DNA of 64,000 nucleotides, taken from contig CBDCMT010000001.1 in the NCBI GenBank assembly GCA_965219095.1, positions 1 through 64,000 on the forward strand, given 5' to 3'. The notes beneath the pieces are model-generated. The model was given only the letters and a program-made list of their open reading frames with translations, had not been told where the DNA came from and made no database searches. The first letter of the stretch is position 1. Each line of letters starts with the position of its first letter. This DNA comes from Bdellovibrionales bacterium (GTDB lineage: Bacteria; Bdellovibrionota; Bdellovibrionia; Bdellovibrionales; UBA1609). Below are positions 1 through 64,000 of this stretch, piece after piece. The position numbers and the translations under genes are program-made.

Positions 1-1348
1 TCCCGGAAATCTGTGGGTGAAAAGTAGTAGAAATCCCCCAAAGAGCTCATATTAATCAAAGTAAGAGTAAGACATTCTATCTTGTATTTTTGAGTTCTTT
101 GAGGCCTTTACTGGCCTCTATCACCTCCGGTGATTGAACTCAAAAACATTCTTTTATTTGCTGTATTACATTAAAATTTTAAAAAAGAAGCACCTACTTC
201 CCAGATGCCTTAAATGTTATTCAAAAAAAAAAAAAGGAGGGAAGAGATGCTTTTGAAGACTATACTAAATGATTGTTTAAGATGGAAGTCTTTTGTATAC
301 GGAGACATTTATTTTTCAAAAGATAGAAAGTCAATTAATGTTCCTATTAAGGCTCGTAAAAATGGCCAAGCTTTTTGTAGTGTTTGTAAGAAGCCCTGTT
401 CAGTGTATGACAGCAGTAAATCATCACGGGACTTTGAATCCCTTCCTATTTTAAGTTACAGGGTGTTTTTTGTTTATTTTGTAAGAAGAGTTAATTGTCC
501 TTGCTGTGGGGTAAAAGTTGAGTATTTACCTTGAGCCGATGGTAAGAAGAGTTTAACGATCTTTTACATGAAGTATTTAGCAGACTGGTGTCGTCACCTG
601 TCTTGGAAAGAGGTTTCTTGTAAGTTTCAGGTCAGTTGGAATCAGGTCTATGCTTCAGTGGAGTGGGTTGTAGAGTATGGTTTAAAACAGAGGGTTTTAA
701 AGGGATATATGCTATAGGAGTCGACGAGATACAATGGAAAAAGAACCATCAGTATCTCACCTTAGTCTATGAAATAAGCAAAGAAAGTGTTTGTTTGTTA
801 TGGATAGGAGAAAAAAGAACAGAAAAGAGTTTTAGAAAATTCTTTGATTTACTAGGAGAGAAGTCAAAAGAGATAAAGAAGATGGGTATGAACCCCTTTT
901 AACAAAAGCTAGATGGCCCTTGTTAAAAAATGCAGAAAATTTAAAATCTTATGAGAAAGTAAAATTAAGGCATTTAATACAGTACAATTTAAAAAGTATC
1001 CGCTGTTATCTTTTAAAAGAAGACTTCCGACAGTTATGGACCTATGTTTCACCAACTTTGGCTGGTAAATTTATAGACAGTTGGACGAGACGAGTCATGC
1101 TTTCAAAAATTGAACCTATGAAAAGAAAAGCAAAAACCATACAAAGACATAAGCTACTTATTCTTAATTACTTCAAGGCTAAAAAAACCTTCTCCTCAGG
1201 GATTGTAGAGGGTTTAAACAACAAAGTAAAACTCACTATGAGAAAATCTTACGGCTTTAGAACCTCTAAAGCTATAAAAATCGCCTTATATCATAACCTT
1301 GGAAAACTGCCAGAACCTCCGGGAACCCACAGATTCTTTTGAGGAGGC
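1..1348 (+). mobile_element. ISL3-family IS, degenerate (left end cut by window edge)
   Basis: ORF pieces 214-534, 636-902 and 920-1342 match the ISL3 copy at 46751-48267 (zinc finger CSVC..CPCC, GVDE, SGIVEGLNNKVKL..RKSYGFR). Carries TGG>TGA at 532-534, a frameshift and an internal deletion near 880. Right end ...ttcttttgaggaggc. Confidence 0.92.
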
Positions 1349-1470
1349 TAAATTCTTAAACTAAAGGGTCAAAAAGAAATAAAAAGCTATCACTTAAGTT
1401 AGAAATTAAAAGAATAAAAAAAGAAAGGTTCATTTATTACAAATAAAGGTAACTGTTCACTTCTGTAAGT

Positions 1471-3890
1471 TGTAATAGTCGCGACTTAATCTGACACGTC
1501 TCGAAATGTCAAAGAGATGAAAAGAGGTTACCCTTTTAAATAAACAATACCACCCCAAAGGGTGGAGAAAGGATAACAAAAATGACATATCAAGAAAGAA
1601 TTATAAAATCAAAAGTAGGTCTTTTGCAATTAGCAGAAGAGTTAGGCAATGTATCTCAAGCTTGTAAGGTGATGGGCTTTTCAAGAGATACATTTTATCG
1701 TTACAAGACACTCAAAGAGGAAGGAGGTTTAGAATCATTAAGAGAGCAAAGTGAACTTCCCCTGTTTCTGCGGACAGTCAATTTTCTCTTAAAGTCTCCA
1801 TAAAATGGAGGTAAAAGAAAGAATGGAAAAAAGTAAAACAGTACTCGGAAGAGTTTAAAAAGCAAGCCATTGAATTGGCAGAGGAAATAGGTGCAAAGGA
1901 AGCCTCAGAGAAGCTAGGACTGAGAAATTTCCAAGTGATAAGCTCTTGGAAGCGTTTTCTAAAGCCTGAAGTAGAAAGACAAGCTTCCCATGACTTGGCT
2001 TCGGCATTGGAGGAAATAAAGAGGTTAAAAAAGGAGCTGGTCTATGAGAGGCGGAGTGTAGGTATATTGAAAGAGGCAGCGGCTTTTTTTTCAAAGGAAA
2101 TCCTGAAATGAGATTTAAGGCTATGTTTTATGTAAAAGAGAAAGGGCATCCAGTGCTTCGCATCTGCGAATTATTAAGAGGATCTCGTTCTGGTTTTTAT
2201 AGTTTTTTAAAAACCAGGGGAAAGCTTGAAAAGGATAAAAATCTGGAGAAAAACATAGAATCTATTTTTAAAAAAAATAAAGGCTGTTATGGTTCCCCCA
2301 GGGTGTATAGGGAATTAAAGCGTTGCGGAGTGAGTGCTGGAGAAAACAAAGTAGCTCGAATTATGAAACTAAAGAATCTCAGTGCCCGTCAGAAAAAACC
2401 CTATGTTCCTAGAACAACAAAGAATAACCCTCTCATGATAAAGAATAACCCTCTCATGATTAAGTCTCCTCGGTTGTTTAAGACAGGACAGAGCCAAGCA
2501 GGAAAAGAAAACCAGGTATGGTGTTCGGATTTAACCTATATTCCTTTTAGAGATAAATTTCTGTATTTGGTTGTATTTTTAGATGTCTATAATCGAGAGA
2601 TTAAGTCTTGGAAGCTCTGTGAGAGCTTGGACGGGGTTCATTCAAAACAGGCTCTGAGAGCCGCAGTCCAATCTGTTTCTGGGAACTTAGAGGGCTTGAT
2701 AATCCACTCGGATCAAGGGGTTCAATATTGTTGTGAAGGGTTTAGAAAAGAATTGAAATTCTTTGGCCTCAAGCAATCTATGTCTAGGAAAGGAAATTGT
2801 TATGATAATGCGTTTGTGGAGAGCTTTTTCCATACGTTGAAGGATGAACTGGAATACAAAGACTGTACAACAAAGGAAGAGTTGGAGAAAAAAATTGCAA
2901 TTTACATGGATTGGTATAACAAGGTAAGAATGCATTCTTCCTTGAAATACATGAGCCCAAAAGAATTTAAACAAAGGAGGGCTTTAAGAACATAAAAACT
3001 GTCCACTTTTTTGGGGGAAGATCAATAGAACTTCCTGCCTATGGACAGTTGAGAGCGTCCAATGAGTTAAGGAAAAAAGGAATTTTTATTTCTCCTGCAG
3101 GAGTTAGAGGGGTCTGGCTGAGAAATAATTTAGAGACTTTCAAAAAGCGTTTGAAAGCTTTAGAAAAGAAGTCTGCAGAGGAAGGCTTGGTTTTCACAGA
3201 GGAGCAGTTACAAGCCCTAGAGAAGAAGAAACAAGAGGATTTAGAGTGCGGAGAGGTAGAGACAGCTCATCCTGGTTATTTAGGCTCACAGGACACTTTT
3301 TATGTGGGAACTATGAAAGGTGTAGGACGTCTTTATCAACAAACCTTTGTGGACACTTACTCAAAAATTGCTTTCTGTAAGCTCTATAAAACGAAAACAC
3401 CTATTACAGCAGCTGACCTTCTCAATGATAGAGTGTTTCCTTTTTTTGAAGACCATGATGTGCCCCTGCTTCGTATGTTAACAGATAGGGGTACAGAGTT
3501 CTGTGGAGTTCAAGATCGTCACGATTATGAGCTTTATTTGGCTATCAATGATATAGAGCACACAAAAACAAAGGCAAGACATCCTCAAACCAATGGCATC
3601 TGTGAAAGATTTCATAGAACAATTTTAGAGGAGTTTTATCAAGTGGAGTTTAGAAAAAAAGTGTACAAAAGCATAGAAGAGTTGCAGTCTGACCTTGACT
3701 TGTGGCTTGTGAAATATAATGAAAGGAGAACTCATCAGGGAAAAATGTGTTGTGGTCGAACACCTATGGAAACTTTCCTTGACGGAAAACAAAAAGTAAG
3801 GCAAAAGATGATTGAACAGAACGAAAACTGACAGACAGTTTTTTATCAACCCAGAAAGGGTAACTGTCAGATCATATAACGTCTATTACA
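1471..3890 (+). mobile_element. IS481-family IS interrupted by IS3
   Basis: TGT...ACA ends; 7-bp TSD tgtaagt (1464-1470 / 3891-3897); transposase split into 1582-1751 and 3025-3831 with about 80 bp missing. Confidence 0.95.
1752..3024 (+). mobile_element. IS3-family IS (orfA frameshifted; orfB 2108-2995)
   Basis: TG..CA ends (tgaacttcccc / gggggaagatca); orfB motifs WCSDLTY, HSDQGVQY, DNAFVESFF; 21-bp duplication (KNNPLMI x2) relative to the 52838 copy. Confidence 0.95.
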
Positions 3891-4206
3891 TGTAAGTTTT
3901 TATTTAAAACCATAGAGATCGCTTCTAAAGAAGAATCCCCTCTATTTCTCATTGTTTTAACATAGCTGGTAATACGACAAAAATATTTCGCCATTTCTTC
4001 TGTCCTGAAACACCATAACACTTTCTTATTCACCTTACCTGTGATAGTTGCAACTATCACAGGTAAAATTTAAAATGAAAAAAATCAGTTACACAATTTA
4101 ATTTATAGGCTCTTTTCCCAAAGCTATCGTGACTAACTTAATCCCATAAGCATGAGCTGTGGCTCAAAAAAAATAGATTTGACCTGTTGTTTTTCACCTT
4201 TTTCTA

Positions 4207-4929
4207 TTAAAATTCTTCCTTTTCATTTAAGTAACGCCAGCATCCTAACTTCAAAGAACCTAATTTTATCTTGCCAATTCTCACTCTTTTTAAATCCATA
4301 ACTTTAAGTTCTACGAGACGACACATTCTCCTAATTTGTCTTTTTCTACCTTCCTTTAAAATAAGATGAAGGATCTCCTTTTTTATTTGTGTCACTTTAG
4401 TTTTTTTCAATTTCTTACCATCAAGACTAAGACCATATCTTAATTTCTTTATTTTTTCTTCAGTAATTTTACCTTTTACTGTGAGTTCATATTCTTTTTC
4501 CATATCAGATCGAGGCCCTATAATTTTTTTTACTAAACTTCCTTTTTGAGTCATGACTAGTAAGCCTTGAGAATCATAATCCAGTCGGCCGGCACAAGCT
4601 AAACCTTTTAAATATTTTTTCTCAAATTTTTTTTCAGAAAATAAAGGATCTTGATTGTTCTTCCGGATTAAAGAAATAGCAGGTAAAAATCCTTTTTCAG
4701 CTTGAGAAGAAACATAACCTTTAGGTTTATAGAGGAGAAAGGTTTTCTGCTCTATAAGAAAGTTTTGAGCTTTTCGATGAAGTGTAATGGAACATTGACT
4801 TGAAAATTTCACTCCTTGTTTTAAGATGGTTTCTCCATTAACAACAAGCCATCCTTTATTGATAAAAAATTCAGCCTCTCTTCTAGAACAAATTCCTCTC
4901 TCAGACATAATTTGACTTAGTCGTTTCAT
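4207..4929 (-). CDS. rRNA pseudouridine synthase, RsuA/RluF family with S4 domain
   Basis: CSRREAE S4 motif, YKPKGY, catalytic GRLDYDSQGLL, EGRKRQIRRM. Confidence 0.92.
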   Translation of the reverse strand: MKRLSQIMSERGICSRREAEFFINKGWLVVNGETILKQGVKFSSQCSITLHRKAQNFLIEQKTFLLYKPKGYVSSQAEKGFLPAISLIRKNNQDPLFSEKKFEKKYLKGLACAGRLDYDSQGLLVMTQKGSLVKKIIGPRSDMEKEYELTVKGKITEEKIKKLRYGLSLDGKKLKKTKVTQIKKEILHLILKEGRKRQIRRMCRLVELKVMDLKRVRIGKIKLGSLKLGCWRYLNEKEEF

Positions 4930-5643
4930 TTACTTTACAGGTTGATTGCTATTAAGCCGAATTCCTCCATCTAAAGGCAAAACACTACCTGTCATCCATG
5001 ACATTACAGCTAGAAAATAAATGGCTTTAGCTACTTCAGAGGGCTTTCCCATACGTCCTAGAGGATGGAGCCTGTGAAGGGTTTTTTTTTGTTCTTCTGA
5101 GTGGTTATGAAAACTATGAATCGGTGTATCTACAATACCAGGACAAATACAATTGACCCTTACTCCAGATCGCCCCCACTCCAAAGCCAAATGCTCTGTT
5201 AAAGCCACAAGGGCTTGTTTCATAGCTGAGTAAGCTGATGTATGATACACTGTAGAAAGAGCACAAGTAGAGCCCACATTCACTACAGACTCTTTTACCT
5301 TTAAATATTTTAGGAACAAAACAGGTGCTAGAACGTGGATTTGAAACTGTTTTTTCCAGACAAGAGCATCTGTTGTTTCAAAAGAACTAACATGAAAGGT
5401 TCCTGCATTGTTGATTAAGATATCGATAGGTTTTTTTTGAGATGAAGTAAATTCTAAAATAGCTTTTTCATCTAAAAGATCCAGAGAAAAAACAGAGCTA
5501 GGGGAGGGGAGAGAGGAACTTAACTTTTTAAGACGGTTTTCATTTCTTGCTAAAAGCAAAGTTTCATATCCTTTTTGTGAGAAAAGACGAACTGTTGCCT
5601 CTCCTATTCCAGAACTAGCACCTGTAATCAAAACTCTTTTCAT
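4930..5643 (-). CDS. Short-chain dehydrogenase/reductase (SDR)
   Basis: TGASSGIG, NNAG, YSAMK (YxxxK), NCICPG, GRMGKPSEVA. Confidence 0.95.
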   Translation of the reverse strand: MKRVLITGASSGIGEATVRLFSQKGYETLLLARNENRLKKLSSSLPSPSSVFSLDLLDEKAILEFTSSQKKPIDILINNAGTFHVSSFETTDALVWKKQFQIHVLAPVLFLKYLKVKESVVNVGSTCALSTVYHTSAYSAMKQALVALTEHLALEWGRSGVRVNCICPGIVDTPIHSFHNHSEEQKKTLHRLHPLGRMGKPSEVAKAIYFLAVMSWMTGSVLPLDGGIRLNSNQPVK

Positions 5644-5768
5644 GAAGTTCTTTATAACCTAAAAAAAAGGAAGATATCAAGCTAGTCATTTAACAACTTG
5701 AATAATAATCATAGGACTATTCCTAAGATGATCTAAAATGACATGTTAAGTCTTTTTTCACAGAATTG

Positions 5769-5803
5769 TAGAAAAGGCAAAAAGGATAACTTTTTGCCTT
5801 TTC
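5769..5803. terminator. Hairpin downstream of the 974-aa gene, probable intrinsic terminator
   Basis: gaaaaggcaaaaag-gataa-ctttttgccttttc inverted repeat. Confidence 0.55.
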
Positions 5804-5833
5804 TTCCTCAGTGACTTGTTCTGAAAAGATTTC

Positions 5834-8758
5834 TTATATAGGAAAAGTTCTCCGGTTAATAACCTTTATATATAAAGTCTTTTGTATTAGTACAGAGCCA
5901 AAGTAGGAAATATGTAGATTTATAGGAATCTCTCTTTCTGAAGCCCTCAAAGTACTAATCTTAAAAGATGATTTCACAGTTTTATCTTGTGGAAAATCAG
6001 AAGGTGACAATACAATCTGTCTTCTATTAAGTCTTATGTATTTCTTATATTCAGGAGGAATAGATAAACTGAGAGTCACATTCCCTTGAGGGTTGTTTAC
6101 ACTTGTGTTTTTCAAATAAACAGAAAGTGTTAATCTTGTGCTTTCAACGGCCTTTTTAGGATAAACGATTTTTCGTATTTCCATCTGTAAAAGACTTGAA
6201 ATAGATAAAGAGATGACCTGGGATTTCTTTTTACCATTAGGCAGATAAGCTGTTGCTTTCAACCGTGCTCTTTGAGCCACTAAAGCATTTTTACTTATTT
6301 CAAATGTTGAGACATTTTTCACATAACAGAGAGCTTCTTCAGGAAGCCTTCTAATACTAACAACTCTTTTATCAGAAGGGATCAAAATGTTGTTAGTCAA
6401 AGCCTCTAATTCTACTTTTACATCCGAATCTCTTGTTCCTACAAAACCAAAGTTAGCAAAACTCATATGAAGTGCAAACTTATCTCCTGCAACAATAGAT
6501 CCTGGAATTTTAGCTGTCAGTTGATCAGATACGAGTTGGTTAAAGGCCAAGACAGGATGGTTCATAAAGAAATTTTCTTCGTCCTTAAGCCCTAAAGTGT
6601 ACTGTTGTTTTTTATAATCCTCAATGTTTTCGTCATAACCTTTTTGGAATCCTCTATTGTAGCCTTTCTCCCATATATCATGACTTCCTCTTTTTTTCCC
6701 TTTAGCAAATGCTTTTTGGTAAGTTTCGTTGTATCCCTCTTTATACCTTGTATCTTTATAGTCTTGAAAAGCACTCTCATAAGAAGGCACACAATTTTCA
6801 AATTTACTTGATTGATATCGTTTTTTATAAGTTCTCTTAAACTCTTTAGTTAAAGAAAGCTTAAATTTTTCTTTACAAAAATTGTTAATCTCTTCGTACC
6901 TAAAATTACAGTTATCTTCTACTTGAGGGACGACTTTATGGATCCCTTCTCTTTGGGAGATTCTTCGACAAATCCTTTCTACATTAGGTGCTTCCGAAGA
7001 CACATTTAAATCATCATGAAGAGTGGAGTTAAATCCCTCGTAAGTAGAATTATGAGTTTCCTCAAAGCTTATGGTTTCATGGTTGATAAAGGCTGCTAAA
7101 TTTCTAGAAGCTAGGGTAGAGGAGTTGTTTTCAAATTCAATACTTTTAAGTTCTCTACTCATAAGCTCTTCTCTTTTATCCTTTCTAGCTTGTTTGTAAG
7201 ATGTTTTTTTTGCTTGTCTTAAAGCTTCCTTATCTCCGGCTATTAAGCCTTCCTTATAACCTTCTTCTTCTTTTCCTGGAGTGTTCCAGCCTGATTCATA
7301 GCCTTCTTTTCGGCCCTGAGCCTTTCCTTCTGTGCGACCTTTATCGTAGCCATAGATAAGACCATGCTCTTTTCCACTCAGTCCTCCTTCTTGTCTTCCC
7401 GAATGGCTTCCATCTAAAGCACCTTCTTTTTTTCCTAAAGAAGTTCCCTTTTTAGAGCCTTCTAGAGATCCAAAATCTTGAGCCTCGCTTACAGCTTGAT
7501 TGTAAGCTGTTTTTACTTCCTTATACTTTTCATAAGCCTGGTGAGTTTGTCTTTCAGCCTCTCGGGCGTATAGGTCTTTTCTAGAATAAGATGCATTAAT
7601 TCTTTCTTTTTCTTCTTCCTTGTAGAATATCTCTGAATTTAAAGAGGAGATCCTTAACTCCACTCTAGGAATCTCTCTTTCATAGAAAGAAATTCTCTTT
7701 CTGTTTTCTTCAATTTTATTTTTAAATCGTGAAATACTTCTTCTGCTCTTTTCAATTGATTGTTCCAATCTTCTCACTTTATTCTCAGCTTCATTTTGAT
7801 TTTGAGAAAGTGTTCGCATTTTAGAAATTTGGGAGTTTACTTTTTGTTCCCTTTGTGCAAGTTTTGTTTCTAAGCCACTAACTTTTTGTTGAGCTGGTTT
7901 GAGCTTTTCTCTTATTGTTTTTATCTTTTTTTGAAGGGCAACGATTTTATTATTTTTATTTTCCCTAGCTTCTTTTAATGAAGAAATACTTTGATTTAAA
8001 AGTTTTCTTTTGGCCCTAAGATCTTCTAATTTCTTTTTTACAAGTTTAATTTTTTCTGTAATCTTCTTCTTTCTTCCCTTGTCTAATTCGTTTTTTCTTC
8101 GTTTCTTCAACCTCTCTAAAGTTTTTTCTTGAGTTGTAATCTCTTTTTTAACAGTATTTAAAAGTTGTTTATCTTTTTTCAGATCTTGATTGTGTTTTCG
8201 AACTTTCTGTTTTAAATTTTTAATTTTCTTATTAATAGGGGAAGCTTCATTCCTTACTTGTGCTTTAAGCTTATCGAGTTCATTGACTGCTTTTTTATGT
8301 TTCTTAAAAGTTCTTTGTTTTTCTCTCTTAAGCTTTTCTAATCTTATTTTTGCAAGTTTAATTTTCTCACTTATATTAGAGATTTTATTGTGCTGTTCTT
8401 GAATGTTTTCTCTCTTGATTTGGTTATCACTCCTAAGAACTTGTATGTGGTTCCTAAGCCTTCTATTATTTCTTCTTAAATTGGCAATACTTTGACGGTA
8501 ATTACTTAATTCATCTTCTAAATCTTGTTTTGTTCTATTGAGTCTTACAAGCTCATTGATCACATACTGAAGATTTTCATACTCTCTATTAGCTATTCCT
8601 CTTAGTTCAGTAGATTTTTCTTTGGAAGCTTCGTACTTTTCTAAATACTTTCTAAAATCTAAGTGATCAGGCAATGAAGCCGATGAAAAAATCCCAGTCA
8701 AAAGAATACTACTTATCACCATGAAAAACTTTTTTTGGATTTGAAGTTTCTTTATCAT
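5834..8758 (-). CDS. Large secreted coiled-coil protein with GxxxG repeats and beta-rich C-terminus
   Basis: Signal-peptide-like N-terminus; about 370 aa K/E/R-rich heptad region; GxxxG run (GSKKGTSLGKKEGALDG...); aggagg RBS upstream. Confidence 0.75.
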   Translation of the reverse strand: MIKKLQIQKKFFMVISSILLTGIFSSASLPDHLDFRKYLEKYEASKEKSTELRGIANREYENLQYVINELVRLNRTKQDLEDELSNYRQSIANLRRNNRRLRNHIQVLRSDNQIKRENIQEQHNKISNISEKIKLAKIRLEKLKREKQRTFKKHKKAVNELDKLKAQVRNEASPINKKIKNLKQKVRKHNQDLKKDKQLLNTVKKEITTQEKTLERLKKRRKNELDKGRKKKITEKIKLVKKKLEDLRAKRKLLNQSISSLKEARENKNNKIVALQKKIKTIREKLKPAQQKVSGLETKLAQREQKVNSQISKMRTLSQNQNEAENKVRRLEQSIEKSRRSISRFKNKIEENRKRISFYEREIPRVELRISSLNSEIFYKEEEKERINASYSRKDLYAREAERQTHQAYEKYKEVKTAYNQAVSEAQDFGSLEGSKKGTSLGKKEGALDGSHSGRQEGGLSGKEHGLIYGYDKGRTEGKAQGRKEGYESGWNTPGKEEEGYKEGLIAGDKEALRQAKKTSYKQARKDKREELMSRELKSIEFENNSSTLASRNLAAFINHETISFEETHNSTYEGFNSTLHDDLNVSSEAPNVERICRRISQREGIHKVVPQVEDNCNFRYEEINNFCKEKFKLSLTKEFKRTYKKRYQSSKFENCVPSYESAFQDYKDTRYKEGYNETYQKAFAKGKKRGSHDIWEKGYNRGFQKGYDENIEDYKKQQYTLGLKDEENFFMNHPVLAFNQLVSDQLTAKIPGSIVAGDKFALHMSFANFGFVGTRDSDVKVELEALTNNILIPSDKRVVSIRRLPEEALCYVKNVSTFEISKNALVAQRARLKATAYLPNGKKKSQVISLSISSLLQMEIRKIVYPKKAVESTRLTLSVYLKNTSVNNPQGNVTLSLSIPPEYKKYIRLNRRQIVLSPSDFPQDKTVKSSFKISTLRASEREIPINLHISYFGSVLIQKTLYIKVINRRTFPI

Positions 8759-8884
8759 TTTATCCTCCTTCTTTTTATTTTTTTCTTGTTTTTTCTTATC
8801 TTATTCGAAGCCCAAATGTTCTGTCAAATTTTAATCGGCACATAGGGTTAATATTATAATCCTACTAACCTTTGATTATCTTTA

Positions 8885-9067
8885 AGGGTTTAAACAACAA
8901 AGTAAAACTCACTATGAGAAAATCTTACGGCTTTAGAACCTCTAAAGCTATAAAAATCGCCTTATATCATAACCTTGGAAAACTGCCAGAACCTCCGGGA
9001 ACCCACAGATTCTTTTGAGGAGGCCAACAGGCTCCTCCCGGGAATCTGTGGGTGAAAAGTAGCTAGA
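8885..9067 (+). mobile_element. ISL3 fragments: right end joined through a 5-bp spacer to a left end
   Basis: ...gaggaggc (9024) caaca ggctcctcccgggaatctgtggg (9030...). Confidence 0.85.
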
Positions 9068-9433
9068 ATATGTCAAGATGGAATGCAAGATCCCTTCTTC
9101 TCTCTGTCTTCTACACCCAAGCTCTGCATAGAAGAATTTTTAGAATGTTATGATAAAAAACCCACAAATCATCGTCTTAGAGCAAAAAAGGAATATAAAA
9201 AAAGCTTTTTTGCTCTTCGCCATCTAAAAACATATTTAGTCCTATCTCATATCTCATCAATATTCTTAATAGTGATTGAATTTTCATATATGAACTGGTT
9301 AGTCTTTTATTTTTATACATCTTAAATTTTTAAAGATTTCTTCCTGGAAAATTACAAAAAAAAACTCAGACAAAGCCACGCATACTCTTAGAGAGCCTTT
9401 TATGCAGTTTATGAATATAATCATAACTTGCGT

Positions 9434-9457
9434 GAGCCTCTTTTATAAAAGAGGCTC
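9434..9457. terminator. Perfect 24-bp palindrome downstream of the spondin gene
   Basis: gagcctcttttataaaagaggctc, 10 bp after the stop codon. Confidence 0.5.
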
Positions 9458-9467
9458 GTAGATTAAA

Positions 9468-10163
9468 TCAGTAAGAAATTTTTCGTACTCTTTCAATAAT
9501 AACTTTTGCTGCTTTTGAAGCAAAAGCATCTCTTATAGGTTTTAAGTCACCTATGTTCTGAAGTCCAGGGTGAGGGTGGACAAATCCTTCTCCTCCTTGT
9601 GTACCAACCCCTGCCTGATTGCAGGGAGGAGCTGGAATATGACGACAAAGTTCTGTATTGAATTCAGCCCCACTATCATAAACAGATGCTAGATAAACGA
9701 CTTTAGCTTTTTTAACAGGAAGAGAGGCTTTATCAATAGCTATAAAAGCATCATTTGTTCGAGCCAACATAGCTACGACAGATACCTTAAATCGAAAAAT
9801 GTTATCTTTGTTAGCTACAATTTTAATTTCTGTTTTTTGTCCGGGCAAAATAATACCTTCTCCAACTTGGGAACGAATGAACTTTGAGTTTGCATTGAGT
9901 TCAGAAAGAAGTGTATCTGTATTTCCATCTTGAGATAGCTCCTTAAGCCCAGAAGAAGTTTCCTGTCCTAAGTGAAATAGTTGACTATCTGGTGAATGAA
10001 TGGTCACAAGTGGTGGGGTGATGGGTTGCCCCTTTGTAAGATTGACGATTGTAATTTTGTATTCATTGCGCTGACCGCAGCACTTTTTTTCAGAGTCCTT
10101 TTCATGTGAAGCTAAGAGCATAGAACTAGAGAAAAAAAGTATTATGATGATAAGCTGTTTCAT
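9468..10163 (-). CDS. Secreted spondin-domain (Spondin_N-like) protein
   Basis: Signal peptide; NLTKGQPITPP, SGLKELSQDG, MLARTNDAF, YDSGAEFNTE, HPG motifs typical of bacterial spondin-domain proteins. Confidence 0.8.
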   Translation of the reverse strand: MKQLIIIILFFSSSMLLASHEKDSEKKCCGQRNEYKITIVNLTKGQPITPPLVTIHSPDSQLFHLGQETSSGLKELSQDGNTDTLLSELNANSKFIRSQVGEGIILPGQKTEIKIVANKDNIFRFKVSVVAMLARTNDAFIAIDKASLPVKKAKVVYLASVYDSGAEFNTELCRHIPAPPCNQAGVGTQGGEGFVHPHPGLQNIGDLKPIRDAFASKAAKVIIERVRKISY

Positions 10164-10230
10164 AATATGTTCCTCCTATTGATTTTTATTGACTTTACTT
10201 TTGTTTATCGTGATCCTATTTAAGTTCTTA

Positions 10231-10580
10231 TACCATTTCCAAAAATTAATTCAACATTTTTTAACGCATAGCATCCTGGCCTTTTTATCAAACTCTGTTA
10301 AATTTTTAGAGTGTCAAAAAAAAAAGATTTATTTACAAAGATTCAGGAGTATGATTTTCTGGCTACTTACAAAGTAGAAAGAAGTGCCAACATCAAGATA
10401 AAACTATTGGCTTTGCACCATATGCAAGAAAGAAAATCAATTCAAGAAACGTCTATGAAAACTTAAACCTCCCTTCAAAAGAAGTTTTTTTAAAATCTCC
10501 TAACTGAAGCTTTTCCTTAAATCAATTCTAAAATTTTAAATTTGAACATGAAAATGTCGAATTAATTTCTGTAATTGGTA
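10231..10580 (+). mobile_element. Internally deleted IS630 (type B) derivative, MITE-like
   Basis: Ends taccatttccaaaaattaattc / gaattaatttctgtaattggta; interior matches both ends of the element at 11969. Confidence 0.8.
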
Positions 10581-10891
10581 TTAAAACCCTTTTGTAAGAA
10601 AGGTCGATTTTAAAACTCAGACACAACAACGATATAACCTAATCTCTGACAGCATGAAAGAAACAGAAAAAGGTCACAACTAAAACTTCAGTTAATCTAG
10701 AATTAAGCCCATCTTAAGATCTAAAAGGAGATTTTTTTACCTAAAATTTCCTCAAGATTAACGTACTGATGCTTGAATTTCGTTTAAAAGGCTTCTTATT
10801 TTAAGATTCACAAACAAAAAGTTAAACAATAACTTTTCTCTAGTCACACCGCAGCTTTATTTCATTTTCTAATAGCCTCTTATAGTCTTTC

Positions 10892-11358
10892 TCATACTTT
10901 TTGAATAGCCCTCCACTTCACCACCAAATAAAGATAAGTAGGCACAAGAAATAAAGCCATCACAAGAAGTGTATAAAACACAGGTGAGCTAAAAAAATCC
11001 ATCCAAGGCTTTTTTACACCTGAAATAAACTCTTCGTAAGTTCCAGTGTAAGTAAATCGCTGAAAACCAGTTCCATCCCAACCAAAAAATAAAATAAAAA
11101 ACATACAAAAGTGACTCCCTATCACTTGCAACTTAGCTAACAACATTCTCTCAGAACGAATAAGATGATAAGTCACATAATAACCCAAAACTCCAAGAGC
11201 AGAATTAGTTGAAGCAAATAAAAACACAAGCCAAGGAGGAAGGCTTGTGTGATCAGATGCTACAAACATGGTTTCCCAACTGGGAAACTCCCATAACAAA
11301 TAAACTCCTGAAGGCGCAAATAAAAAACTAAGCCACATAAGAATTTTAGGAAAGTAAA
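10892..11358 (-). pseudogene. Multi-TM membrane protein, 5' end removed by ISL3 fragment
   Basis: Hydrophobic ORF whose predicted start (11371) lies inside ISL3 sequence. Confidence 0.6.
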
Positions 11359-11814
11359 CCCCTTTTAACATAAGCTAGATGGCCCTTGTTAAAAAATGCA
11401 GAAAATTTAAAATCTTATGAAAAAGTAAAATTAAGGCATTTAATACAGTACAATTTAAAAAGTATCCGCTGTTATTTTTTAAAAGAAGACTTCCGACAGT
11501 TATGGACCTATGTTTCACCAACTTGGGCTGGTAAATTTATAGACAGTTGGACGAAACGAGTCATGCTTTCAAAAATTGAACCTATGAAAAGAGAAGCAAA
11601 AACCATACGAAGACATAAGCTACTTATTCTTAATTACTTCAAGGCTAAAAAAACCTTCTCCTCAGGGATTGTAGAGGGTTTAAACAACAAAGTAAAACTC
11701 ACTATGAGAAAATCTTACGGCTTTAGAACCTCTAAAGCTATAAAAATCGCCTTATATCATAACCTTGGAAAACTGCCAGAACCTCCGGGAACCCACAGAT
11801 TCTTTTGAGGAGGC
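11357..11814 (+). mobile_element. ISL3 3' fragment
   Basis: ORF 11386-11808 is the ISL3 transposase C-terminus; right end at 11814. Confidence 0.92.
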
Positions 11815-11828
11815 AAGCTTTTTAATGA

Positions 11829-13290
11829 TACCATTTCCAAAAATTAATTCGACATTCTTTTAACGCATTGCGTCCTGGCTTTTTGATAAAACTCTGTTAA
11901 ATTTTTAGAGTCATGTCGAAAAAAGATTTAGTTACACAGATTCAAGGGTATGATTTTCTGGCTACTTATACCAATTACAGAAATTAATTCGACATTTTTT
12001 TAACTCATTGCGTCCTGGCTTTTTGATAAAACTCTGTTAAATTTTTAGAGTCATGTCGAAAAAAGATTTAGTTACACAGATTCAAGGGTATGATTTTCTG
12101 GCTACTTACAAAGTAGAAAGAAGTGCCAACATCAAGACAAAATTATTGGCTTTGCAGCATATGCAAGAAGGAAAATCGATTCAAGAAACAGCAGGTATGG
12201 TTTTGTATCACCGTCACAGTATCAAATCCTGGTTACAGTCTTTTTTTGTAGACTTTGATTACGAGGGATTGATAGATCGAGAAGGCAGAGGACGCAAGCC
12301 TCGTTTGCCAGTGACAGAAGAAGAGAACTTCAAAATCAAGTTAGATGAAATTCAAGACAAAAGAGAGGGAGGAAGCATAGGAGCAAAGGAAATACAGAAA
12401 CTTTTAGCAGATGAATTTGACTGTTGCTATTCTCTTTCTGGGGTTTATGTTTCTTTAGACCGCCTTAATATTGTATGGATCAGTGGTCGTTCTCTTCATC
12501 CTAAAAGTTCATTAAGAAGCTATGGAACAGTTTAAGGAACATTTTCCAGAAGAGGTGGAGAAAATAAAAGAAAAGATTCAGACTCATAAAATAGAGATTT
12601 GGTGGCAGGATGAATGCAGAATAAGCTCAGCAAGGTTCTTTGAGCAGGATTTGGGCAAGAAAAGGCACACGGCCTAGAGTTGTGAGACAAAGACAATTTT
12701 TATCCACTTATATTTTTGGAGCAGTTTGTCCGGATAAAGATAAAGGCTGTGCTTGGGTTTTACCGGAATGTAATTCAGGGATGATGCAAATTCACTTAGA
12801 TGAGATATCTAAAAATATTCAAGAAAACTATCATGGAATTGTTTTAATGGACAGAGCCAGTTGGCATACCACAGAGACTTTGATAGTTCCTAAGAATTTA
12901 TCCCTGATGCCTTTACCTCCTTATAGTCCAGAATTAAATCCCATGGAACAAGTCTGGCAACAATTACGAAGGATCAAATTATCGAATGCATGTTTTAAAA
13001 ACTATGACCATATACTGAATACTTGTTGTGAGGCCTGGAATACTTTTTGCGATCAGGAGGGCAGGATTAAAAAATTATGCACTCGATCTTGGGCAAAACA
13101 ACAAGATGAATCAAGCTTGTAAATTAATTTGAACCTATAAATTAAATTGCGTAACTGATTTTTTTCATTTTACATCTTAACCTCACTTTTTTACACTTAT
13201 TTTAACCCATCAATCGATTCACACAACAATAGATATACATAAAATAAACATATCTTATGAAAACTCAACCTCCCTTCAAAAAAAACTTTT
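11829..13290 (+). mobile_element. IS630 type B: left-end stub (11829-11968) plus frameshifted copy from 11969, cut by IS1634
   Basis: HTH ORF 12053-12535; WWQDE, MDRASWH, LPPYSPELNPMEQVW in 12600-13122; several frameshifts. Confidence 0.88.
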
Positions 13291-15228
13291 CCTGACTTCG
13301 ACACAACACACTGCAACAAGTGAATAATTTCAAATAGTTACAATTTTTGGGGCCACAGGAAAGGGTTTTTTAAAGGTCAGCAGATTCAGCAGATGTTGTG
13401 GAAAAGAGGCTCATAAAAGAGTTTCTTTTAAGCGAAAAAGCACTATAAATTTCTTCTACTTCCTTTGTACAACCTGAGGGAAGGCGATAAAGTTTTTTCG
13501 TCTTTTTTTCTTTTAAAATACTGTACTGATCTCTTTTTAAGATCTTTCTCATTCTTTCAAAGCTTAAATTAAGTCCTGCTTGTTTGAGTTTATAAACCAT
13601 TGTGTAAGAGATCGCATAGGCTAAAAAACAAATGGCAATGTGAGTTTCTATTCTTCTTTTTTTCCAATGATAAACAGGCCTCATCTTTAACGTCGTCTTA
13701 TTCACTCTAAAAGCCTCTTCTATTCTCCAAAGATCTCTGTAACGACTTAAAAGCTCACTGGCTGTCTTGTTTTGAACATTTGTTATAATTCCGTGAAGAC
13801 CGTCCCACAAAGCTTCTTTTTCTATTTTCTCCTCATCTATGCTCACTTTCACATTGTCAACTTTAATAAAACGTTTGGTCCCATGATTGGAGATCAACTG
13901 ACTCACAGGAATCTCCTTGTTTCTTACTTTCTTCATCAAACGATTGATCAAACGCTCTCTTTGATTTTGATCTCTTTTGGCTCTTTTGTTTGAATAACTG
14001 ACTATCAATCTTTTTCCTTCATGCTCTAGCTCTTTCACCCAAAAAAGATGAGATGTATCACAAGCCACTTGGGTGGGCTTATAGTTTTTATAACTTAAAA
14101 CCTCTTCTTTTTTCTTGCTAGAAAGGGATTTTAACTTTGAAGCCACAACATACTCTATCCCCATCTTATCCATAGTCTCTAAATTCTTTCTTACAAACAT
14201 AGCTCTATCAGCTACTAAAACAGCTCTTCTTACATTAAAACGAGTCTTTAGCTTATTTATAGACTCTACCAGTGTAGCCCCCCTCACTTGTATTGCCCGG
14301 AAAAAGTTCATAGCTTATAGGATGCCCTTGTGAGTTTGTCATAAGTGCCAAAACAACCTGTGTCTCTTTAAATTTACAATCTTTACTAAAACCAAACCTG
14401 CGAACCTCATCCTCTGTGAAGCTCTCAAAATACAAGGTCGTCACATCATAAAGCAAAACATCCACCTCATGGTTAAACAAAGACAAGGTGTTCTCAGATA
14501 CCTTTTTCTTCGATGTCTCAATGAAAGGATAAAAACGATCCATCACCCTATAAACTTTCTCTAAAGGAATCTGTCGGTTAAAATCTTCAAAAAGTGTTTC
14601 TACACTACCTCTTTTTGATTCTGGATTAAAAACTCTTGATAAAACACAGTGCTTTAAAATATCATTCCACTCTAAATCTTTCTTTGTACCCTCAATCAAA
14701 TTTCCAAAACCTAACTCAGCATAAAGCTCATTAAAAACTTTCTCAATACCACAAACAACACGCTTTTTCTCCTCTAAAATACTGCCTGAAAACTGGAAAT
14801 CTTTCTCACTCTTTTTTTTCTTCTCTTTCTTCTTCTCCTTAGGCCTTCTACCATAAACTAGCTTCTCACAACCTGGAAGCACAGGATTTCTTTGATTCTT
14901 AATGTCTATGATCAACTCTTCTGCTAACTTCTTAGCTTTTTTAACTTCCTTATCGTTTGCAAAAATACCCATAGAACGAATGGTCTTTTGTACGCACTTC
15001 CCCTTAAGCCAAACAGACTCTACAATCCGTACACTTTTTTTACCCTTAGACTTTGATGTTACTTTTATAAACATTCTTTAAAAAGGCTAAACAACTTTTG
15101 CAAACTTGTAAAATGGGTCAGGGCCACAGAACCAACCTAAAATCTGTGTATAACTCCTTTAACTAAAAGCTAGAGGTAAAAGAACGAAAATATTTTTTTT
15201 TAACTCACTGTGTTGTGTCGAAGTCAGG
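13291..15228 (-). mobile_element. IS1634-family IS (type A), frameshifted
   Basis: IR cctgacttcgacacaacac at both ends; ORFs 14253-15074 and 13370-14311 together equal the intact 567-aa transposase at 20691. Confidence 0.93.
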
Positions 15229-15234
15229 AGAAAG

Positions 15235-15415
15235 GTAAGTCGGTTTCTTAACAGCCCTTGACTTCTACTGAGGAGGATATTTCTTAGATGAGTCGTAACT
15301 CGGTTTTTAAACCGCTCCTAACTTATACTGACTACACTTCTTTCAAAAAAACCCCGTTAAAATCTAAGAAACATCCTCTCCACAGAAGTCAAGGGCTGTT
15401 AAGAAACCGACTTAC
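15235..15415. mobile_element. 181-bp MITE with about 55-bp terminal inverted repeats and 8-bp TSD
   Basis: gtaagtcggtttcttaacagcccttgacttct ... agaagtcaagggctgttaagaaaccgacttac; ggagaaag on both sides (15227-15234 / 15416-15423). Confidence 0.85.
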
Positions 15416-15522
15416 GGAGAAAGTAACAGGGATAAAGATCATACAGCATAAAAATCCTAGGCTTTTGTCAATTTTTCACGTTCGACTATTACAACTAATT
15501 ACAAAAAAATAATTTGTAATAA

Positions 15523-15697
15523 TACCAATTACAGAAATTAATTCGACATTCTTTTTGATAGAAACTTTTGCAAGCTTGTAAAATGGGACCAGGGCCACAG
15601 AATCTACCTAAAATCTGTGTATAACTCCTTCAACTAAAAGTTAGAGGCAAAAAAACGAAAATATTTTTTTAATTCACTGTGTTGTGTTGAAGTCAGG
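15523..15697. mobile_element. IS630-B end stub fused to IS1634-A left-end stub
   Basis: taccaattacagaaattaattcgaca followed by ...gtgttgtgttgaagtcagg. Confidence 0.75.
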
Positions 15698-15931
15698 AAA
15701 AAGACATCAATCATAAGGAAAGAGGAAGATAGCAACGCAAGAAGTCTAATAGAAATCTAAAAAAATCTTGTTCTTTTTTTGAAAATTTAGTAAAAAACCC
15801 TAGCCTTTTACCGAAAAGTTCCTACGGACAAAAAGGCCTTAAGAGAAAAGGAGGGCAAATTATTAAAAAAGTGAACTTACAAAAGAAACTAATGACAAAA
15901 TACAAAGATAAATATAAAGGAGGTTTTTAAA

Positions 15932-16462
15932 ATGAAACAAAAATTATTATGTATATTATTTATGAGTTTATCCTGTTTTGCATCAGCTGATCATTGCCCG
16001 GATGGTCTTGACCATGATCTTACACCAAATAATAAGGCATTTGAAGGAATCAATTTGGAATCAAAGGTGCAAGAAGATCCTGTAGGAGGTTGGAATGTAA
16101 GACTTGTTGTCACCATTAATGTTGGTTCTGGTAAAGGAATCGACTTAAACCATGATGAGTTTTTTTCTCCTCAGACCATTAACTGTTATACTACTGTCAA
16201 AGAAGCAAGAACAGATGGCATGTTCACCGGACATGCCCATCTTTATATTGACGACAAAAAAATAACACGAATTTATGCTCCCTGGTTTTATATTCCTACT
16301 AAATGGTTAAAAAAGGGTACAAACCAAGTCCGAGTTACTTTAAACACCAATGACCATGGACAGTACCATGAGAAACTTAGTAACACTACAAGCAGGAAAA
16401 TAGAAACTGTTTTTTATGTTACATATGATGGAACCGATGGAGAACATCCCCATCATCACTAG
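15932..16462 (+). CDS. Secreted His-rich hypothetical protein, possibly metal-binding
   Basis: aaggagg RBS, signal peptide, GHAHLYID and TLNTNDH motifs, C-terminal HPHHH; downstream hairpin. Confidence 0.7.
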   Translation: MKQKLLCILFMSLSCFASADHCPDGLDHDLTPNNKAFEGINLESKVQEDPVGGWNVRLVVTINVGSGKGIDLNHDEFFSPQTINCYTTVKEARTDGMFTGHAHLYIDDKKITRIYAPWFYIPTKWLKKGTNQVRVTLNTNDHGQYHEKLSNTTSRKIETVFYVTYDGTDGEHPHHH

Positions 16463-16496
16463 TATTTGTTGGTTGTGAATTAAAATTTTACAAGGT

Positions 16497-16527
16497 AAAA
16501 GGCCCCTTGAAAGAGAGGGCCTTTTTT
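16497..16527 (+). terminator. Intrinsic terminator
   Basis: aaaaggcccc-ttgaaagag-agggcc followed by a T run. Confidence 0.6.
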
Positions 16528-16766
16528 ATAATATGGTCTCGCTATACTTTGATTTAATTTTTGCAGGTTAAAAAAACTTTATAAGATTTTTGCTTTATCC
16601 AGCTATGGAGATGCGTCCTATCCTAGAGACACACCAGTCCAATCAAGTCCAGCTCCTAATGACCGTTTTTGATTCGACTATTCGAGACCTTAATCTACCT
16701 TTTTTGAAGATAGATCATTTCATGGTTTTATTCCTTGTTTATCAGGTTCTATCCGACTAACGAGCT

Positions 16767-18393
16767 CCTGACTTCGACACAACACAGTGAGTTAAAAAAA
16801 AATATTTCCGTTCTTTTGCCTCTAGTTTTTAGTTGAAGGAGTTATACACAGGTTTTAGGTTGTTTCTGTGGCCCCGGCCCATTTTACAAGTTTGCAAAAG
16901 TTGTTTAGCCTTTTTAAAGAATGTTTGTAAAAGTAACATCAAAGTCTAAGGGTAAAAAAAGTGTACGGATTGTAGAGTCTGTTTGGCTTAAGGGGAAGTG
17001 TGTACAAAAGACCATTCGTTCTATGGGTATTTTTGCAAACGATAAGGAAGTTAAAAAAGCTAAGAAGTTAGCAGAAGAGTTGATCATAGACATTAAGAAT
17101 CAAAGAAATCCTGTGCTTCCAGGTTGTGAGAAGCTAGTTTATGGTAGAAGGCCTAAGGAGAAGAAGAAAGAGAAGAAAAAAAAGAGTGAGAAAGATTTCC
17201 AGTTTTCAGGCAGTATTTTAGAGGAGAAAAAGCGTGTTGTTTGTGGTATTGAGAAAGTTTTTAATGAGCTTTATGCTGAGTTAGGTTTTGTAAATTTGAT
17301 TGAGGGTACAAAGAAAGATTTAGAGTGGAATGATATTTTAAAGCACTGTGTTTTATCAAGAGTTTTTAATCCAGAATCAAAAAGAGGTAGTGTAGAAACA
17401 CTTTTTGAAGATTTTAACCGACAGATTCCTTTAGAGAAAGTTTATAGGGCTATGGATCGTTTTTATCCTTTTATTGAGACCTCGAAGAAAAAGGTATCTG
17501 AGAACACCTTGTCTTTGTTAACCATGAGGTGGATGTTTTGCTTTATGATGTGAGGAGCTTGTATTTTGAGAGCTTTTCAGAGGATGAGATTCGCAGGTTT
17601 GGTTTTAGTAAAGATTGTAAATTTAAAGAGACACAGGTTGTTTTGGCACTTATGACAAACTCACAAGGCCATCCTATAAGCTATGAACTTTTTCCGGGCA
17701 ATACAAGTGAGGGGGCTACACTGGTAGAGTCTATAAATAAGCTAAAGACTCGTTTTAATGTAAGAAGAGCTGTTTTAGTAGCTGATAGAGCTATGTTTGT
17801 AAGAAAGAATTTAGAGACTATGGATAAGATGGGGATAGAGTATGTTGTGGCTGCAAAGTTAAAATCCCTTTCTAGCAAAAAAAAAGAAGAGGTTTTAAGT
17901 TATAAAAACTATAAGCCCACCCAAGTGGCTTGTGATACATCTCATCTTTTTTGGGTGAAAGAGCTAGAGCATGAAGGAAAAAGATTGATAGTCAGTTATT
18001 CGAACAAAAGAGCCAAAAGAGATCAAAATCAAAGAGAGCGTTTGATCAATCGTTTGATGAAGAAAGTAAGAAACAAGGAGATTCCTGTGAGTCAGTTGAT
18101 CTCCAATCATGGGACCAAACGTTTTATTAAAGTTGACAATGTGAAAGTGAGCATAGATGAGGAGAAAATAGAAAAAGAAGCTTTGTGGGACAGTCTTCAC
18201 GGAATTATAACAAATGTTCAAAACAAGACAGCCAGTGAGCTTTTAAGTCGTTACAGAAGTCTTTGGAGAATAGAAGAGGCTTTTAGAGTGAATAAGACGA
18301 CGTTAAAGATGAGGCCTGTTTATCATTGGAAAAAAAGAAGAATAGAAACTCACATTGCCATTTGTTTTTTAGCCTATGCGATCTCTTACACAA
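16767..18393 (+). mobile_element. IS1634 type A, frameshifted and 3'-truncated
   Basis: Left IR at 16767; ORFs 16921-17553 and 17529 onward; homology stops after YAISYT. Confidence 0.92.
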
Positions 18394-18473
18394 ATAGAAT
18401 CACCTACAGGAAAAGCCCCTGTAGTCTCCAAGTCCAAACAGACAAATGACATTTGAGCCCAAGGTTGATTCAT
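18390..18473 (-). pseudogene. N-terminal stub of a DEDDh 3'-5' exonuclease (DnaQ-like)
   Basis: Minus strand reads MNQPWAQMSFVCLDLETTGAFPVGDSIC and then runs into IS1634; DLETTG is the Exo I motif. Confidence 0.65.
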
Positions 18474-18605
18474 AAAAAAAGAGTCCATACATGATCCATA
18501 TTTTTAGACATAGTTTTTTCAATTTGTTACAACGCCAAAGTTCTTTCCTTCAAAACTTCCCTCTAAAAAAATTGTTTCAATTTTATAATTGTACATATTT
18601 TTTGA

Positions 18606-19715
18606 TTAAAGTTTATTAAAGTATTCGTCATAAAAAGCCAGTAAAATTATTGAATTGTACAATTCTCTATCTGAAATCCAAAACGACCCTTCTTCTTTAA
18701 TACATTCAATTCTCTTTTTATATATTGAACAGTCTTTCCCCTGTGAATCTCTTATTTTAAACTCGCAATGGTTTTTCTTCTGATTCCATCTACGAGCCAC
18801 TATAGTATTTGCATGAAGGCTTGTGGCGTTTTTATTTTTATAAAAAACTTGAGGAGCATATATGTAGTCAACAGGATATCCCCTCTCTAAACTTTCTTCT
18901 ATCTTTTTTATTGCAGACGGCGAAGATAAATCATTTGCGCTAAGGCCTAAGGCCGTATCAATAAGATGATTAATACTATTCTGTTGCTCAGGATTAAAAT
19001 AAGAGTAGTTTAAATTTACATAAATATCGTATGTCAAATCACTATTAACCTCCAAAGGATTCTGACAAAGCTCATCTAGTAAATAAGGGAAGAACTGATC
19101 TATACTTTTTGTTATAATACGACTAACTAACTTATCATACAGCTTGCTTGTTCCGAAAAAGTTCTGTAAGGCTAAGTTGATCTGTTTATGTGCATAATGA
19201 TAATCAAGACGATGGTTTCCATCTGCAAAAGATGTTTTTGCTCTTTTTATGGTTTCAAAGAGTTTTTTATAATTTTCATTATCATTTGTAAAATAAAAAG
19301 AGCTATAATAATCATAAGGAAGCTCTAATTCTTTACATATTTTCTTTCTCTTCAATACAACACTTATAGCTAAAAAAGGTATTCCGCTAGTTTGAAAAAC
19401 ATCTGACCTGTTTTTTTGAATCCTCTGATGACTTACAGCAGCATTGAATATAGTAGCCACATGAAAAACAGATACAGGCTCTCCTAAATAAACAGATAAA
19501 ATATCCACAGCAGAAAAAGCATAACACCAGCCATGAAGTTGCTTTTGAGGAGTTGAGAAGAACTTTCTTAATTTGGGATTCATTTTATCTCTGATATCTA
19601 AAGGGCTACAGTCTTTCTTTTCTATACAGTTTCCTTCCCCTTCAGGACAAAAACTCAAAGCTTCAAAAGTTATCGTACTTATCATTATTAAAAGAAAAAA
19701 ATTGAGCTTTTTCAC
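18606..19715 (-). CDS. Secreted papain-like (C1) cysteine peptidase
   Basis: Signal peptide; Q..HGWCYAFS catalytic Cys, HANTIV His, IRDSQG (Asp where papain has Asn of NSWG). Confidence 0.8.
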   Translation of the reverse strand: MKKLNFFLLIMISTITFEALSFCPEGEGNCIEKKDCSPLDIRDKMNPKLRKFFSTPQKQLHGWCYAFSAVDILSVYLGEPVSVFHVATIFNAAVSHQRIQKNRSDVFQTSGIPFLAISVVLKRKKICKELELPYDYYSSFYFTNDNENYKKLFETIKRAKTSFADGNHRLDYHYAHKQINLALQNFFGTSKLYDKLVSRIITKSIDQFFPYLLDELCQNPLEVNSDLTYDIYVNLNYSYFNPEQQNSINHLIDTALGLSANDLSSPSAIKKIEESLERGYPVDYIYAPQVFYKNKNATSLHANTIVARRWNQKKNHCEFKIRDSQGKDCSIYKKRIECIKEEGSFWISDRELYNSIILLAFYDEYFNKL

Positions 19716-20014
19716 TGTAAACCTCCTCTTTTTTAGGCTGTAAATTTTAGGTTTTTAAGGTTACCACTATAGGGGATGGCGGGCTGAACCTAAAATATGA
19801 GCCTTTAATTTATTGTACCATATTATTTCGCATTGCGCAATCAAGTTTTTGCGGCCTGTAAAACAAATTGTCAGAACAATTTGCCTCGATTTGCCTCACT
19901 AAGAGGGTTTGACGGATTTTTTAAATTTGTTTTAACCTTGTTGTATCACTTTTTAAAACCTCGTTTATTGAGAGATGAGGTATGAAAAAAATTTAAATCT
20001 AAAATTAAAGCGAC

Positions 20015-20536
20015 TCACCTGTAAAAATTTAGAAGATATACTGAATTGTACAATTCTCTATCTGAAACCCAAAAGGATCCCTCTCTTTTAACACATTCAA
20101 TGTTCTTTTTATAAAATGAACAGTCGTCCCCCCATGAATTTCTTATTTTAAACTCGCAACGGCTTTTCTTCTGATTCCATCTACGAGATACTATAGTACT
20201 TGCATGCATCTTCCCTTCTCCATACTTTTTCAAAAACTGAGTATGATAAACATAGCTAACAGGCCATCCTTAGCTCTAAACTTTCTTCTATCTTTCTATT
20301 GAAGACGGCGACAAGTCATTTAATTTCTCAGCAAAGCCTCTCGATGATTGACGGTCACTTTTATCTAGTGCTTTGACCTCCAATAATCCCTTAACCTCCA
20401 AAGAATTTTCCTCACAAACCTCATCTAGTAAATAAGGCAAGATCTGATTTGGCTTTTTTGTCATACTAATATGATTAGCTAGCTCACCATAAAATTTGCT
20501 TGTTCCAAAAAAATTCTGTAAGGCTAAGTTGATTAT
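20015..20536 (-). pseudogene. Paralogous C1 cysteine peptidase, frameshifted and truncated by IS1634
   Basis: HASTIVSRRWNQKK..IRNSWG..GSFWVSDRELYNS closely matches the 18606-19715 C-terminus; DNA similarity continues to the IS at 20537. Confidence 0.8.
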
Positions 20537-22473
20537 CCTGACTTCGACACAACACAGTGAGTTAAAAAAAAATATTTCCGTTCTTTTACCTCTAGTTTTT
20601 AGTTGAAGGAGTTATACACAGATTTTAGGTTGGTTCTGTGGCCCTGACCCATTTTACAAGTTTGCAAAAGTTGTTTAGCCTTTTTAAAGAATGTTTGTAA
20701 AAGTAACATCAAAGTCTAAGGGTAAAAAAAGTGTACGGATTGTAGAGTCTGTTTGGCTTAAGGGGAAGTGCGTACAAAAGACCATTCGTTCTATGGGTAT
20801 TTTTGCAAACGATAAGGAAGTTAAAAAAGCTAAGAAGTTAGCAGAAGAGTTGATCATAGACATTAAGAATCAAAGAAATCCTGTGCTTCCAGGTTGTGAG
20901 AAGCTAGTTTATGGTAGAAGGCCTAAGGAGAAGAAGAAAGAGAAGAAAAAAAAGAGTGAGAAAGATTTCCAGTTTTCAGGCAGTATTTTAGAGGAGAAAA
21001 AGCGTGTTGTTTGTGGTATTGAGAAAGTTTTTAATGAGCTTTATGCTGAGTTAGGTTTTGGAAATTTGATTGAGGGTACAAAGAAAGATTTAGAGTGGAA
21101 TGATATTTTAAAGCACTGTGTTTTATCAAGAGTTTTTAATCCAGAATCAAAAAGAGGTAGTGTAGAAACACTTTTTGAAGATTTTAACCGACAGATTCCT
21201 TTAGAGAAAGTTTATAGGGTGATGGATCGTTTTTATCCTTTCATTGAGACATCGAAGAAAAAGGTATCTGAGAACACCTTGTCTTTGTTTAACCATGAGG
21301 TGGATGTTTTGCTTTATGATGTGACGACCTTGTATTTTGAGAGCTTCACAGAGGATGAGGTTCGCAGGTTTGGTTTTAGTAAAGATTGTAAATTTAAAGA
21401 GACACAGGTTGTTTTGGCACTTATGACAAACTCACAAGGGCATCCTATAAGCTATGAACTTTTTCCGGGCAATACAAGTGAGGGGGCTACACTGGTAGAG
21501 TCTATAAATAAGCTAAAGACTCGTTTTAATGTAAGAAGAGCTGTTTTAGTAGCTGATAGAGCTATGTTTGTAAGAAAGAATTTAGAGACTATGGATAAGA
21601 TGGGGATAGAGTATGTTGTGGCTTCAAAGTTAAAATCCCTTTCTAGCAAGAAAAAAGAAGAGGTTTTAAGTTATAAAAACTATAAGCCCACCCAAGTGGC
21701 TTGTGATACATCTCATCTTTTTTGGGTGAAAGAGCTAGAGCATGAAGGAAAAAGATTGATAGTCAGTTATTCAAACAAAAGAGCCAAAAGAGATCAAAAT
21801 CAAAGAGAGCGTTTGATCAATCGTTTGATGAAGAAAGTAAGAAACAAGGAGATTCCTGTGAGTCAGTTGATCTCCAATCATGGGACCAAACGTTTTATTA
21901 AAGTTGACAATGTGAAAGTGAGCATAGATGAGGAGAAAATAGAAAAAGAAGCTTTGTGGGACGGTCTTCACGGAATTATAACAAATGTTCAAAACAAGAC
22001 AGCCAGTGAGCTTTTAAGTCGTTACAGAGATCTTTGGAGAATAGAAGAGGCTTTTAGAGTGAATAAGACGACGTTAAAGATGAGGCCTGTTTATCATTGG
22101 AAAAAAAGAAGAATAGAAACTCACATTGCCATTTGTTTTTTAGCCTATGCGATCTCTTACACAATGGTTTATAAACTCAAACAAGCAGGACTTAATTTAA
22201 GCTTTGAAAGAATGAGAAAGATCTTAAAAAGAGATCAGTACAGTATTTTAAAAGAAAAAAAGACGAAAAAACTTTATCGCCTTCCCTCAGGTTGTACAAA
22301 GGAAGTAGAAGAAATTTATAGTGCTTTTTCGCTTAAAAGAAACTCTTTTATGAGCCTCTTTTCCACAACATCTGCTGAATCTGCTGACCTTTAAAAAACC
22401 CTTTCCTGTGGCCCCAAAAATTGTAACTATTTGAAATTATTCACTTGTTGCAGTGTGTTGTGTCGAAGTCAGG
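20537..22473 (+). mobile_element. IS1634 type A, intact (transposase 20691-22394, 567 aa)
   Basis: Both IRs present; YDVTTLYFE, GFSKD, VADRAM, LWRIEEAFR..K, RPVYHW. Confidence 0.95.
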
Positions 22474-22754
22474 ACAAGATGAATCAAGCTTGTAAATTAA
22501 TTTGAACCTATAAATTAAATTGCGTAACTGATTTTTTTCATTTTACATCTTAACCTCACTTTTTTACACTTATTTTAACCCATCAATCGATTCACACAAC
22601 AATAGATATACATAAAATAAACATATCTTATGAAAACTCAACCTCCCTTCAAAAAAAACTTTTTTAAAGCCTCCTAATTGAAACTTTTCCTTAAGTCAAT
22701 TTTAAAATTTTAAATTTGAACATAAAAATGTCGAATTAATTTCTGTAATTGGTA
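22474..22754 (+). mobile_element. IS630 type B right-end fragment
   Basis: Repeats 13100-13290 and continues to the IR gaattaatttctgtaattggta. Confidence 0.8.
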
Positions 22755-22992
22755 TAAGGACTATATTTTAATGGTTGTGGGAAACTCCCTCGATAAGATA
22801 CCTATTAAAACGCCTTTTGAGTATACAAGTGAGCTTCGTTCTTAAAGAATAAAGCACAAAAAAAATCAAAATTACGAAAAAAAACTAAGAATTATTCTTT
22901 TAAGAACTTCTCTAATACTTTTGTAACGGGGAAGGCCTTAGGAAAACATCTTACAACGCCGTTTTACAAAAGATCAATAAAAACTTCTCCTT

Positions 22993-23051
22993 TAAAATCT
23001 AAGAAATATCCTCCTCAGTAGAAGTCAAGGGCGGTCATATAACCGACTTAC
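22993..23051. mobile_element. Solo end of the 15235-type MITE/IS
   Basis: atctaagaaatatcctcctcagtagaagtcaagggc...accgacttac. Confidence 0.7.
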
Positions 23052-23284
23052 TCTAGAACTTCCTGTTATTACTTTAGTTTTGTTAGAATATAAATATTAA
23101 TTTATTTAAAATATAAATTTTTTTTATACTTTAGTTGATAAGCTTAATTTATCCCCATAGACACATGGAGCATTGTATAATGCTAAATGAATATTGCTAT
23201 TTGAGTACCTCTAAAGTAAACATGCTTTAACAACCTGATTTTTTCCAAAAAAATTTTTGGATTAGTGAACGAGGAGAAATAATT

Positions 23285-25039
23285 ATGATAACAATAAAAA
23301 GGGGGTTTATGAGAGCGGAAGCTTTTAGGGGTCAGTCCACTTTATATTTTCAACCTTTAAATTTTCTTTCTCTTTTATTCATGTTTTTAACGTATATAAA
23401 TGTGCATGCTCAAGATCATCAGATGACACCACAAAACTACATACAGCCACAAGCGTTTAAGTGGGTTAAAGACACAAGGACCAACAAGGACATAGGAACT
23501 TGTTCTCTCTCTAAAATTTATACAAACAAGATACCTGAACATTTCAACTATCACCCCTATCAAGAATACCCCATTTTTGTAGGAGAACCTGTTGAACTTT
23601 ACGCTAAATCTTTTCCTGAATATAAAAGAAAAATTCCAGATATCATTTTAGAAGAACAAGTCAGAGACTTGGAGTATATTTGGCGTATAGAAAAAGTGGA
23701 AAAAGTAAAGTCTCCTGAAAATTTTAAACCTCTCTTGTGGGAGTTTTATGGCAAACATGTTACTTTTCATCCATCAGAACCAGGTATTTACAATATTAAC
23801 TTAAACATTCTCTACAATGAAACTCCTAAAGGAGAAAAAACAAAAGGTGTTTGTCATAATACCGCCTTTTTTATTCATGTAACCATGAACCCACCTTTAC
23901 GTAACATTAGCGCAGTCAGTAATCAAGAAGAGGAACCCTTTAAAGTTAAGTTTTCACACCTAGAAGCCTTAGGAGTTTTTAAGGCATGGAAATTAGCTCC
24001 TCAAAAAGGAGAAGGCATTTTAGTAGCAGTGATTGATACTGGTTTTAACTACAATGCACCAGATTTTGCGGGAAAAATCGCAAATTTCAGTTGCAAAACC
24101 AAAGAAGATCATAAAGATCCCATAAAAGCTCAATGTGAAATCCCTGGGAACAGTATAGATGATGACAATAATGGTTTTACAGACGATGTTCATGGTTGGG
24201 ATTTCCATTACAATGACCCCTATCCTTTTAGTGAAGAAGATCATGGCTCTTCTGTTGCAGGCCTTATCTCTTCTCAGAGGGCTGGAGTGGCACCTCAAGC
24301 AAAGATTTTACCTATTACACCTACAACTGAGCAAATGAGTAATGCTGTACGTTACGCCGTTGATCGTAAAGCTCATATCATTAATTTATCTTTCAGTATG
24401 CCAACATTTTCTGCATTTTCTGCGAATCTTGAAGAATATCAAAATTTTATTGATTCTCTTGAGTATGCAAGAAAAAAGGGAGTTCTTATTGTTACTACAA
24501 CTGGCAACTCCAGAAAAAGCAACTGCATATTAGAAGAAGCTTTCAAACAAGAAGAATCTTGTGTTTTTACAGTTCCTGCAAAATTTTCTTCTAAAATGGA
24601 TAACGTCTTTGCGGTTGCTGCTACAACTAACGAAGGTCAATTAACCGAATATTCTATGTACAACGGAACTCCTTATAAAACTCTTGCCGCCCCTGGAGGG
24701 ACTAAAGATCATCCCATCATATCAGTGGCAGAATACAACACCCGCAACAGAAAGTATGCTTTGGTCTCGGGAACCTCTTTTGCCTCGCCTTTAGTTGTTG
24801 GTACTATAGCACTGATACTCAGTGCTCAACCTCAATTCTTTAATGAAAAAGGCCATATTAAATTCATACCTCTTTTTGAAGTTTTAAAACAAAGTGGAAT
24901 TACACATCCTACATTAAAAGGGAAAATAGCTTCTGAAAGAATGTTAAGAGCCGATGATGCTGTAAAGCGAGCTTTGGAAATGTTTGAGGATATCCAGCTT
25001 TCTTGTGCGAGAACTACTTGTAAAAACCCAGACTTATAA
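23285..25039 (+). CDS. S8 (subtilisin-like) serine peptidase
   Basis: Catalytic triad VAVIDTG, HGSSVAG, GTSFASP; DDDNNGFTDDVHGWDF calcium loop. Confidence 0.93.
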   Translation: MITIKRGFMRAEAFRGQSTLYFQPLNFLSLLFMFLTYINVHAQDHQMTPQNYIQPQAFKWVKDTRTNKDIGTCSLSKIYTNKIPEHFNYHPYQEYPIFVGEPVELYAKSFPEYKRKIPDIILEEQVRDLEYIWRIEKVEKVKSPENFKPLLWEFYGKHVTFHPSEPGIYNINLNILYNETPKGEKTKGVCHNTAFFIHVTMNPPLRNISAVSNQEEEPFKVKFSHLEALGVFKAWKLAPQKGEGILVAVIDTGFNYNAPDFAGKIANFSCKTKEDHKDPIKAQCEIPGNSIDDDNNGFTDDVHGWDFHYNDPYPFSEEDHGSSVAGLISSQRAGVAPQAKILPITPTTEQMSNAVRYAVDRKAHIINLSFSMPTFSAFSANLEEYQNFIDSLEYARKKGVLIVTTTGNSRKSNCILEEAFKQEESCVFTVPAKFSSKMDNVFAVAATTNEGQLTEYSMYNGTPYKTLAAPGGTKDHPIISVAEYNTRNRKYALVSGTSFASPLVVGTIALILSAQPQFFNEKGHIKFIPLFEVLKQSGITHPTLKGKIASERMLRADDAVKRALEMFEDIQLSCARTTCKNPDL

Positions 25040-25127
25040 AATCCTGATCAGAGTTAAGATTTACATTTTTTGATTCTGTCTTCACCGAACAACACTTGCT
25101 GTTTTTTTGATTTATACAAGATCTTCT

Positions 25128-25874
25128 CCTGACTTCGACACAACACAGTAAGTTAAAAAAATATTTTCATTCTTTTACCTCTAGCTTTTAGTTGAAGGAG
25201 TTATACACAGGTTTTAGGTTGGTTCTGTGGCCCTGGCCCATTTTACAAGTTTGGAAAAGTTGTTTAGCCTTTTTGAAGAATGTTTATAAAAGTAACATCA
25301 AAGTCTAAGGGTAAAAAAAGTGTACGGATTGTAGAGTCTGTTTGGCTTAAGGTGTAATAGTCGCAACTTAATCTGACACGTCTCGAAATGTCAAAGAGAT
25401 GAAAAGAGGTTACCCTGATCTTCCCCCAAAAAACTGTCCACTTTTTTGGGGGAAGTTCAGGACTTAATTTAAGCTTTGAAAGAATGAGAAAGATCTTAAA
25501 AAGAGATCAGTACAGTATTTTAAAAGAAAAAAAGACGAAAAAACTTTATCGCCTTCCCTCAGGTTGTACAAAGGAAGTAGAAGAAATTTACAGTGCTTTT
25601 TCGCTTAAAAGAGACTCCTCTATGAGCCTCTTTTCCACAACATCTGCTGAATCTGCTGACCTTTAAAAAAACCCTTTCCTGTGGCCCCAAAAATTGTAAC
25701 TATTTGAAATTATTCATTTATTGCAGTGTGTTGTGTCGAAGTCAGGACAAAGTAAAACTCACTATGAGAAAATCTTACGACTTTAGAACCTCTAAAGCTA
25801 TAAAAATCGCCTTATATCATAACCTTGGAAAACTTCCAGAACCTCCGGGAACCCACAGATTCTTTTGAGGAGGC
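25128..25874 (+). mobile_element. Nested relic: internally deleted IS1634-A containing an IS481 left end and fused IS3 ends, followed by an ISL3 right-end fragment
   Basis: IS1634 IRs at 25128 and 25746; tgtaatagtcgc near 25353; IS3 ends 25416-25459; ISL3 25747-25874. Confidence 0.85.
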
Positions 25875-25936
25875 GAAAATTGAAAGCATAAAAAACCCCC
25901 TTAGGTTTCCCTTAGGAGGCTTTAATCATCGTAAAG

Positions 25937-27700
25937 TCAAAGGCCTAAAACACGTTCCACAGTTCTTAAAAGTGCTTGCTTGTATCCTTCAAAGTTATTT
26001 TGGTAGTCATAGGCTGTCATAGCATAATTAACGTCAGGAATGACTCCCAAATTTTCAATAGGTTGAGTAGGGTTACGTCGTCTCGCTATAGAGCCTGTAT
26101 AATGCATATTTTGAATTCCCAAGCGGTTGGCTCCAAAAGTGGTTGATAAGGTATATCCTCCCGCACCAGCTGTAGTTTGCCCGAAAATAACAGCACGACC
26201 GTTATCCTGCATAATAGCAGGAAAGAAGTCTCCTCCTGAAAAAGCAAATTCATCAATTAGAATGATGATAGGTTTTGTATAAACTCCTTTTTGACTAGGT
26301 GAAAGGGATTCTAAAAGTAAAGGCAGAGGATCGGTCAACCTTTCTCCTTCCTGCCAAGCTTTGATTGTTATTTGGAATTGCTTGAGTATACCTTTTGCCA
26401 AAGCCAAGTTAACAGGTAAACCTTGAAAGTTATCAGTTTTAAAAAGCTTTTGAGCTTCTATGTCTGTTTTGATATTTTGTAAAATTTCGATACTATCCTG
26501 CATGATGGCTATTTCCATAGGTGTGGTAGTGACTCTGTGAAGAGGAAGGGCTAAAGGTTTATTGGAAAGCATAGAGGCTAGGGCATAAAGGTAGTCGACT
26601 GAGCCACCAGGATTGTGAATTTGATCAATAATCAAAAGATCACTTTCTTTTTCGTAGTGGTTGATTAGATTTTGAAAATTTTCGGCAGAAAGTGTTCCCT
26701 TCAAACTCGAATAAGAATTAATTCTCAAGTAAGCAATTTTTTTATTTTTGTGTTTAAAAAGGTAGTTATGGAAAAAAGGACTCTGTTTTTTTGAAATGAT
26801 CTGTCCCATTTCAGGTAAAAAACTTTTCTTTGCACCAATAGTAGAATGAGGATTAGCTTCTCTATCTTCGTCTACTTCATTTATATTAATAGGAGCTAAA
26901 AAGTCATTCTGGAACAACATAATTTTAGAGATCAACTTAAGTAAATCACTTTGTTTAGGACCTTCTAAATAGGATAAAGAATCCAAATTTGATGAATTGG
27001 CAAGTAATGTATCATGATTACTTATAGGAGAGAAATCAACTAAATCAGGAGAGTAAGTCCAAGATGTATTGATTTCGATTATTTCTTGCCCATCCTTCTT
27101 TTTTATAGACAAAGTAACAGGACCTTTAGGCACGATGTGTCCTAGTTGAGCAGCCCTTATAGTTAGAAACCGAGAGTAAAGCATTTTTTCTGTAAGAGAT
27201 CTAGAGTTTCCAGAGTACATGCTAAGTAGCTCTTTTACCACTTCCTCAACAGGCTGGTCATTCATGGCCACAACTTCATCTCCTACATTTAAGGGAAAAT
27301 TTTGATCTTTTACAAACACCACAAAATATCGATTTTCAGCAGGCTTAACTATAAAAGGAAGTGTGGCTTTTTCTTGAGTAAATAGCCCAAGGGTTAAGTG
27401 ATAGTCATGAGCTCTATTAATAGACCGTAATAAAATCCCATGAAATTGTTTTACAGTTATGTCAGGGTTTTCCAATATAGTTTGTATAATAGAGTCTCTC
27501 TGATCTTCAACACTCCAACCAAGAAACTGTTCTTTCCAATCCTTAGGAGCGTACATATGATCTAAGACAAAAAACAAAGAGTGCATCGCATCAATCATCT
27601 CTCTTTGTAGTTTCGTTTCCGCAAAAGAGGGAAAATAAAACCCTAAAGTTAAACAAAATGTTAATATGATTTTTTGAAAATTCCTTGTATTCTGTACCAT
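25937..27700 (-). CDS. S41 tail-specific protease, CPAF-like, secreted
   Basis: YAPKDWKE, HDYH, PDZ-like LNVGDEVVAMND, NPGGSVDYLY, FSGGDFFPAIMQDN, TAGAGG, IENLGVIPD. Confidence 0.85.
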   Translation of the reverse strand: MVQNTRNFQKIILTFCLTLGFYFPSFAETKLQREMIDAMHSLFFVLDHMYAPKDWKEQFLGWSVEDQRDSIIQTILENPDITVKQFHGILLRSINRAHDYHLTLGLFTQEKATLPFIVKPAENRYFVVFVKDQNFPLNVGDEVVAMNDQPVEEVVKELLSMYSGNSRSLTEKMLYSRFLTIRAAQLGHIVPKGPVTLSIKKKDGQEIIEINTSWTYSPDLVDFSPISNHDTLLANSSNLDSLSYLEGPKQSDLLKLISKIMLFQNDFLAPININEVDEDREANPHSTIGAKKSFLPEMGQIISKKQSPFFHNYLFKHKNKKIAYLRINSYSSLKGTLSAENFQNLINHYEKESDLLIIDQIHNPGGSVDYLYALASMLSNKPLALPLHRVTTTPMEIAIMQDSIEILQNIKTDIEAQKLFKTDNFQGLPVNLALAKGILKQFQITIKAWQEGERLTDPLPLLLESLSPSQKGVYTKPIIILIDEFAFSGGDFFPAIMQDNGRAVIFGQTTAGAGGYTLSTTFGANRLGIQNMHYTGSIARRRNPTQPIENLGVIPDVNYAMTAYDYQNNFEGYKQALLRTVERVLGL

Positions 27701-27789
27701 AATCTCCCCTTACTAAAGTATTTGTACTTATTACAAAGTATTTTATTAAAAAATATTTTAAGCAAATAAAGATGTTCACAGTGCGTTAC

Positions 27790-28230
27790 TCTTATTTACT
27801 TTATTAAGTATTTTTTTAATGAACTCAGAGTTAACTAAGTTGATCCTGAAAAAAGCCATCTATAGTGTTTATGGTGGTTATTTACTATTGTGAAAGCCAA
27901 GTATTTTGTCCGTTTAAGAATTCTAAGAGCTAAGTTCCCTAAAATAGAAGAAATAAATAAAAAAAACTTAACCTTCACAAAGCTACAACAGCTTCAGGAG
28001 ATAGGCTTTTTAGATCCGTAACAGCTATGGATATTACAAAAGAACTCCAAAGATAGCTGCACTCTCAGTTATAGGAAATAACAATGAATTTAATGATTTT
28101 TATGGAAAGTTGATCAAAAAAATTTACCACCACATACTGCTAGAAACGCTGTTAGCTAGAAGAATTGCAAGCCTAGCTTTAAGTGTTTTCAAGTCTGGAA
28201 AAATATAAACCTTATGGAGAATGTAAAAAT
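27790..28230 (+). pseudogene. Degenerate IS110-family transposase 3' part
   Basis: Broken frames reading IAALSVIGNNNEFNDFY and ARRIASLALSVFKSGKKYKPY. Confidence 0.5.
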
Positions 28231-28240
28231 GTAAATAATA

Positions 28241-28933
28241 ACCCGAGTTTTGATTTTTATATACTTCTCAGAAGCCTCTGTTCCTGAGTTTTAAGTTGAA
28301 TGGAGGGTTTTTTAGAGTTTTAAGTAAGAGATGAGGGTACCTAAAAGATTGACGACAAAATTTTGTGGGCTGCGATGGCGAGAATACTCAAGATGAAACT
28401 CTCCTTTTAAAACTCCAATCACTGACCTCCACAACAGAACGTTTTTTCAACATCAACTTGTCAAACTAAGGGAATCGATTTACAGGCTCTCAATTTATTC
28501 TCCATATTTAATTTGATGTTTGTAATAAGCTTAACTCCCTTCTTTAAAAGAAGTTTATAACCTCTGTCTCCAAAGAGTTTCCCCCATCAGCCTTTTACTA
28601 TAAACCTATAACTTAGCTTTCGATCATCCACATTTCCCGGAGTTAAGGTAAAACTTAAAAGTTCTCCGAGGTGATTGATAAAATATGGAGTTTAAAACCG
28701 AAGAACCAGCCTGTGACTTCTTTTACCTCTTTTTAGCTAACTTTTAGAACACCTTATTTCGTCCTATTCTTTTATTTTTACAGACAGAAATCGATGTGGA
28801 ATCAATAATGAATGGAGAAGTGTTTTTTCTTGACATACTCATAAAAAACCTCAAGGTGACCTGCTTTTTCTATTTACCGAAAATAGAACTGCTCTCAGAG
28901 AGAATTGTGCAACAACGCTATTTTTTCACGGGT
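28241..28933 (-). mobile_element. Degenerate IS982-family element
   Basis: Ends acccgagtt / cgggt; minus strand matches 46138-46310, which encodes HLEHSRHRSPQNFVINLL..YCLKPKKPSI. Confidence 0.65.
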
Positions 28934-29228
28934 AACTAAGTTACTTGCAAATTGATTAGATTACTATTTCAAATAAGTAAACTATAACGCATCATTTCTT
29001 CATACAATACTTTAACAAATTTTTTTATTATTCATCTAATATTTTATGTATATTTTTCCATGTTAGATTTTAACATATTGAAATTACTAGGTTTTATCAT
29101 TAATAGGATAGCTATGTATTTTTTTCACGAAACAAGTTTTTTGAAAATTATTTAAATTTAAAAATTTTTTGTTGCTTTTTTCTTTTTTTTGACTTAAAAT
29201 CGTCCTCAAAAGAAAGGAAAGAAAACAA

Positions 29229-30125
29229 ATGGAATATGAAAAAGAAAAAGCCTTACCAAAAAAACAGGAGTTTTATCCTGATTTACCTGATATTTTTCAA
29301 TACCAAGATTATAGAGAGTTTTTAAGAGATTGGTTTAAAGTAAAAAAGAAGCAAGAAAGTAGTTACTCTGGAGCTATTTTTGCCAAACATGGGGGTTTTA
29401 ATTCCCACACTCTTTTAAAAATGGTGATTGATAAAAAAAGAAACCTCACCTATAATTCTCTTTTGTTTTTTTCAAAAGCCCTAGGTTTAAAAGTCAAACA
29501 AAGGCAGTATTTTGAAAAGCTGGTTTTATTCAATCAAGCCAAGAGTTCAGAAGTAAAGGCTGATTTTTTACATGAGCTTTGTCTTCTTTCCAAACAATCC
29601 AAATACACAGTTTTAGATAAAATTAAAAACTACCAAAGGTATTGCTCCCACTGGTATATGATAGCAATACATGAAATGACAGCTTTGGAGGATTTTAAAG
29701 ATAATCCTGAGTGGATGGCAAAAAAATTAAAAAATAAGATTACCAAGAAGGAAGCTCAAAAAGCTTGGCAGACTTTGTTAGATTTAGGTTTTGTTGTGAA
29801 GAAGGAGGGATGTTTTGAGTCTGTTGATCCTGTAATTGATTTCAGTACAGGAGGGGCTGATTTTGTAATTCAAAATTTTCACAAACAATATTTGAAACGT
29901 ACTTTTTCTTCTATTGATAAAGAAGGCCCTGAGGAAAGGGAACTTTCCTCTCTGACTTTGGCTGTGACGACTGAAGATAGGGAGAGAATTCAAAAAATGG
30001 TAAAAGAATTCAGAAAATATATTAATTTAATTTACACAAAGTCAAGAGAAAAACAAAAACCTCGTCATTTACTGGCTATAAACATGCAGATTTTAAATCT
30101 TACTACACAGGAGGAAAACAAATGA
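29229..30125 (+). CDS. TIGR02147/DUF4423-family protein (putative HTH regulator)
   Basis: IFQYQDYREFLRDW, KRNLT, YFEKLVLFNQAK, SHWYMIAIHE, QNFHKQ, ERELSSLTL. Confidence 0.85.
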   Translation: MEYEKEKALPKKQEFYPDLPDIFQYQDYREFLRDWFKVKKKQESSYSGAIFAKHGGFNSHTLLKMVIDKKRNLTYNSLLFFSKALGLKVKQRQYFEKLVLFNQAKSSEVKADFLHELCLLSKQSKYTVLDKIKNYQRYCSHWYMIAIHEMTALEDFKDNPEWMAKKLKNKITKKEAQKAWQTLLDLGFVVKKEGCFESVDPVIDFSTGGADFVIQNFHKQYLKRTFSSIDKEGPEERELSSLTLAVTTEDRERIQKMVKEFRKYINLIYTKSREKQKPRHLLAINMQILNLTTQEENK

Positions 30126-30211
30126 AAGGATATTTATTAAGGAGTTTTTTAGGAGTTAAGGAGATAAAAAGTCTTTTATATAAGAAAAAACCCAAAATTA
30201 TAAGAAAACAA

Positions 30212-30270
30212 AATAAGGAGGATAAAATGAAAAAACAAAATAATAAGGAGGATAAAATGAAAAAACAAAA
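30212..30270 (+). repeat. 30-bp tandem duplication of RBS plus start codon
   Basis: aataaggaggataaaatgaaaaaacaaaa twice; in-frame ATGs at 30227 and 30257. Confidence 0.85.
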
Positions 30271-32742
30271 AACAATTTTAGCTATACTTTTTCTGGTTTC
30301 TGTTTCAGCCTTAGGGACTCAGGGAGTAACTAATGGAGTAGGTATAGGAAATGGTTCTAATGGACAAGATCAAGTACATCAAATGACCAGTCATGTGAAC
30401 CCTTTGTTTCCCGATGACTTAGATAGCTATATGGTATATAGTGCTTCCGCTTAGGTTTTCCGTTTTTTTTGAGTTGAGGTCTAGTTTTTATTCTAAGGCC
30501 TTGATAAAAAGTCATTTATTTTTAAAAATAGTTTCATATGTCAGGGTTTCTATCAAAAAAAGAGCGAAAAGATTTACTCTATGAACTATCTTTAGAAAGA
30601 AATCTTAGGTACGGAAAAAGGATTATGACAATTCTCCATTTAGATAAAGGTGAGTTGTGTAAAGATATTTCCCGTTTTCTTTTCATTGATGAGGGCACGA
30701 TAAGAGCCTGTAGAGATCGTTATAACAAAGGCGGGATAGAGTGCTTAATCAACGACAATTACAACCCTAAAAGGTCCTTTTTAACTAAGAAAGAGGAGAA
30801 AATGCTTTTAAAGGAATTAGAGAAAAGAATTTTTCCGTCATCACAGGCCCTTATTCAGTTCATTGAGGAGAATTTTGGTGTTACGTACTCAACAAGTGGT
30901 GTAATTGATCTTCTCCATCGCCTTGGTTTTTCTTATAAAAAAGCCACAGCGATACCGGGTAAGGCAAAGAGAGAAGAGCAGAAAAAGTTTGTGCGTAAAT
31001 ACAAGAGAATTAAGAAGAAAGACGGTCCTGTTTACTTTGCTGATTCCACACATCCTGAGTGGGGCCCTACGATTTCATATGGTTGGATAAGAGAGGGTAA
31101 GAAGTTTGAAGTGAAGACCAATTCAGGCTGGAGAAAAAGAGTGAATGTTTGTGGAGCTATTGAGATCAATAGTTTGAAGACGGTAGTCAGGAGTTATAAG
31201 ACAGTTAACCATGTTTCCATATGTGATATGCTCCATCATATTCATTAAGAAGTATTCCGATGAAAAAGAGATTCATCTTATCTTAGATGGGGCCGGATAC
31301 AATAGATCGAAGTCTGTCAAGAAGTTAGCGAAAGAGTTGAATATAAAACTTGTTTATCTTCCTCCGTACTCACCGAATTTAAATCCTATAGAAAGGCTTT
31401 GGAAGTTTATGAAAAAAGAGGTCACGGCGAATCGATATTATGAAAACTATGACGATTTCAAGGGAAGTTTAAGTCAATTTTTTAGAGGAATACGAAAACA
31501 CAGATCTAAATTAGAAACTTTGATAACTGATAACTTCTCTATCTTAGGAAACTGAAAACCTAAGCGGAAGCACTATATAGTGAAGCGGATATCAATTCCG
31601 TTCTACACTGGGGTTCAGGCTCTGTTTCAACGATAGAACAAGCCCTTTATGAAGCAAGCGATTACGCCAGTGTGGGAAATCTAGAGAAAGCCAAAAAGGT
31701 TTTAAGAACAGCTCTTACTGTAGCGGCTAGGGATTTTCCTAAAAAGCCTGCAGACTTAGGAAGTCCTATAACACAGAAATTAATACATCGCTCCCTTCAA
31801 TACTTAGGAGTTTTAGAAAAAGTTTTTTTAACCGACGGGAAATATACAAAAAGAGAAAAAGAAACAGAGTTTTATTTCCTTCAAGAATATACTTTTATGA
31901 TTGTGTCTGCGTGGAGGGATTTGGATCAAGATTATTACATTCCTTACTATCATAAATACCACAGATGCCATCCCTCTTATTACGATTGCATGCCTGAGAT
32001 CTTCAGAATTAGCGATTTTACTGAGAAGTACATGGATTATGCAAAAAAAGAGTTGAATTTTGTGCTTGATAAATTTTTAGTTGAATCTAACAGTGCCGGT
32101 TATCATTACTATAAAGTACCTGTAGGGGACGAAGGAGCTGTGTTGGCATTAGCTGAGATGTCATCTCGTAATATAGCAGGTGATATAGCAAGCACTTTAT
32201 GGGCTTATAGAAATTCTTTTGCAGTTCAACAATTGATGGCTTTAAATCAAAGATTATCTAAATTTAGAAAAGGCAATGGAGGATATAAAAATGTCAAAAG
32301 AGCTATTAACGGCTGGGGAGGAATTAATTCTATCTTTCAAAACGTTATTTCCTATCTAAACGAGAAGGACTATTATTATGATCCTTATAAACGAAATCAT
32401 CACTACAAAAGAGATTATGAAAGAAATCATCACTACAAAAGACATTGCTCCTATGTGATCACTGTAGAAGAGGATATAAGGGGGTTAGGTGATTATATAG
32501 AAGTGTCGATATCTCGTGTTCCTGATTATGTAGAAGAGTTAGTTGTTTCTTCTACAGCTTATGGGGCTGATGCTCAAGTAAGTGTGTGGACTAATGGAAG
32601 GTCAAAAGGCATGATGGACATTCCCCAACATGATCCTAAATATTCTATTCCTGTTAAAGAAAGAATTCGAGATGTGAAATTTCATCTTACAAGAGGAGAG
32701 AGAGTAAGAATTCATAATATAAAGATCAATTACTGTGAATAA
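30257..32742 (+). pseudogene. Secreted hypothetical protein split by IS630
   Basis: Removing 30439-31577 joins ...DSYMVY to SEADINSVLHWGSG..VGNLEKAKK in frame with ORF 31672-32742. Confidence 0.85.
30439..31575 (+). mobile_element. IS630-family IS (type A), frameshifted transposase
   Basis: IR tagtgcttccgcttaggtttt; TA duplication; FADSTH, ILDGAGY, LPPYSPNLNPIERLW. Confidence 0.93.
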
Positions 32743-32801
32743 ATTCTATGATGAAAATAAAACGAATAACAATGAAAACGAAAGAAGAAAGGAGTTTTAA
32801 A

Positions 32802-33671
32802 ATGAAAAAGATTATTTTAACAATAGGACTGTTTTTAAGCCCTCTTTTATCTGAAGGTATGTTTACTGATGATGGTTTTCCACAAAGGCCTCACAACCAA
32901 CAAGTTAAAAGAAAAGCTATAAGTAGTGAAGGTTCTTATCAAACTTATCATACAAAAATAAGGGAAGGTAAAGCTAATATCGATATTTATGTTCACCTAA
33001 GAGCCCTTAAAGTTCATTCTATGTCTGAGGAACAAATTTTTGCTGTGATAAAAATTACCAGAAAATACAAAAGAGAAACATCTACTAAGGTAGGGCTTTT
33101 TAGGCTTCTGCCTGCAGAAGGTGGTCAATATCACTGGAGCCTTCTTTTCACCCAAAACGGCACTTTAGAGTCTTCTAAAGATATTTTTTATACCAGTGTT
33201 TCTGCAAGTACAAATAGAGGAAAAAGGCAACTTCAGCTTCTAGAAACCAATCTATCATGTGATCTCAAAGTTCCTAATAAAATTGTGCTTCAACAGGTAG
33301 TCTCTTCTAGAAAGGAAGTTTGGAAGCCTTTTCCTTTCAATGCCTTTATTCAAAAGAACTCAAAAAAAGAGCAAATAGGCTATATACAAGAAGGGCAGTT
33401 TTATTCTGGAAGGGCTTTATCTCAAGAAGGAGATTTTATTCTACAGAAAATGACTCCTTATATAGCAATTTTGAGACCTAAGGTGCCATCTCTTTTTACA
33501 GCATCAGGATGGGATGTTAGCTTGGAATCTGAATCTATAGCCTTAGTTTTCCAAAACAAATCCTCTTGGCAAGATAATAAAACTATTCTATTTATTGATA
33601 ATGAGGATGGCAATGATAACTTATGTTTTAAAGATGCCGTTCCTTATGATTTTTACGAACAAAGAAATTAA
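32802..33671 (+). CDS. Secreted hypothetical protein
   Basis: Likely start MKKIILTIGLF after an aaggag RBS; co-oriented in the cluster downstream of TIGR02147. Confidence 0.65.
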   Translation: MKKIILTIGLFLSPLLSEGMFTDDGFPQRPHNQQVKRKAISSEGSYQTYHTKIREGKANIDIYVHLRALKVHSMSEEQIFAVIKITRKYKRETSTKVGLFRLLPAEGGQYHWSLLFTQNGTLESSKDIFYTSVSASTNRGKRQLQLLETNLSCDLKVPNKIVLQQVVSSRKEVWKPFPFNAFIQKNSKKEQIGYIQEGQFYSGRALSQEGDFILQKMTPYIAILRPKVPSLFTASGWDVSLESESIALVFQNKSSWQDNKTILFIDNEDGNDNLCFKDAVPYDFYEQRN

Positions 33672-34521
33672 TTTATGATGGAGTAGAAAGATTAAAATAA
33701 AGGAATTTAAAAAAGAAGAAAAGTTTACAAATAAAATAAAGGAGAAAAAATGAAAAATGCAATCAAAAGAATGAAAAGTTTAATTTTAACAATTTTTGTT
33801 TCAACTTTAAGCTTTTCTTTGTCTGCTGGTGTTTTAGAAGGACTTAAACCTGTTGTCTTAACTCCTGAAGAAAGACAACAGTTAAAGGAGTATGCTGAAA
33901 CCTCTAGAATTTTTCTAAAAGAAGCTCTTCGTAATGCCGAAGGAAAACCCAGAGATGCTCAGATTAGAATCTACAAACAAACCATTAGAAAGGTCGTATC
34001 TTCTTCTTATGAGAAAGGTCGTTATAGAGAACTTTTGATGAGGTTTATTTTAAACCAAGCTTTAAGGCTTACGGATGGAGATCCACTTCAAGGAGTGAAA
34101 GGAGTTTTGACTATGACTTACAACCCTGATGTTGTGATGTTAATTTATAGAGATTCCATAAATCTAGCTATTGATTATTCAGAAAAAGATTTAAAGTTTT
34201 TAAATGATAAGGAATTTCTTTTGCCTTACAATGATATGGCCTATGAGAGGCTACAATTTATTTATCAATGGTCTCACAAAGTTATGGATTCAGGGCTTAA
34301 AGCAAAGTTTTTAAAAACGGGCTTAAGAGATTGGCATACCACTGTGGCTCAACCTACAAATCATAAAAGAGAACAATTGTCTTATTTAATTTTAAAAATA
34401 GAAAAGATTTTAAAAGAAGTGAACTCCTATACTAGTGCAGCAAAAAGAGAAAGATTTTTATTGGGAGAAGTTCGCTGGCTCTTAAAAGAAGAAAAATACA
34501 GATTAGAAACAGAAAAAAAAG

Positions 34522-34649
34522 AAAGAAAATTACAGGAAGCATAAGTAAAAAGATTACGAGAAAAACGGGAAGCAGAAAAAAGAAGATTACAGGAAGCAGA
34601 AGAAAGAAGATTACGAGAAAAACGGGAAGCAGAAAAAAGAAGATTACAA
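34522..34649 (+). repeat. 57-bp (19-codon) tandem repeat, about 2 units
   Basis: Encodes EAEERRLREKREAEKRRLQ-type units. Confidence 0.8.
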
Positions 34650-34685
34650 CCTAAAACTAGACAGTCACGCAATGACTGCATTAAA

Positions 34686-35984
34686 TGTAATAGACGTTAT
34701 ATGATCTGACAGTTACCCTTTCTGGGTTAATAAAAAACTGTCTGTCAGTTTTCGTTCTGTTCAATCATCTTTTGCCTTACTTTTTGTTTTCCGTCAAGGA
34801 AAGTTTCCATAGGTGTTCGACCACAACACATTTTTCCCTGATGAGTTCTCCTTTCATTATATTTTACAAGCCACAAGTCAAGGTCAGACTGCAACTCTTC
34901 TATGCTTTTGTACACTTTTTTTCTAAACTCCACTTGATAAAACTCCTCTAAAATTGTTCTATGAAATCTTTCACAGATGCCATTGGTTTGAGGATGTCTT
35001 GCCTTTGTTTTTGTGTGTTCTATATTGTTGATAGCCAAATAAAGCTCATAATCGTGACGATCTTGAACTCCACAGAACTCTGTACCCCTATTTGTTAACA
35101 TACGAAGCAGGGACACATCATGGTCTTCAAAGAAAGGGAACACTCTATCATTGAGAAGGTCAGCTGCTGTGATAGGTGTTTTCGTTTTATAGAGCTTACA
35201 GAAAGCAACTTTTGAGTAAGTGTCCACAAAGGTTTGTTGATAAAGACGTCCTACACCTTTCATAGTTCCCACATAAAAAGTGTCCTGTGAGCCTAAATAA
35301 CCAGGATGAGCTGTCTCTACCTCTCCGCACTCTAAATCCTCTTGTTTCTTCTTCTCTAGGGCTTGTAACTGCTCCTCTGTGAAAACCAAGCCTTCCTCTG
35401 CAGACTTCTTTTCTAAAGCTTTCAAACGCTTTTTGAAAGTCTCTAAATTATTTCTTAGCCAGACCCCTCTAACTCCTGCAGGAGAAATAAAAATTCCTTT
35501 TTTCCTTAACTCATTGGACGCTCTCAACTGTCCATAGGCAGGAAGTTCTATAGCGATCCTTAAACAAGCCTCTTCTGTCGTTTGATCAACTCTGTTTTTT
35601 AAATTAGGCTTTCTACGACTTTGCTCTCTTAATGATTCTAAACCTCCTTCCTCTTTGAGTGTCTTGTAACGATAAAATGTATCTCTTGAAAAGCCCATCA
35701 CCTTACAAGCTTGAGATACATTGCCTAACTCTTCTGCTAATTGCAAAAGACCTACTTTTGATTTTATAATTCTTTCTTGATATGTCATTTTTGTTATCCT
35801 TTCTCCACCCTTTGGGGTGGTATTGTTTATTTAAAAGGGTAACCTCTTTTCATCTCTTTGACATTTCGAGACGTGTCAGATTAAGTTGCGACTATTACAA
35901 GATGATTGAACAGAACGAAAACTGACAGACAGTTTTTTATCAACCCAGAAAGGGTAACTGTCAGATCATATAACGTCTATTACA
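34686..35984 (-). mobile_element. IS481 (34686-35899, reverse) plus an extra forward right end (35900-35984)
   Basis: 347-aa ORF 34745-35788 with TDRG>TNRG; attaaa flanks the whole unit. Confidence 0.92.
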
Positions 35985-36178
35985 ATTAAAGATATTCTTC
36001 TAGTAGGAAAAAATAATCAAAATGGCTTAATTGACTCTATTGATCTTCTTGATGAAGACTCTATACAGAAACAACCAAAAGGAAGTTATTATGCCTCCTC
36101 AAAAGAATCTGTGGGTTCCCGGAGGTTCTTTTGAGGAGGCATATAAAAGTATGGATTTAAAGAAACACTACTAAAAAA

Positions 36179-39169
36179 TTAATTTCTTGCACAACTGTAA
36201 TTTATATCATAGGATTCAGGATTAAGATGTATTTCGAAAGTGATTTTATTTTTATCTTGATTTAAAGTAAATTCGACTTGAGGATCAGGTAAAATTTCAA
36301 TATCATCTTTAAAGTCACCATTATCGTTGACATCTACAGATGAACATTCTAGCAAAACCTCTTTTGTGAGATCTTTTACAGAATCTGCAATCTCATCTAA
36401 AACTGTTGTATAATCAGAACTACAAATATTTAGAATTTCCCCTGGAAGAATACCTTTTTTAGGATCATCTGTATTTGATAACATTTCATAAACTGTTCCT
36501 TTTACATTTGTTGTTGCACAAGATCCTTTAGAGGGGTTAACAATAGAATGAAACTGAAAAACTTTACTGTTTCCAAGAGTAGCGACTTTTTTATTGATAA
36601 ATTTTTGAACCTGAGAGGGGTCATAAATATGATAAGAATGAGTTGAACTTTCATCTTCATCTGATATAAGAATAGAAATAAAATAAGCGTCTGGTCTTAA
36701 AAGATCATTTTGTGGATACGTATCTTTATTCTCAAGAAAATAAATCAATGACTTTATACCTCGTTCATTCCAACTTCCCTCTATTCCAAAAGATAAAATG
36801 GTCTGCCCTAGTATATCTTGTTTTTCTATCAAATTTCCATCAGAATCGAAATAAGAATCTTGTTTCTTTAAAATATATTTTCTTTCTACTGATGATTCTT
36901 CTCGAAAGTTTAATCGATTCCAAATTAAAGACTTCATATTGTTTTTCCCATTATCTACATCTGTAGATTGAAGAGCAATGTTCCAATCTATGTCGTCTGC
37001 ATTGAGTTTTTGAATGAATGTATTGATTTTATCAGATAAATGAATTTGTTCCTCTTTCATAGAGCTTGAATTATCAATGATAAATAAAAAATCAACAGGA
37101 GCGTTTTCTTTGATCGTAAAGCTTTTTGTTTTTTCTACAAAATCATGAGTAACTTGAAAATCAAGTTCGACCCTTGTTGTGTTTCCTGCTTTATCTTCTG
37201 CTCTGATCCTAAGTTTATAAGAACCAATTTCTTTAGGAGTAAAAGAAAGGTTTCCGTTATAGAGATCACCAATATTGCTAAAGTCCTTGACACTATCGTC
37301 ATGAGGCTTAGTGACAAAACTAGGCGTATTGCTTTTAACTCCTGAGGTGTCTTGAACAGTCCAATGAACAATAACTCTATGATTCTCATAAACAATTTTT
37401 TCTGGTTTCTGTGAAAAAGAAATCCTAGGGGGAGTGATATCTACAGTCCAAGTGTATTGACTCACGCTCCAATTTTCAAGTTTATCAACAGAAAGGACAT
37501 AAAAAGTATGCTCTCCCTCTGTGATTTCGTTGAAACGATGAGACGCAAGAGTGTTACATTGGAATTTTTTTGTGTTAGAAAGAACAGAGGAAAAAGTCAA
37601 ATGAAGGTTAAGTGAACAATAAGTTTTTACTCCTCCTGATTCTGATAAACTCCAAGAAAAATGAGCTGTTTGCAATTTACCTAAAGGCTCAGGCTTGTTT
37701 CTAAAGGTGATTTGAGGAGCTGTTGTATCAACAGTCCAAGTATAAAAAATTTCTGCTTTTAGACCTACAGCATCTATTGCTCGAATCTTAAACTCATGTT
37801 CTCCGTCTCTTAAGGAATCGAAAGAAGCTTCACTTAGAGAACAATCCTCAAAAGACCTTTGATCTAGTCTACATTCTATTTTTTGAAAAGGAGTACTGTC
37901 ATCTGTAACACTAAAACGAAAAGTAGCTGTGGTTTCTTTTGTAAATTTTTTAGGTTTTTGTGAAAAGGTCATACTAGGTGATTTTATATCCACAAACCAG
38001 CTATAAGAAGAGTTAGAAGAATTTCCTGAGGAGTCTGTACATTTTAATTCAAAGGTATGATTCCCATGCCCTAAATTAGAATAACTTTGACTTTTACTAC
38101 AAGACTGAAAAGAAGAGGCTCTCTTTTTATAGCCATGACGACATTCGTAGTTTACATCTTTTGAAGAGGGCAAAGTGAAGAGAATTTGAGTTTCTTTTGT
38201 AGGAGATGAAGGAATTTGGGCTAATTGACAATCAGGGGCTGTTGTATCAATGGTCCAAGTGTAGGATGCTTCAGAGCTTAGTCCTACTTGATTTAAAGCT
38301 TTTATTTCAAAAATATGAGAACCCTCACTTAAAATGTGAGTTTGGTATGTTTTAGAACTGCAATCCTCCCACTCTTGACCTTTCAGGCGACATTTGATCT
38401 CTTTCACTCCAGATTCCCCATCCACTACATCAAATATAAACTTCCCTCTCTGAATATTTGTGAGACTAGGTGGGCTTTTTCTCAGTACAATAAGACTTGG
38501 AGTTTTATCTTGTTGAACTGTAAAAGAGGAAGTTTTTTTATTTCCTGCTTTATCGAAAGCTTTAACATACAAAGTTTTTGTTCTTTCTGAAGCATTAAAG
38601 ACTAAAATATAAGAATCCCTACAATCAGAAAACTTTATAAAGCTTTCTGATAAAGAACAACTTGTTTCTTTTAACTCCCTATCATCTGAAATAAAAAAAT
38701 TTACTTTAAATTTCTCACCTGCTATCCAGAGATGAGAGATCTCCTTAAAGGTGATTTGAGGAGGGGTTTTATCATGAATGATAGAATCTGAATAACAATC
38801 ACTTTCCTGCTCTTCTGTCTGAAATTTTATATAAACAGATACCTCTTGATTCTCCTGTGATAGAGTCCAAGATTTTTTAATACTTTCACCTTTAGAGTAA
38901 TTTTCCCATTTCCCTCCCTTAGAACATTGCGGGTCATTAGTGATGTACATTCTCGTAGAAAAATCTCCTTCAATAGTCAAAATCACCCTTTTATCCTTAG
39001 TATAAGTATCTCCATCGTTGATCAGAAGACTCCTTGTGCTTTTAAGGATGGAATCCAAATCTCTTTGCCCAAAACTGGTTTCAGCACATGAGTTAAATAA
39101 AAAAGGTAAAGGAATGGATAAAATGATGAGAAAACTTATAAAAAGCCTTCTTATATGAATCTTTTTCAT
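36179..39169 (-). CDS. Surface lipoprotein with tandem Ig-like repeats and C-terminal vWA domain
   Basis: Lipobox-like LFNSC; repeated G.H.F.(I/V).A.D..G..S...YTWTVDTTAP units; MIDAS-like DFLFIIDNSSSM; ISDEDE. Confidence 0.8.
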   Translation of the reverse strand: MKKIHIRRLFISFLIILSIPLPFLFNSCAETSFGQRDLDSILKSTRSLLINDGDTYTKDKRVILTIEGDFSTRMYITNDPQCSKGGKWENYSKGESIKKSWTLSQENQEVSVYIKFQTEEQESDCYSDSIIHDKTPPQITFKEISHLWIAGEKFKVNFFISDDRELKETSCSLSESFIKFSDCRDSYILVFNASERTKTLYVKAFDKAGNKKTSSFTVQQDKTPSLIVLRKSPPSLTNIQRGKFIFDVVDGESGVKEIKCRLKGQEWEDCSSKTYQTHILSEGSHIFEIKALNQVGLSSEASYTWTIDTTAPDCQLAQIPSSPTKETQILFTLPSSKDVNYECRHGYKKRASSFQSCSKSQSYSNLGHGNHTFELKCTDSSGNSSNSSYSWFVDIKSPSMTFSQKPKKFTKETTATFRFSVTDDSTPFQKIECRLDQRSFEDCSLSEASFDSLRDGEHEFKIRAIDAVGLKAEIFYTWTVDTTAPQITFRNKPEPLGKLQTAHFSWSLSESGGVKTYCSLNLHLTFSSVLSNTKKFQCNTLASHRFNEITEGEHTFYVLSVDKLENWSVSQYTWTVDITPPRISFSQKPEKIVYENHRVIVHWTVQDTSGVKSNTPSFVTKPHDDSVKDFSNIGDLYNGNLSFTPKEIGSYKLRIRAEDKAGNTTRVELDFQVTHDFVEKTKSFTIKENAPVDFLFIIDNSSSMKEEQIHLSDKINTFIQKLNADDIDWNIALQSTDVDNGKNNMKSLIWNRLNFREESSVERKYILKKQDSYFDSDGNLIEKQDILGQTILSFGIEGSWNERGIKSLIYFLENKDTYPQNDLLRPDAYFISILISDEDESSTHSYHIYDPSQVQKFINKKVATLGNSKVFQFHSIVNPSKGSCATTNVKGTVYEMLSNTDDPKKGILPGEILNICSSDYTTVLDEIADSVKDLTKEVLLECSSVDVNDNGDFKDDIEILPDPQVEFTLNQDKNKITFEIHLNPESYDINYSCARN

Positions 39170-39556
39170 GTCTTCTTTTTCGACAAAAATGTCTCAAGAC
39201 TTTAGCCTAAACCTTGTACTTGTGTCTTTATTTTTAAAATTCTGTTTCAATTTGAGACATAAACTTGAAATAACAGAAGAAAATAAGATTGATAAAATGA
39301 TAAAAATACGATCGTTACACTTTATTTCATGTGGTTCTTTAGCTGCCGGACGTTTTTGTTATGAGTAAAAATATAAAAAAACTAAAAGTTAAACTAAAAA
39401 AAGACGCTACAAAATAAACTTTTTTAGAAAATTTGTCTACTCTTATCTCTTTTAAGGCCTTCACCTCCCCTTCTTTAGGAGCAGGAACTAAACTCTTAGA
39501 TTCAAGCAGAATTGTCTTTTTAAGCTTCTTTCTACTACGAGAAGATAGTTTTCTTG

Positions 39557-39823
39557 CCTCCTCAAAAGAATCTGTGGGTTCCCGGAGGTTCTGGCAGTTT
39601 TCCAAGGTTATGATATAAGGCGATTTTTATAGCTTTAGAGGTTCTAAAGCCGTAAGATTTTCTCATAGTGAGTTTTACTTTGTTGTTTAAACCCTCTACA
39701 ATCCCTGAGGAGAAGGCTTTTTTAGCCTTGAAGTAATTAAGAATAAGTAGCTTATGTCTTCGTATGGTTTTTGCTTCTCTTTTCATAGGTTCAATTTTTG
39801 AAAGCATGACTCGTCTCGTCCAA
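39557..39823 (-). mobile_element. ISL3 3' fragment
   Basis: gcctcctcaaaagaatc end; WTRRVMLSK..PPGTHRFF. Confidence 0.9.
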
Positions 39824-39854
39824 CGAGGATGTCCCATTCATGGGACTTTAAAGT

Positions 39855-40925
39855 TCATAATTTTTCAGTAATTTTCTTTCCTATAAGAGGAGCAAGAGTG
39901 AATCCTGTGCAACTCCATCCAGCCGAAATAAGAAGATTTTTATATTTAGAATCATATTCTAAAATCCCTTGAGAATCTTTACTATAACTTTCAATAGCTC
40001 GTATTCCTCCTTCAAGGGTGGAGTTTTTCACCCAATTCAACCGATGACTGATTCGTTGTTTTGCTACATTGGCATCCCGAATGCTTAAATGTTCTAATGC
40101 TTTTTGTCGGCTATTGATTTGAGTTGCTTCAAAAAGATATCCACCCACGAATGATCCGTTCGGAAAAAAATGACCAAAAGTCCTTGAATTTTTATCAACA
40201 AATAAAGGGACTTTGGTTTGTCGATTCCTCCTAAAAAACCTGTTAACTTGAATAACTTGGGGAAAAATGTCCACCTTAGTTCCAAGAGTTTTTAATAAAT
40301 CATATGTCCATATGCCAGCAGTCAACACCAATTTTTCGCAGTTCAAAACCTCTCCTTGGCTAGTTTTAATTCCGGTAACTTTATTTTTTTTGGCCAAAAT
40401 TTCTAATACAGAAGTGTTAAGTTTTACATTGGCACCTCTTCTTTTAGAGTACCATACAAAAGCTTGTGTTGTGCTATAGGGACAAGCGTTTCCAGCACAG
40501 GGTTCATAAATGGCTACATCATCCTCATACCAGTAAAAATCAGGAAATTCTTTTTTACCTATAATTGGATCAATAATATGAAAATCCACTCCTGATGTTT
40601 TTAAAATAGAAAGATGTTCTGAAAAAGACCTAAGCTTATGACGTTTTAAAAAATACAAAGACCCTGTTCTATTAAAATGACATGGAAAGCCTACTTTTTC
40701 ATCAAAATTTACATAGAAAGGGACACTCTTGGCTGCATTTTTTGTTGTTTCTGGATTTTTATGCATAACTCTTATAAGAGATCCCCATGATCCTGTTGCA
40801 CCGCAACCAAAGCTAGATTTCTTCTCAATAAGCAAACAGTTGTAAATTCCTTTTTCAGTTAAATGATAAAGCACTGATGTTCCTACAGCTCCAGCTCCGA
40901 TGATAATGATATCGAAGTGTTTCAT
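39855..40925 (-). CDS. FAD-dependent oxidoreductase, D-amino-acid-oxidase-like (DAO family)
   Basis: DIIIIGAGAVG, GATGSWGSLIR, VLTAGIW, GFTLAPLIG; ATGA overlap with the upstream cupin-MetRS gene. Confidence 0.88.
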   Translation of the reverse strand: MKHFDIIIIGAGAVGTSVLYHLTEKGIYNCLLIEKKSSFGCGATGSWGSLIRVMHKNPETTKNAAKSVPFYVNFDEKVGFPCHFNRTGSLYFLKRHKLRSFSEHLSILKTSGVDFHIIDPIIGKKEFPDFYWYEDDVAIYEPCAGNACPYSTTQAFVWYSKRRGANVKLNTSVLEILAKKNKVTGIKTSQGEVLNCEKLVLTAGIWTYDLLKTLGTKVDIFPQVIQVNRFFRRNRQTKVPLFVDKNSRTFGHFFPNGSFVGGYLFEATQINSRQKALEHLSIRDANVAKQRISHRLNWVKNSTLEGGIRAIESYSKDSQGILEYDSKYKNLLISAGWSCTGFTLAPLIGKKITEKL

Positions 40926-42883
40926 TTTTTTAAAAACTTTCGAAATTGTTCTAAGCTTATGGAAAAATCAGATATTTTAAGATCGCAAAGGTGTCGAGTG
41001 ACCTTATTGGTTTCAACCACTCCTGCCGAGGTTTCTTCACACATCAGATGGGTGGAAAGTTTTTTTCCAAAATTTATCATAATAGGTGTGATGAGTTTTG
41101 CCCATTCTTGCAGTGCTGATAAACATAAACTAAGATTTTCCTTTGTATGTCTATGGCGATTTCTGAACCAGAATTTTCTTAAAAAATTCAGATAATAAGA
41201 CAATTGATCCGAAGCACCATTAAGAGAAAAATTTCTAAGTTCATAGAATTCTTGAATTTTCCAAGACTGTTGGGTGGATTCAAAGAGAAATTTTTCTTGG
41301 TAGCCCTTGAGTTTTGGCATAACAGCCCATTCATACCTGTACCTTTTTAGTGTATGATCTAATGAGTTAAAAAAACTCTCCCAGCGATCAACTAACTCGG
41401 TTTTAAGAAAATTTTCAAAATCAGAGAGTTGAAAGTTTGTTTCCTCATCTTCAGATCGAGTCAGGCACAAATAAAAACGCAGTGAATCTGAAGGAACAAA
41501 TTCTAAAATATCATGAGCCCAAATAGCATGGTTCCGACTCGTTGAAAACTTCTTTTCATTCAGTTGATAGAAATAATTGGAAAGAAAGCCTTTAGGTGGT
41601 CTTATGTTAGTGTCAATTTTATGCATTAAAGCTGGGAGTAGTAACCCGTAAAAAAAACTATTATCAAAACCAAAAGACTGAACTACTTCATTTTGATGAG
41701 ATTTCCAAAATTGAACTCCTTTTTGTCCCTTTCTTTTTGACAGGTAAAGTAAACTTGCAGCCATTTCTATCCATTCATAAATAATTTGATTTTTTTGACC
41801 TGGTACTGGAATACCCCAATTGGAAAATTGGCTAGCAGAGACATCGGGAAGTCCTAGTTTGAAATAGTTCAGATAAAACTCTCTTAGTTTTGGATGCATT
41901 TCAATGTGTTTCAGAGTTTCTTCTAAAAATGAGGAAGATTGAGAGAGGGGAAAATAATACCGATTCACTTCCTTTATGGAGATTTTACCATCGCCAAAGT
42001 TTGATTTTGGATCAATAAGATCAATACAGTCATTATAACAGCCACAGTTTTCACATCCATTTCCTCCAGTAGGGGTTTTGCAATGAGGACAAGTGCCTGA
42101 GATTTGGGAGCCGTAAATAAACTTTTGTGTGCTTTCGCAAAAAACTGTAGGAGCTTTTCTTAAGATTAAAAAACCTCCGTCTATCAACTTTTTAAAAATG
42201 TCTTGAACAAATTTTGTATAATCATTATTTTGGAAAGGGCTTAACCATTCATCATATGAACAGCCAAAAGCTTTCAGAGACTGTATAATAAGAGGTCTAT
42301 ATCTCTTGACGACCTCTTCATTTGTTAAATTGAGTTGAAGGGCTTGAGAGGGAACATAAGACTGATTGTCATCAGTTCCAATGGACACAGATACGTTTGC
42401 ATTTTGTATAGAAAGGTAGCGAGCAAAAACGTCCGCAGATAAATAGGGCCCAGACAAATGGCCTAGATGCAAGGGGCCGTTGGGGGTTGGAGGGGCTGGA
42501 ATGATCAAAGTAAAAGTAGGTTTTTTGACTCGGTAAGGAAGCACCCAGGCTATAGAGTGAAATTCCAATGGCTCAGAATGAGAAAGGTTTCTTAGAGTAT
42601 GCTCAGAATGAGGGGGAATGAAAATTGCATCTCCTGTGCTTACTTCTTGTATTTCTTCTTCAATTTGCATTACTCCACTTCCTTTTATGATAAGAAAAAT
42701 TTCCTGATCTTCATGGCAATGAGATGCTGTCGAATGGTATGGAGGAATTTGACAAAGAGTTAGTGCAAAAGGTGTTCGAAGCTCTTTGTCTCCTAAAGGT
42801 AAAGCTGTTTTACAAAAAATATTATAGGCTTTTTCCCAAGTGTGAGATCCTATCTTTTTAATCTGCACAAGTTGACTCTCCAA
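40922..42883 (-). CDS. Cupin + methionyl-tRNA-synthetase-like fusion (putative hydrazine synthetase, Spb40/PyrN/Tri28 architecture)
   Basis: N-terminal cupin SHCHEDQEIF..GDAIFIPPHSEH; class I aaRS PPTPNGPLHLGH, GTDD, Cys knuckle CPHC..CENC, GFDNSFFY, KFSTS. Confidence 0.88.
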   Translation of the reverse strand: MESQLVQIKKIGSHTWEKAYNIFCKTALPLGDKELRTPFALTLCQIPPYHSTASHCHEDQEIFLIIKGSGVMQIEEEIQEVSTGDAIFIPPHSEHTLRNLSHSEPLEFHSIAWVLPYRVKKPTFTLIIPAPPTPNGPLHLGHLSGPYLSADVFARYLSIQNANVSVSIGTDDNQSYVPSQALQLNLTNEEVVKRYRPLIIQSLKAFGCSYDEWLSPFQNNDYTKFVQDIFKKLIDGGFLILRKAPTVFCESTQKFIYGSQISGTCPHCKTPTGGNGCENCGCYNDCIDLIDPKSNFGDGKISIKEVNRYYFPLSQSSSFLEETLKHIEMHPKLREFYLNYFKLGLPDVSASQFSNWGIPVPGQKNQIIYEWIEMAASLLYLSKRKGQKGVQFWKSHQNEVVQSFGFDNSFFYGLLLPALMHKIDTNIRPPKGFLSNYFYQLNEKKFSTSRNHAIWAHDILEFVPSDSLRFYLCLTRSEDEETNFQLSDFENFLKTELVDRWESFFNSLDHTLKRYRYEWAVMPKLKGYQEKFLFESTQQSWKIQEFYELRNFSLNGASDQLSYYLNFLRKFWFRNRHRHTKENLSLCLSALQEWAKLITPIMINFGKKLSTHLMCEETSAGVVETNKVTRHLCDLKISDFSISLEQFRKFLKK

Positions 42884-42943
42884 AACTTTTACAATAATAA
42901 AAAATAACGTTATAAACTAGTACAGACGGGAGTACATTTTGCT

Positions 42944-43516
42944 GTGAGTCAAAGAGCCTTTACTAATAAAATTCCATCACTTGAAACTCCACGTCTTTTC
43001 TTAAGGGAACTTCAAATAAAAGACAGCAGATCTTATTTTCAACTGTGTTCAAATCCAAGTGTCATGAAAGCTTACGGAGTCGCTCATCACAAAAATGAAA
43101 ACGAAACGAAAAAAATCATCCAATTCCATAAAAAACAATTTCAAAACAAAGTGGCTATTCGTTGGGGAATTTTTTATAAAGAAAATAACAGCCTTATTGG
43201 CGATGTAGGATATTGGCGTTTTGATTGGAATCGCAATCGTGGTGAAATGGGTGCAAAACTAATACCTTGTTTCTTCCAAAAAGGTCTTATGACTGAAGCT
43301 TTGAGAAAGCTTATTACCTTTGGATTTGAAAAACTTAGACTGCATAGTATAGAAGGAGCAGCATTTCCACAGAATCCAGCCTCTAAAAAGCTTCTAGAAA
43401 AGCTAGGATTTCGACAAGAAGGTTATAGAAAAGAATTCTCTTATTCTCCTTACGAAAAAAAATATCTCGATAGTTACCTTTACTCGCTTCTTGAAAGTGA
43501 CTGGAAGGATATGTAA
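42944..43516 (+). CDS. GNAT N-acyltransferase (RimJ/RimL-like)
   Basis: LETPRLFLREL, FQKGLMTEAL, NPASKKLLEKLGFRQEG. Confidence 0.9.
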   Translation: MSQRAFTNKIPSLETPRLFLRELQIKDSRSYFQLCSNPSVMKAYGVAHHKNENETKKIIQFHKKQFQNKVAIRWGIFYKENNSLIGDVGYWRFDWNRNRGEMGAKLIPCFFQKGLMTEALRKLITFGFEKLRLHSIEGAAFPQNPASKKLLEKLGFRQEGYRKEFSYSPYEKKYLDSYLYSLLESDWKDM

Positions 43517-43517
43517 A

Positions 43518-44765
43518 ATGCATAAGGTCTGTTGCATTGTGGATGCCTATTCTTCTGGAAATTTCCTTGCACCTGAATTTAAAAAACTAGGCTATCCATC
43601 AATTCATGTTCAAACTACGAAAGAAATTTTTTCAGTACTGCAACCAAGCTTTCGCAAAAATGATTTTTCAGAAAATATTATTTTTGATGGAAATTTCGAA
43701 AACCTAAGGGAACGTCTTAGAAAATATCCCATAGCTTGTCTTCTGCCAGGAACAGAAACAGGCGTAGAACTGGCTGATCGACTCAGTGAAACCCTTAATC
43801 TTCCCACAAATGGGACCAGAAAAAGTCAAGCCCGTCGCAATAAATTTGAAATGTCTGAAGCTGTTAAAACTTTCGGCTTAGAGGTTGCAAAACAAAAAAT
43901 GTCTTGTGATGTCGAAAATTTGATTCATTGGTATAAAACAAGTAGCTTAAAAAAAGTTGTAATAAAGCCTATTGCAAGTGCTGGATCAGAGGATGTTAAA
44001 ATCTGTCATTCGGAAAGTGATATAAGTAAAGCATTCAGTCGAATGATGGGAAAAGTTAATAAGCTTGGTCATAAAAATGAAGCCCTTGTAGTACAAGAGT
44101 TTCTAGAAGGGGAGGAATATTTTATCAATTCTGTATCATGCCAGGGAAAACATCATATTACGGATATTTGGAAGCACCAAAAACGATCTTTAAATGGATG
44201 CGATTTTGTTTATGACTGTGCTGAACTGTGTTCCAGACAAGGAGAGGTTGAAGATAAAATCAGTGACTATCTTTTGAAAGTTTTAGAAGCTCTTGAAGTT
44301 CGGTTTGGACCAGCCCATTCTGAGATTATGATGACCTCAACAGGGCCGAAGCTCATTGAAATGGGAGCACGGATTCAGGGAATGTCTGTTCCAAGTTTAA
44401 ACCAAGAATGTATTGGATACGGACCCATTGACTTAACTGCAGAAGCTTATTTAAATTCAAGGAAATTTCAAGAAACAGCAAAAAACTCTTATCAACTCAA
44501 AAAGTATGCTTTAAGAGTGAATCTTATTTCTTATAAAAAAGGGATTCTTAAAAGTTTACCTGGTGAACATTTATTAAGAAAACTTGAAACTTTTTTCTTT
44601 TTAAGATGGATTAAAACTCCAGGTATGAAGATACCCAGAACTATTAATTATTTTACCGTCCCGGGCTTTGTTATACTCGTTCATGAAAACAAAGAAAAAC
44701 TCTATGAAGACTACACTAGGATACAGGAAATGGAAAGCCATAATGATATTTTAATGTATGAATGA
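43518..44765 (+). CDS. ATP-grasp amino acid ligase (NikS/BacD-like)
   Basis: VDAYSSG, ARRNKFEM, VIKPIASAGS, QEFLEGEEY, GPAHSE, IEMGARIQG; ATG 1 bp after the GNAT stop. Confidence 0.88.
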   Translation: MHKVCCIVDAYSSGNFLAPEFKKLGYPSIHVQTTKEIFSVLQPSFRKNDFSENIIFDGNFENLRERLRKYPIACLLPGTETGVELADRLSETLNLPTNGTRKSQARRNKFEMSEAVKTFGLEVAKQKMSCDVENLIHWYKTSSLKKVVIKPIASAGSEDVKICHSESDISKAFSRMMGKVNKLGHKNEALVVQEFLEGEEYFINSVSCQGKHHITDIWKHQKRSLNGCDFVYDCAELCSRQGEVEDKISDYLLKVLEALEVRFGPAHSEIMMTSTGPKLIEMGARIQGMSVPSLNQECIGYGPIDLTAEAYLNSRKFQETAKNSYQLKKYALRVNLISYKKGILKSLPGEHLLRKLETFFFLRWIKTPGMKIPRTINYFTVPGFVILVHENKEKLYEDYTRIQEMESHNDILMYE

Positions 44766-44923
44766 GAGAAATGCACTGGATACTTGCAGTTAATACTTGC
44801 AGTTAGGTGACATATAGTGCTTCCGTTTAGGTTTTCAGTTTCCTAAGATAGAGAAGTTATCAGTTATCAAAGTTTCTAATTTAGATCTGTGTTTTCGTAT
44901 TCCTCTAAAAAATTGACTTAAAC

Positions 44924-46137
44924 TGTAATAGTCGCGACTTAATCTGACACGTCTCGAAATGTCAAAGAGATGAAAAGAGGTTACCCTTTTAAATAAACAA
45001 TACCACCCCAAAGGGTGGAGAAAGGATAACAAAAATGACATATCAAGAAAGAATTATAAAATCAAAAGTAGGTCTTTTGCAATTAGCAGAAGAGTTAGGC
45101 AATGTATCTCAAGCTTGTAAGGTGATGGGCTTTTCAAGAGATACATTTTATCGTTACAAGACACTCAAAGAGGAAGGAGGTTTAGAATCATTAAGAGAGC
45201 AAAGTCGTAGAAAGCCTAATTTAAAAAACAGAGTTGATCAAACGACAGAAGAGGCTTGTTTAAGGATCGCTATAGAACTTCCTGCCTATGGACAGTTGAG
45301 AGCGTCCAATGAGTTAAGGAAAAAAGGAATTTTTATTTCTCCTGCAGGAGTTAGAGGGGTCTGGCTGAGAAATAATTTAGAGACTTTCAAAAAGCGTTTG
45401 AAAGCTTTAGAAAAGAAGTCTGCAGAGGAAGGCTTGGTTTTCACAGAGGAGCAGTTACAAGCCCTAGAGAAGAAGAAACAAGAGGATTTAGAGTGCGGAG
45501 AGGTAGAGACAGCTCATCCTGGTTATTTAGGCTCACAGGACACTTTTTATGTGGGAACTATGAAAGGTGTAGGACGTCTTTATCAACAAACCTTTGTGGA
45601 CACTTACTCAAAAATTGCTTTCTGTAAGCTCTATAAAACGAAAACACCTATTACAGCAGCTGACCTTCTCAATGATAGAGTGTTTCCTTTTTTTGAAGAC
45701 CATGATGTGCCCCTGCTTCGTATGTTAACAGATAGGGGTACAGAGTTCTGTGGAGTTCAAGATCGTCACGATTATGAGCTTTATTTGGCTATCAATGATA
45801 TAGAGCACACAAAAACAAAGGCAAGACATCCTCAAACCAATGGCATCTGTGAAAGATTTCATAGAACAATTTTAGAGGAGTTTTATCAAGTGGAGTTTAG
45901 AAAAAAAGTGTACAAAAGCATAGAAGAGTTGCAGTCTAACCTTGACTTGTGGCTTGTGAAATATAATGAAAGGAGAACTCATCAGGGAAAAATGTGTTGT
46001 GGTCGAACACCTATGGAAACTTTCCTTGACGGAAAACAAAAAGTAAGGCAAAAGATGATTGAACAGAACGCAAACTGACAGACAGTTTTTTATCAACCCA
46101 GAAAGGGTAACTGTCAGATCATATAACGTCTATTACA
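44924..46137 (+). mobile_element. IS481, intact (transposase 45035-46078)
   Basis: 1214 bp, TGT..ACA; SQDTF, TDRGTEF, NGICERFHRT. Confidence 0.95.
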
Positions 46138-46310
46138 GTTAAAAGGAGAGTTTCATCTTGAGCATTCTCGCCATCGTAGCCCACAAAACTTTGTCATCAA
46201 TCTTTTAGGTACTCTCATCTCCTATTGTTTAAAACCTAAAAAACCCTCCATTCAACTTAAAACTCAAGAACAGGGGCCTCTGAGCAATATATAAAAGTCG
46301 AAACTCGGGT
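46138..46310 (+). mobile_element. IS982 3' fragment
   Basis: LKGEFHLEHSRHRSPQNFVINLLGTLISYCLKPKKPSI; end aactcgggt. Confidence 0.7.
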
Positions 46311-46519
46311 TAATAGGTATAATCCCAGTCAACATCTGGTTTGTTGTGGTGGTTCATACCCAATTCTAATTGGTCCCAATCATTATCAGAAAATCTTAAA
46401 ACTTTAGCATATTCATCAAGATTTTTTGATGTGAAATATTCACACTCAGTTTTTACATTATGATGATGTCCATATGAACCACAAAACGTATCAAACCATT
46501 TATTGTAAGGTTTAGTATA

Positions 46520-46589
46520 TAGTGCTTCCGTTTAGGTTTTCAGTTTTTTTCTCTAGAGAATCGACCGGAAAATCTAAGCGTATTCACTA
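46520..46589. mobile_element. 70-bp IS630-A mini-element
   Basis: tagtgcttccgtttaggtttt..gaaaatctaagcgtattcacta flanked by TA. Confidence 0.75.
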
Positions 46590-46750
46590 TATACTTGTCT
46601 TACCTTCAAATCCTGCATTTCCTTATTAGTGAGATCCCATGCAAGATGGTAACTTTGCCCTTCAGGATTAATTTTAATTTTGTCGAGATTGATACTGACT
46701 AGAGTTTTTTCTTCCACCTCAATAAATTGTCTTGTTTCACTATAAACTAA

Positions 46751-48267
46751 GCCTCCTCAAAAGAATCTGTGGGTTCCCGGAGGTTCTGGCAGTTTTCCAA
46801 GGTTATGATATAAGGCGATTTTTATAGCTTTAGAGGTTCTAAAGCCGTAAGATTTTCTCATAGTGAGTTTTACTTTGTTGTTTAAACCCTCTACAATCCC
46901 TGAGGAGAAGGCTTTTTTAGCCTTGAAGTAATTAAGAATAAGTAGCTTATGTCTTCGTATGGTTTTTGCTTCTCTTTTCATAGGTTCAATTTTTGAAAGC
47001 ATGACTCGTCTCGTCCAACTGTCTATAAATTTACCAGCCCAAGTTGGTGAAACATAGGTCCATAACTGTCGGAAGTCTTCTTTTAAAAAATAACAGCGGA
47101 TACTTTTTAAATTGTACTGTATTAAATGCCTTAATTTTACTTTTTCATAAGATTTTAAATTTTCTGCATTTTTTAACAAGGGCCATCTAGCTTTTGTTAA
47201 AAGGGGTTCATACCCGTCTTCTTTCATTTTTTTGTGTTCTGAAGCTCTCACTTCGTCTAAAGCCTTATTGAGTCTTGCTACGATATGAAACCGATCTAAT
47301 ATGTGTAAAGCTCCACTTGCCCTCTCCTTTATGACTTTTAAATAAGGCTTCCACATATCAGACACACAAACCGTATATCTTTTGACTTCTCTCCTAGTAA
47401 ATCAAAGAATTTTCTAAAACTCTTTTCTGTTCGTTTCTCTCCTATCCACAACAAGCGTACACGGGTTTTGCTTATTTCATAGACTAAGGTGAGATACTGA
47501 TGGTTCTTTTTCCATTGTATTTCATCTACACCTATAGCTTGTATTCCCTTTAAAACCCTTTGTTTTAAACCATATTCTACGACCCATTCTACCGAAGCAT
47601 AGACCTGATTCCAACTGACATGAAACTTACAAGAAACCTCTTTCCAAGACAGGTGACGACACCAGTCTGCTAAATACTTCATGTAAAAGATCGTTAAACT
47701 CTTCTTACCATCGGCCCAAGGTAAATACTCAACTTTTACCCCACAGCAAGGACAATTAACTCTTCTTACAAAATAAACAAAAAACACCCTGTAACTTAAA
47801 ATAGGAAGGGATTCAAAGTCCCGTGATGATTTACTGCTGTCATACACTGAACAGGGCTTCTTACAAACACTACAAAAAGCTTGGCCATTTTTACGAGCCT
47901 TAATAGGAACATTAATTGACTTTCTATCTTTTGAAAAATAAATGTCTCCGTATACAAAAGACTTCCATCTTAAACAATCATTTAGTATAGTCTTCAAAAG
48001 CATCTCTTCCCTCCTTTTTTTTTTTGAATAACATTTTAAGGCATCTGGGAAGTAGGTGCTTCTTTTTTAAAATTTTAATGTAACACAGCAAATAAAAGCA
48101 AATAAAATGAATGTTTTTGAGTTCAATCGCCAAAGGCGATAGAGGCCAGTAAGGGCCTCAAAGAACTCAAAAATACAAGATAGGATGTCTTACTCTTACT
48201 TTGATTAATATGAGCCTTTTTGGGGGATTTCTAGCTACTTTTCACCCACAGATTCCCGGGAGGAGCC
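46751..48267 (-). mobile_element. ISL3, full length with one frameshift
   Basis: 8-bp TSD taaactaa (46743-46750 / 48268-48275); ORFs 47338-48003 and 46757-47365 break at RFVC/SDMWKPY. Confidence 0.95.
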
Positions 48268-49161
48268 TAAACTAATAGATAAACTCCTGCTTCAAGAGAA
48301 ATTCCTTCGTTTAATTTTTGTTTTGTTAAGTTATGGCAACTATATTTTTCAGGAAGTTCAAGATTTCCTCCACAGGCGAAGATATCATAGTCAGAAGATT
48401 GACCGTCTCCTGGAGTTCCATTGACCTTTAATGTCCCTTTACTTTTAGGGGGAGATATACTGCTAATAATGAAGTTTTCATCATACATGATGGGTTTTCC
48501 CATGGAGTTTGTAAAAGTAAGCTCTGGCTTTCTTCTTCTACGATGTCTCCATAAGAAAGCCCTCCTAAAGACATCAAAAATAAAAATGTTAGTATTAATT
48601 TTTTCATAACGTAAAATCCCTCCTTTTCTAAGTTTTTTGTTATGTTGGTTTCTTAAGTCTTATTTTTTAAACTCAAATTATAAAATTAGAATCTGTTCGC
48701 TAAATTAAAAAACCTAGTAAAAACAAAAAGCTTTTTGTTTTTTAAAAGTATTTTTCTCTGAAAAGAGCCTTTTAAGTGGACCTTATTTTATGAATTAAGC
48801 TCTACTTAACTTTCATTTTAAGAATGATGTGATTTCAAGTAGTTGAGCAAAACCGTGATCACTACACTTTAACCGGTGAGTTATAGGATTTTAGGGGTTA
48901 AAATTGAATGGTTTTTTGGGTGACTTTATTTGTATTTTCTTGTTCTCTACAATCTGAACTAAGATAGAACCATTTTTTCTTGGATCTTTTTTACAAATAT
49001 ATTTATAAAAATTTTAAAATCATATGTAAAAATTACAATTCAAAATTTTTTAGTTGAATTTTTAACTCAGTCTGTTAACATTCATATAGTATTTAACAAT
49101 TATTAAAAAAACGGGTAAAAAACAGGGTTTTTGATCCTAAACAAAAAAAAGAGGAATAAAA

Positions 49162-49905
49162 ATGAAAAGTAAAATGATCATCATAATAAGTCTCAGTCTT
49201 TTCATATCATCTTTTGTTAAGGCTCAAAATTTATCCGATGAAATTCTCAATGCTATGGTAACCGATTATAGAGAGATAGAAGATAGAAGAAAAGTGACTG
49301 AAGATATTATTAATGACAACAATGTGGCTTCTATTATTGTAAGGAGCGAATCAGGGGAGTTTTGTGAGATTTCTTCCCATAAAGAAGATTATACCCCTGA
49401 TTTTTTGGATGTAGTTTCTTCAAAACAACCTTTATTTCATTTGAAAAAATGCGGAGTTGAAGAGTTAGAGATAGCAGAAATCACAGCTCAAACAGCTGGC
49501 TTACAAAATGGCCCCAGTGGAGTTCAAGTCGCTGTTGCCCCAGTACTCGCAGGAGCTGTTGTAGCAACAGGTTGTGGTCTTGGTATTTGGTCTGGGATTG
49601 AACTTTCAAAGGGGAGTACTTTCCGACGTTTCCGATCGACCCGGATATTTGGCGATTTTATGACAGTACTTGGAGGGACATTAATAACAGTTATGGGAAT
49701 GGGATTTGCAGCCACTGAAATTAGATTTAATAACCTCTTTTTTCCAACAAAAAAGTTCAAATTATTTAAACTTTCAAATTTTTTAAAGAATTCCCCCATT
49801 TCAGGTTTCTCAACCGCAGTCACCGGAGTAGGTACTGCTATACTTTGTGGAAATGTGGCATATATCCTTGGGACTGAAAAGAGGGTTAAAAGCAAAAGAA
49901 AGTAG
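49162..49905 (+). CDS. Secreted or membrane hypothetical protein with Gly-rich C-terminal hydrophobic helices
   Basis: gagga RBS, signal peptide, three hydrophobic segments. Confidence 0.65.
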   Translation: MKSKMIIIISLSLFISSFVKAQNLSDEILNAMVTDYREIEDRRKVTEDIINDNNVASIIVRSESGEFCEISSHKEDYTPDFLDVVSSKQPLFHLKKCGVEELEIAEITAQTAGLQNGPSGVQVAVAPVLAGAVVATGCGLGIWSGIELSKGSTFRRFRSTRIFGDFMTVLGGTLITVMGMGFAATEIRFNNLFFPTKKFKLFKLSNFLKNSPISGFSTAVTGVGTAILCGNVAYILGTEKRVKSKRK

Positions 49906-49955
49906 GATGAAGATGAACTCGATCTGTTCTCAAGACCATAAGATAAAGATAAGCT

Positions 49956-50651
49956 TTAAGCTTTCTCTTTAACATCCTTTTCGGCTATATCTTCAATGCT
50001 TTCACTTGTTGTTTCTACAAGTCGTTTTTGATAAGACTCAAGCCATTGTAAATCTTTTAGAGTCAATTTTTGTCCTTCTTCTAAAGCACTTAACAAACGG
50101 CTTGCTTTTTTCTCTTTCTTCTCCTTTTCAAAAAACTCTGTTGTTGTTTTAATCTCTTTGAGCGTTTCTGTCATATCTTCTAAATCTTTTTCTTGAGCAG
50201 AATAAGTTTTTAAAAACCCCTCTCTTTGAGCTTCAGACACATCAGATAAGGTTGTTTGCTTTGTCTCATCAGCTACATCTTCGGGGAACAATTCCTCAAT
50301 TTCAGAAAGAGAGGGAAGGTCTTTTAGAGACTTCAGGCCAAAAACTTCTAAAAATTTAGATGTTGTTTTATAGAGCATGGGTTTTCCTGGGAGATCACTT
50401 TTTCCATCAAAACAGAGAAGGTTTTTTTCCATAAGAGTTCTTATTAAATGACTGCAGTCAATCCCTCTCATCTCATCCACTTTAGCTTTAATGCAGGGTT
50501 GATAGTAAGCTATAAGAGATAAAACCTCTAAGGCAGGGCCTGATAATCTGAAAGGACGTGTTTTAATGGTTTTTTGCAAGAAAACTTTATTTTCCACTTT
50601 TGTGCGAATTTGAAAACCTCCTCCAAGTTCTTCTAATACAATACCTCTCCT
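49956..50651 (-). pseudogene. scpB: SMC-Scp complex subunit ScpB, 5'-truncated by IS1634
   Basis: RGIVLEELGGGFQIRT, LSGPALEVLSLIAYYQP, IRG-like MRGIDC, PGKPMLYKTTSKFLEVFGLKSLKDLP; frame runs into the IS at 50652. Confidence 0.85.
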
Positions 50652-52544
50652 CCTGAGTTTGCCCTTTCATTAAAAAAACACCTTCAGATCGAAAACAATG
50701 CAGTTTCATGTCTTTTTTCTTTAAGTTTATAATATGTCAGGTAATGTGCAATTATATAACTTGGAGAAAAAAGAGGGAGGGATTTTTTATGTTCATGGCT
50801 TGTCCTAAAAGAAAAGATGGAAATATTGTAGTTAGGCTGATTGTATCCTATAGAAAGGAGGGTAAACCTAAATCCAAAATAGTTAAAACTATCGGTCAAT
50901 CTAAAGATCCTAAAGCTGTAGAGCGGTATAAAAAGATAGCTAAAGAATTAATTGAAAAAGAAAAAAAGGGACTTGTTTCAATAGAGGGTGCTATTCGTAA
51001 TAAGATTACAGTAAATCTTTCAGATGTAGACAATGAAGAGCGTCGTAATAATGGCTTTAATGACATTCTAGGTTTTACTTACCAACAGTTGGGTTTTAAT
51101 GATCTCATCCAAGCAGGAAGAGATCCTAAAAAGCTCAATGCTATTTTAAAGAATCTAGTTTTGATGAGAGTTTTTGATCCATCAAGTAAATTAAAAAGTT
51201 CCTATTTACTTGAGGAGCATTTTGGTAAAAATATAACTCTCAAACAAATTTTAAATTTGATGGATCACATATCAGATCAGGAAGAAAACATTAGGGATAG
51301 AATTTCCCAAGTTATTCTTAATGGGGAAAAGAGCTTAGACATTGTCCTTTTTGATGTAACGACCTTGGCCTTTGAAAGTGTTGTCCCAACGGACTTATTA
51401 GATTTTGGTTACAGCAAAGATGGTAAACCTGGAGAGGTTCAAGTTGTTTTAGCTGTTTTATCGAATCAGAAGGGTTTGCCTATAAGTTATGAATTATTTG
51501 CTGGCAACACTTCAGAGTTTGAGACCTTTGAATCAATGATTAAGGGGGTTTCTAGGAAGTATAACCTTAGAAAGATAAGGGTTATAGCAGACCGAGGTTT
51601 GTTTTCCAATAATAATCTTGAAGCTTTAGAGGGGTTAAATTCAGAGGGAATCAAAGCTGAGTACATTGTTTCTTGTCCCTTAAAAAAACTTCCTAAATCT
51701 CTTAAGGACAGTATTTTGAATAAGAGTAATTACAAAGATGATGGTACAGAAGGCTCTAAAATCTTATACCATGAGGTTGAGTATAATAACCGACGAATTA
51801 TTATAAGTTACAGTGAGAAACGTGGGCGACATGATATAAAAAAAAGGGAACGTGCTGTAGAAAAGCTAAAGGAGTTAGAAAAAGATGGAAAGATTAAAAG
51901 TTCTAAGCTGATAAAAGGTGGAGGGAAAAATAAATATATACAAAAAGTTCGTGGGGACACAAAGATTGATTGGAAAAAAGTGGAGCAAGACGCCTTGTGG
52001 GATGGTCTATATGGAGTTTGTACAAATTTAAAATCAGAGTCTGTTCATGCCATTTGTGAGGCCCGCTACAATCTTTGGCGAATTGAAGAGCTGTTTCGGA
52101 TTAACAAACATAATTTAAAAATGCGACCCATATATCATAGAAAAACTCAAAGAATAAGATCACACATAGCTATTTGTTTTTTAGCTTATGTGGTTCTGAG
52201 AAGTACAGAAATAACTTTAAAAGAAGCAGGGGTGAATATTAGCTCCCAAGAGCTTATTGAGACTCTTAAGGATGTAGAGACTAATATTATTCGAAATAGA
52301 GTAAAAGTTCCCTCTAAAGCTTATGGCCTTCCTCGTAAGTTATCTGCAAAGGCTAAGAAAATTTATAAGCTCTTTGGAAAGGAGTTTCCTGAAAGAGCCT
52401 ATGAAATAACATAATTGTGAATGTTTATTGGAGAGCTTTTGGTATGTAGAAAAATGTAGTATGTCTTTTTCATTGGAACAGTGCATAAACCTAGTTATTT
52501 CAGGTACTTAAAGTAATAGCTAAATTTGAAAGGGCAAACTCAGG
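50652..52544 (+). mobile_element. IS1634-family IS (type B), intact transposase (likely 50789-52414)
   Basis: IR cctgagtttgccctttca / tgaaagggcaaactcagg; FDVTTL, GYSKDG, IADRG, LWRIEELFR, RPIYH; no TSD. Confidence 0.92.
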
Positions 52545-54583
52545 AGAGGGGTCTGGCTGAGAAATAATTTAGAGACTTTCAAAAAGCGTTTGAAAGCTTT
52601 AGAAAAGAAGTCTGCAGAGGAAGGCTTGGTTTTCACAGAGGAGCAGTTACAAGCCCTAGAGAAGAAGAAACAAGAGGATTTAGAGTGCGGAGAGGTAGAG
52701 ACAGCTCATCCTGGTTATTTAGGCTCACAGGACACTTTTTATGTGGGAACTATGAAAGGTGTAGGACGTCTTTATCAACAAACCTTTGTGGACACTTACT
52801 CAAAAATTGCTTTCTGTAAGCTCTATAAAACGAAAACTGAACTTCCCCTGTTTCTGCGGACAGTCAATTTTCTCTTAAAGTCTCCATAAAATGGAGGTAA
52901 AAGAAAGAATGGAAAAAGTAAAACAGTACTCGGAAGAGTTTAAAAAGCAAGCCATTGAATTGGCAGAGGAAATAGATGCAAAGGAAGCCTCAGAGAAGCT
53001 AGGACTGAGAAATTTCCAAGTGATAAGCTCTTGGAAGCGTTTTCTAAAGCCTGAAGTAGAAAGACAAGCTTCCCATGACTTGGCTTCGGCATTGGAGGAA
53101 ATAAAGAGGTTAAAAAAGGAGCTGGTCTATGAGAGGCGGAGTGTAGGTATATTGAAAGAGGCAGCGGCTTTTTTTTCAAAGGAAATCCTGAAATGAGATT
53201 TAAGGCTATGTTTTATGTAAAAGAGAAAGGGCATCCAGTGCTTCGCATCTGCGAATTATTAAGAGGATCTCGTTCTGGTTTTTATAGTTTTTTAAAAACC
53301 AGGGGAAAGCTTGAAAAGGATAAAAATCTGGAGAAAAACATAGAATCTATTTTTAAAAAAAATAAAGGCTGTTATGGTTCCCCCAGGGTGTATAGGGAAT
53401 TAAAGCGTTGCGGAGTGAGTGCTGGAGAAAACAAAGTAGCTCGAATTATGAAACTAAAGAATCTCAGTGCCCGTCAGAAAAAACCCTATGTTCCTAGAAC
53501 AACAAAGAATAACCCTCTCATGATTAAGTCTCCTCGGTTGTTTAAGACAGGACAGAGCCAAGCAGGAAAAGAAAACCAGGTATGGTGTTCGGATTTAACC
53601 TATATTCCTTTTAGAGATAAATTTCTGTATTTGGTTGTATTTTTAGATGTCTATAATCGAGAGATTAAGTCTTGGAAGCTCTGTGAGAGCTTGGACGGGG
53701 TTCATTCAAAACAGGCTCTGAGAGCCGCAGTCCAATCTGTTTCTGGGAACTTAGAGGGCTTGATAATCCACTCGGATCAAGGGGTTCAATATTGTTGTGA
53801 AGGGTTTAGAAAAGAATTGAAATTCTTTGGCCTCAAGCAATCTATGTCTAGGAAAGGAAATTGTTATGATAATGCGTTTGTGGAGAGCTTTTTCCATACG
53901 TTGAAGGATGAACTGGAATACAAAGACTGTACAACAAAGGAAGAGTTGGAAAAAAAAATTGCAATTTACATGGATTGGTATAACAAGGTAAGAATGCATT
54001 CTTCCTTGAAATACATGAGCCCAAAAGAATTTAAACAAAGGAGGGCTTTAAGAACATAAAAACTGTCCACTTTTTTGGGGGAAGATCAAACACCTATTAC
54101 AGCAGCTGACCTTCTCAATGATAGAGTGTTTCCTTTTTTTGAAGACCATGATGTGCCCCTGCTTCGTATGTTAACAGATAGGGGTACAGAGTTCTGTGGA
54201 GTTCAAGATCATCACGATTATGAGCTTTATTTGGCTATCAATGATATAGAGCACACAAAAACAAAGGCAAGACATCCTCAAACCAATGGCATCTGTGAAA
54301 GATTTCATAGAACAATTTTAGAGGAGTTTTATCAAGTGGAGTTTAGAAAAAAAGTGTACAAAAGCATAGAAGAGTTGCAGTCTGACCTTGACTTGTGGCT
54401 TGTGAAATATAATGAAAGGAGAACTCATCAGGGAAAAATGTGTTGTGGTCGAACACCTATGGAAACTTTCCTTGACGGAAAACAAAAAGTAAGGCAAAAG
54501 ATGATTGAACAGAACGAAAACTGACAGACAGTTTTTTATCAACCCAGAAAGGGTAACTGTCAGATCATATAACGTCTATTACA
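52545..54583 (+). mobile_element. IS481, 5'-truncated and interrupted by IS3
   Basis: Begins mid-transposase next to IS1634-B; right end tctattaca at 54583. Confidence 0.92.
52838..54088 (+). mobile_element. IS3-family IS, intact (orfA 52891-53196, orfB 53193-54059)
   Basis: TG..CA ends; 3-bp TSD aac; ATGA overlap between orfA and orfB. Confidence 0.95.
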
Positions 54584-55621
54584 CTTAAACTTCCCTTGAA
54601 ATCGTCATAGTTTTCATAATAGCGATTTGCTGTGACCTCTTTTTTCATAAACTTCCAAAGCCTTTCTATAGGATTTAAATTCGGTGAATACGGAGGAAGA
54701 TAAACAAGTTTTATATTCAACTCTTTCGCTAACTTCTTGACAGACTTCGATCTATTGTATCCGGCCCCATCTAAGATAAGATGAATCTCTTTTTCATCGG
54801 GATGCTTCTTGCGAAGATGATGGAGCATATCACATAGAAAAACTTCGTTAACTGTCTTATAACTCCTGACTACCGTCTTCAAACTATTGATCTCAATAGC
54901 TCCACAAACATTCACTCTTTTTCTCCAGCCTGAATTGGTCTTCACTTCAAACTTCTTACCCTCTCTTATCCAACCATATGAAATCGTAGGGCCCCACTCA
55001 GGATGTGTGGAATCAGCAAAGTAAACAGGACTGTCTTTCTTCTTAATTCTCTTGTATTTACGCACAAACTTTTTCTGCTCTTCTCTCTTTGCCTTACCTG
55101 GTATCGCTGTGGCTTTTTTATAAGAAAAACCAAGGCGATGGAGAAGATCAATTACACCACTTGTTAAAGTACGTAACACCAAAATTCTCCTCAATGAATT
55201 GGATGACAGACTGTGATGATGGAAAAATTCTTTTCTCTAATTCCTTTAAAAGCATTTTCTCCTCTTTCTTAGTTAAAAAGGACCTTTTAGGGTTGTAATT
55301 GTCGTTGATTAAACACTCTATCCCACCTTTGTTATAAGGATCTCTATAGGCTCTTATCGTGCCCTCATCAATGAAAAGAAAACGGGAAATATCTTTACAC
55401 AACTCACCTTTATCTAAATGGAGAATTGTCATAATCCTTTTTGCGTATTTAAGATTTTTCTCTAGAGATAGTTCATAGAGTAAATCTTTTCGCTCTTTTT
55501 TTGATAGAAACCCTGATATATGAAACTATTTTTAAAAATAAATGACTTTTTATCAAGGCCTTAGAACAAAAACTAGACCTCAACTCAAAAAAAAACGGAA
55601 AACCTAAGCGGAAGCACTATA

Positions 55622-55810
55622 TACTAATTGTATTTCAAAATCCACACACAGAGAGTGGGGTCTAGTTTTTGTTAAAATGTCTTGATAGCACAGAGTTCTA
55701 TGTAAACAATATCTTTTATGGGAACCTTGTTATCAAAAAAAGTGTAAGAGCTTTTATCAGCATGCTTCTTCCTAAAAAATTAATGTGTGGATTTTGAAGT
55801 GTAATCAGTA
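55622..55810. mobile_element. About 190-bp TA-flanked MITE
   Basis: tactaattgtatttcaaaatccacac ... gtgtggattttgaagtgtaatcagta imperfect IR; another end copy at 57096. Confidence 0.7.
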
Positions 55811-55814
55811 TAAT

Positions 55815-56942
55815 TTATCTAAGTTTCAGAAAATCAATTTCATATTCAATTTTCTCTGAATGAATCATTTTTTTAACTAAATCTCCAATCAATGGAATAA
55901 ATTTAAAAGCGTGACCTGAACCTCCGGTAGCAAGAACTACATTTTTAAATTCTGGATGAAAATCTATTAAAAAATTTTCATCTTTTGTTAGGGTATAAAA
56001 ACACATTTTCCAGTTTAATGGTTTTTTATGCACATGAGGCAGAAACCTATCAATGACTTGAGTGATGGGTTTTAGCTCTTTTTCTTTGTACTCATATTTT
56101 TTTTCTAAAGCTCCTTCAATCTGATCAGAGGGAGCATAGTTGGAAATCTTAAGGCCTGATTGATCGACATCAGGGAATCCATAAATAAACTCTCTGTTTT
56201 CTATAACAGCAAAGCAGGGCATTTTTTCCTTATAAGAATGTTTACTTGCAAACCAAAACTGAGGAGCACGTGTGATTTTAAATATCATAGGAAGAGGGGA
56301 TAATAAATCTGAACTCCAAGGCCCTGGTGATAGAACAAGATAATTCGCCCAATATTCACTCTTATCAGTTACAACATGGACCTCTGAGCCGTGGTTTTCC
56401 CACGAAGATACTCTCTCATTTGTTTTAAATATTGCACCTTTTTTACGAGCTAAAGATAAAAATGTTTCAATAGTTAGATCTGATCTTATAATACCTGCTT
56501 TTTTTTCAAATTGACCCATAAAGCCCATGGGCATTAGAAATTGGGGAAAACTGTTTTTAAGTTGCTTTCGGCTTAAGGTTTCATTTTCAATGTTATAAGA
56601 GTCTGCATAAGAAAAAATTGTCTCTGAAATTTGTTCTTTTTCGGGACTTAAAACTAAAAACCCTGTCTCCGTTAATAGATCTTGGTTGAAGTTTCTTTGG
56701 GTATTAAGTTTTTTCCAAAGCTCATAGGAGTGTTTTGCAAGAGGGATGTATCTTGGGTCTTCAAAGTAAGTTTGACGGAAAAGCCTTGTCTTTCCGCTTG
56801 AGCTTCCTTTCTGGTGTGGAGGAGAAAAGCGATCAATTCCAATGACATTTAATCCACTGAGAGTCAAATAATAACAAATAGCAGACCCCATTCCTCCATA
56901 ACCTACAACTATGACATCACTTTTTAAAATTTTTTTTGTCAT
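55815..56942 (-). CDS. Monomeric sarcosine oxidase / N-methyltryptophan oxidase-like flavoenzyme
   Basis: VVGYGGMGS, PPHQKGSSSGKTRLFR, CFYTLTKDENFLID (covalent-FAD Cys position), GSGHAFKF. Confidence 0.88.
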   Translation of the reverse strand: MTKKILKSDVIVVGYGGMGSAICYYLTLSGLNVIGIDRFSPPHQKGSSSGKTRLFRQTYFEDPRYIPLAKHSYELWKKLNTQRNFNQDLLTETGFLVLSPEKEQISETIFSYADSYNIENETLSRKQLKNSFPQFLMPMGFMGQFEKKAGIIRSDLTIETFLSLARKKGAIFKTNERVSSWENHGSEVHVVTDKSEYWANYLVLSPGPWSSDLLSPLPMIFKITRAPQFWFASKHSYKEKMPCFAVIENREFIYGFPDVDQSGLKISNYAPSDQIEGALEKKYEYKEKELKPITQVIDRFLPHVHKKPLNWKMCFYTLTKDENFLIDFHPEFKNVVLATGGSGHAFKFIPLIGDLVKKMIHSEKIEYEIDFLKLR

Positions 56943-57095
56943 CTACAACTCCTAATCTTTCTAAAACAAGGGGAGTACGATCATAAAATCTTTCATGAAT
57001 GATCAAAAATCAATCCGCCTTTCATTAAAATAACATCAATACCCCTAAAGTCTTTAAAAACTTTTCCTCTATAACAGATGTCTGTACTGTAAATA

Positions 57096-57308
57096 TACTA
57101 ACTGCACTTCAAAATCCACACATTAATTTTTTAGGAAGAATCATACACATGGAAGTTGTAGGTCAAGAGACTGCTCAATTCTTTCTTGATATGTCATTTT
57201 TGTTATCCTTTCTCCACCCTTTGGGGTGGTATTGTTTATTTAAAAGGGTAACCTCTTTTCATCTCTTTGACATTTCGAGACGTGTCAGATCAAGTCACAA
57301 CTATCACA
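57096..57308. mobile_element. MITE end plus diverged IS481 left-end fragment
   Basis: tactaactgcacttcaaaatccacac at 57096; 57179-57308 matches the IS481 left end in reverse. Confidence 0.75.
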
Positions 57309-57346
57309 GCTTATTACTAAAAGTGACTCCTCTCGGAAATCTGTGA

Positions 57347-57377
57347 GAGCCTGTAAATTTACAGGCTCTTTTTTTTT
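57347..57377. terminator. Palindromic hairpin with T tract downstream of MATE
   Basis: agagcctgtaaatttacaggctct followed by a T run on the + strand. Confidence 0.45.
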
Positions 57378-57443
57378 CCCTCTAATCCATCTTTGTCCAC
57401 TTTGTACAAAGTTGTCTTGCTTCTTCATATGTCATAAAACCTC

Positions 57444-58841
57444 CTAAACAATTGCTTTATTTTTAATCATCTTTAACTGGTGAGTAATTTTCATCCAAGA
57501 ACATAAAATCATAACAGCAATGCTTATAACCCCCACACACAAACCAATCCAAAGACCTGTCAATCTCAGATGAAAACTAAAGCAAAGTATCAATGCCAAT
57601 AACAGTCCTATGGGATAATACCCTATAGCACAAGCTACAGAAGCCGTCTTTGTATGCCCTAACCCTCTTAAAGCCCCGGTAGCGCATGCTTGTACAGCAT
57701 CAAAAACTTGAAACACAGCCCCCCAAAATATAATTTTAGATCCCATACGAATCACATTAAGATCATAAGTGAACCAACTTAAAATCATTTCTGGAAAATT
57801 AAACAAAACAACTGCGATGATTGACATTATAAAAATTCCAATGATGATGGAGATCCAGCCGGCTTGTTTAGCATGCTCTCTATCGCCGGTTCCAACAAAG
57901 TACCCCACTCTATAGGCTGCAGCACTTGAAAGTCCCACTGGAAACATGTAAGTAAAAGAAACAATCATGATGACAACATGGTGGGCTGCTGTTTCATAAG
58001 GGTTAAGCCAGGCGGCAAACACAGTGGTAAGAGAAAAAATACCCACTTCAAAAACTTGCTGCCATCCTGCTGGAATTCCTAATCTTAATACATTATGTGC
58101 AAATGTTCGATCTATAGAAAAAGGGTTTAAAAGTTTTTTTAAATTAAAATTTCTATTTGTTTTAAAATAATTGAATGTCAGCATAAACATGGCTAAACAA
58201 AGACTTCCTCTAGAAAAGTTTGTAGCTACGGCTGCACCATAAACACCCCAGGATGGAAAGCCAAATTCACCAAAAATCAAGGCTCTATTGGCAAAATAAT
58301 TTATAACATTAGCAACCAACACCATCACTAATATTGGTTTTGTCACTTTTCGACTTTGCCAATACCTTTGCATACCTGTAAAAAAGAGTAAAAAAGGTAA
58401 TCCTGTACCTATAATGGCAAGGTATATTTCAGCATTTTCTAAAAGAGATGGGTCTGATTTAAACACCCAAAGATTTTTAGAAATGAAAAGAATCAAAGGT
58501 GAGAAAATGATAGACAGATAAAAACAGAACTTTAAACTTTGATACAATATACTTTCAAGAGTTTTTGAATTTCCTGCTCCATAGGCTTGAGATGTAATGG
58601 TATCCAGGGCTGACAAAATCCCCATCGCAAAAACCGCTATCACCCAAAAAATAGATCGAGCCAATCCAGCACTAGCTAGAGAATTTGTATCAATACGACC
58701 TAACATCACTGTATCTACAAGGCCCATTAACATAAAACTTACTTGAGCCAAAACTATAGGAAAAGCAAACCGAATGGTGTTTTTTAATTCGTCTCTAAAA
58801 GAATGTGATTTCAAAAACATACTCTTCATCGTACTTTTCAT
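57444..58841 (-). CDS. MATE-family efflux transporter (NorM-like)
   Basis: About 12 TM; PIVLAQ..GLVDTVMLG, SQAYGAG, LGIPAG..E, FQVFDAVQ..GALRGLG; TAATG coupling to the hydroxylase gene. Confidence 0.93.
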   Translation of the reverse strand: MKSTMKSMFLKSHSFRDELKNTIRFAFPIVLAQVSFMLMGLVDTVMLGRIDTNSLASAGLARSIFWVIAVFAMGILSALDTITSQAYGAGNSKTLESILYQSLKFCFYLSIIFSPLILFISKNLWVFKSDPSLLENAEIYLAIIGTGLPFLLFFTGMQRYWQSRKVTKPILVMVLVANVINYFANRALIFGEFGFPSWGVYGAAVATNFSRGSLCLAMFMLTFNYFKTNRNFNLKKLLNPFSIDRTFAHNVLRLGIPAGWQQVFEVGIFSLTTVFAAWLNPYETAAHHVVIMIVSFTYMFPVGLSSAAAYRVGYFVGTGDREHAKQAGWISIIIGIFIMSIIAVVLFNFPEMILSWFTYDLNVIRMGSKIIFWGAVFQVFDAVQACATGALRGLGHTKTASVACAIGYYPIGLLLALILCFSFHLRLTGLWIGLCVGVISIAVMILCSWMKITHQLKMIKNKAIV

Positions 58842-60178
58842 TAAGTCAACAAATCTCGATTAAGTTCTGGAAGATTTTTATTTCCAGAATGAAGGGGAAT
58901 ATATTTAGAAAGAATATGGTCGGAAAGTCTTCCAAGACAACTTAAACTCGCAAATCCCGGCCCCTGATTGAGTCCCGCCATCATGGGTAAATGAAGCGAT
59001 GGCTGCAATCCTGAAATTGCAAGATTTTCATCAATTCTTTTTTCAACATTCTGAGCACTAAGCTCTTTTAATTTTGTTTGACGGAGTATTGATTCTTTTG
59101 CATTTTCACTTAAAAGTTTTTCTACAAAATCCATGTGATTAAAACCAGTTGTAATAACAACTAAGTCATAAATTCGTTTTTCCCGATCTTTATCATATTC
59201 AATGTCAAGTACAATTTGGTTAAGAGAGTCAATGCCAATGGATCGACAAGTTCCTGGAATGATTTCCACATTTGATAAACGATCCAAATCTCTTTTAGTA
59301 AGAAAAGAGAAAACTCCCTTATCAGTGCGGTTGATAAAATTCCTCCTATCTTTTTCGGTTAATTGGAGCCAGTTTCCTTGGAAAGGATCAGTGTAGATAT
59401 GGTTTTCTGCGTAGCTTTCGCCTCGTGTATAAGTCATTGCATTAGGAGAGATGATATCGACATGAAAGCTTGGATCGAGCTGTCCTAATGTTACAGCAAT
59501 AGCTGCTGAACTTTCACCAGAACCCACTAAAGCGGCTTGAATGTTTTTTTCTTTTGTGTAATCTTCGTGGGTTTTCCAAAAGTTTTCTGTTTTTAATATT
59601 CTAGGATGGTGCGGAATACAAAAGGGGAGATGAGTTGATCCTGGACCTGTGATCACTAAACTGTCAGAAAAGTGATCAAAAAAACGTCCTTCAGAACTTT
59701 CGGCTTGAACCCTCCACCTTCCATTATCAATATCTATGGATTTAACTGCTGCATTTATATACTGAACTTCACTTTGAACTTTATGAAACACCCATTCCAT
59801 ATACTCAGCCCACATGTGATGGGAGGGAGCAGGTCGTCCTCGGTCGATCCAATCTGCATATTGATGTTTCCCAATAAAAAAACTCTGCCAAGAAAATTGC
59901 TGCATTAATGCATCCACCATGCGATTTTCAGAATCACCCCAACAAAAAGAATAATAAGGAAATCCTAAATCTTTTTCAGGAGATGTTCCCAAGGGAAGTT
60001 GACCATTTGTGTACCCAGAACCATTTCGCCAATGATGGCCTACCTCTTCTTTCTCAAAAAGGATAAGAGAAGGGACAGGAAAACCAACTTTTTTGAGAAC
60101 AAATGCTTTTGTAATGACGGCAAGTGCCTTAGGCCCCGCTCCAATAAGAGCTAAAGTTTTTTGTTCTTTCTTAGCCAT
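58841..60178 (-). CDS. L-lysine N6-monooxygenase (MbtG-like, SidA/IucD/PvdA family)
   Basis: IGAGPKA, LGTSPEKDLGFPY, WIDRGRPAP, VGSGESSA, QGPGFASLSCLGRLSD, as recalled for mycobacterial MbtG. Confidence 0.9.
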   Translation of the reverse strand: MAKKEQKTLALIGAGPKALAVITKAFVLKKVGFPVPSLILFEKEEVGHHWRNGSGYTNGQLPLGTSPEKDLGFPYYSFCWGDSENRMVDALMQQFSWQSFFIGKHQYADWIDRGRPAPSHHMWAEYMEWVFHKVQSEVQYINAAVKSIDIDNGRWRVQAESSEGRFFDHFSDSLVITGPGSTHLPFCIPHHPRILKTENFWKTHEDYTKEKNIQAALVGSGESSAAIAVTLGQLDPSFHVDIISPNAMTYTRGESYAENHIYTDPFQGNWLQLTEKDRRNFINRTDKGVFSFLTKRDLDRLSNVEIIPGTCRSIGIDSLNQIVLDIEYDKDREKRIYDLVVITTGFNHMDFVEKLLSENAKESILRQTKLKELSAQNVEKRIDENLAISGLQPSLHLPMMAGLNQGPGFASLSCLGRLSDHILSKYIPLHSGNKNLPELNRDLLT

Positions 60179-60558
60179 AAAAACCTCCTTTTTAATTCTA
60201 AAACTTCAAGAAAGCTCAAAAAGCAACTTTACTACTACTCCATTCGTTCTATCAGTTCAAGAGATTTCTAATGAATTTATCTGCAGAAAACAAGACACAT
60301 AGTTTCTTTTTGTTTTTTGCTTACTCTCAAGAGAGGCTAATTAAAATACTCTAAAGTAGGAATTCATACAGAAGGTGAAGCTTTATCAGGAGGTGTCGTC
60401 AATTGATTTAATGTGGAAAACTTACCAGCAAAGATCAATAGAAAAGCGCAGAAGCCTTATGATAAAGACATTTATAAATTGTCTATCAAAAAGAAGGAGC
60501 CTGTAATTAGGCTCTGTAGAGCCTGTAATAAATTACAAGCTTCAGCTTCCCATTCTTC

Positions 60559-61813
60559 TTATTTTGACTCACAAGTTCTATAAACTTTCGTTAATATTTT
60601 CTCTATACCTAAAACATAAACCTTTCTATTAGAGCGTATGACAATTTTTCCATCATCCATTATAACAGGAGAGGAATAAGGCCAATCGGGACAACCAAAT
60701 GTTTCAAAAGAAGCTAATTTAACCAACTCACCACTTCCCCAAGAAGTAGACTTAAGCTTTAAAACATAAACCTTTCCACCAGAACTTATGACAATTCTTC
60801 CACCATCCATTATAGCAGGAGAAGATCCTATCATCTGTTTCAAAAGAAGCTAATACAGCTAACATAGTAACTCCGAAAGCATACCTCTTAAGCTTTAAAA
60901 CATAAACCTTTCTATTAGAGCGTATGATAATTTTTCCATCATCCATTATAACAGGAGAGGAATAAATCGCTTTATCTATTTGAAAAGAGACCATTTTAAC
61001 TAACTTCTTACCCTTAAGTTTTAAAACATAAACCTTTCTAGTAAAGTTTATGACAATTGTTTCATCATCCATTATAGCAGGAGAAGAATAAATCACTTCA
61101 TCTGTTTTAAAGGAGGCCATTTTAACTAACTTCTTACCCTTAAGTTCTAAAACATAAACCTCTCTATTAGAATTTATGACAATTCTTCCATAATCCATTA
61201 CAACAAAATAGAAAGGTAAACTTATAGCACCTGTTTTAAAAGAGGCCATTTTAACTAACTTCTTACCCTTAAGTTCTAAAACATAAAACTCTCTACCAAA
61301 ACTTGTAACAATTCTTTCATTATCCATTACAACAGGAGAGGTATGAATCACAGCAGTTCTTTCAAAAAAAGCCACTTCAGCTAACTTCTTACCCAAAAGC
61401 TCTAAAACATGAATCCCTCTACTAGAACGTATGACAATTTTTCCATCATTCATTATAGCAGGAGAGGAATAAATTAGACCACCTATTTCAAAAGAAGCCA
61501 CTTCAACTAACTTATTATCCCAAAAACTATCCCAAAAACCCTTAGGCTCTAAAACATAAACAACACCTCTACTAGAACGTATGACAATTTTTCCATCATT
61601 CATTATAGCAGGAGAGGAATAACTCACATCATCTAATTCTTTACTTGCATATCTGAATTTAAACTTATAAACTTCCTCTTCTTTGAAACATATTTTATCA
61701 TGAGAGTCTCCTAAAGCGTAGTATTGTGCTGACTTTTTCTGAAAGACAAAAAAGCTGGAAAAAGCAAAGATTAGACTTAAGCTCGCTAAATGGAAAAAAA
61801 TTTTTGTTTTCAT
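60559..61813 (-). pseudogene. Secreted beta-propeller-like repeat protein (about 40-aa repeats) with a frameshift near 60830
   Basis: About 8 repeats of YSSP(A/V)IMDDGKIVI.S..KVYVL.LKGKKLV..ASF; the last two are in another frame (60559-60843). Confidence 0.75.
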
Positions 61814-62062
61814 AATTTACCTCCTATTGGTTTGAAAGTGTTTAATTTTTTGTTTTTAAGTCCTGTTCTCTATGTTAAGTCAAGTGAAGGACTCTTAACG
61901 TAACTGTTCAGAAAAATTCTAGTAAATTGTTGAAATTTCACTAAAAGCTCCTATGCCTATAATGTTATATGATGTTTTTCGTTTAGATTTTCAGATTTTT
62001 TGAGTTAGGGTCTAGTTTTTATTCAAAAGTATTGATAAATCGTCATTTGTTTTAAAAAATAG

Positions 62063-64000
62063 GTAACTGCTCACTCTCGTAAGTTTTTATTTAAAGCCAT
62101 AGAGATGGCTTCTAAAGAAGAATACCCTCTATTTCTCATTGTTTTAACATAGCTGGTAATACGACAAAAATATTTCGCCATTTCTTCTGTTCTGAAACAC
62201 CCTGACACTTTCTTTTTCACTTTAGTCATTCTTAGATCTCTTTCAGATCTGTTATTAGTAGGATCTACGTTCTTTCTTTTAGAAAAACACAGTATTTCTG
62301 CTTCATACTTTTTAAATCGCAGCCAAAGGTTTTGAGCTTGTGTATGCTTTATTTGTAATAGACGTTATATGATCTGACAGTTACCCTTTCTGGGTTGATA
62401 AAAAACTGTCTGTCAGTTTTCGTTCTGTTCAATCATCTTTTGCCTTACTTTTTGTTTTCCGTCAAGGAAAGTTTCCATAGGTGTTCGACCACAACACATT
62501 TTTCCCTGATGAGTTCTCCTTTCATTATATTTCACAAGCCACAAGTCAAGGTCAGACTGCAACTCTTCTATGCTTTTGTACACTTTTTTTCTAAACTCCA
62601 CTTGATAAAACTCCTCTAAAATTGTTCTATGAAATCTTTCACAGATGCCATTGGTTTGAGGATGTCTTGCCTTTGTTTTTGTGTGCTCTATATCATTGAT
62701 AGCCAAATAAAGCTCATAATCGTGACGATCTTGAACTCCACAGAACTCTGTACCCCTATCTGTTAACATACGAAGCAGGGGCACATCATGGTCTTCAAAA
62801 AAAGGAAACACTCTATCATTGAGAAGGTCAGCTGCTGTAATAGGTGTTTTCGTTTTATAGAGCTTACAGAAAGCAACTTTTGAGTAAGTGTCCACAAAGG
62901 TTTGTTGATAAAGACGTCCTACACCTTTCATAGTTCCCACATAAAAAGTGTCCTGTGAGCCTAAATAACCAGGATGAGCTGTCTCTACCTCTCCGCACTC
63001 TAAATCCTCTTGTTTCTTCTTCTCTAGGGCTTGTAACTGCTCCTCTGTGAAAACCAAGCCTTCCTCTGCAGACTTCTTTTCTAAAGCTTTCAAACGCTTT
63101 TTGAAAGTCTCTAAATTATTTCTCAGCCAGACCCCTCTAACTCCTGCAGGAGAAATAAAAATTCCTTTTTTCCTTAACTCATTGGACGCTCTCAACTGTC
63201 CATAGGCAGGAAGTTCTATAGCGATCCTTAAACAAGCCTCTTCTGTCGTTTGATCAACTCTGTTTTTTAAATTAGGCTTTCTACGACTTTGCTCTCTTAA
63301 TGATTCTAAACCTCCTTCCTCTTTGAGTGTCTTGTAACGATAAAATGTATCTCTTGAAAAGCCCATCACCTTACAAGCTTGAGATACATTGCCTAACTCT
63401 TCTGCTAATTGCAAAAGACCTACTTTTGATTTTATAATTCTTTCTTGATATGTCATTTTTGTTATCCTTTCTCCACCCTTTGGGGTGGTATTGTTTATTT
63501 AAAAGGGTAACCTCTTTTCATCTCTTTGACATTTCGAGACGTGTCAGATTAAGTTGCGACTATTACACTTTATTCGTCCTTTCTTGCCATTTTTCTTAGG
63601 AAATTCTGGAAGCTCTTTTAAGCCTTTTGTAAGAATACTCCTATACCTTCTCTGAAGAGTTTCGTACTCTTTTTGAGTCAGAACTCTTGACTCTTTTTTA
63701 TGAACTAACTCCACAGTCTCTTTAAGAAGTTTTTTGAGATTTGTAGCCCATTTGAATCCATTGCTTTCTTCTATAAATTTAAGCTCTCTCAAAAGGTGAG
63801 CCACACACAAAGCATGAGTTATCTTATCATAACAAAAGTAAGGACTCCAACAATCATGCACAAGCACTCCTCCATATCTATCCAAGAGACCAATATCTTT
63901 TATGGCTTCCCTTCCACCTGAAAGGTGGAGAAACTGCAAGACTAATTCTCCTGAACTATAAGTATGAATCCAGTAGTTTTTACCCTTAACCCTCATAGAG
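62063..64000 (-). mobile_element. IS66-family (single-ORF type) element interrupted by IS481; runs off the window
   Basis: End gtaactgctcac; VHDCWSPY, HALCVAHLLREL, PTNNRSERDLRM. Confidence 0.88.
62354..63567 (-). mobile_element. IS481, intact (transposase 62413-63456)
   Basis: 1214 bp; 7-bp TSD ctttatt. Confidence 0.95.

Follow-up and report, generated by a model that had tools for sequence, protein, structure and literature searches.

Known hydrazine synthetase pathways

The hydrazinoacetate systems Spb38-40, Tri26-28 and AzsL/M/N each combine a lysine hydroxylase, a didomain hydrazine synthetase, an FAD oxidase and an N-acyltransferase. In the triacsin and azaserine pathways, the unit is loaded on carrier proteins and oxidised by an acyl-CoA dehydrogenase. 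Carrier-free hydrazide formation by an ATP-grasp enzyme was published in 2026 for fuscazine (fuz; PMC13149037). Its gene set comprises an N-monooxygenase, a cupin, a MetRS-like protein, a flavin oxidase and an ATP-grasp ligase, and lacks any carrier or NRPS; fuz is set apart by its use of (hydroxy)arginine, by a cupin separate from the MetRS and by having two ATP-grasp ligases as well as a dioxygenase and a tRNA deacylase. Actinopyridazinone Apy9/10/11 pairs a synthetase with an oxidase, draws on diaminobutyrate and alanine, a small amino acid being the possible nitrogen donor, and involves cleavage of a C-alpha-N bond. An annotated Bacillus plasmid cluster (NZ_CP036016.1) likewise encodes a carrier-free set of synthetase, hydroxylase, oxidase, ATP-grasp enzyme, GNAT and exporter, accompanied by an arginase.

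A split cluster in a Bdellovibrionales genome

We analysed a window of 64,000 nucleotides from a genome that is 94% complete (assembly G000). Its relevant features, and one gene elsewhere in the genome, are:

39855..40925, minus strand: DAO-family FAD oxidase (PF01266, E 2e-39)
40922..42883, minus strand: predicted didomain hydrazine synthetase, cupin plus MetRS-like (Cupin_2 at 43-111, tRNA-synt_1g at 129-505)
42944..43516, plus strand: RimJ-type GNAT acyltransferase (Acetyltransf_3, PF13302, E 3e-29)
43491..44765, plus strand: ATP-grasp L-amino-acid-ligase-like enzyme of the PRK07206/DdaF group (NF005543, 431 bits, over cut-off)
44574..44765, plus strand: 3' end of the ATP-grasp gene; a second copy of this end, now decayed, lies beyond the window (G000:C2:333224-333415, minus strand)
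44804..55763, no strand: spacer with IS481, ISL3, IS1634-like, IS3 and IS630 pieces, a truncated scpB copy and a secreted-type ORF
55815..56942, minus strand: monomeric sarcosine oxidase (MSOX)/MTOX-family flavoenzyme (NF008425, 344 bits, over cut-off; MSOX, E 3e-59)
56956-57434, minus strand: broken SnoaL-like gene
57444..58841, minus strand: MATE exporter (PF01554, E 9e-57; TIGR00797, over cut-off)
58841..60178, minus strand: flavin lysine N6-hydroxylase, NbtG/MbtG-type (Lys_Orn_oxgnase; PDB 4D7E 'L-Lys monooxygenase', E 6e-87)
G000:C2:331740-333206 (L158:9741-11207), minus strand: intact group II PLP-dependent decarboxylase (PF00282, E 6e-58)

Seven of these genes had been predicted to be intact, and each is an open, stop-free frame whose family agrees with Pfam and NCBIfam. 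Nor is there an NRPS or carrier protein among the window genes, again as predicted. Like the Spb, Tri and Azs systems, the cluster encodes a lysine hydroxylase, a didomain synthetase, an FAD oxidase and an acyltransferase; unlike triacsin and azaserine it has no carrier, and neither its hydroxylase nor its oxidase is closely related to the counterpart in a plasmid cluster of the azaserine type. With a hydrazine cassette, an ATP-grasp ligase and no carrier, it has the composition of the fuscazine type, from which it differs in its fused synthetase, glycine-like pocket, single ligase, second oxidase, GNAT, PLP decarboxylase and MATE exporter. Compared with the Bacillus cluster, the ATP-grasp enzyme is distant (26% over 152 aa) and the GNAT and hydroxylase are different; the Bacillus region shown contains no decarboxylase or second oxidase. 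The original prediction had presented the carrier-free combination as unrecognised and the hydrazino-acid cassette as mostly characterised in actinomycetes. Fuscazine anticipates the first point, and there are known hydrazine synthetases from hosts far removed from actinomycetes.

The host is confirmed as Bdellovibrionales-like by its RecA: among the 120 matches listed, 12 of the 13 that name an organism are labelled Bdellovibrionales, Bdellovibrionaceae or Pseudobdellovibrionaceae, in line with the predicted Bdellovibrionota-like host, and the thirteenth 'Pseudomonadota'. The expected erosion by insertion sequences (IS) is also evident, with repeated DNA making up 38% of the genome and, within the spacer, 72% of the sequence. 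The two halves of the cluster lie 11 kb apart, and IS-free islands stop 30-51 bases from three gene ends. A related locus, L013, has the gene order of the window, with the decarboxylase in the slot taken here by the spacer. The spacer is outside the pathway, and judged by gene content the halves are a single cluster.

The cupin-MetRS fusion

Homology identifies the fusion as a hydrazine synthetase. Its top match in the PDB, both by sequence (E 8e-59) and by fold (TM 0.87-0.90 over the target), is PyrN-C (9L8V). PyrN of pyrazomycin and the window protein have in common the fold, the HLGH and KFST motifs (here HLGH at 139-142 and KFSTS at 445-449) and four cupin ligands. These ligands, H55/H57/E61/H95, are invariant in 20/20 aligned sequences and have the same spacing as H50/H52/E56/H90 of PyrN. 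The pockets differ: the seven-residue code of PyrN, SFVALRR, binds glutamate, whereas the window synthetase has APDWMSY, without both arginines. In an eight-position code, APDQWMNY, six residues equal the glycine-type code TPDQWMNH of Spb40/AzsN; the same columns read TPDQWMNH in the azaserine-type synthetase and A/GLDGWAIH in 10 MetGs. No occurrence of APDQWMNY was found in the searched literature. The amino acid partner is probably glycine, with alanine or serine the next candidates. Homology strongly indicates that the hydroxylase makes N6-hydroxylysine, which the synthetase would join to this amino acid through an N-N bond. The hydroxylase gene is 16 kb from the synthetase gene here and within ~10 kb in 12/12 cluster loci.

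We also considered whether the fusion is the housekeeping MetG and rejected this assignment: it scores 253 bits against a metG cut-off of 336, its pocket differs, and a separate MetG with a KMSKS motif is encoded at G000:C2 about 401750-403400. In a tree that left out the characterised synthetases and oxidases, this MetG groups with those of its kin (support 100) and the synthetase falls outside the MetG grouping. By tree and motifs, the fusion neither clusters with MetG nor is the only MetRS of the genome, the combination that had been named as telling against the prediction.

Two flavin oxidases

The ATG of the DAO-family oxidase overlaps the synthetase stop codon, and the enzyme probably cleaves a C-N bond adjoining the N-N bond. 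It is 30% identical to the oxidase of the Bacillus cluster and barely alignable (28-31 bits) to the azaserine-type oxidase, for which a stand-in from the plasmid cluster was compared. Since the DAO profile scores 28 bits on that azaserine-type enzyme, cleavage on the lysine side can only be inferred. The oxidase had been called Spb39-like; this holds at family level, as a guess, and not as close kinship.

The second oxidase, MSOX-like, conserves R53, R56, K265, C314 and K347 in all 11 aligned members, and it retains the carboxylate-binding residues of MSOX. Other clusters pair a synthetase with a single oxidase, either MSOX-like or DAO-like; here both are present.

Ligase, decarboxylase and accessory genes

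The GNAT and synthetase genes diverge across 60 bp, and the GNAT matches that of an azaserine-type cluster at 23% (E 4e-8). The probable start of the ATP-grasp gene is the ATG at 43518, immediately past the GNAT stop. Its product matches PDB 30VH, an 'L-amino acid ligase' (E 1.5e-65), and scores 270 bits against the DdaF model, under that model's cut-off. The decayed second copy of this gene spans 64 codons at 86% DNA identity, contains an internal stop, has lost a Gly kept in 11/11 homologues, and is also present as a separate short-read contig.

The remnant lies directly upstream of the decarboxylase gene, 270 kb from the window cluster in the same genome. The decarboxylase is 40-53% identical to those of 11 cluster loci, is the sole PF00282 match in the genome and keeps the PLP lysine, K312. 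Its diaminobutyrate-, aromatic- and glutamate-type profile matches all score ~120-157 bits. By homology and neighbourhood, we assign it as the eighth core gene.

The MATE start codon overlaps the hydroxylase stop. Upstream of the sarcosine-oxidase-like gene, the SnoaL-like gene was recognised by tblastn with an intact gene from locus L021 (E 2e-8), which likewise sits between the MATE and oxidase genes. The window copy is interrupted by a premature stop codon, carries a fragment of an IS481 end at ~57177-57315 and is frameshifted in its 3' part. The SnoaL-like gene is accessory. Both it and the decarboxylase outside the window had been missed by the original prediction.

Conservation of the gene set

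Homologues of both halves co-occur among related loci, as the prediction demanded: 6 of 146 hold all seven genes, one in identical order. With orthologue bit-score thresholds that were set after the first co-occurrence results were known, the 12 loci with an ATP-grasp orthologue contain the DAO-like oxidase, hydroxylase and decarboxylase in every case, the MSOX-like oxidase in 10, MATE in 10, the GNAT in 9 and SnoaL in 6. A synthetase with an intact cupin is beside all 12, the loci having been found via the synthetase. One locus, L015, has no MSOX-like gene within its available sequence, and in another this gene is cut by a contig end. Orthologues of the DAO-like oxidase, MSOX-like oxidase, GNAT and decarboxylase occur in none of 49 long loci without an ATP-grasp orthologue. 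The GNAT and a stand-alone adenylation domain are mutually exclusive (9 versus 3 of the 12 loci), and the adenylation ORF of the three variants lacks a GG(H/D)S carrier motif.

Among 400 genomes of the phylum, the decarboxylase is found in 8/8 with a DAO orthologue, yet in only 10 overall; about 2% (8/400) carry the pathway. These locus and genome counts are neither independent nor additive, because seven of the eight genomes belong to one family and several are loci already counted. Two Uabimicrobium chromosomes hold intact versions, and the hosts include Ca. Uabimicrobium amorphum SRT547. The seven predicted genes belong to a set that the decarboxylase completes, so the seven expressed alone would probably miss the product.

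Neither the window nor the conserved neighbours include a carrier protein, loading enzyme or acyl-CoA dehydrogenase, and no aminoadipate semialdehyde recycling gene, second ATP-grasp ligase, arginine hydroxylase or tRNA deacylase is conserved among the neighbours. Two PP-binding matches in the genome are both away from the window.

Proposed pathway and alternatives

Based on these observations, the genes form a conserved pathway, split by IS, that most likely links lysine to glycine by an N-N bond and exports a small molecule. The sequence itself establishes the enzyme families, the catalytic motifs and the linkage of the genes. We put the probability at about 0.72 that this is an eight-gene, carrier-free pathway to a small N-N compound, horizontally acquired, duplicated, IS-scattered and probably still under selection; this value covers the pathway class, not the exact order of steps. 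For the steps themselves we offer a tentative scheme, which we hold at somewhat under even odds. Lysine would be converted to N6-hydroxylysine by the hydroxylase and joined to glycine by the synthetase, giving Lys-N-N-Gly. The DAO-type oxidase would cut the lysine side to leave hydrazinoacetate, and the GNAT would cap one nitrogen, as AzsS/Tri31 do. Replacing the CH3 of sarcosine by NH2 gives hydrazinoacetate, so the MSOX-like enzyme may oxidise this unit to a hydrazone, taking the place of AzsF/Tri22 without a carrier. The decarboxylase would supply an amine or omega-amino acid, which the ATP-grasp enzyme would ligate as an amide or hydrazide without a carrier, and MATE would export the product.

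It is unlikely, in our estimate, that the lysine skeleton is kept instead, with the oxidase cutting the glycine side to give N6-aminolysine, which is decarboxylated to a hydrazino-pentylamine and acylated. The C-alpha-N cleavage described for Apy10 is a precedent. A PLP decarboxylase requires an alpha-amino acid that is free, and the conjugate offers one at its lysine end alone. The DAO-like oxidase, moreover, is unlike the azaserine-type enzyme, its closest compared relative being from the Bacillus cluster with its own arginase. Against this route, the RimJ-type GNAT is similar to the acylase found in the azaserine-type cluster, and the MSOX-like enzyme retains the residues that bind carboxylate in MSOX. 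That both C-N bonds are cut, releasing free hydrazine whose two nitrogens are each acylated by the ATP-grasp enzyme together with the GNAT (in variants, with the adenylation domain) to form a diacylhydrazine, is improbable. It would account for the pairing of two oxidases that elsewhere occur singly and for the exclusivity of GNAT and adenylation domain, and free hydrazine has been proposed for albofungin; however, a hydrazine carrier gene, whether glutamine-synthetase-like or Afn14-like, is absent from the conserved neighbours, and L015 shows no second oxidase in its available sequence.

Decarboxylase, N-hydroxylase, acylase, ligase and exporter are also the parts of desferrioxamine/aerobactin logic. 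A hydroxamate siderophore pathway with an incidental synthetase would fit the NbtG-like hydroxylase, and such a role was suggested for clusters of this kind in 2010. We regard it as very improbable: the genome, at 94% completeness, has no IucA/IucC match (the control search matches in 2/14 genomes) and no Condensation match, the conserved neighbours include no receptor, the GNAT is of the Acetyltransf_3 family, and an intact-cupin synthetase accompanies each of the 12 ATP-grasp loci, themselves found via the synthetase. Quite unlikely, too, is that the family is real and this copy a relic that is no longer productive. The broken SnoaL gene, the displaced decarboxylase and, near the C-terminus of the ATP-grasp enzyme, a Gln where 11/11 homologues have Arg point that way, as does the count with SnoaL included, at most one break in ~10.6 kb (Poisson P ~0.15). 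Yet all eight long ORFs are undisrupted and retain their catalytic residues, and their 10.2 kb contain 0 IS breaks versus 3.2 expected (P 0.039). Of the second copy, the sole intact survivor in the assembly is the gene missing from the first.

Implications

The core chemistry, N-N bond formation and carrier-free hydrazide ligation, is already known, and the cluster overturns nothing established. New here are the two oxidases, the near-obligate decarboxylase and the hosts; the combination of enzymes is as yet uncharacterised. Such two-oxidase/decarboxylase chemistry has no description for hydrazine synthetase pathways in the searched literature. Bdellovibrionota and Uabimicrobium are predatory lineages, and a more ambitious reading, which we consider doubtful, is a new class of N-N natural product in both: carrier-free, with two different flavin oxidases acting to either side of the N-N bond (or a free hydrazone formed by a sarcosine oxidase) and a PLP decarboxylase acting on a hydrazine-bearing substrate. 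The product would then be a weapon or signal for export, of such value that this IS-flooded genome retained a working copy of all eight genes, at two sites. The split copy is a natural experiment suggesting that the decarboxylase is needed.

To our knowledge, Bdellovibrionota have been little mined for natural products. The eight core genes define a compact conserved N-N pathway of ~10 kb that could be expressed whole. The hydrazine synthetase toolbox would gain a novel pocket code from it and, possibly, oxidase or decarboxylase chemistry that is also new. With two intact Uabimicrobium chromosome versions at hand, a native producer may be assayable.

Gene organization and host

ORF and profile searches of the window found all seven genes of the original prediction open, and bore out the families assigned to them:

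39855–40925, FAD oxidase (DAO)
40922–42883, synthetase, a cupin fused to a MetRS-like domain
42944–43516, RimJ-type acyltransferase (GNAT)
43491–44765, ATP-grasp ligase
55815–56942, second oxidase (MSOX-like)
57444–58841, MATE exporter
58841–60178, NbtG/MbtG-type hydroxylase

The genes form two halves, 39855–44765 and 55815–60178, separated by 11 kb of which 72% is repeated DNA. Repeated DNA makes up 38% of the genome, in line with the proposed IS erosion. Stop/start overlaps couple the synthetase with the DAO and the hydroxylase with the MATE exporter; a promoter scan of the divergent gap between synthetase and GNAT returned no sites. The cluster is flanked by a repeat beta-propeller ORF (60559–61813) and an Ig-like repeat ORF (36179–39169), both from families that are multi-copy in this genome.

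The expected Bdellovibrionota-like host is supported by Bdellovibrionales-type labels on 12 of the 13 organism-naming RecA hits among the matches listed. The hydroxylase was not detected in any of the 40 relatives searched; across the order it turned up in just 11 of 300 genomes, and in the family in 1 of 104. Because it is rare at each of these levels, we infer that the cluster was acquired horizontally. The viral contigs searched gave no match to the cluster, and no RNA dataset is listed as containing it. Elsewhere in the window, a CPAF-like protease (25937–27700; 528 bits on NF033424, cut-off 250) lies near a subtilase (23285–25039); together with the IS load, the protease hints at a host-associated lifestyle.

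The fusion is a predicted hydrazine synthetase rather than MetG

In a PDB sequence search, the top solved-structure match of the synthetase is 9L8V/9VQ4 (E 8e-59), ranked above each of the true MetRS; both entries are PyrN-C (bioRxiv 2025.08.22.671884). A fold search with the AlphaFold model (pLDDT 89) also places 9L8V first, with an rmsd of 2.8–3.4 Å, versus 4.5–7.5 Å for the MetRS entries listed. The cupin of PyrN is reported to require H50/H52/E56/H90 (PMC8664883); the window cupin has H55/H57/E61/H95, invariant across 20 aligned sequences. The fusion is not the only MetRS of its genome, which encodes a distinct MetG with KMSKS. In a quick IQ-TREE analysis of 75 of 149 extracted sequences (eight short loci left out, the remainder thinned by hand), this MetG joins nine MetGs of its kin (support 100) and the fusion falls elsewhere, as had been predicted. 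Identity as MetG is ruled out by the metG profile score, the pocket residues and the tree. In the same tree, built without characterised synthetases, the window synthetase sits in an 8-row branch (100) nested within a larger one (15 rows, 95) whose synthetases are cluster-bearing; two further rows labelled as cluster members fall outside the larger branch. A divergent branch of synthetase-like ORFs (L152–L155, L157) has DFSTS instead of KFSTS and the pocket APDQWGCH, and the aligned ORFs are without a cupin.

By alignment, the eight-residue pocket code of the window synthetase is APDQWMNY. Published codes are TPDQWMNH for the glycine-using Spb40/AzsN and SADQWYGH for the threonine-using ThzN (PMC12376268), and the PyrN pocket contains two arginines (bioRxiv 2025.08.22.671884). 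In the same columns, three plasmid synthetases, one from an azaserine-type cluster, have TPDQWMNH, and a fourth has APDQWMNY as in the window. This comparison of codes makes glycine the likely amino acid of the synthetase. APDQWMNY is also common to many Thermoanaerobaculia synthetases (L028–L051 and related Acidobacteriota loci), with variants APDS/CWMNY. Several of these adjoin adenylation domains, and within the DNA examined most of the Thermoanaerobaculia loci showed neither an NbtG-type hydroxylase nor an oxidase of the two types.

Conservation of the gene set

Among 146 loci gathered around related synthetases, 12 carry an ATP-grasp orthologue, at thresholds that we chose after a first look at the co-occurrence results. 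These 12 contain the DAO (12), the hydroxylase (12), the MSOX-like oxidase (10), the MATE exporter (10) and the GNAT (9), and six contain all seven genes; the two halves thus co-occur elsewhere, as anticipated. An eighth core gene, for a group II PLP decarboxylase, is present in every one of the 12. In L013, gene order and orientation are exactly those of the window, with the decarboxylase in the slot of the IS block; L013, L018 and L021 are among the unbroken loci. When the comparison is limited to the 59 loci that span 19 kb or more, none of the 49 lacking ATP-grasp shows a DAO, MSOX-like, GNAT or decarboxylase orthologue, though 13 have the hydroxylase. Labels on the records include Bdellovibrionota, Planctomycetota (for L018 and L021, both Uabimicrobium chromosomes), a cyanobacterial MAG, and the coarse terms 'Pseudomonadota' and 'Deltaproteobacteria'.

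A search of 400 genomes of the phylum, independent of the synthetase, agrees with these loci. The decarboxylase orthologue occurs in ten genomes and the DAO (at least 42% identity) in eight, all eight with the decarboxylase and seven with a close ATP-grasp; seven of the eight belong to one family, and several overlap with the synthetase-centred loci. A ninth DAO-like match (33%) is in a genome without the decarboxylase. Two decarboxylase-bearing genomes are without DAO, and in one of these the 12 kb examined shows no further gene of the cluster. Co-occurrence across loci and phylum genomes rules out a chance neighbourhood of two unrelated halves. In ESM Atlas the oxidase and the decarboxylase matched nothing more specific than generic families, and an ATP-grasp search of 50% representatives gave 5752 matches, a large family counted without gene context.

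A proposed duplication, and IS insertion

The decarboxylase of this genome lies outside the window, 270 kb away (C2 coordinates):

331740–333206, decarboxylase, intact, the sole PF00282 match in the genome
just upstream, copy of the ATP-grasp 3′ end, 192 bp, 86% identical, with a stop and the invariant glycine lost

The simplest reading would be duplication followed by reciprocal loss, with the decarboxylase gone from one copy and the sole survivor of the other. At the DAO 5′ end (40756–40914), contigs of three short-read runs match the window and then diverge; this copy, absent from the assembly, fits a duplication but could be another organism's. A single study, which may be the source, has four short-read runs whose contigs match the half with four genes and span one junction of the spacer, ATP-grasp/IS; the ATP-grasp remnant is a separate contig in them. 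Given these contigs, an assembly artefact is not supported. Another old duplication is a 5′-truncated scpB copy (49956–50597; 88% protein identity to another copy on contig C1), cut beside an IS1634-like element.

The gene blocks line up with stretches free of IS sequence (window 39825–44803, 55764–57093 and 57316–61896; C2 330983–333429). With 0.32 IS breaks per kb, the eight genes would be expected to contain 3.2 breaks and contain none (P 0.039); P rises to about 0.15 by our arithmetic once the broken accessory SnoaL gene (56956–57434) is included. Selection on the eight genes is suggested, not proved.

A proposed pathway

The NbtG-like flavin hydroxylase would hydroxylate lysine, and the synthetase would then form Lys-N-N-Gly. 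We infer the order of the later steps: hydrazinoacetate would be freed, with the GNAT as a capping acylase. In sequence comparison the GNAT is distantly related to an acylase from an azaserine-type cluster; AzsS succinylates hydrazinoacetate (PMC10445470). The second oxidase is a member of the MSOX/MTOX family. Its residues aligned with the carboxylate-binding Arg52 and Lys348 and the FAD-linking Cys315 of MSOX are invariant. Because hydrazinoacetate is isosteric with sarcosine, its conversion to the hydrazone is a reasonable role for this enzyme, which would act at that step. Profile and PDB sequence searches place the ATP-grasp enzyme in the L-amino-acid-ligase group; a literature search found no paper associated with PDB 30VH.

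We assign this hydrazinoacetate route a probability of about 0.4. Two other routes stay in play, since the DAO has no close similarity to the azaserine-type oxidase and each oxidase type is found singly beside other synthetases. A route that retains lysine is a less probable account of the cluster, and one with a double cleavage is more doubtful still.

Variant and related clusters

Three loci have an adenylation domain without a carrier, together with a FAD_binding_3 flavoprotein:

L012, 1023–3797, adenylation domain fused to ATP-grasp; no RimJ-type GNAT
L015, 2440–3885, replacing the RimJ-type GNAT
L022, 4436–6271, replacing the RimJ-type GNAT

Their adenylation pocket residues resemble the glycine code. 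The swap in these loci suggests that the capping step may be exchangeable. In our genome, an AMP-binding, carrier-like ORF (C2 1460833–1462659; L177 8834–10660) stands isolated between IS elements. It is far away and about 25% like a variant adenylation domain, and we did not count it as part of the pathway.

A smaller second cassette is frequent in Bdellovibrionota-labelled records (L067, L072, L078, L084, L086, L116, L120 and others). Divergent LysR and EamA-like genes are followed by those for the synthetase, the oxidase and the NbtG-like hydroxylase; next come a 209-aa protein that matches FeeM weakly (E 0.0015, one member) and a methyltransferase. Of the 146 loci, 25 have the FeeM-like gene and 16 have all four extra genes; the product could be an N-acyl/N-methyl hydrazine signal. 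Synthetase homologues also occur on plasmids of Bacillus, with hits in 32 of 65 plasmid records. In the one plasmid region examined (L178, NZ_CP036016.1), the cluster is carrier-free and includes genes for arginase, ATP-grasp, oxidase, GNAT and MFS proteins.

Comparison with known pathways

Clusters of this kind were predicted in 2010 (PMC2922099), and the N-N step is established (PMC8664883; bioRxiv 2025.08.22.671884; PMC12376268). Known members come from Microcystis, Corallococcus, Colwellia, Bacillus and others (PMC11705231, PMC13755311). The negamycin route is different. For fuscazine, hydrazide formation by a carrier-free ATP-grasp enzyme has already been reported (PMC13149037); the window pathway would work like this carrier-free type without belonging to it. 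The gene set is undescribed in the literature searched, and subscription papers and closed supplements may contain a description; the clade may already be among the roughly 1,700 mined codes of the bioRxiv supplement. Judged from sequence, the cluster is real and belongs to the hydrazine synthetase family.
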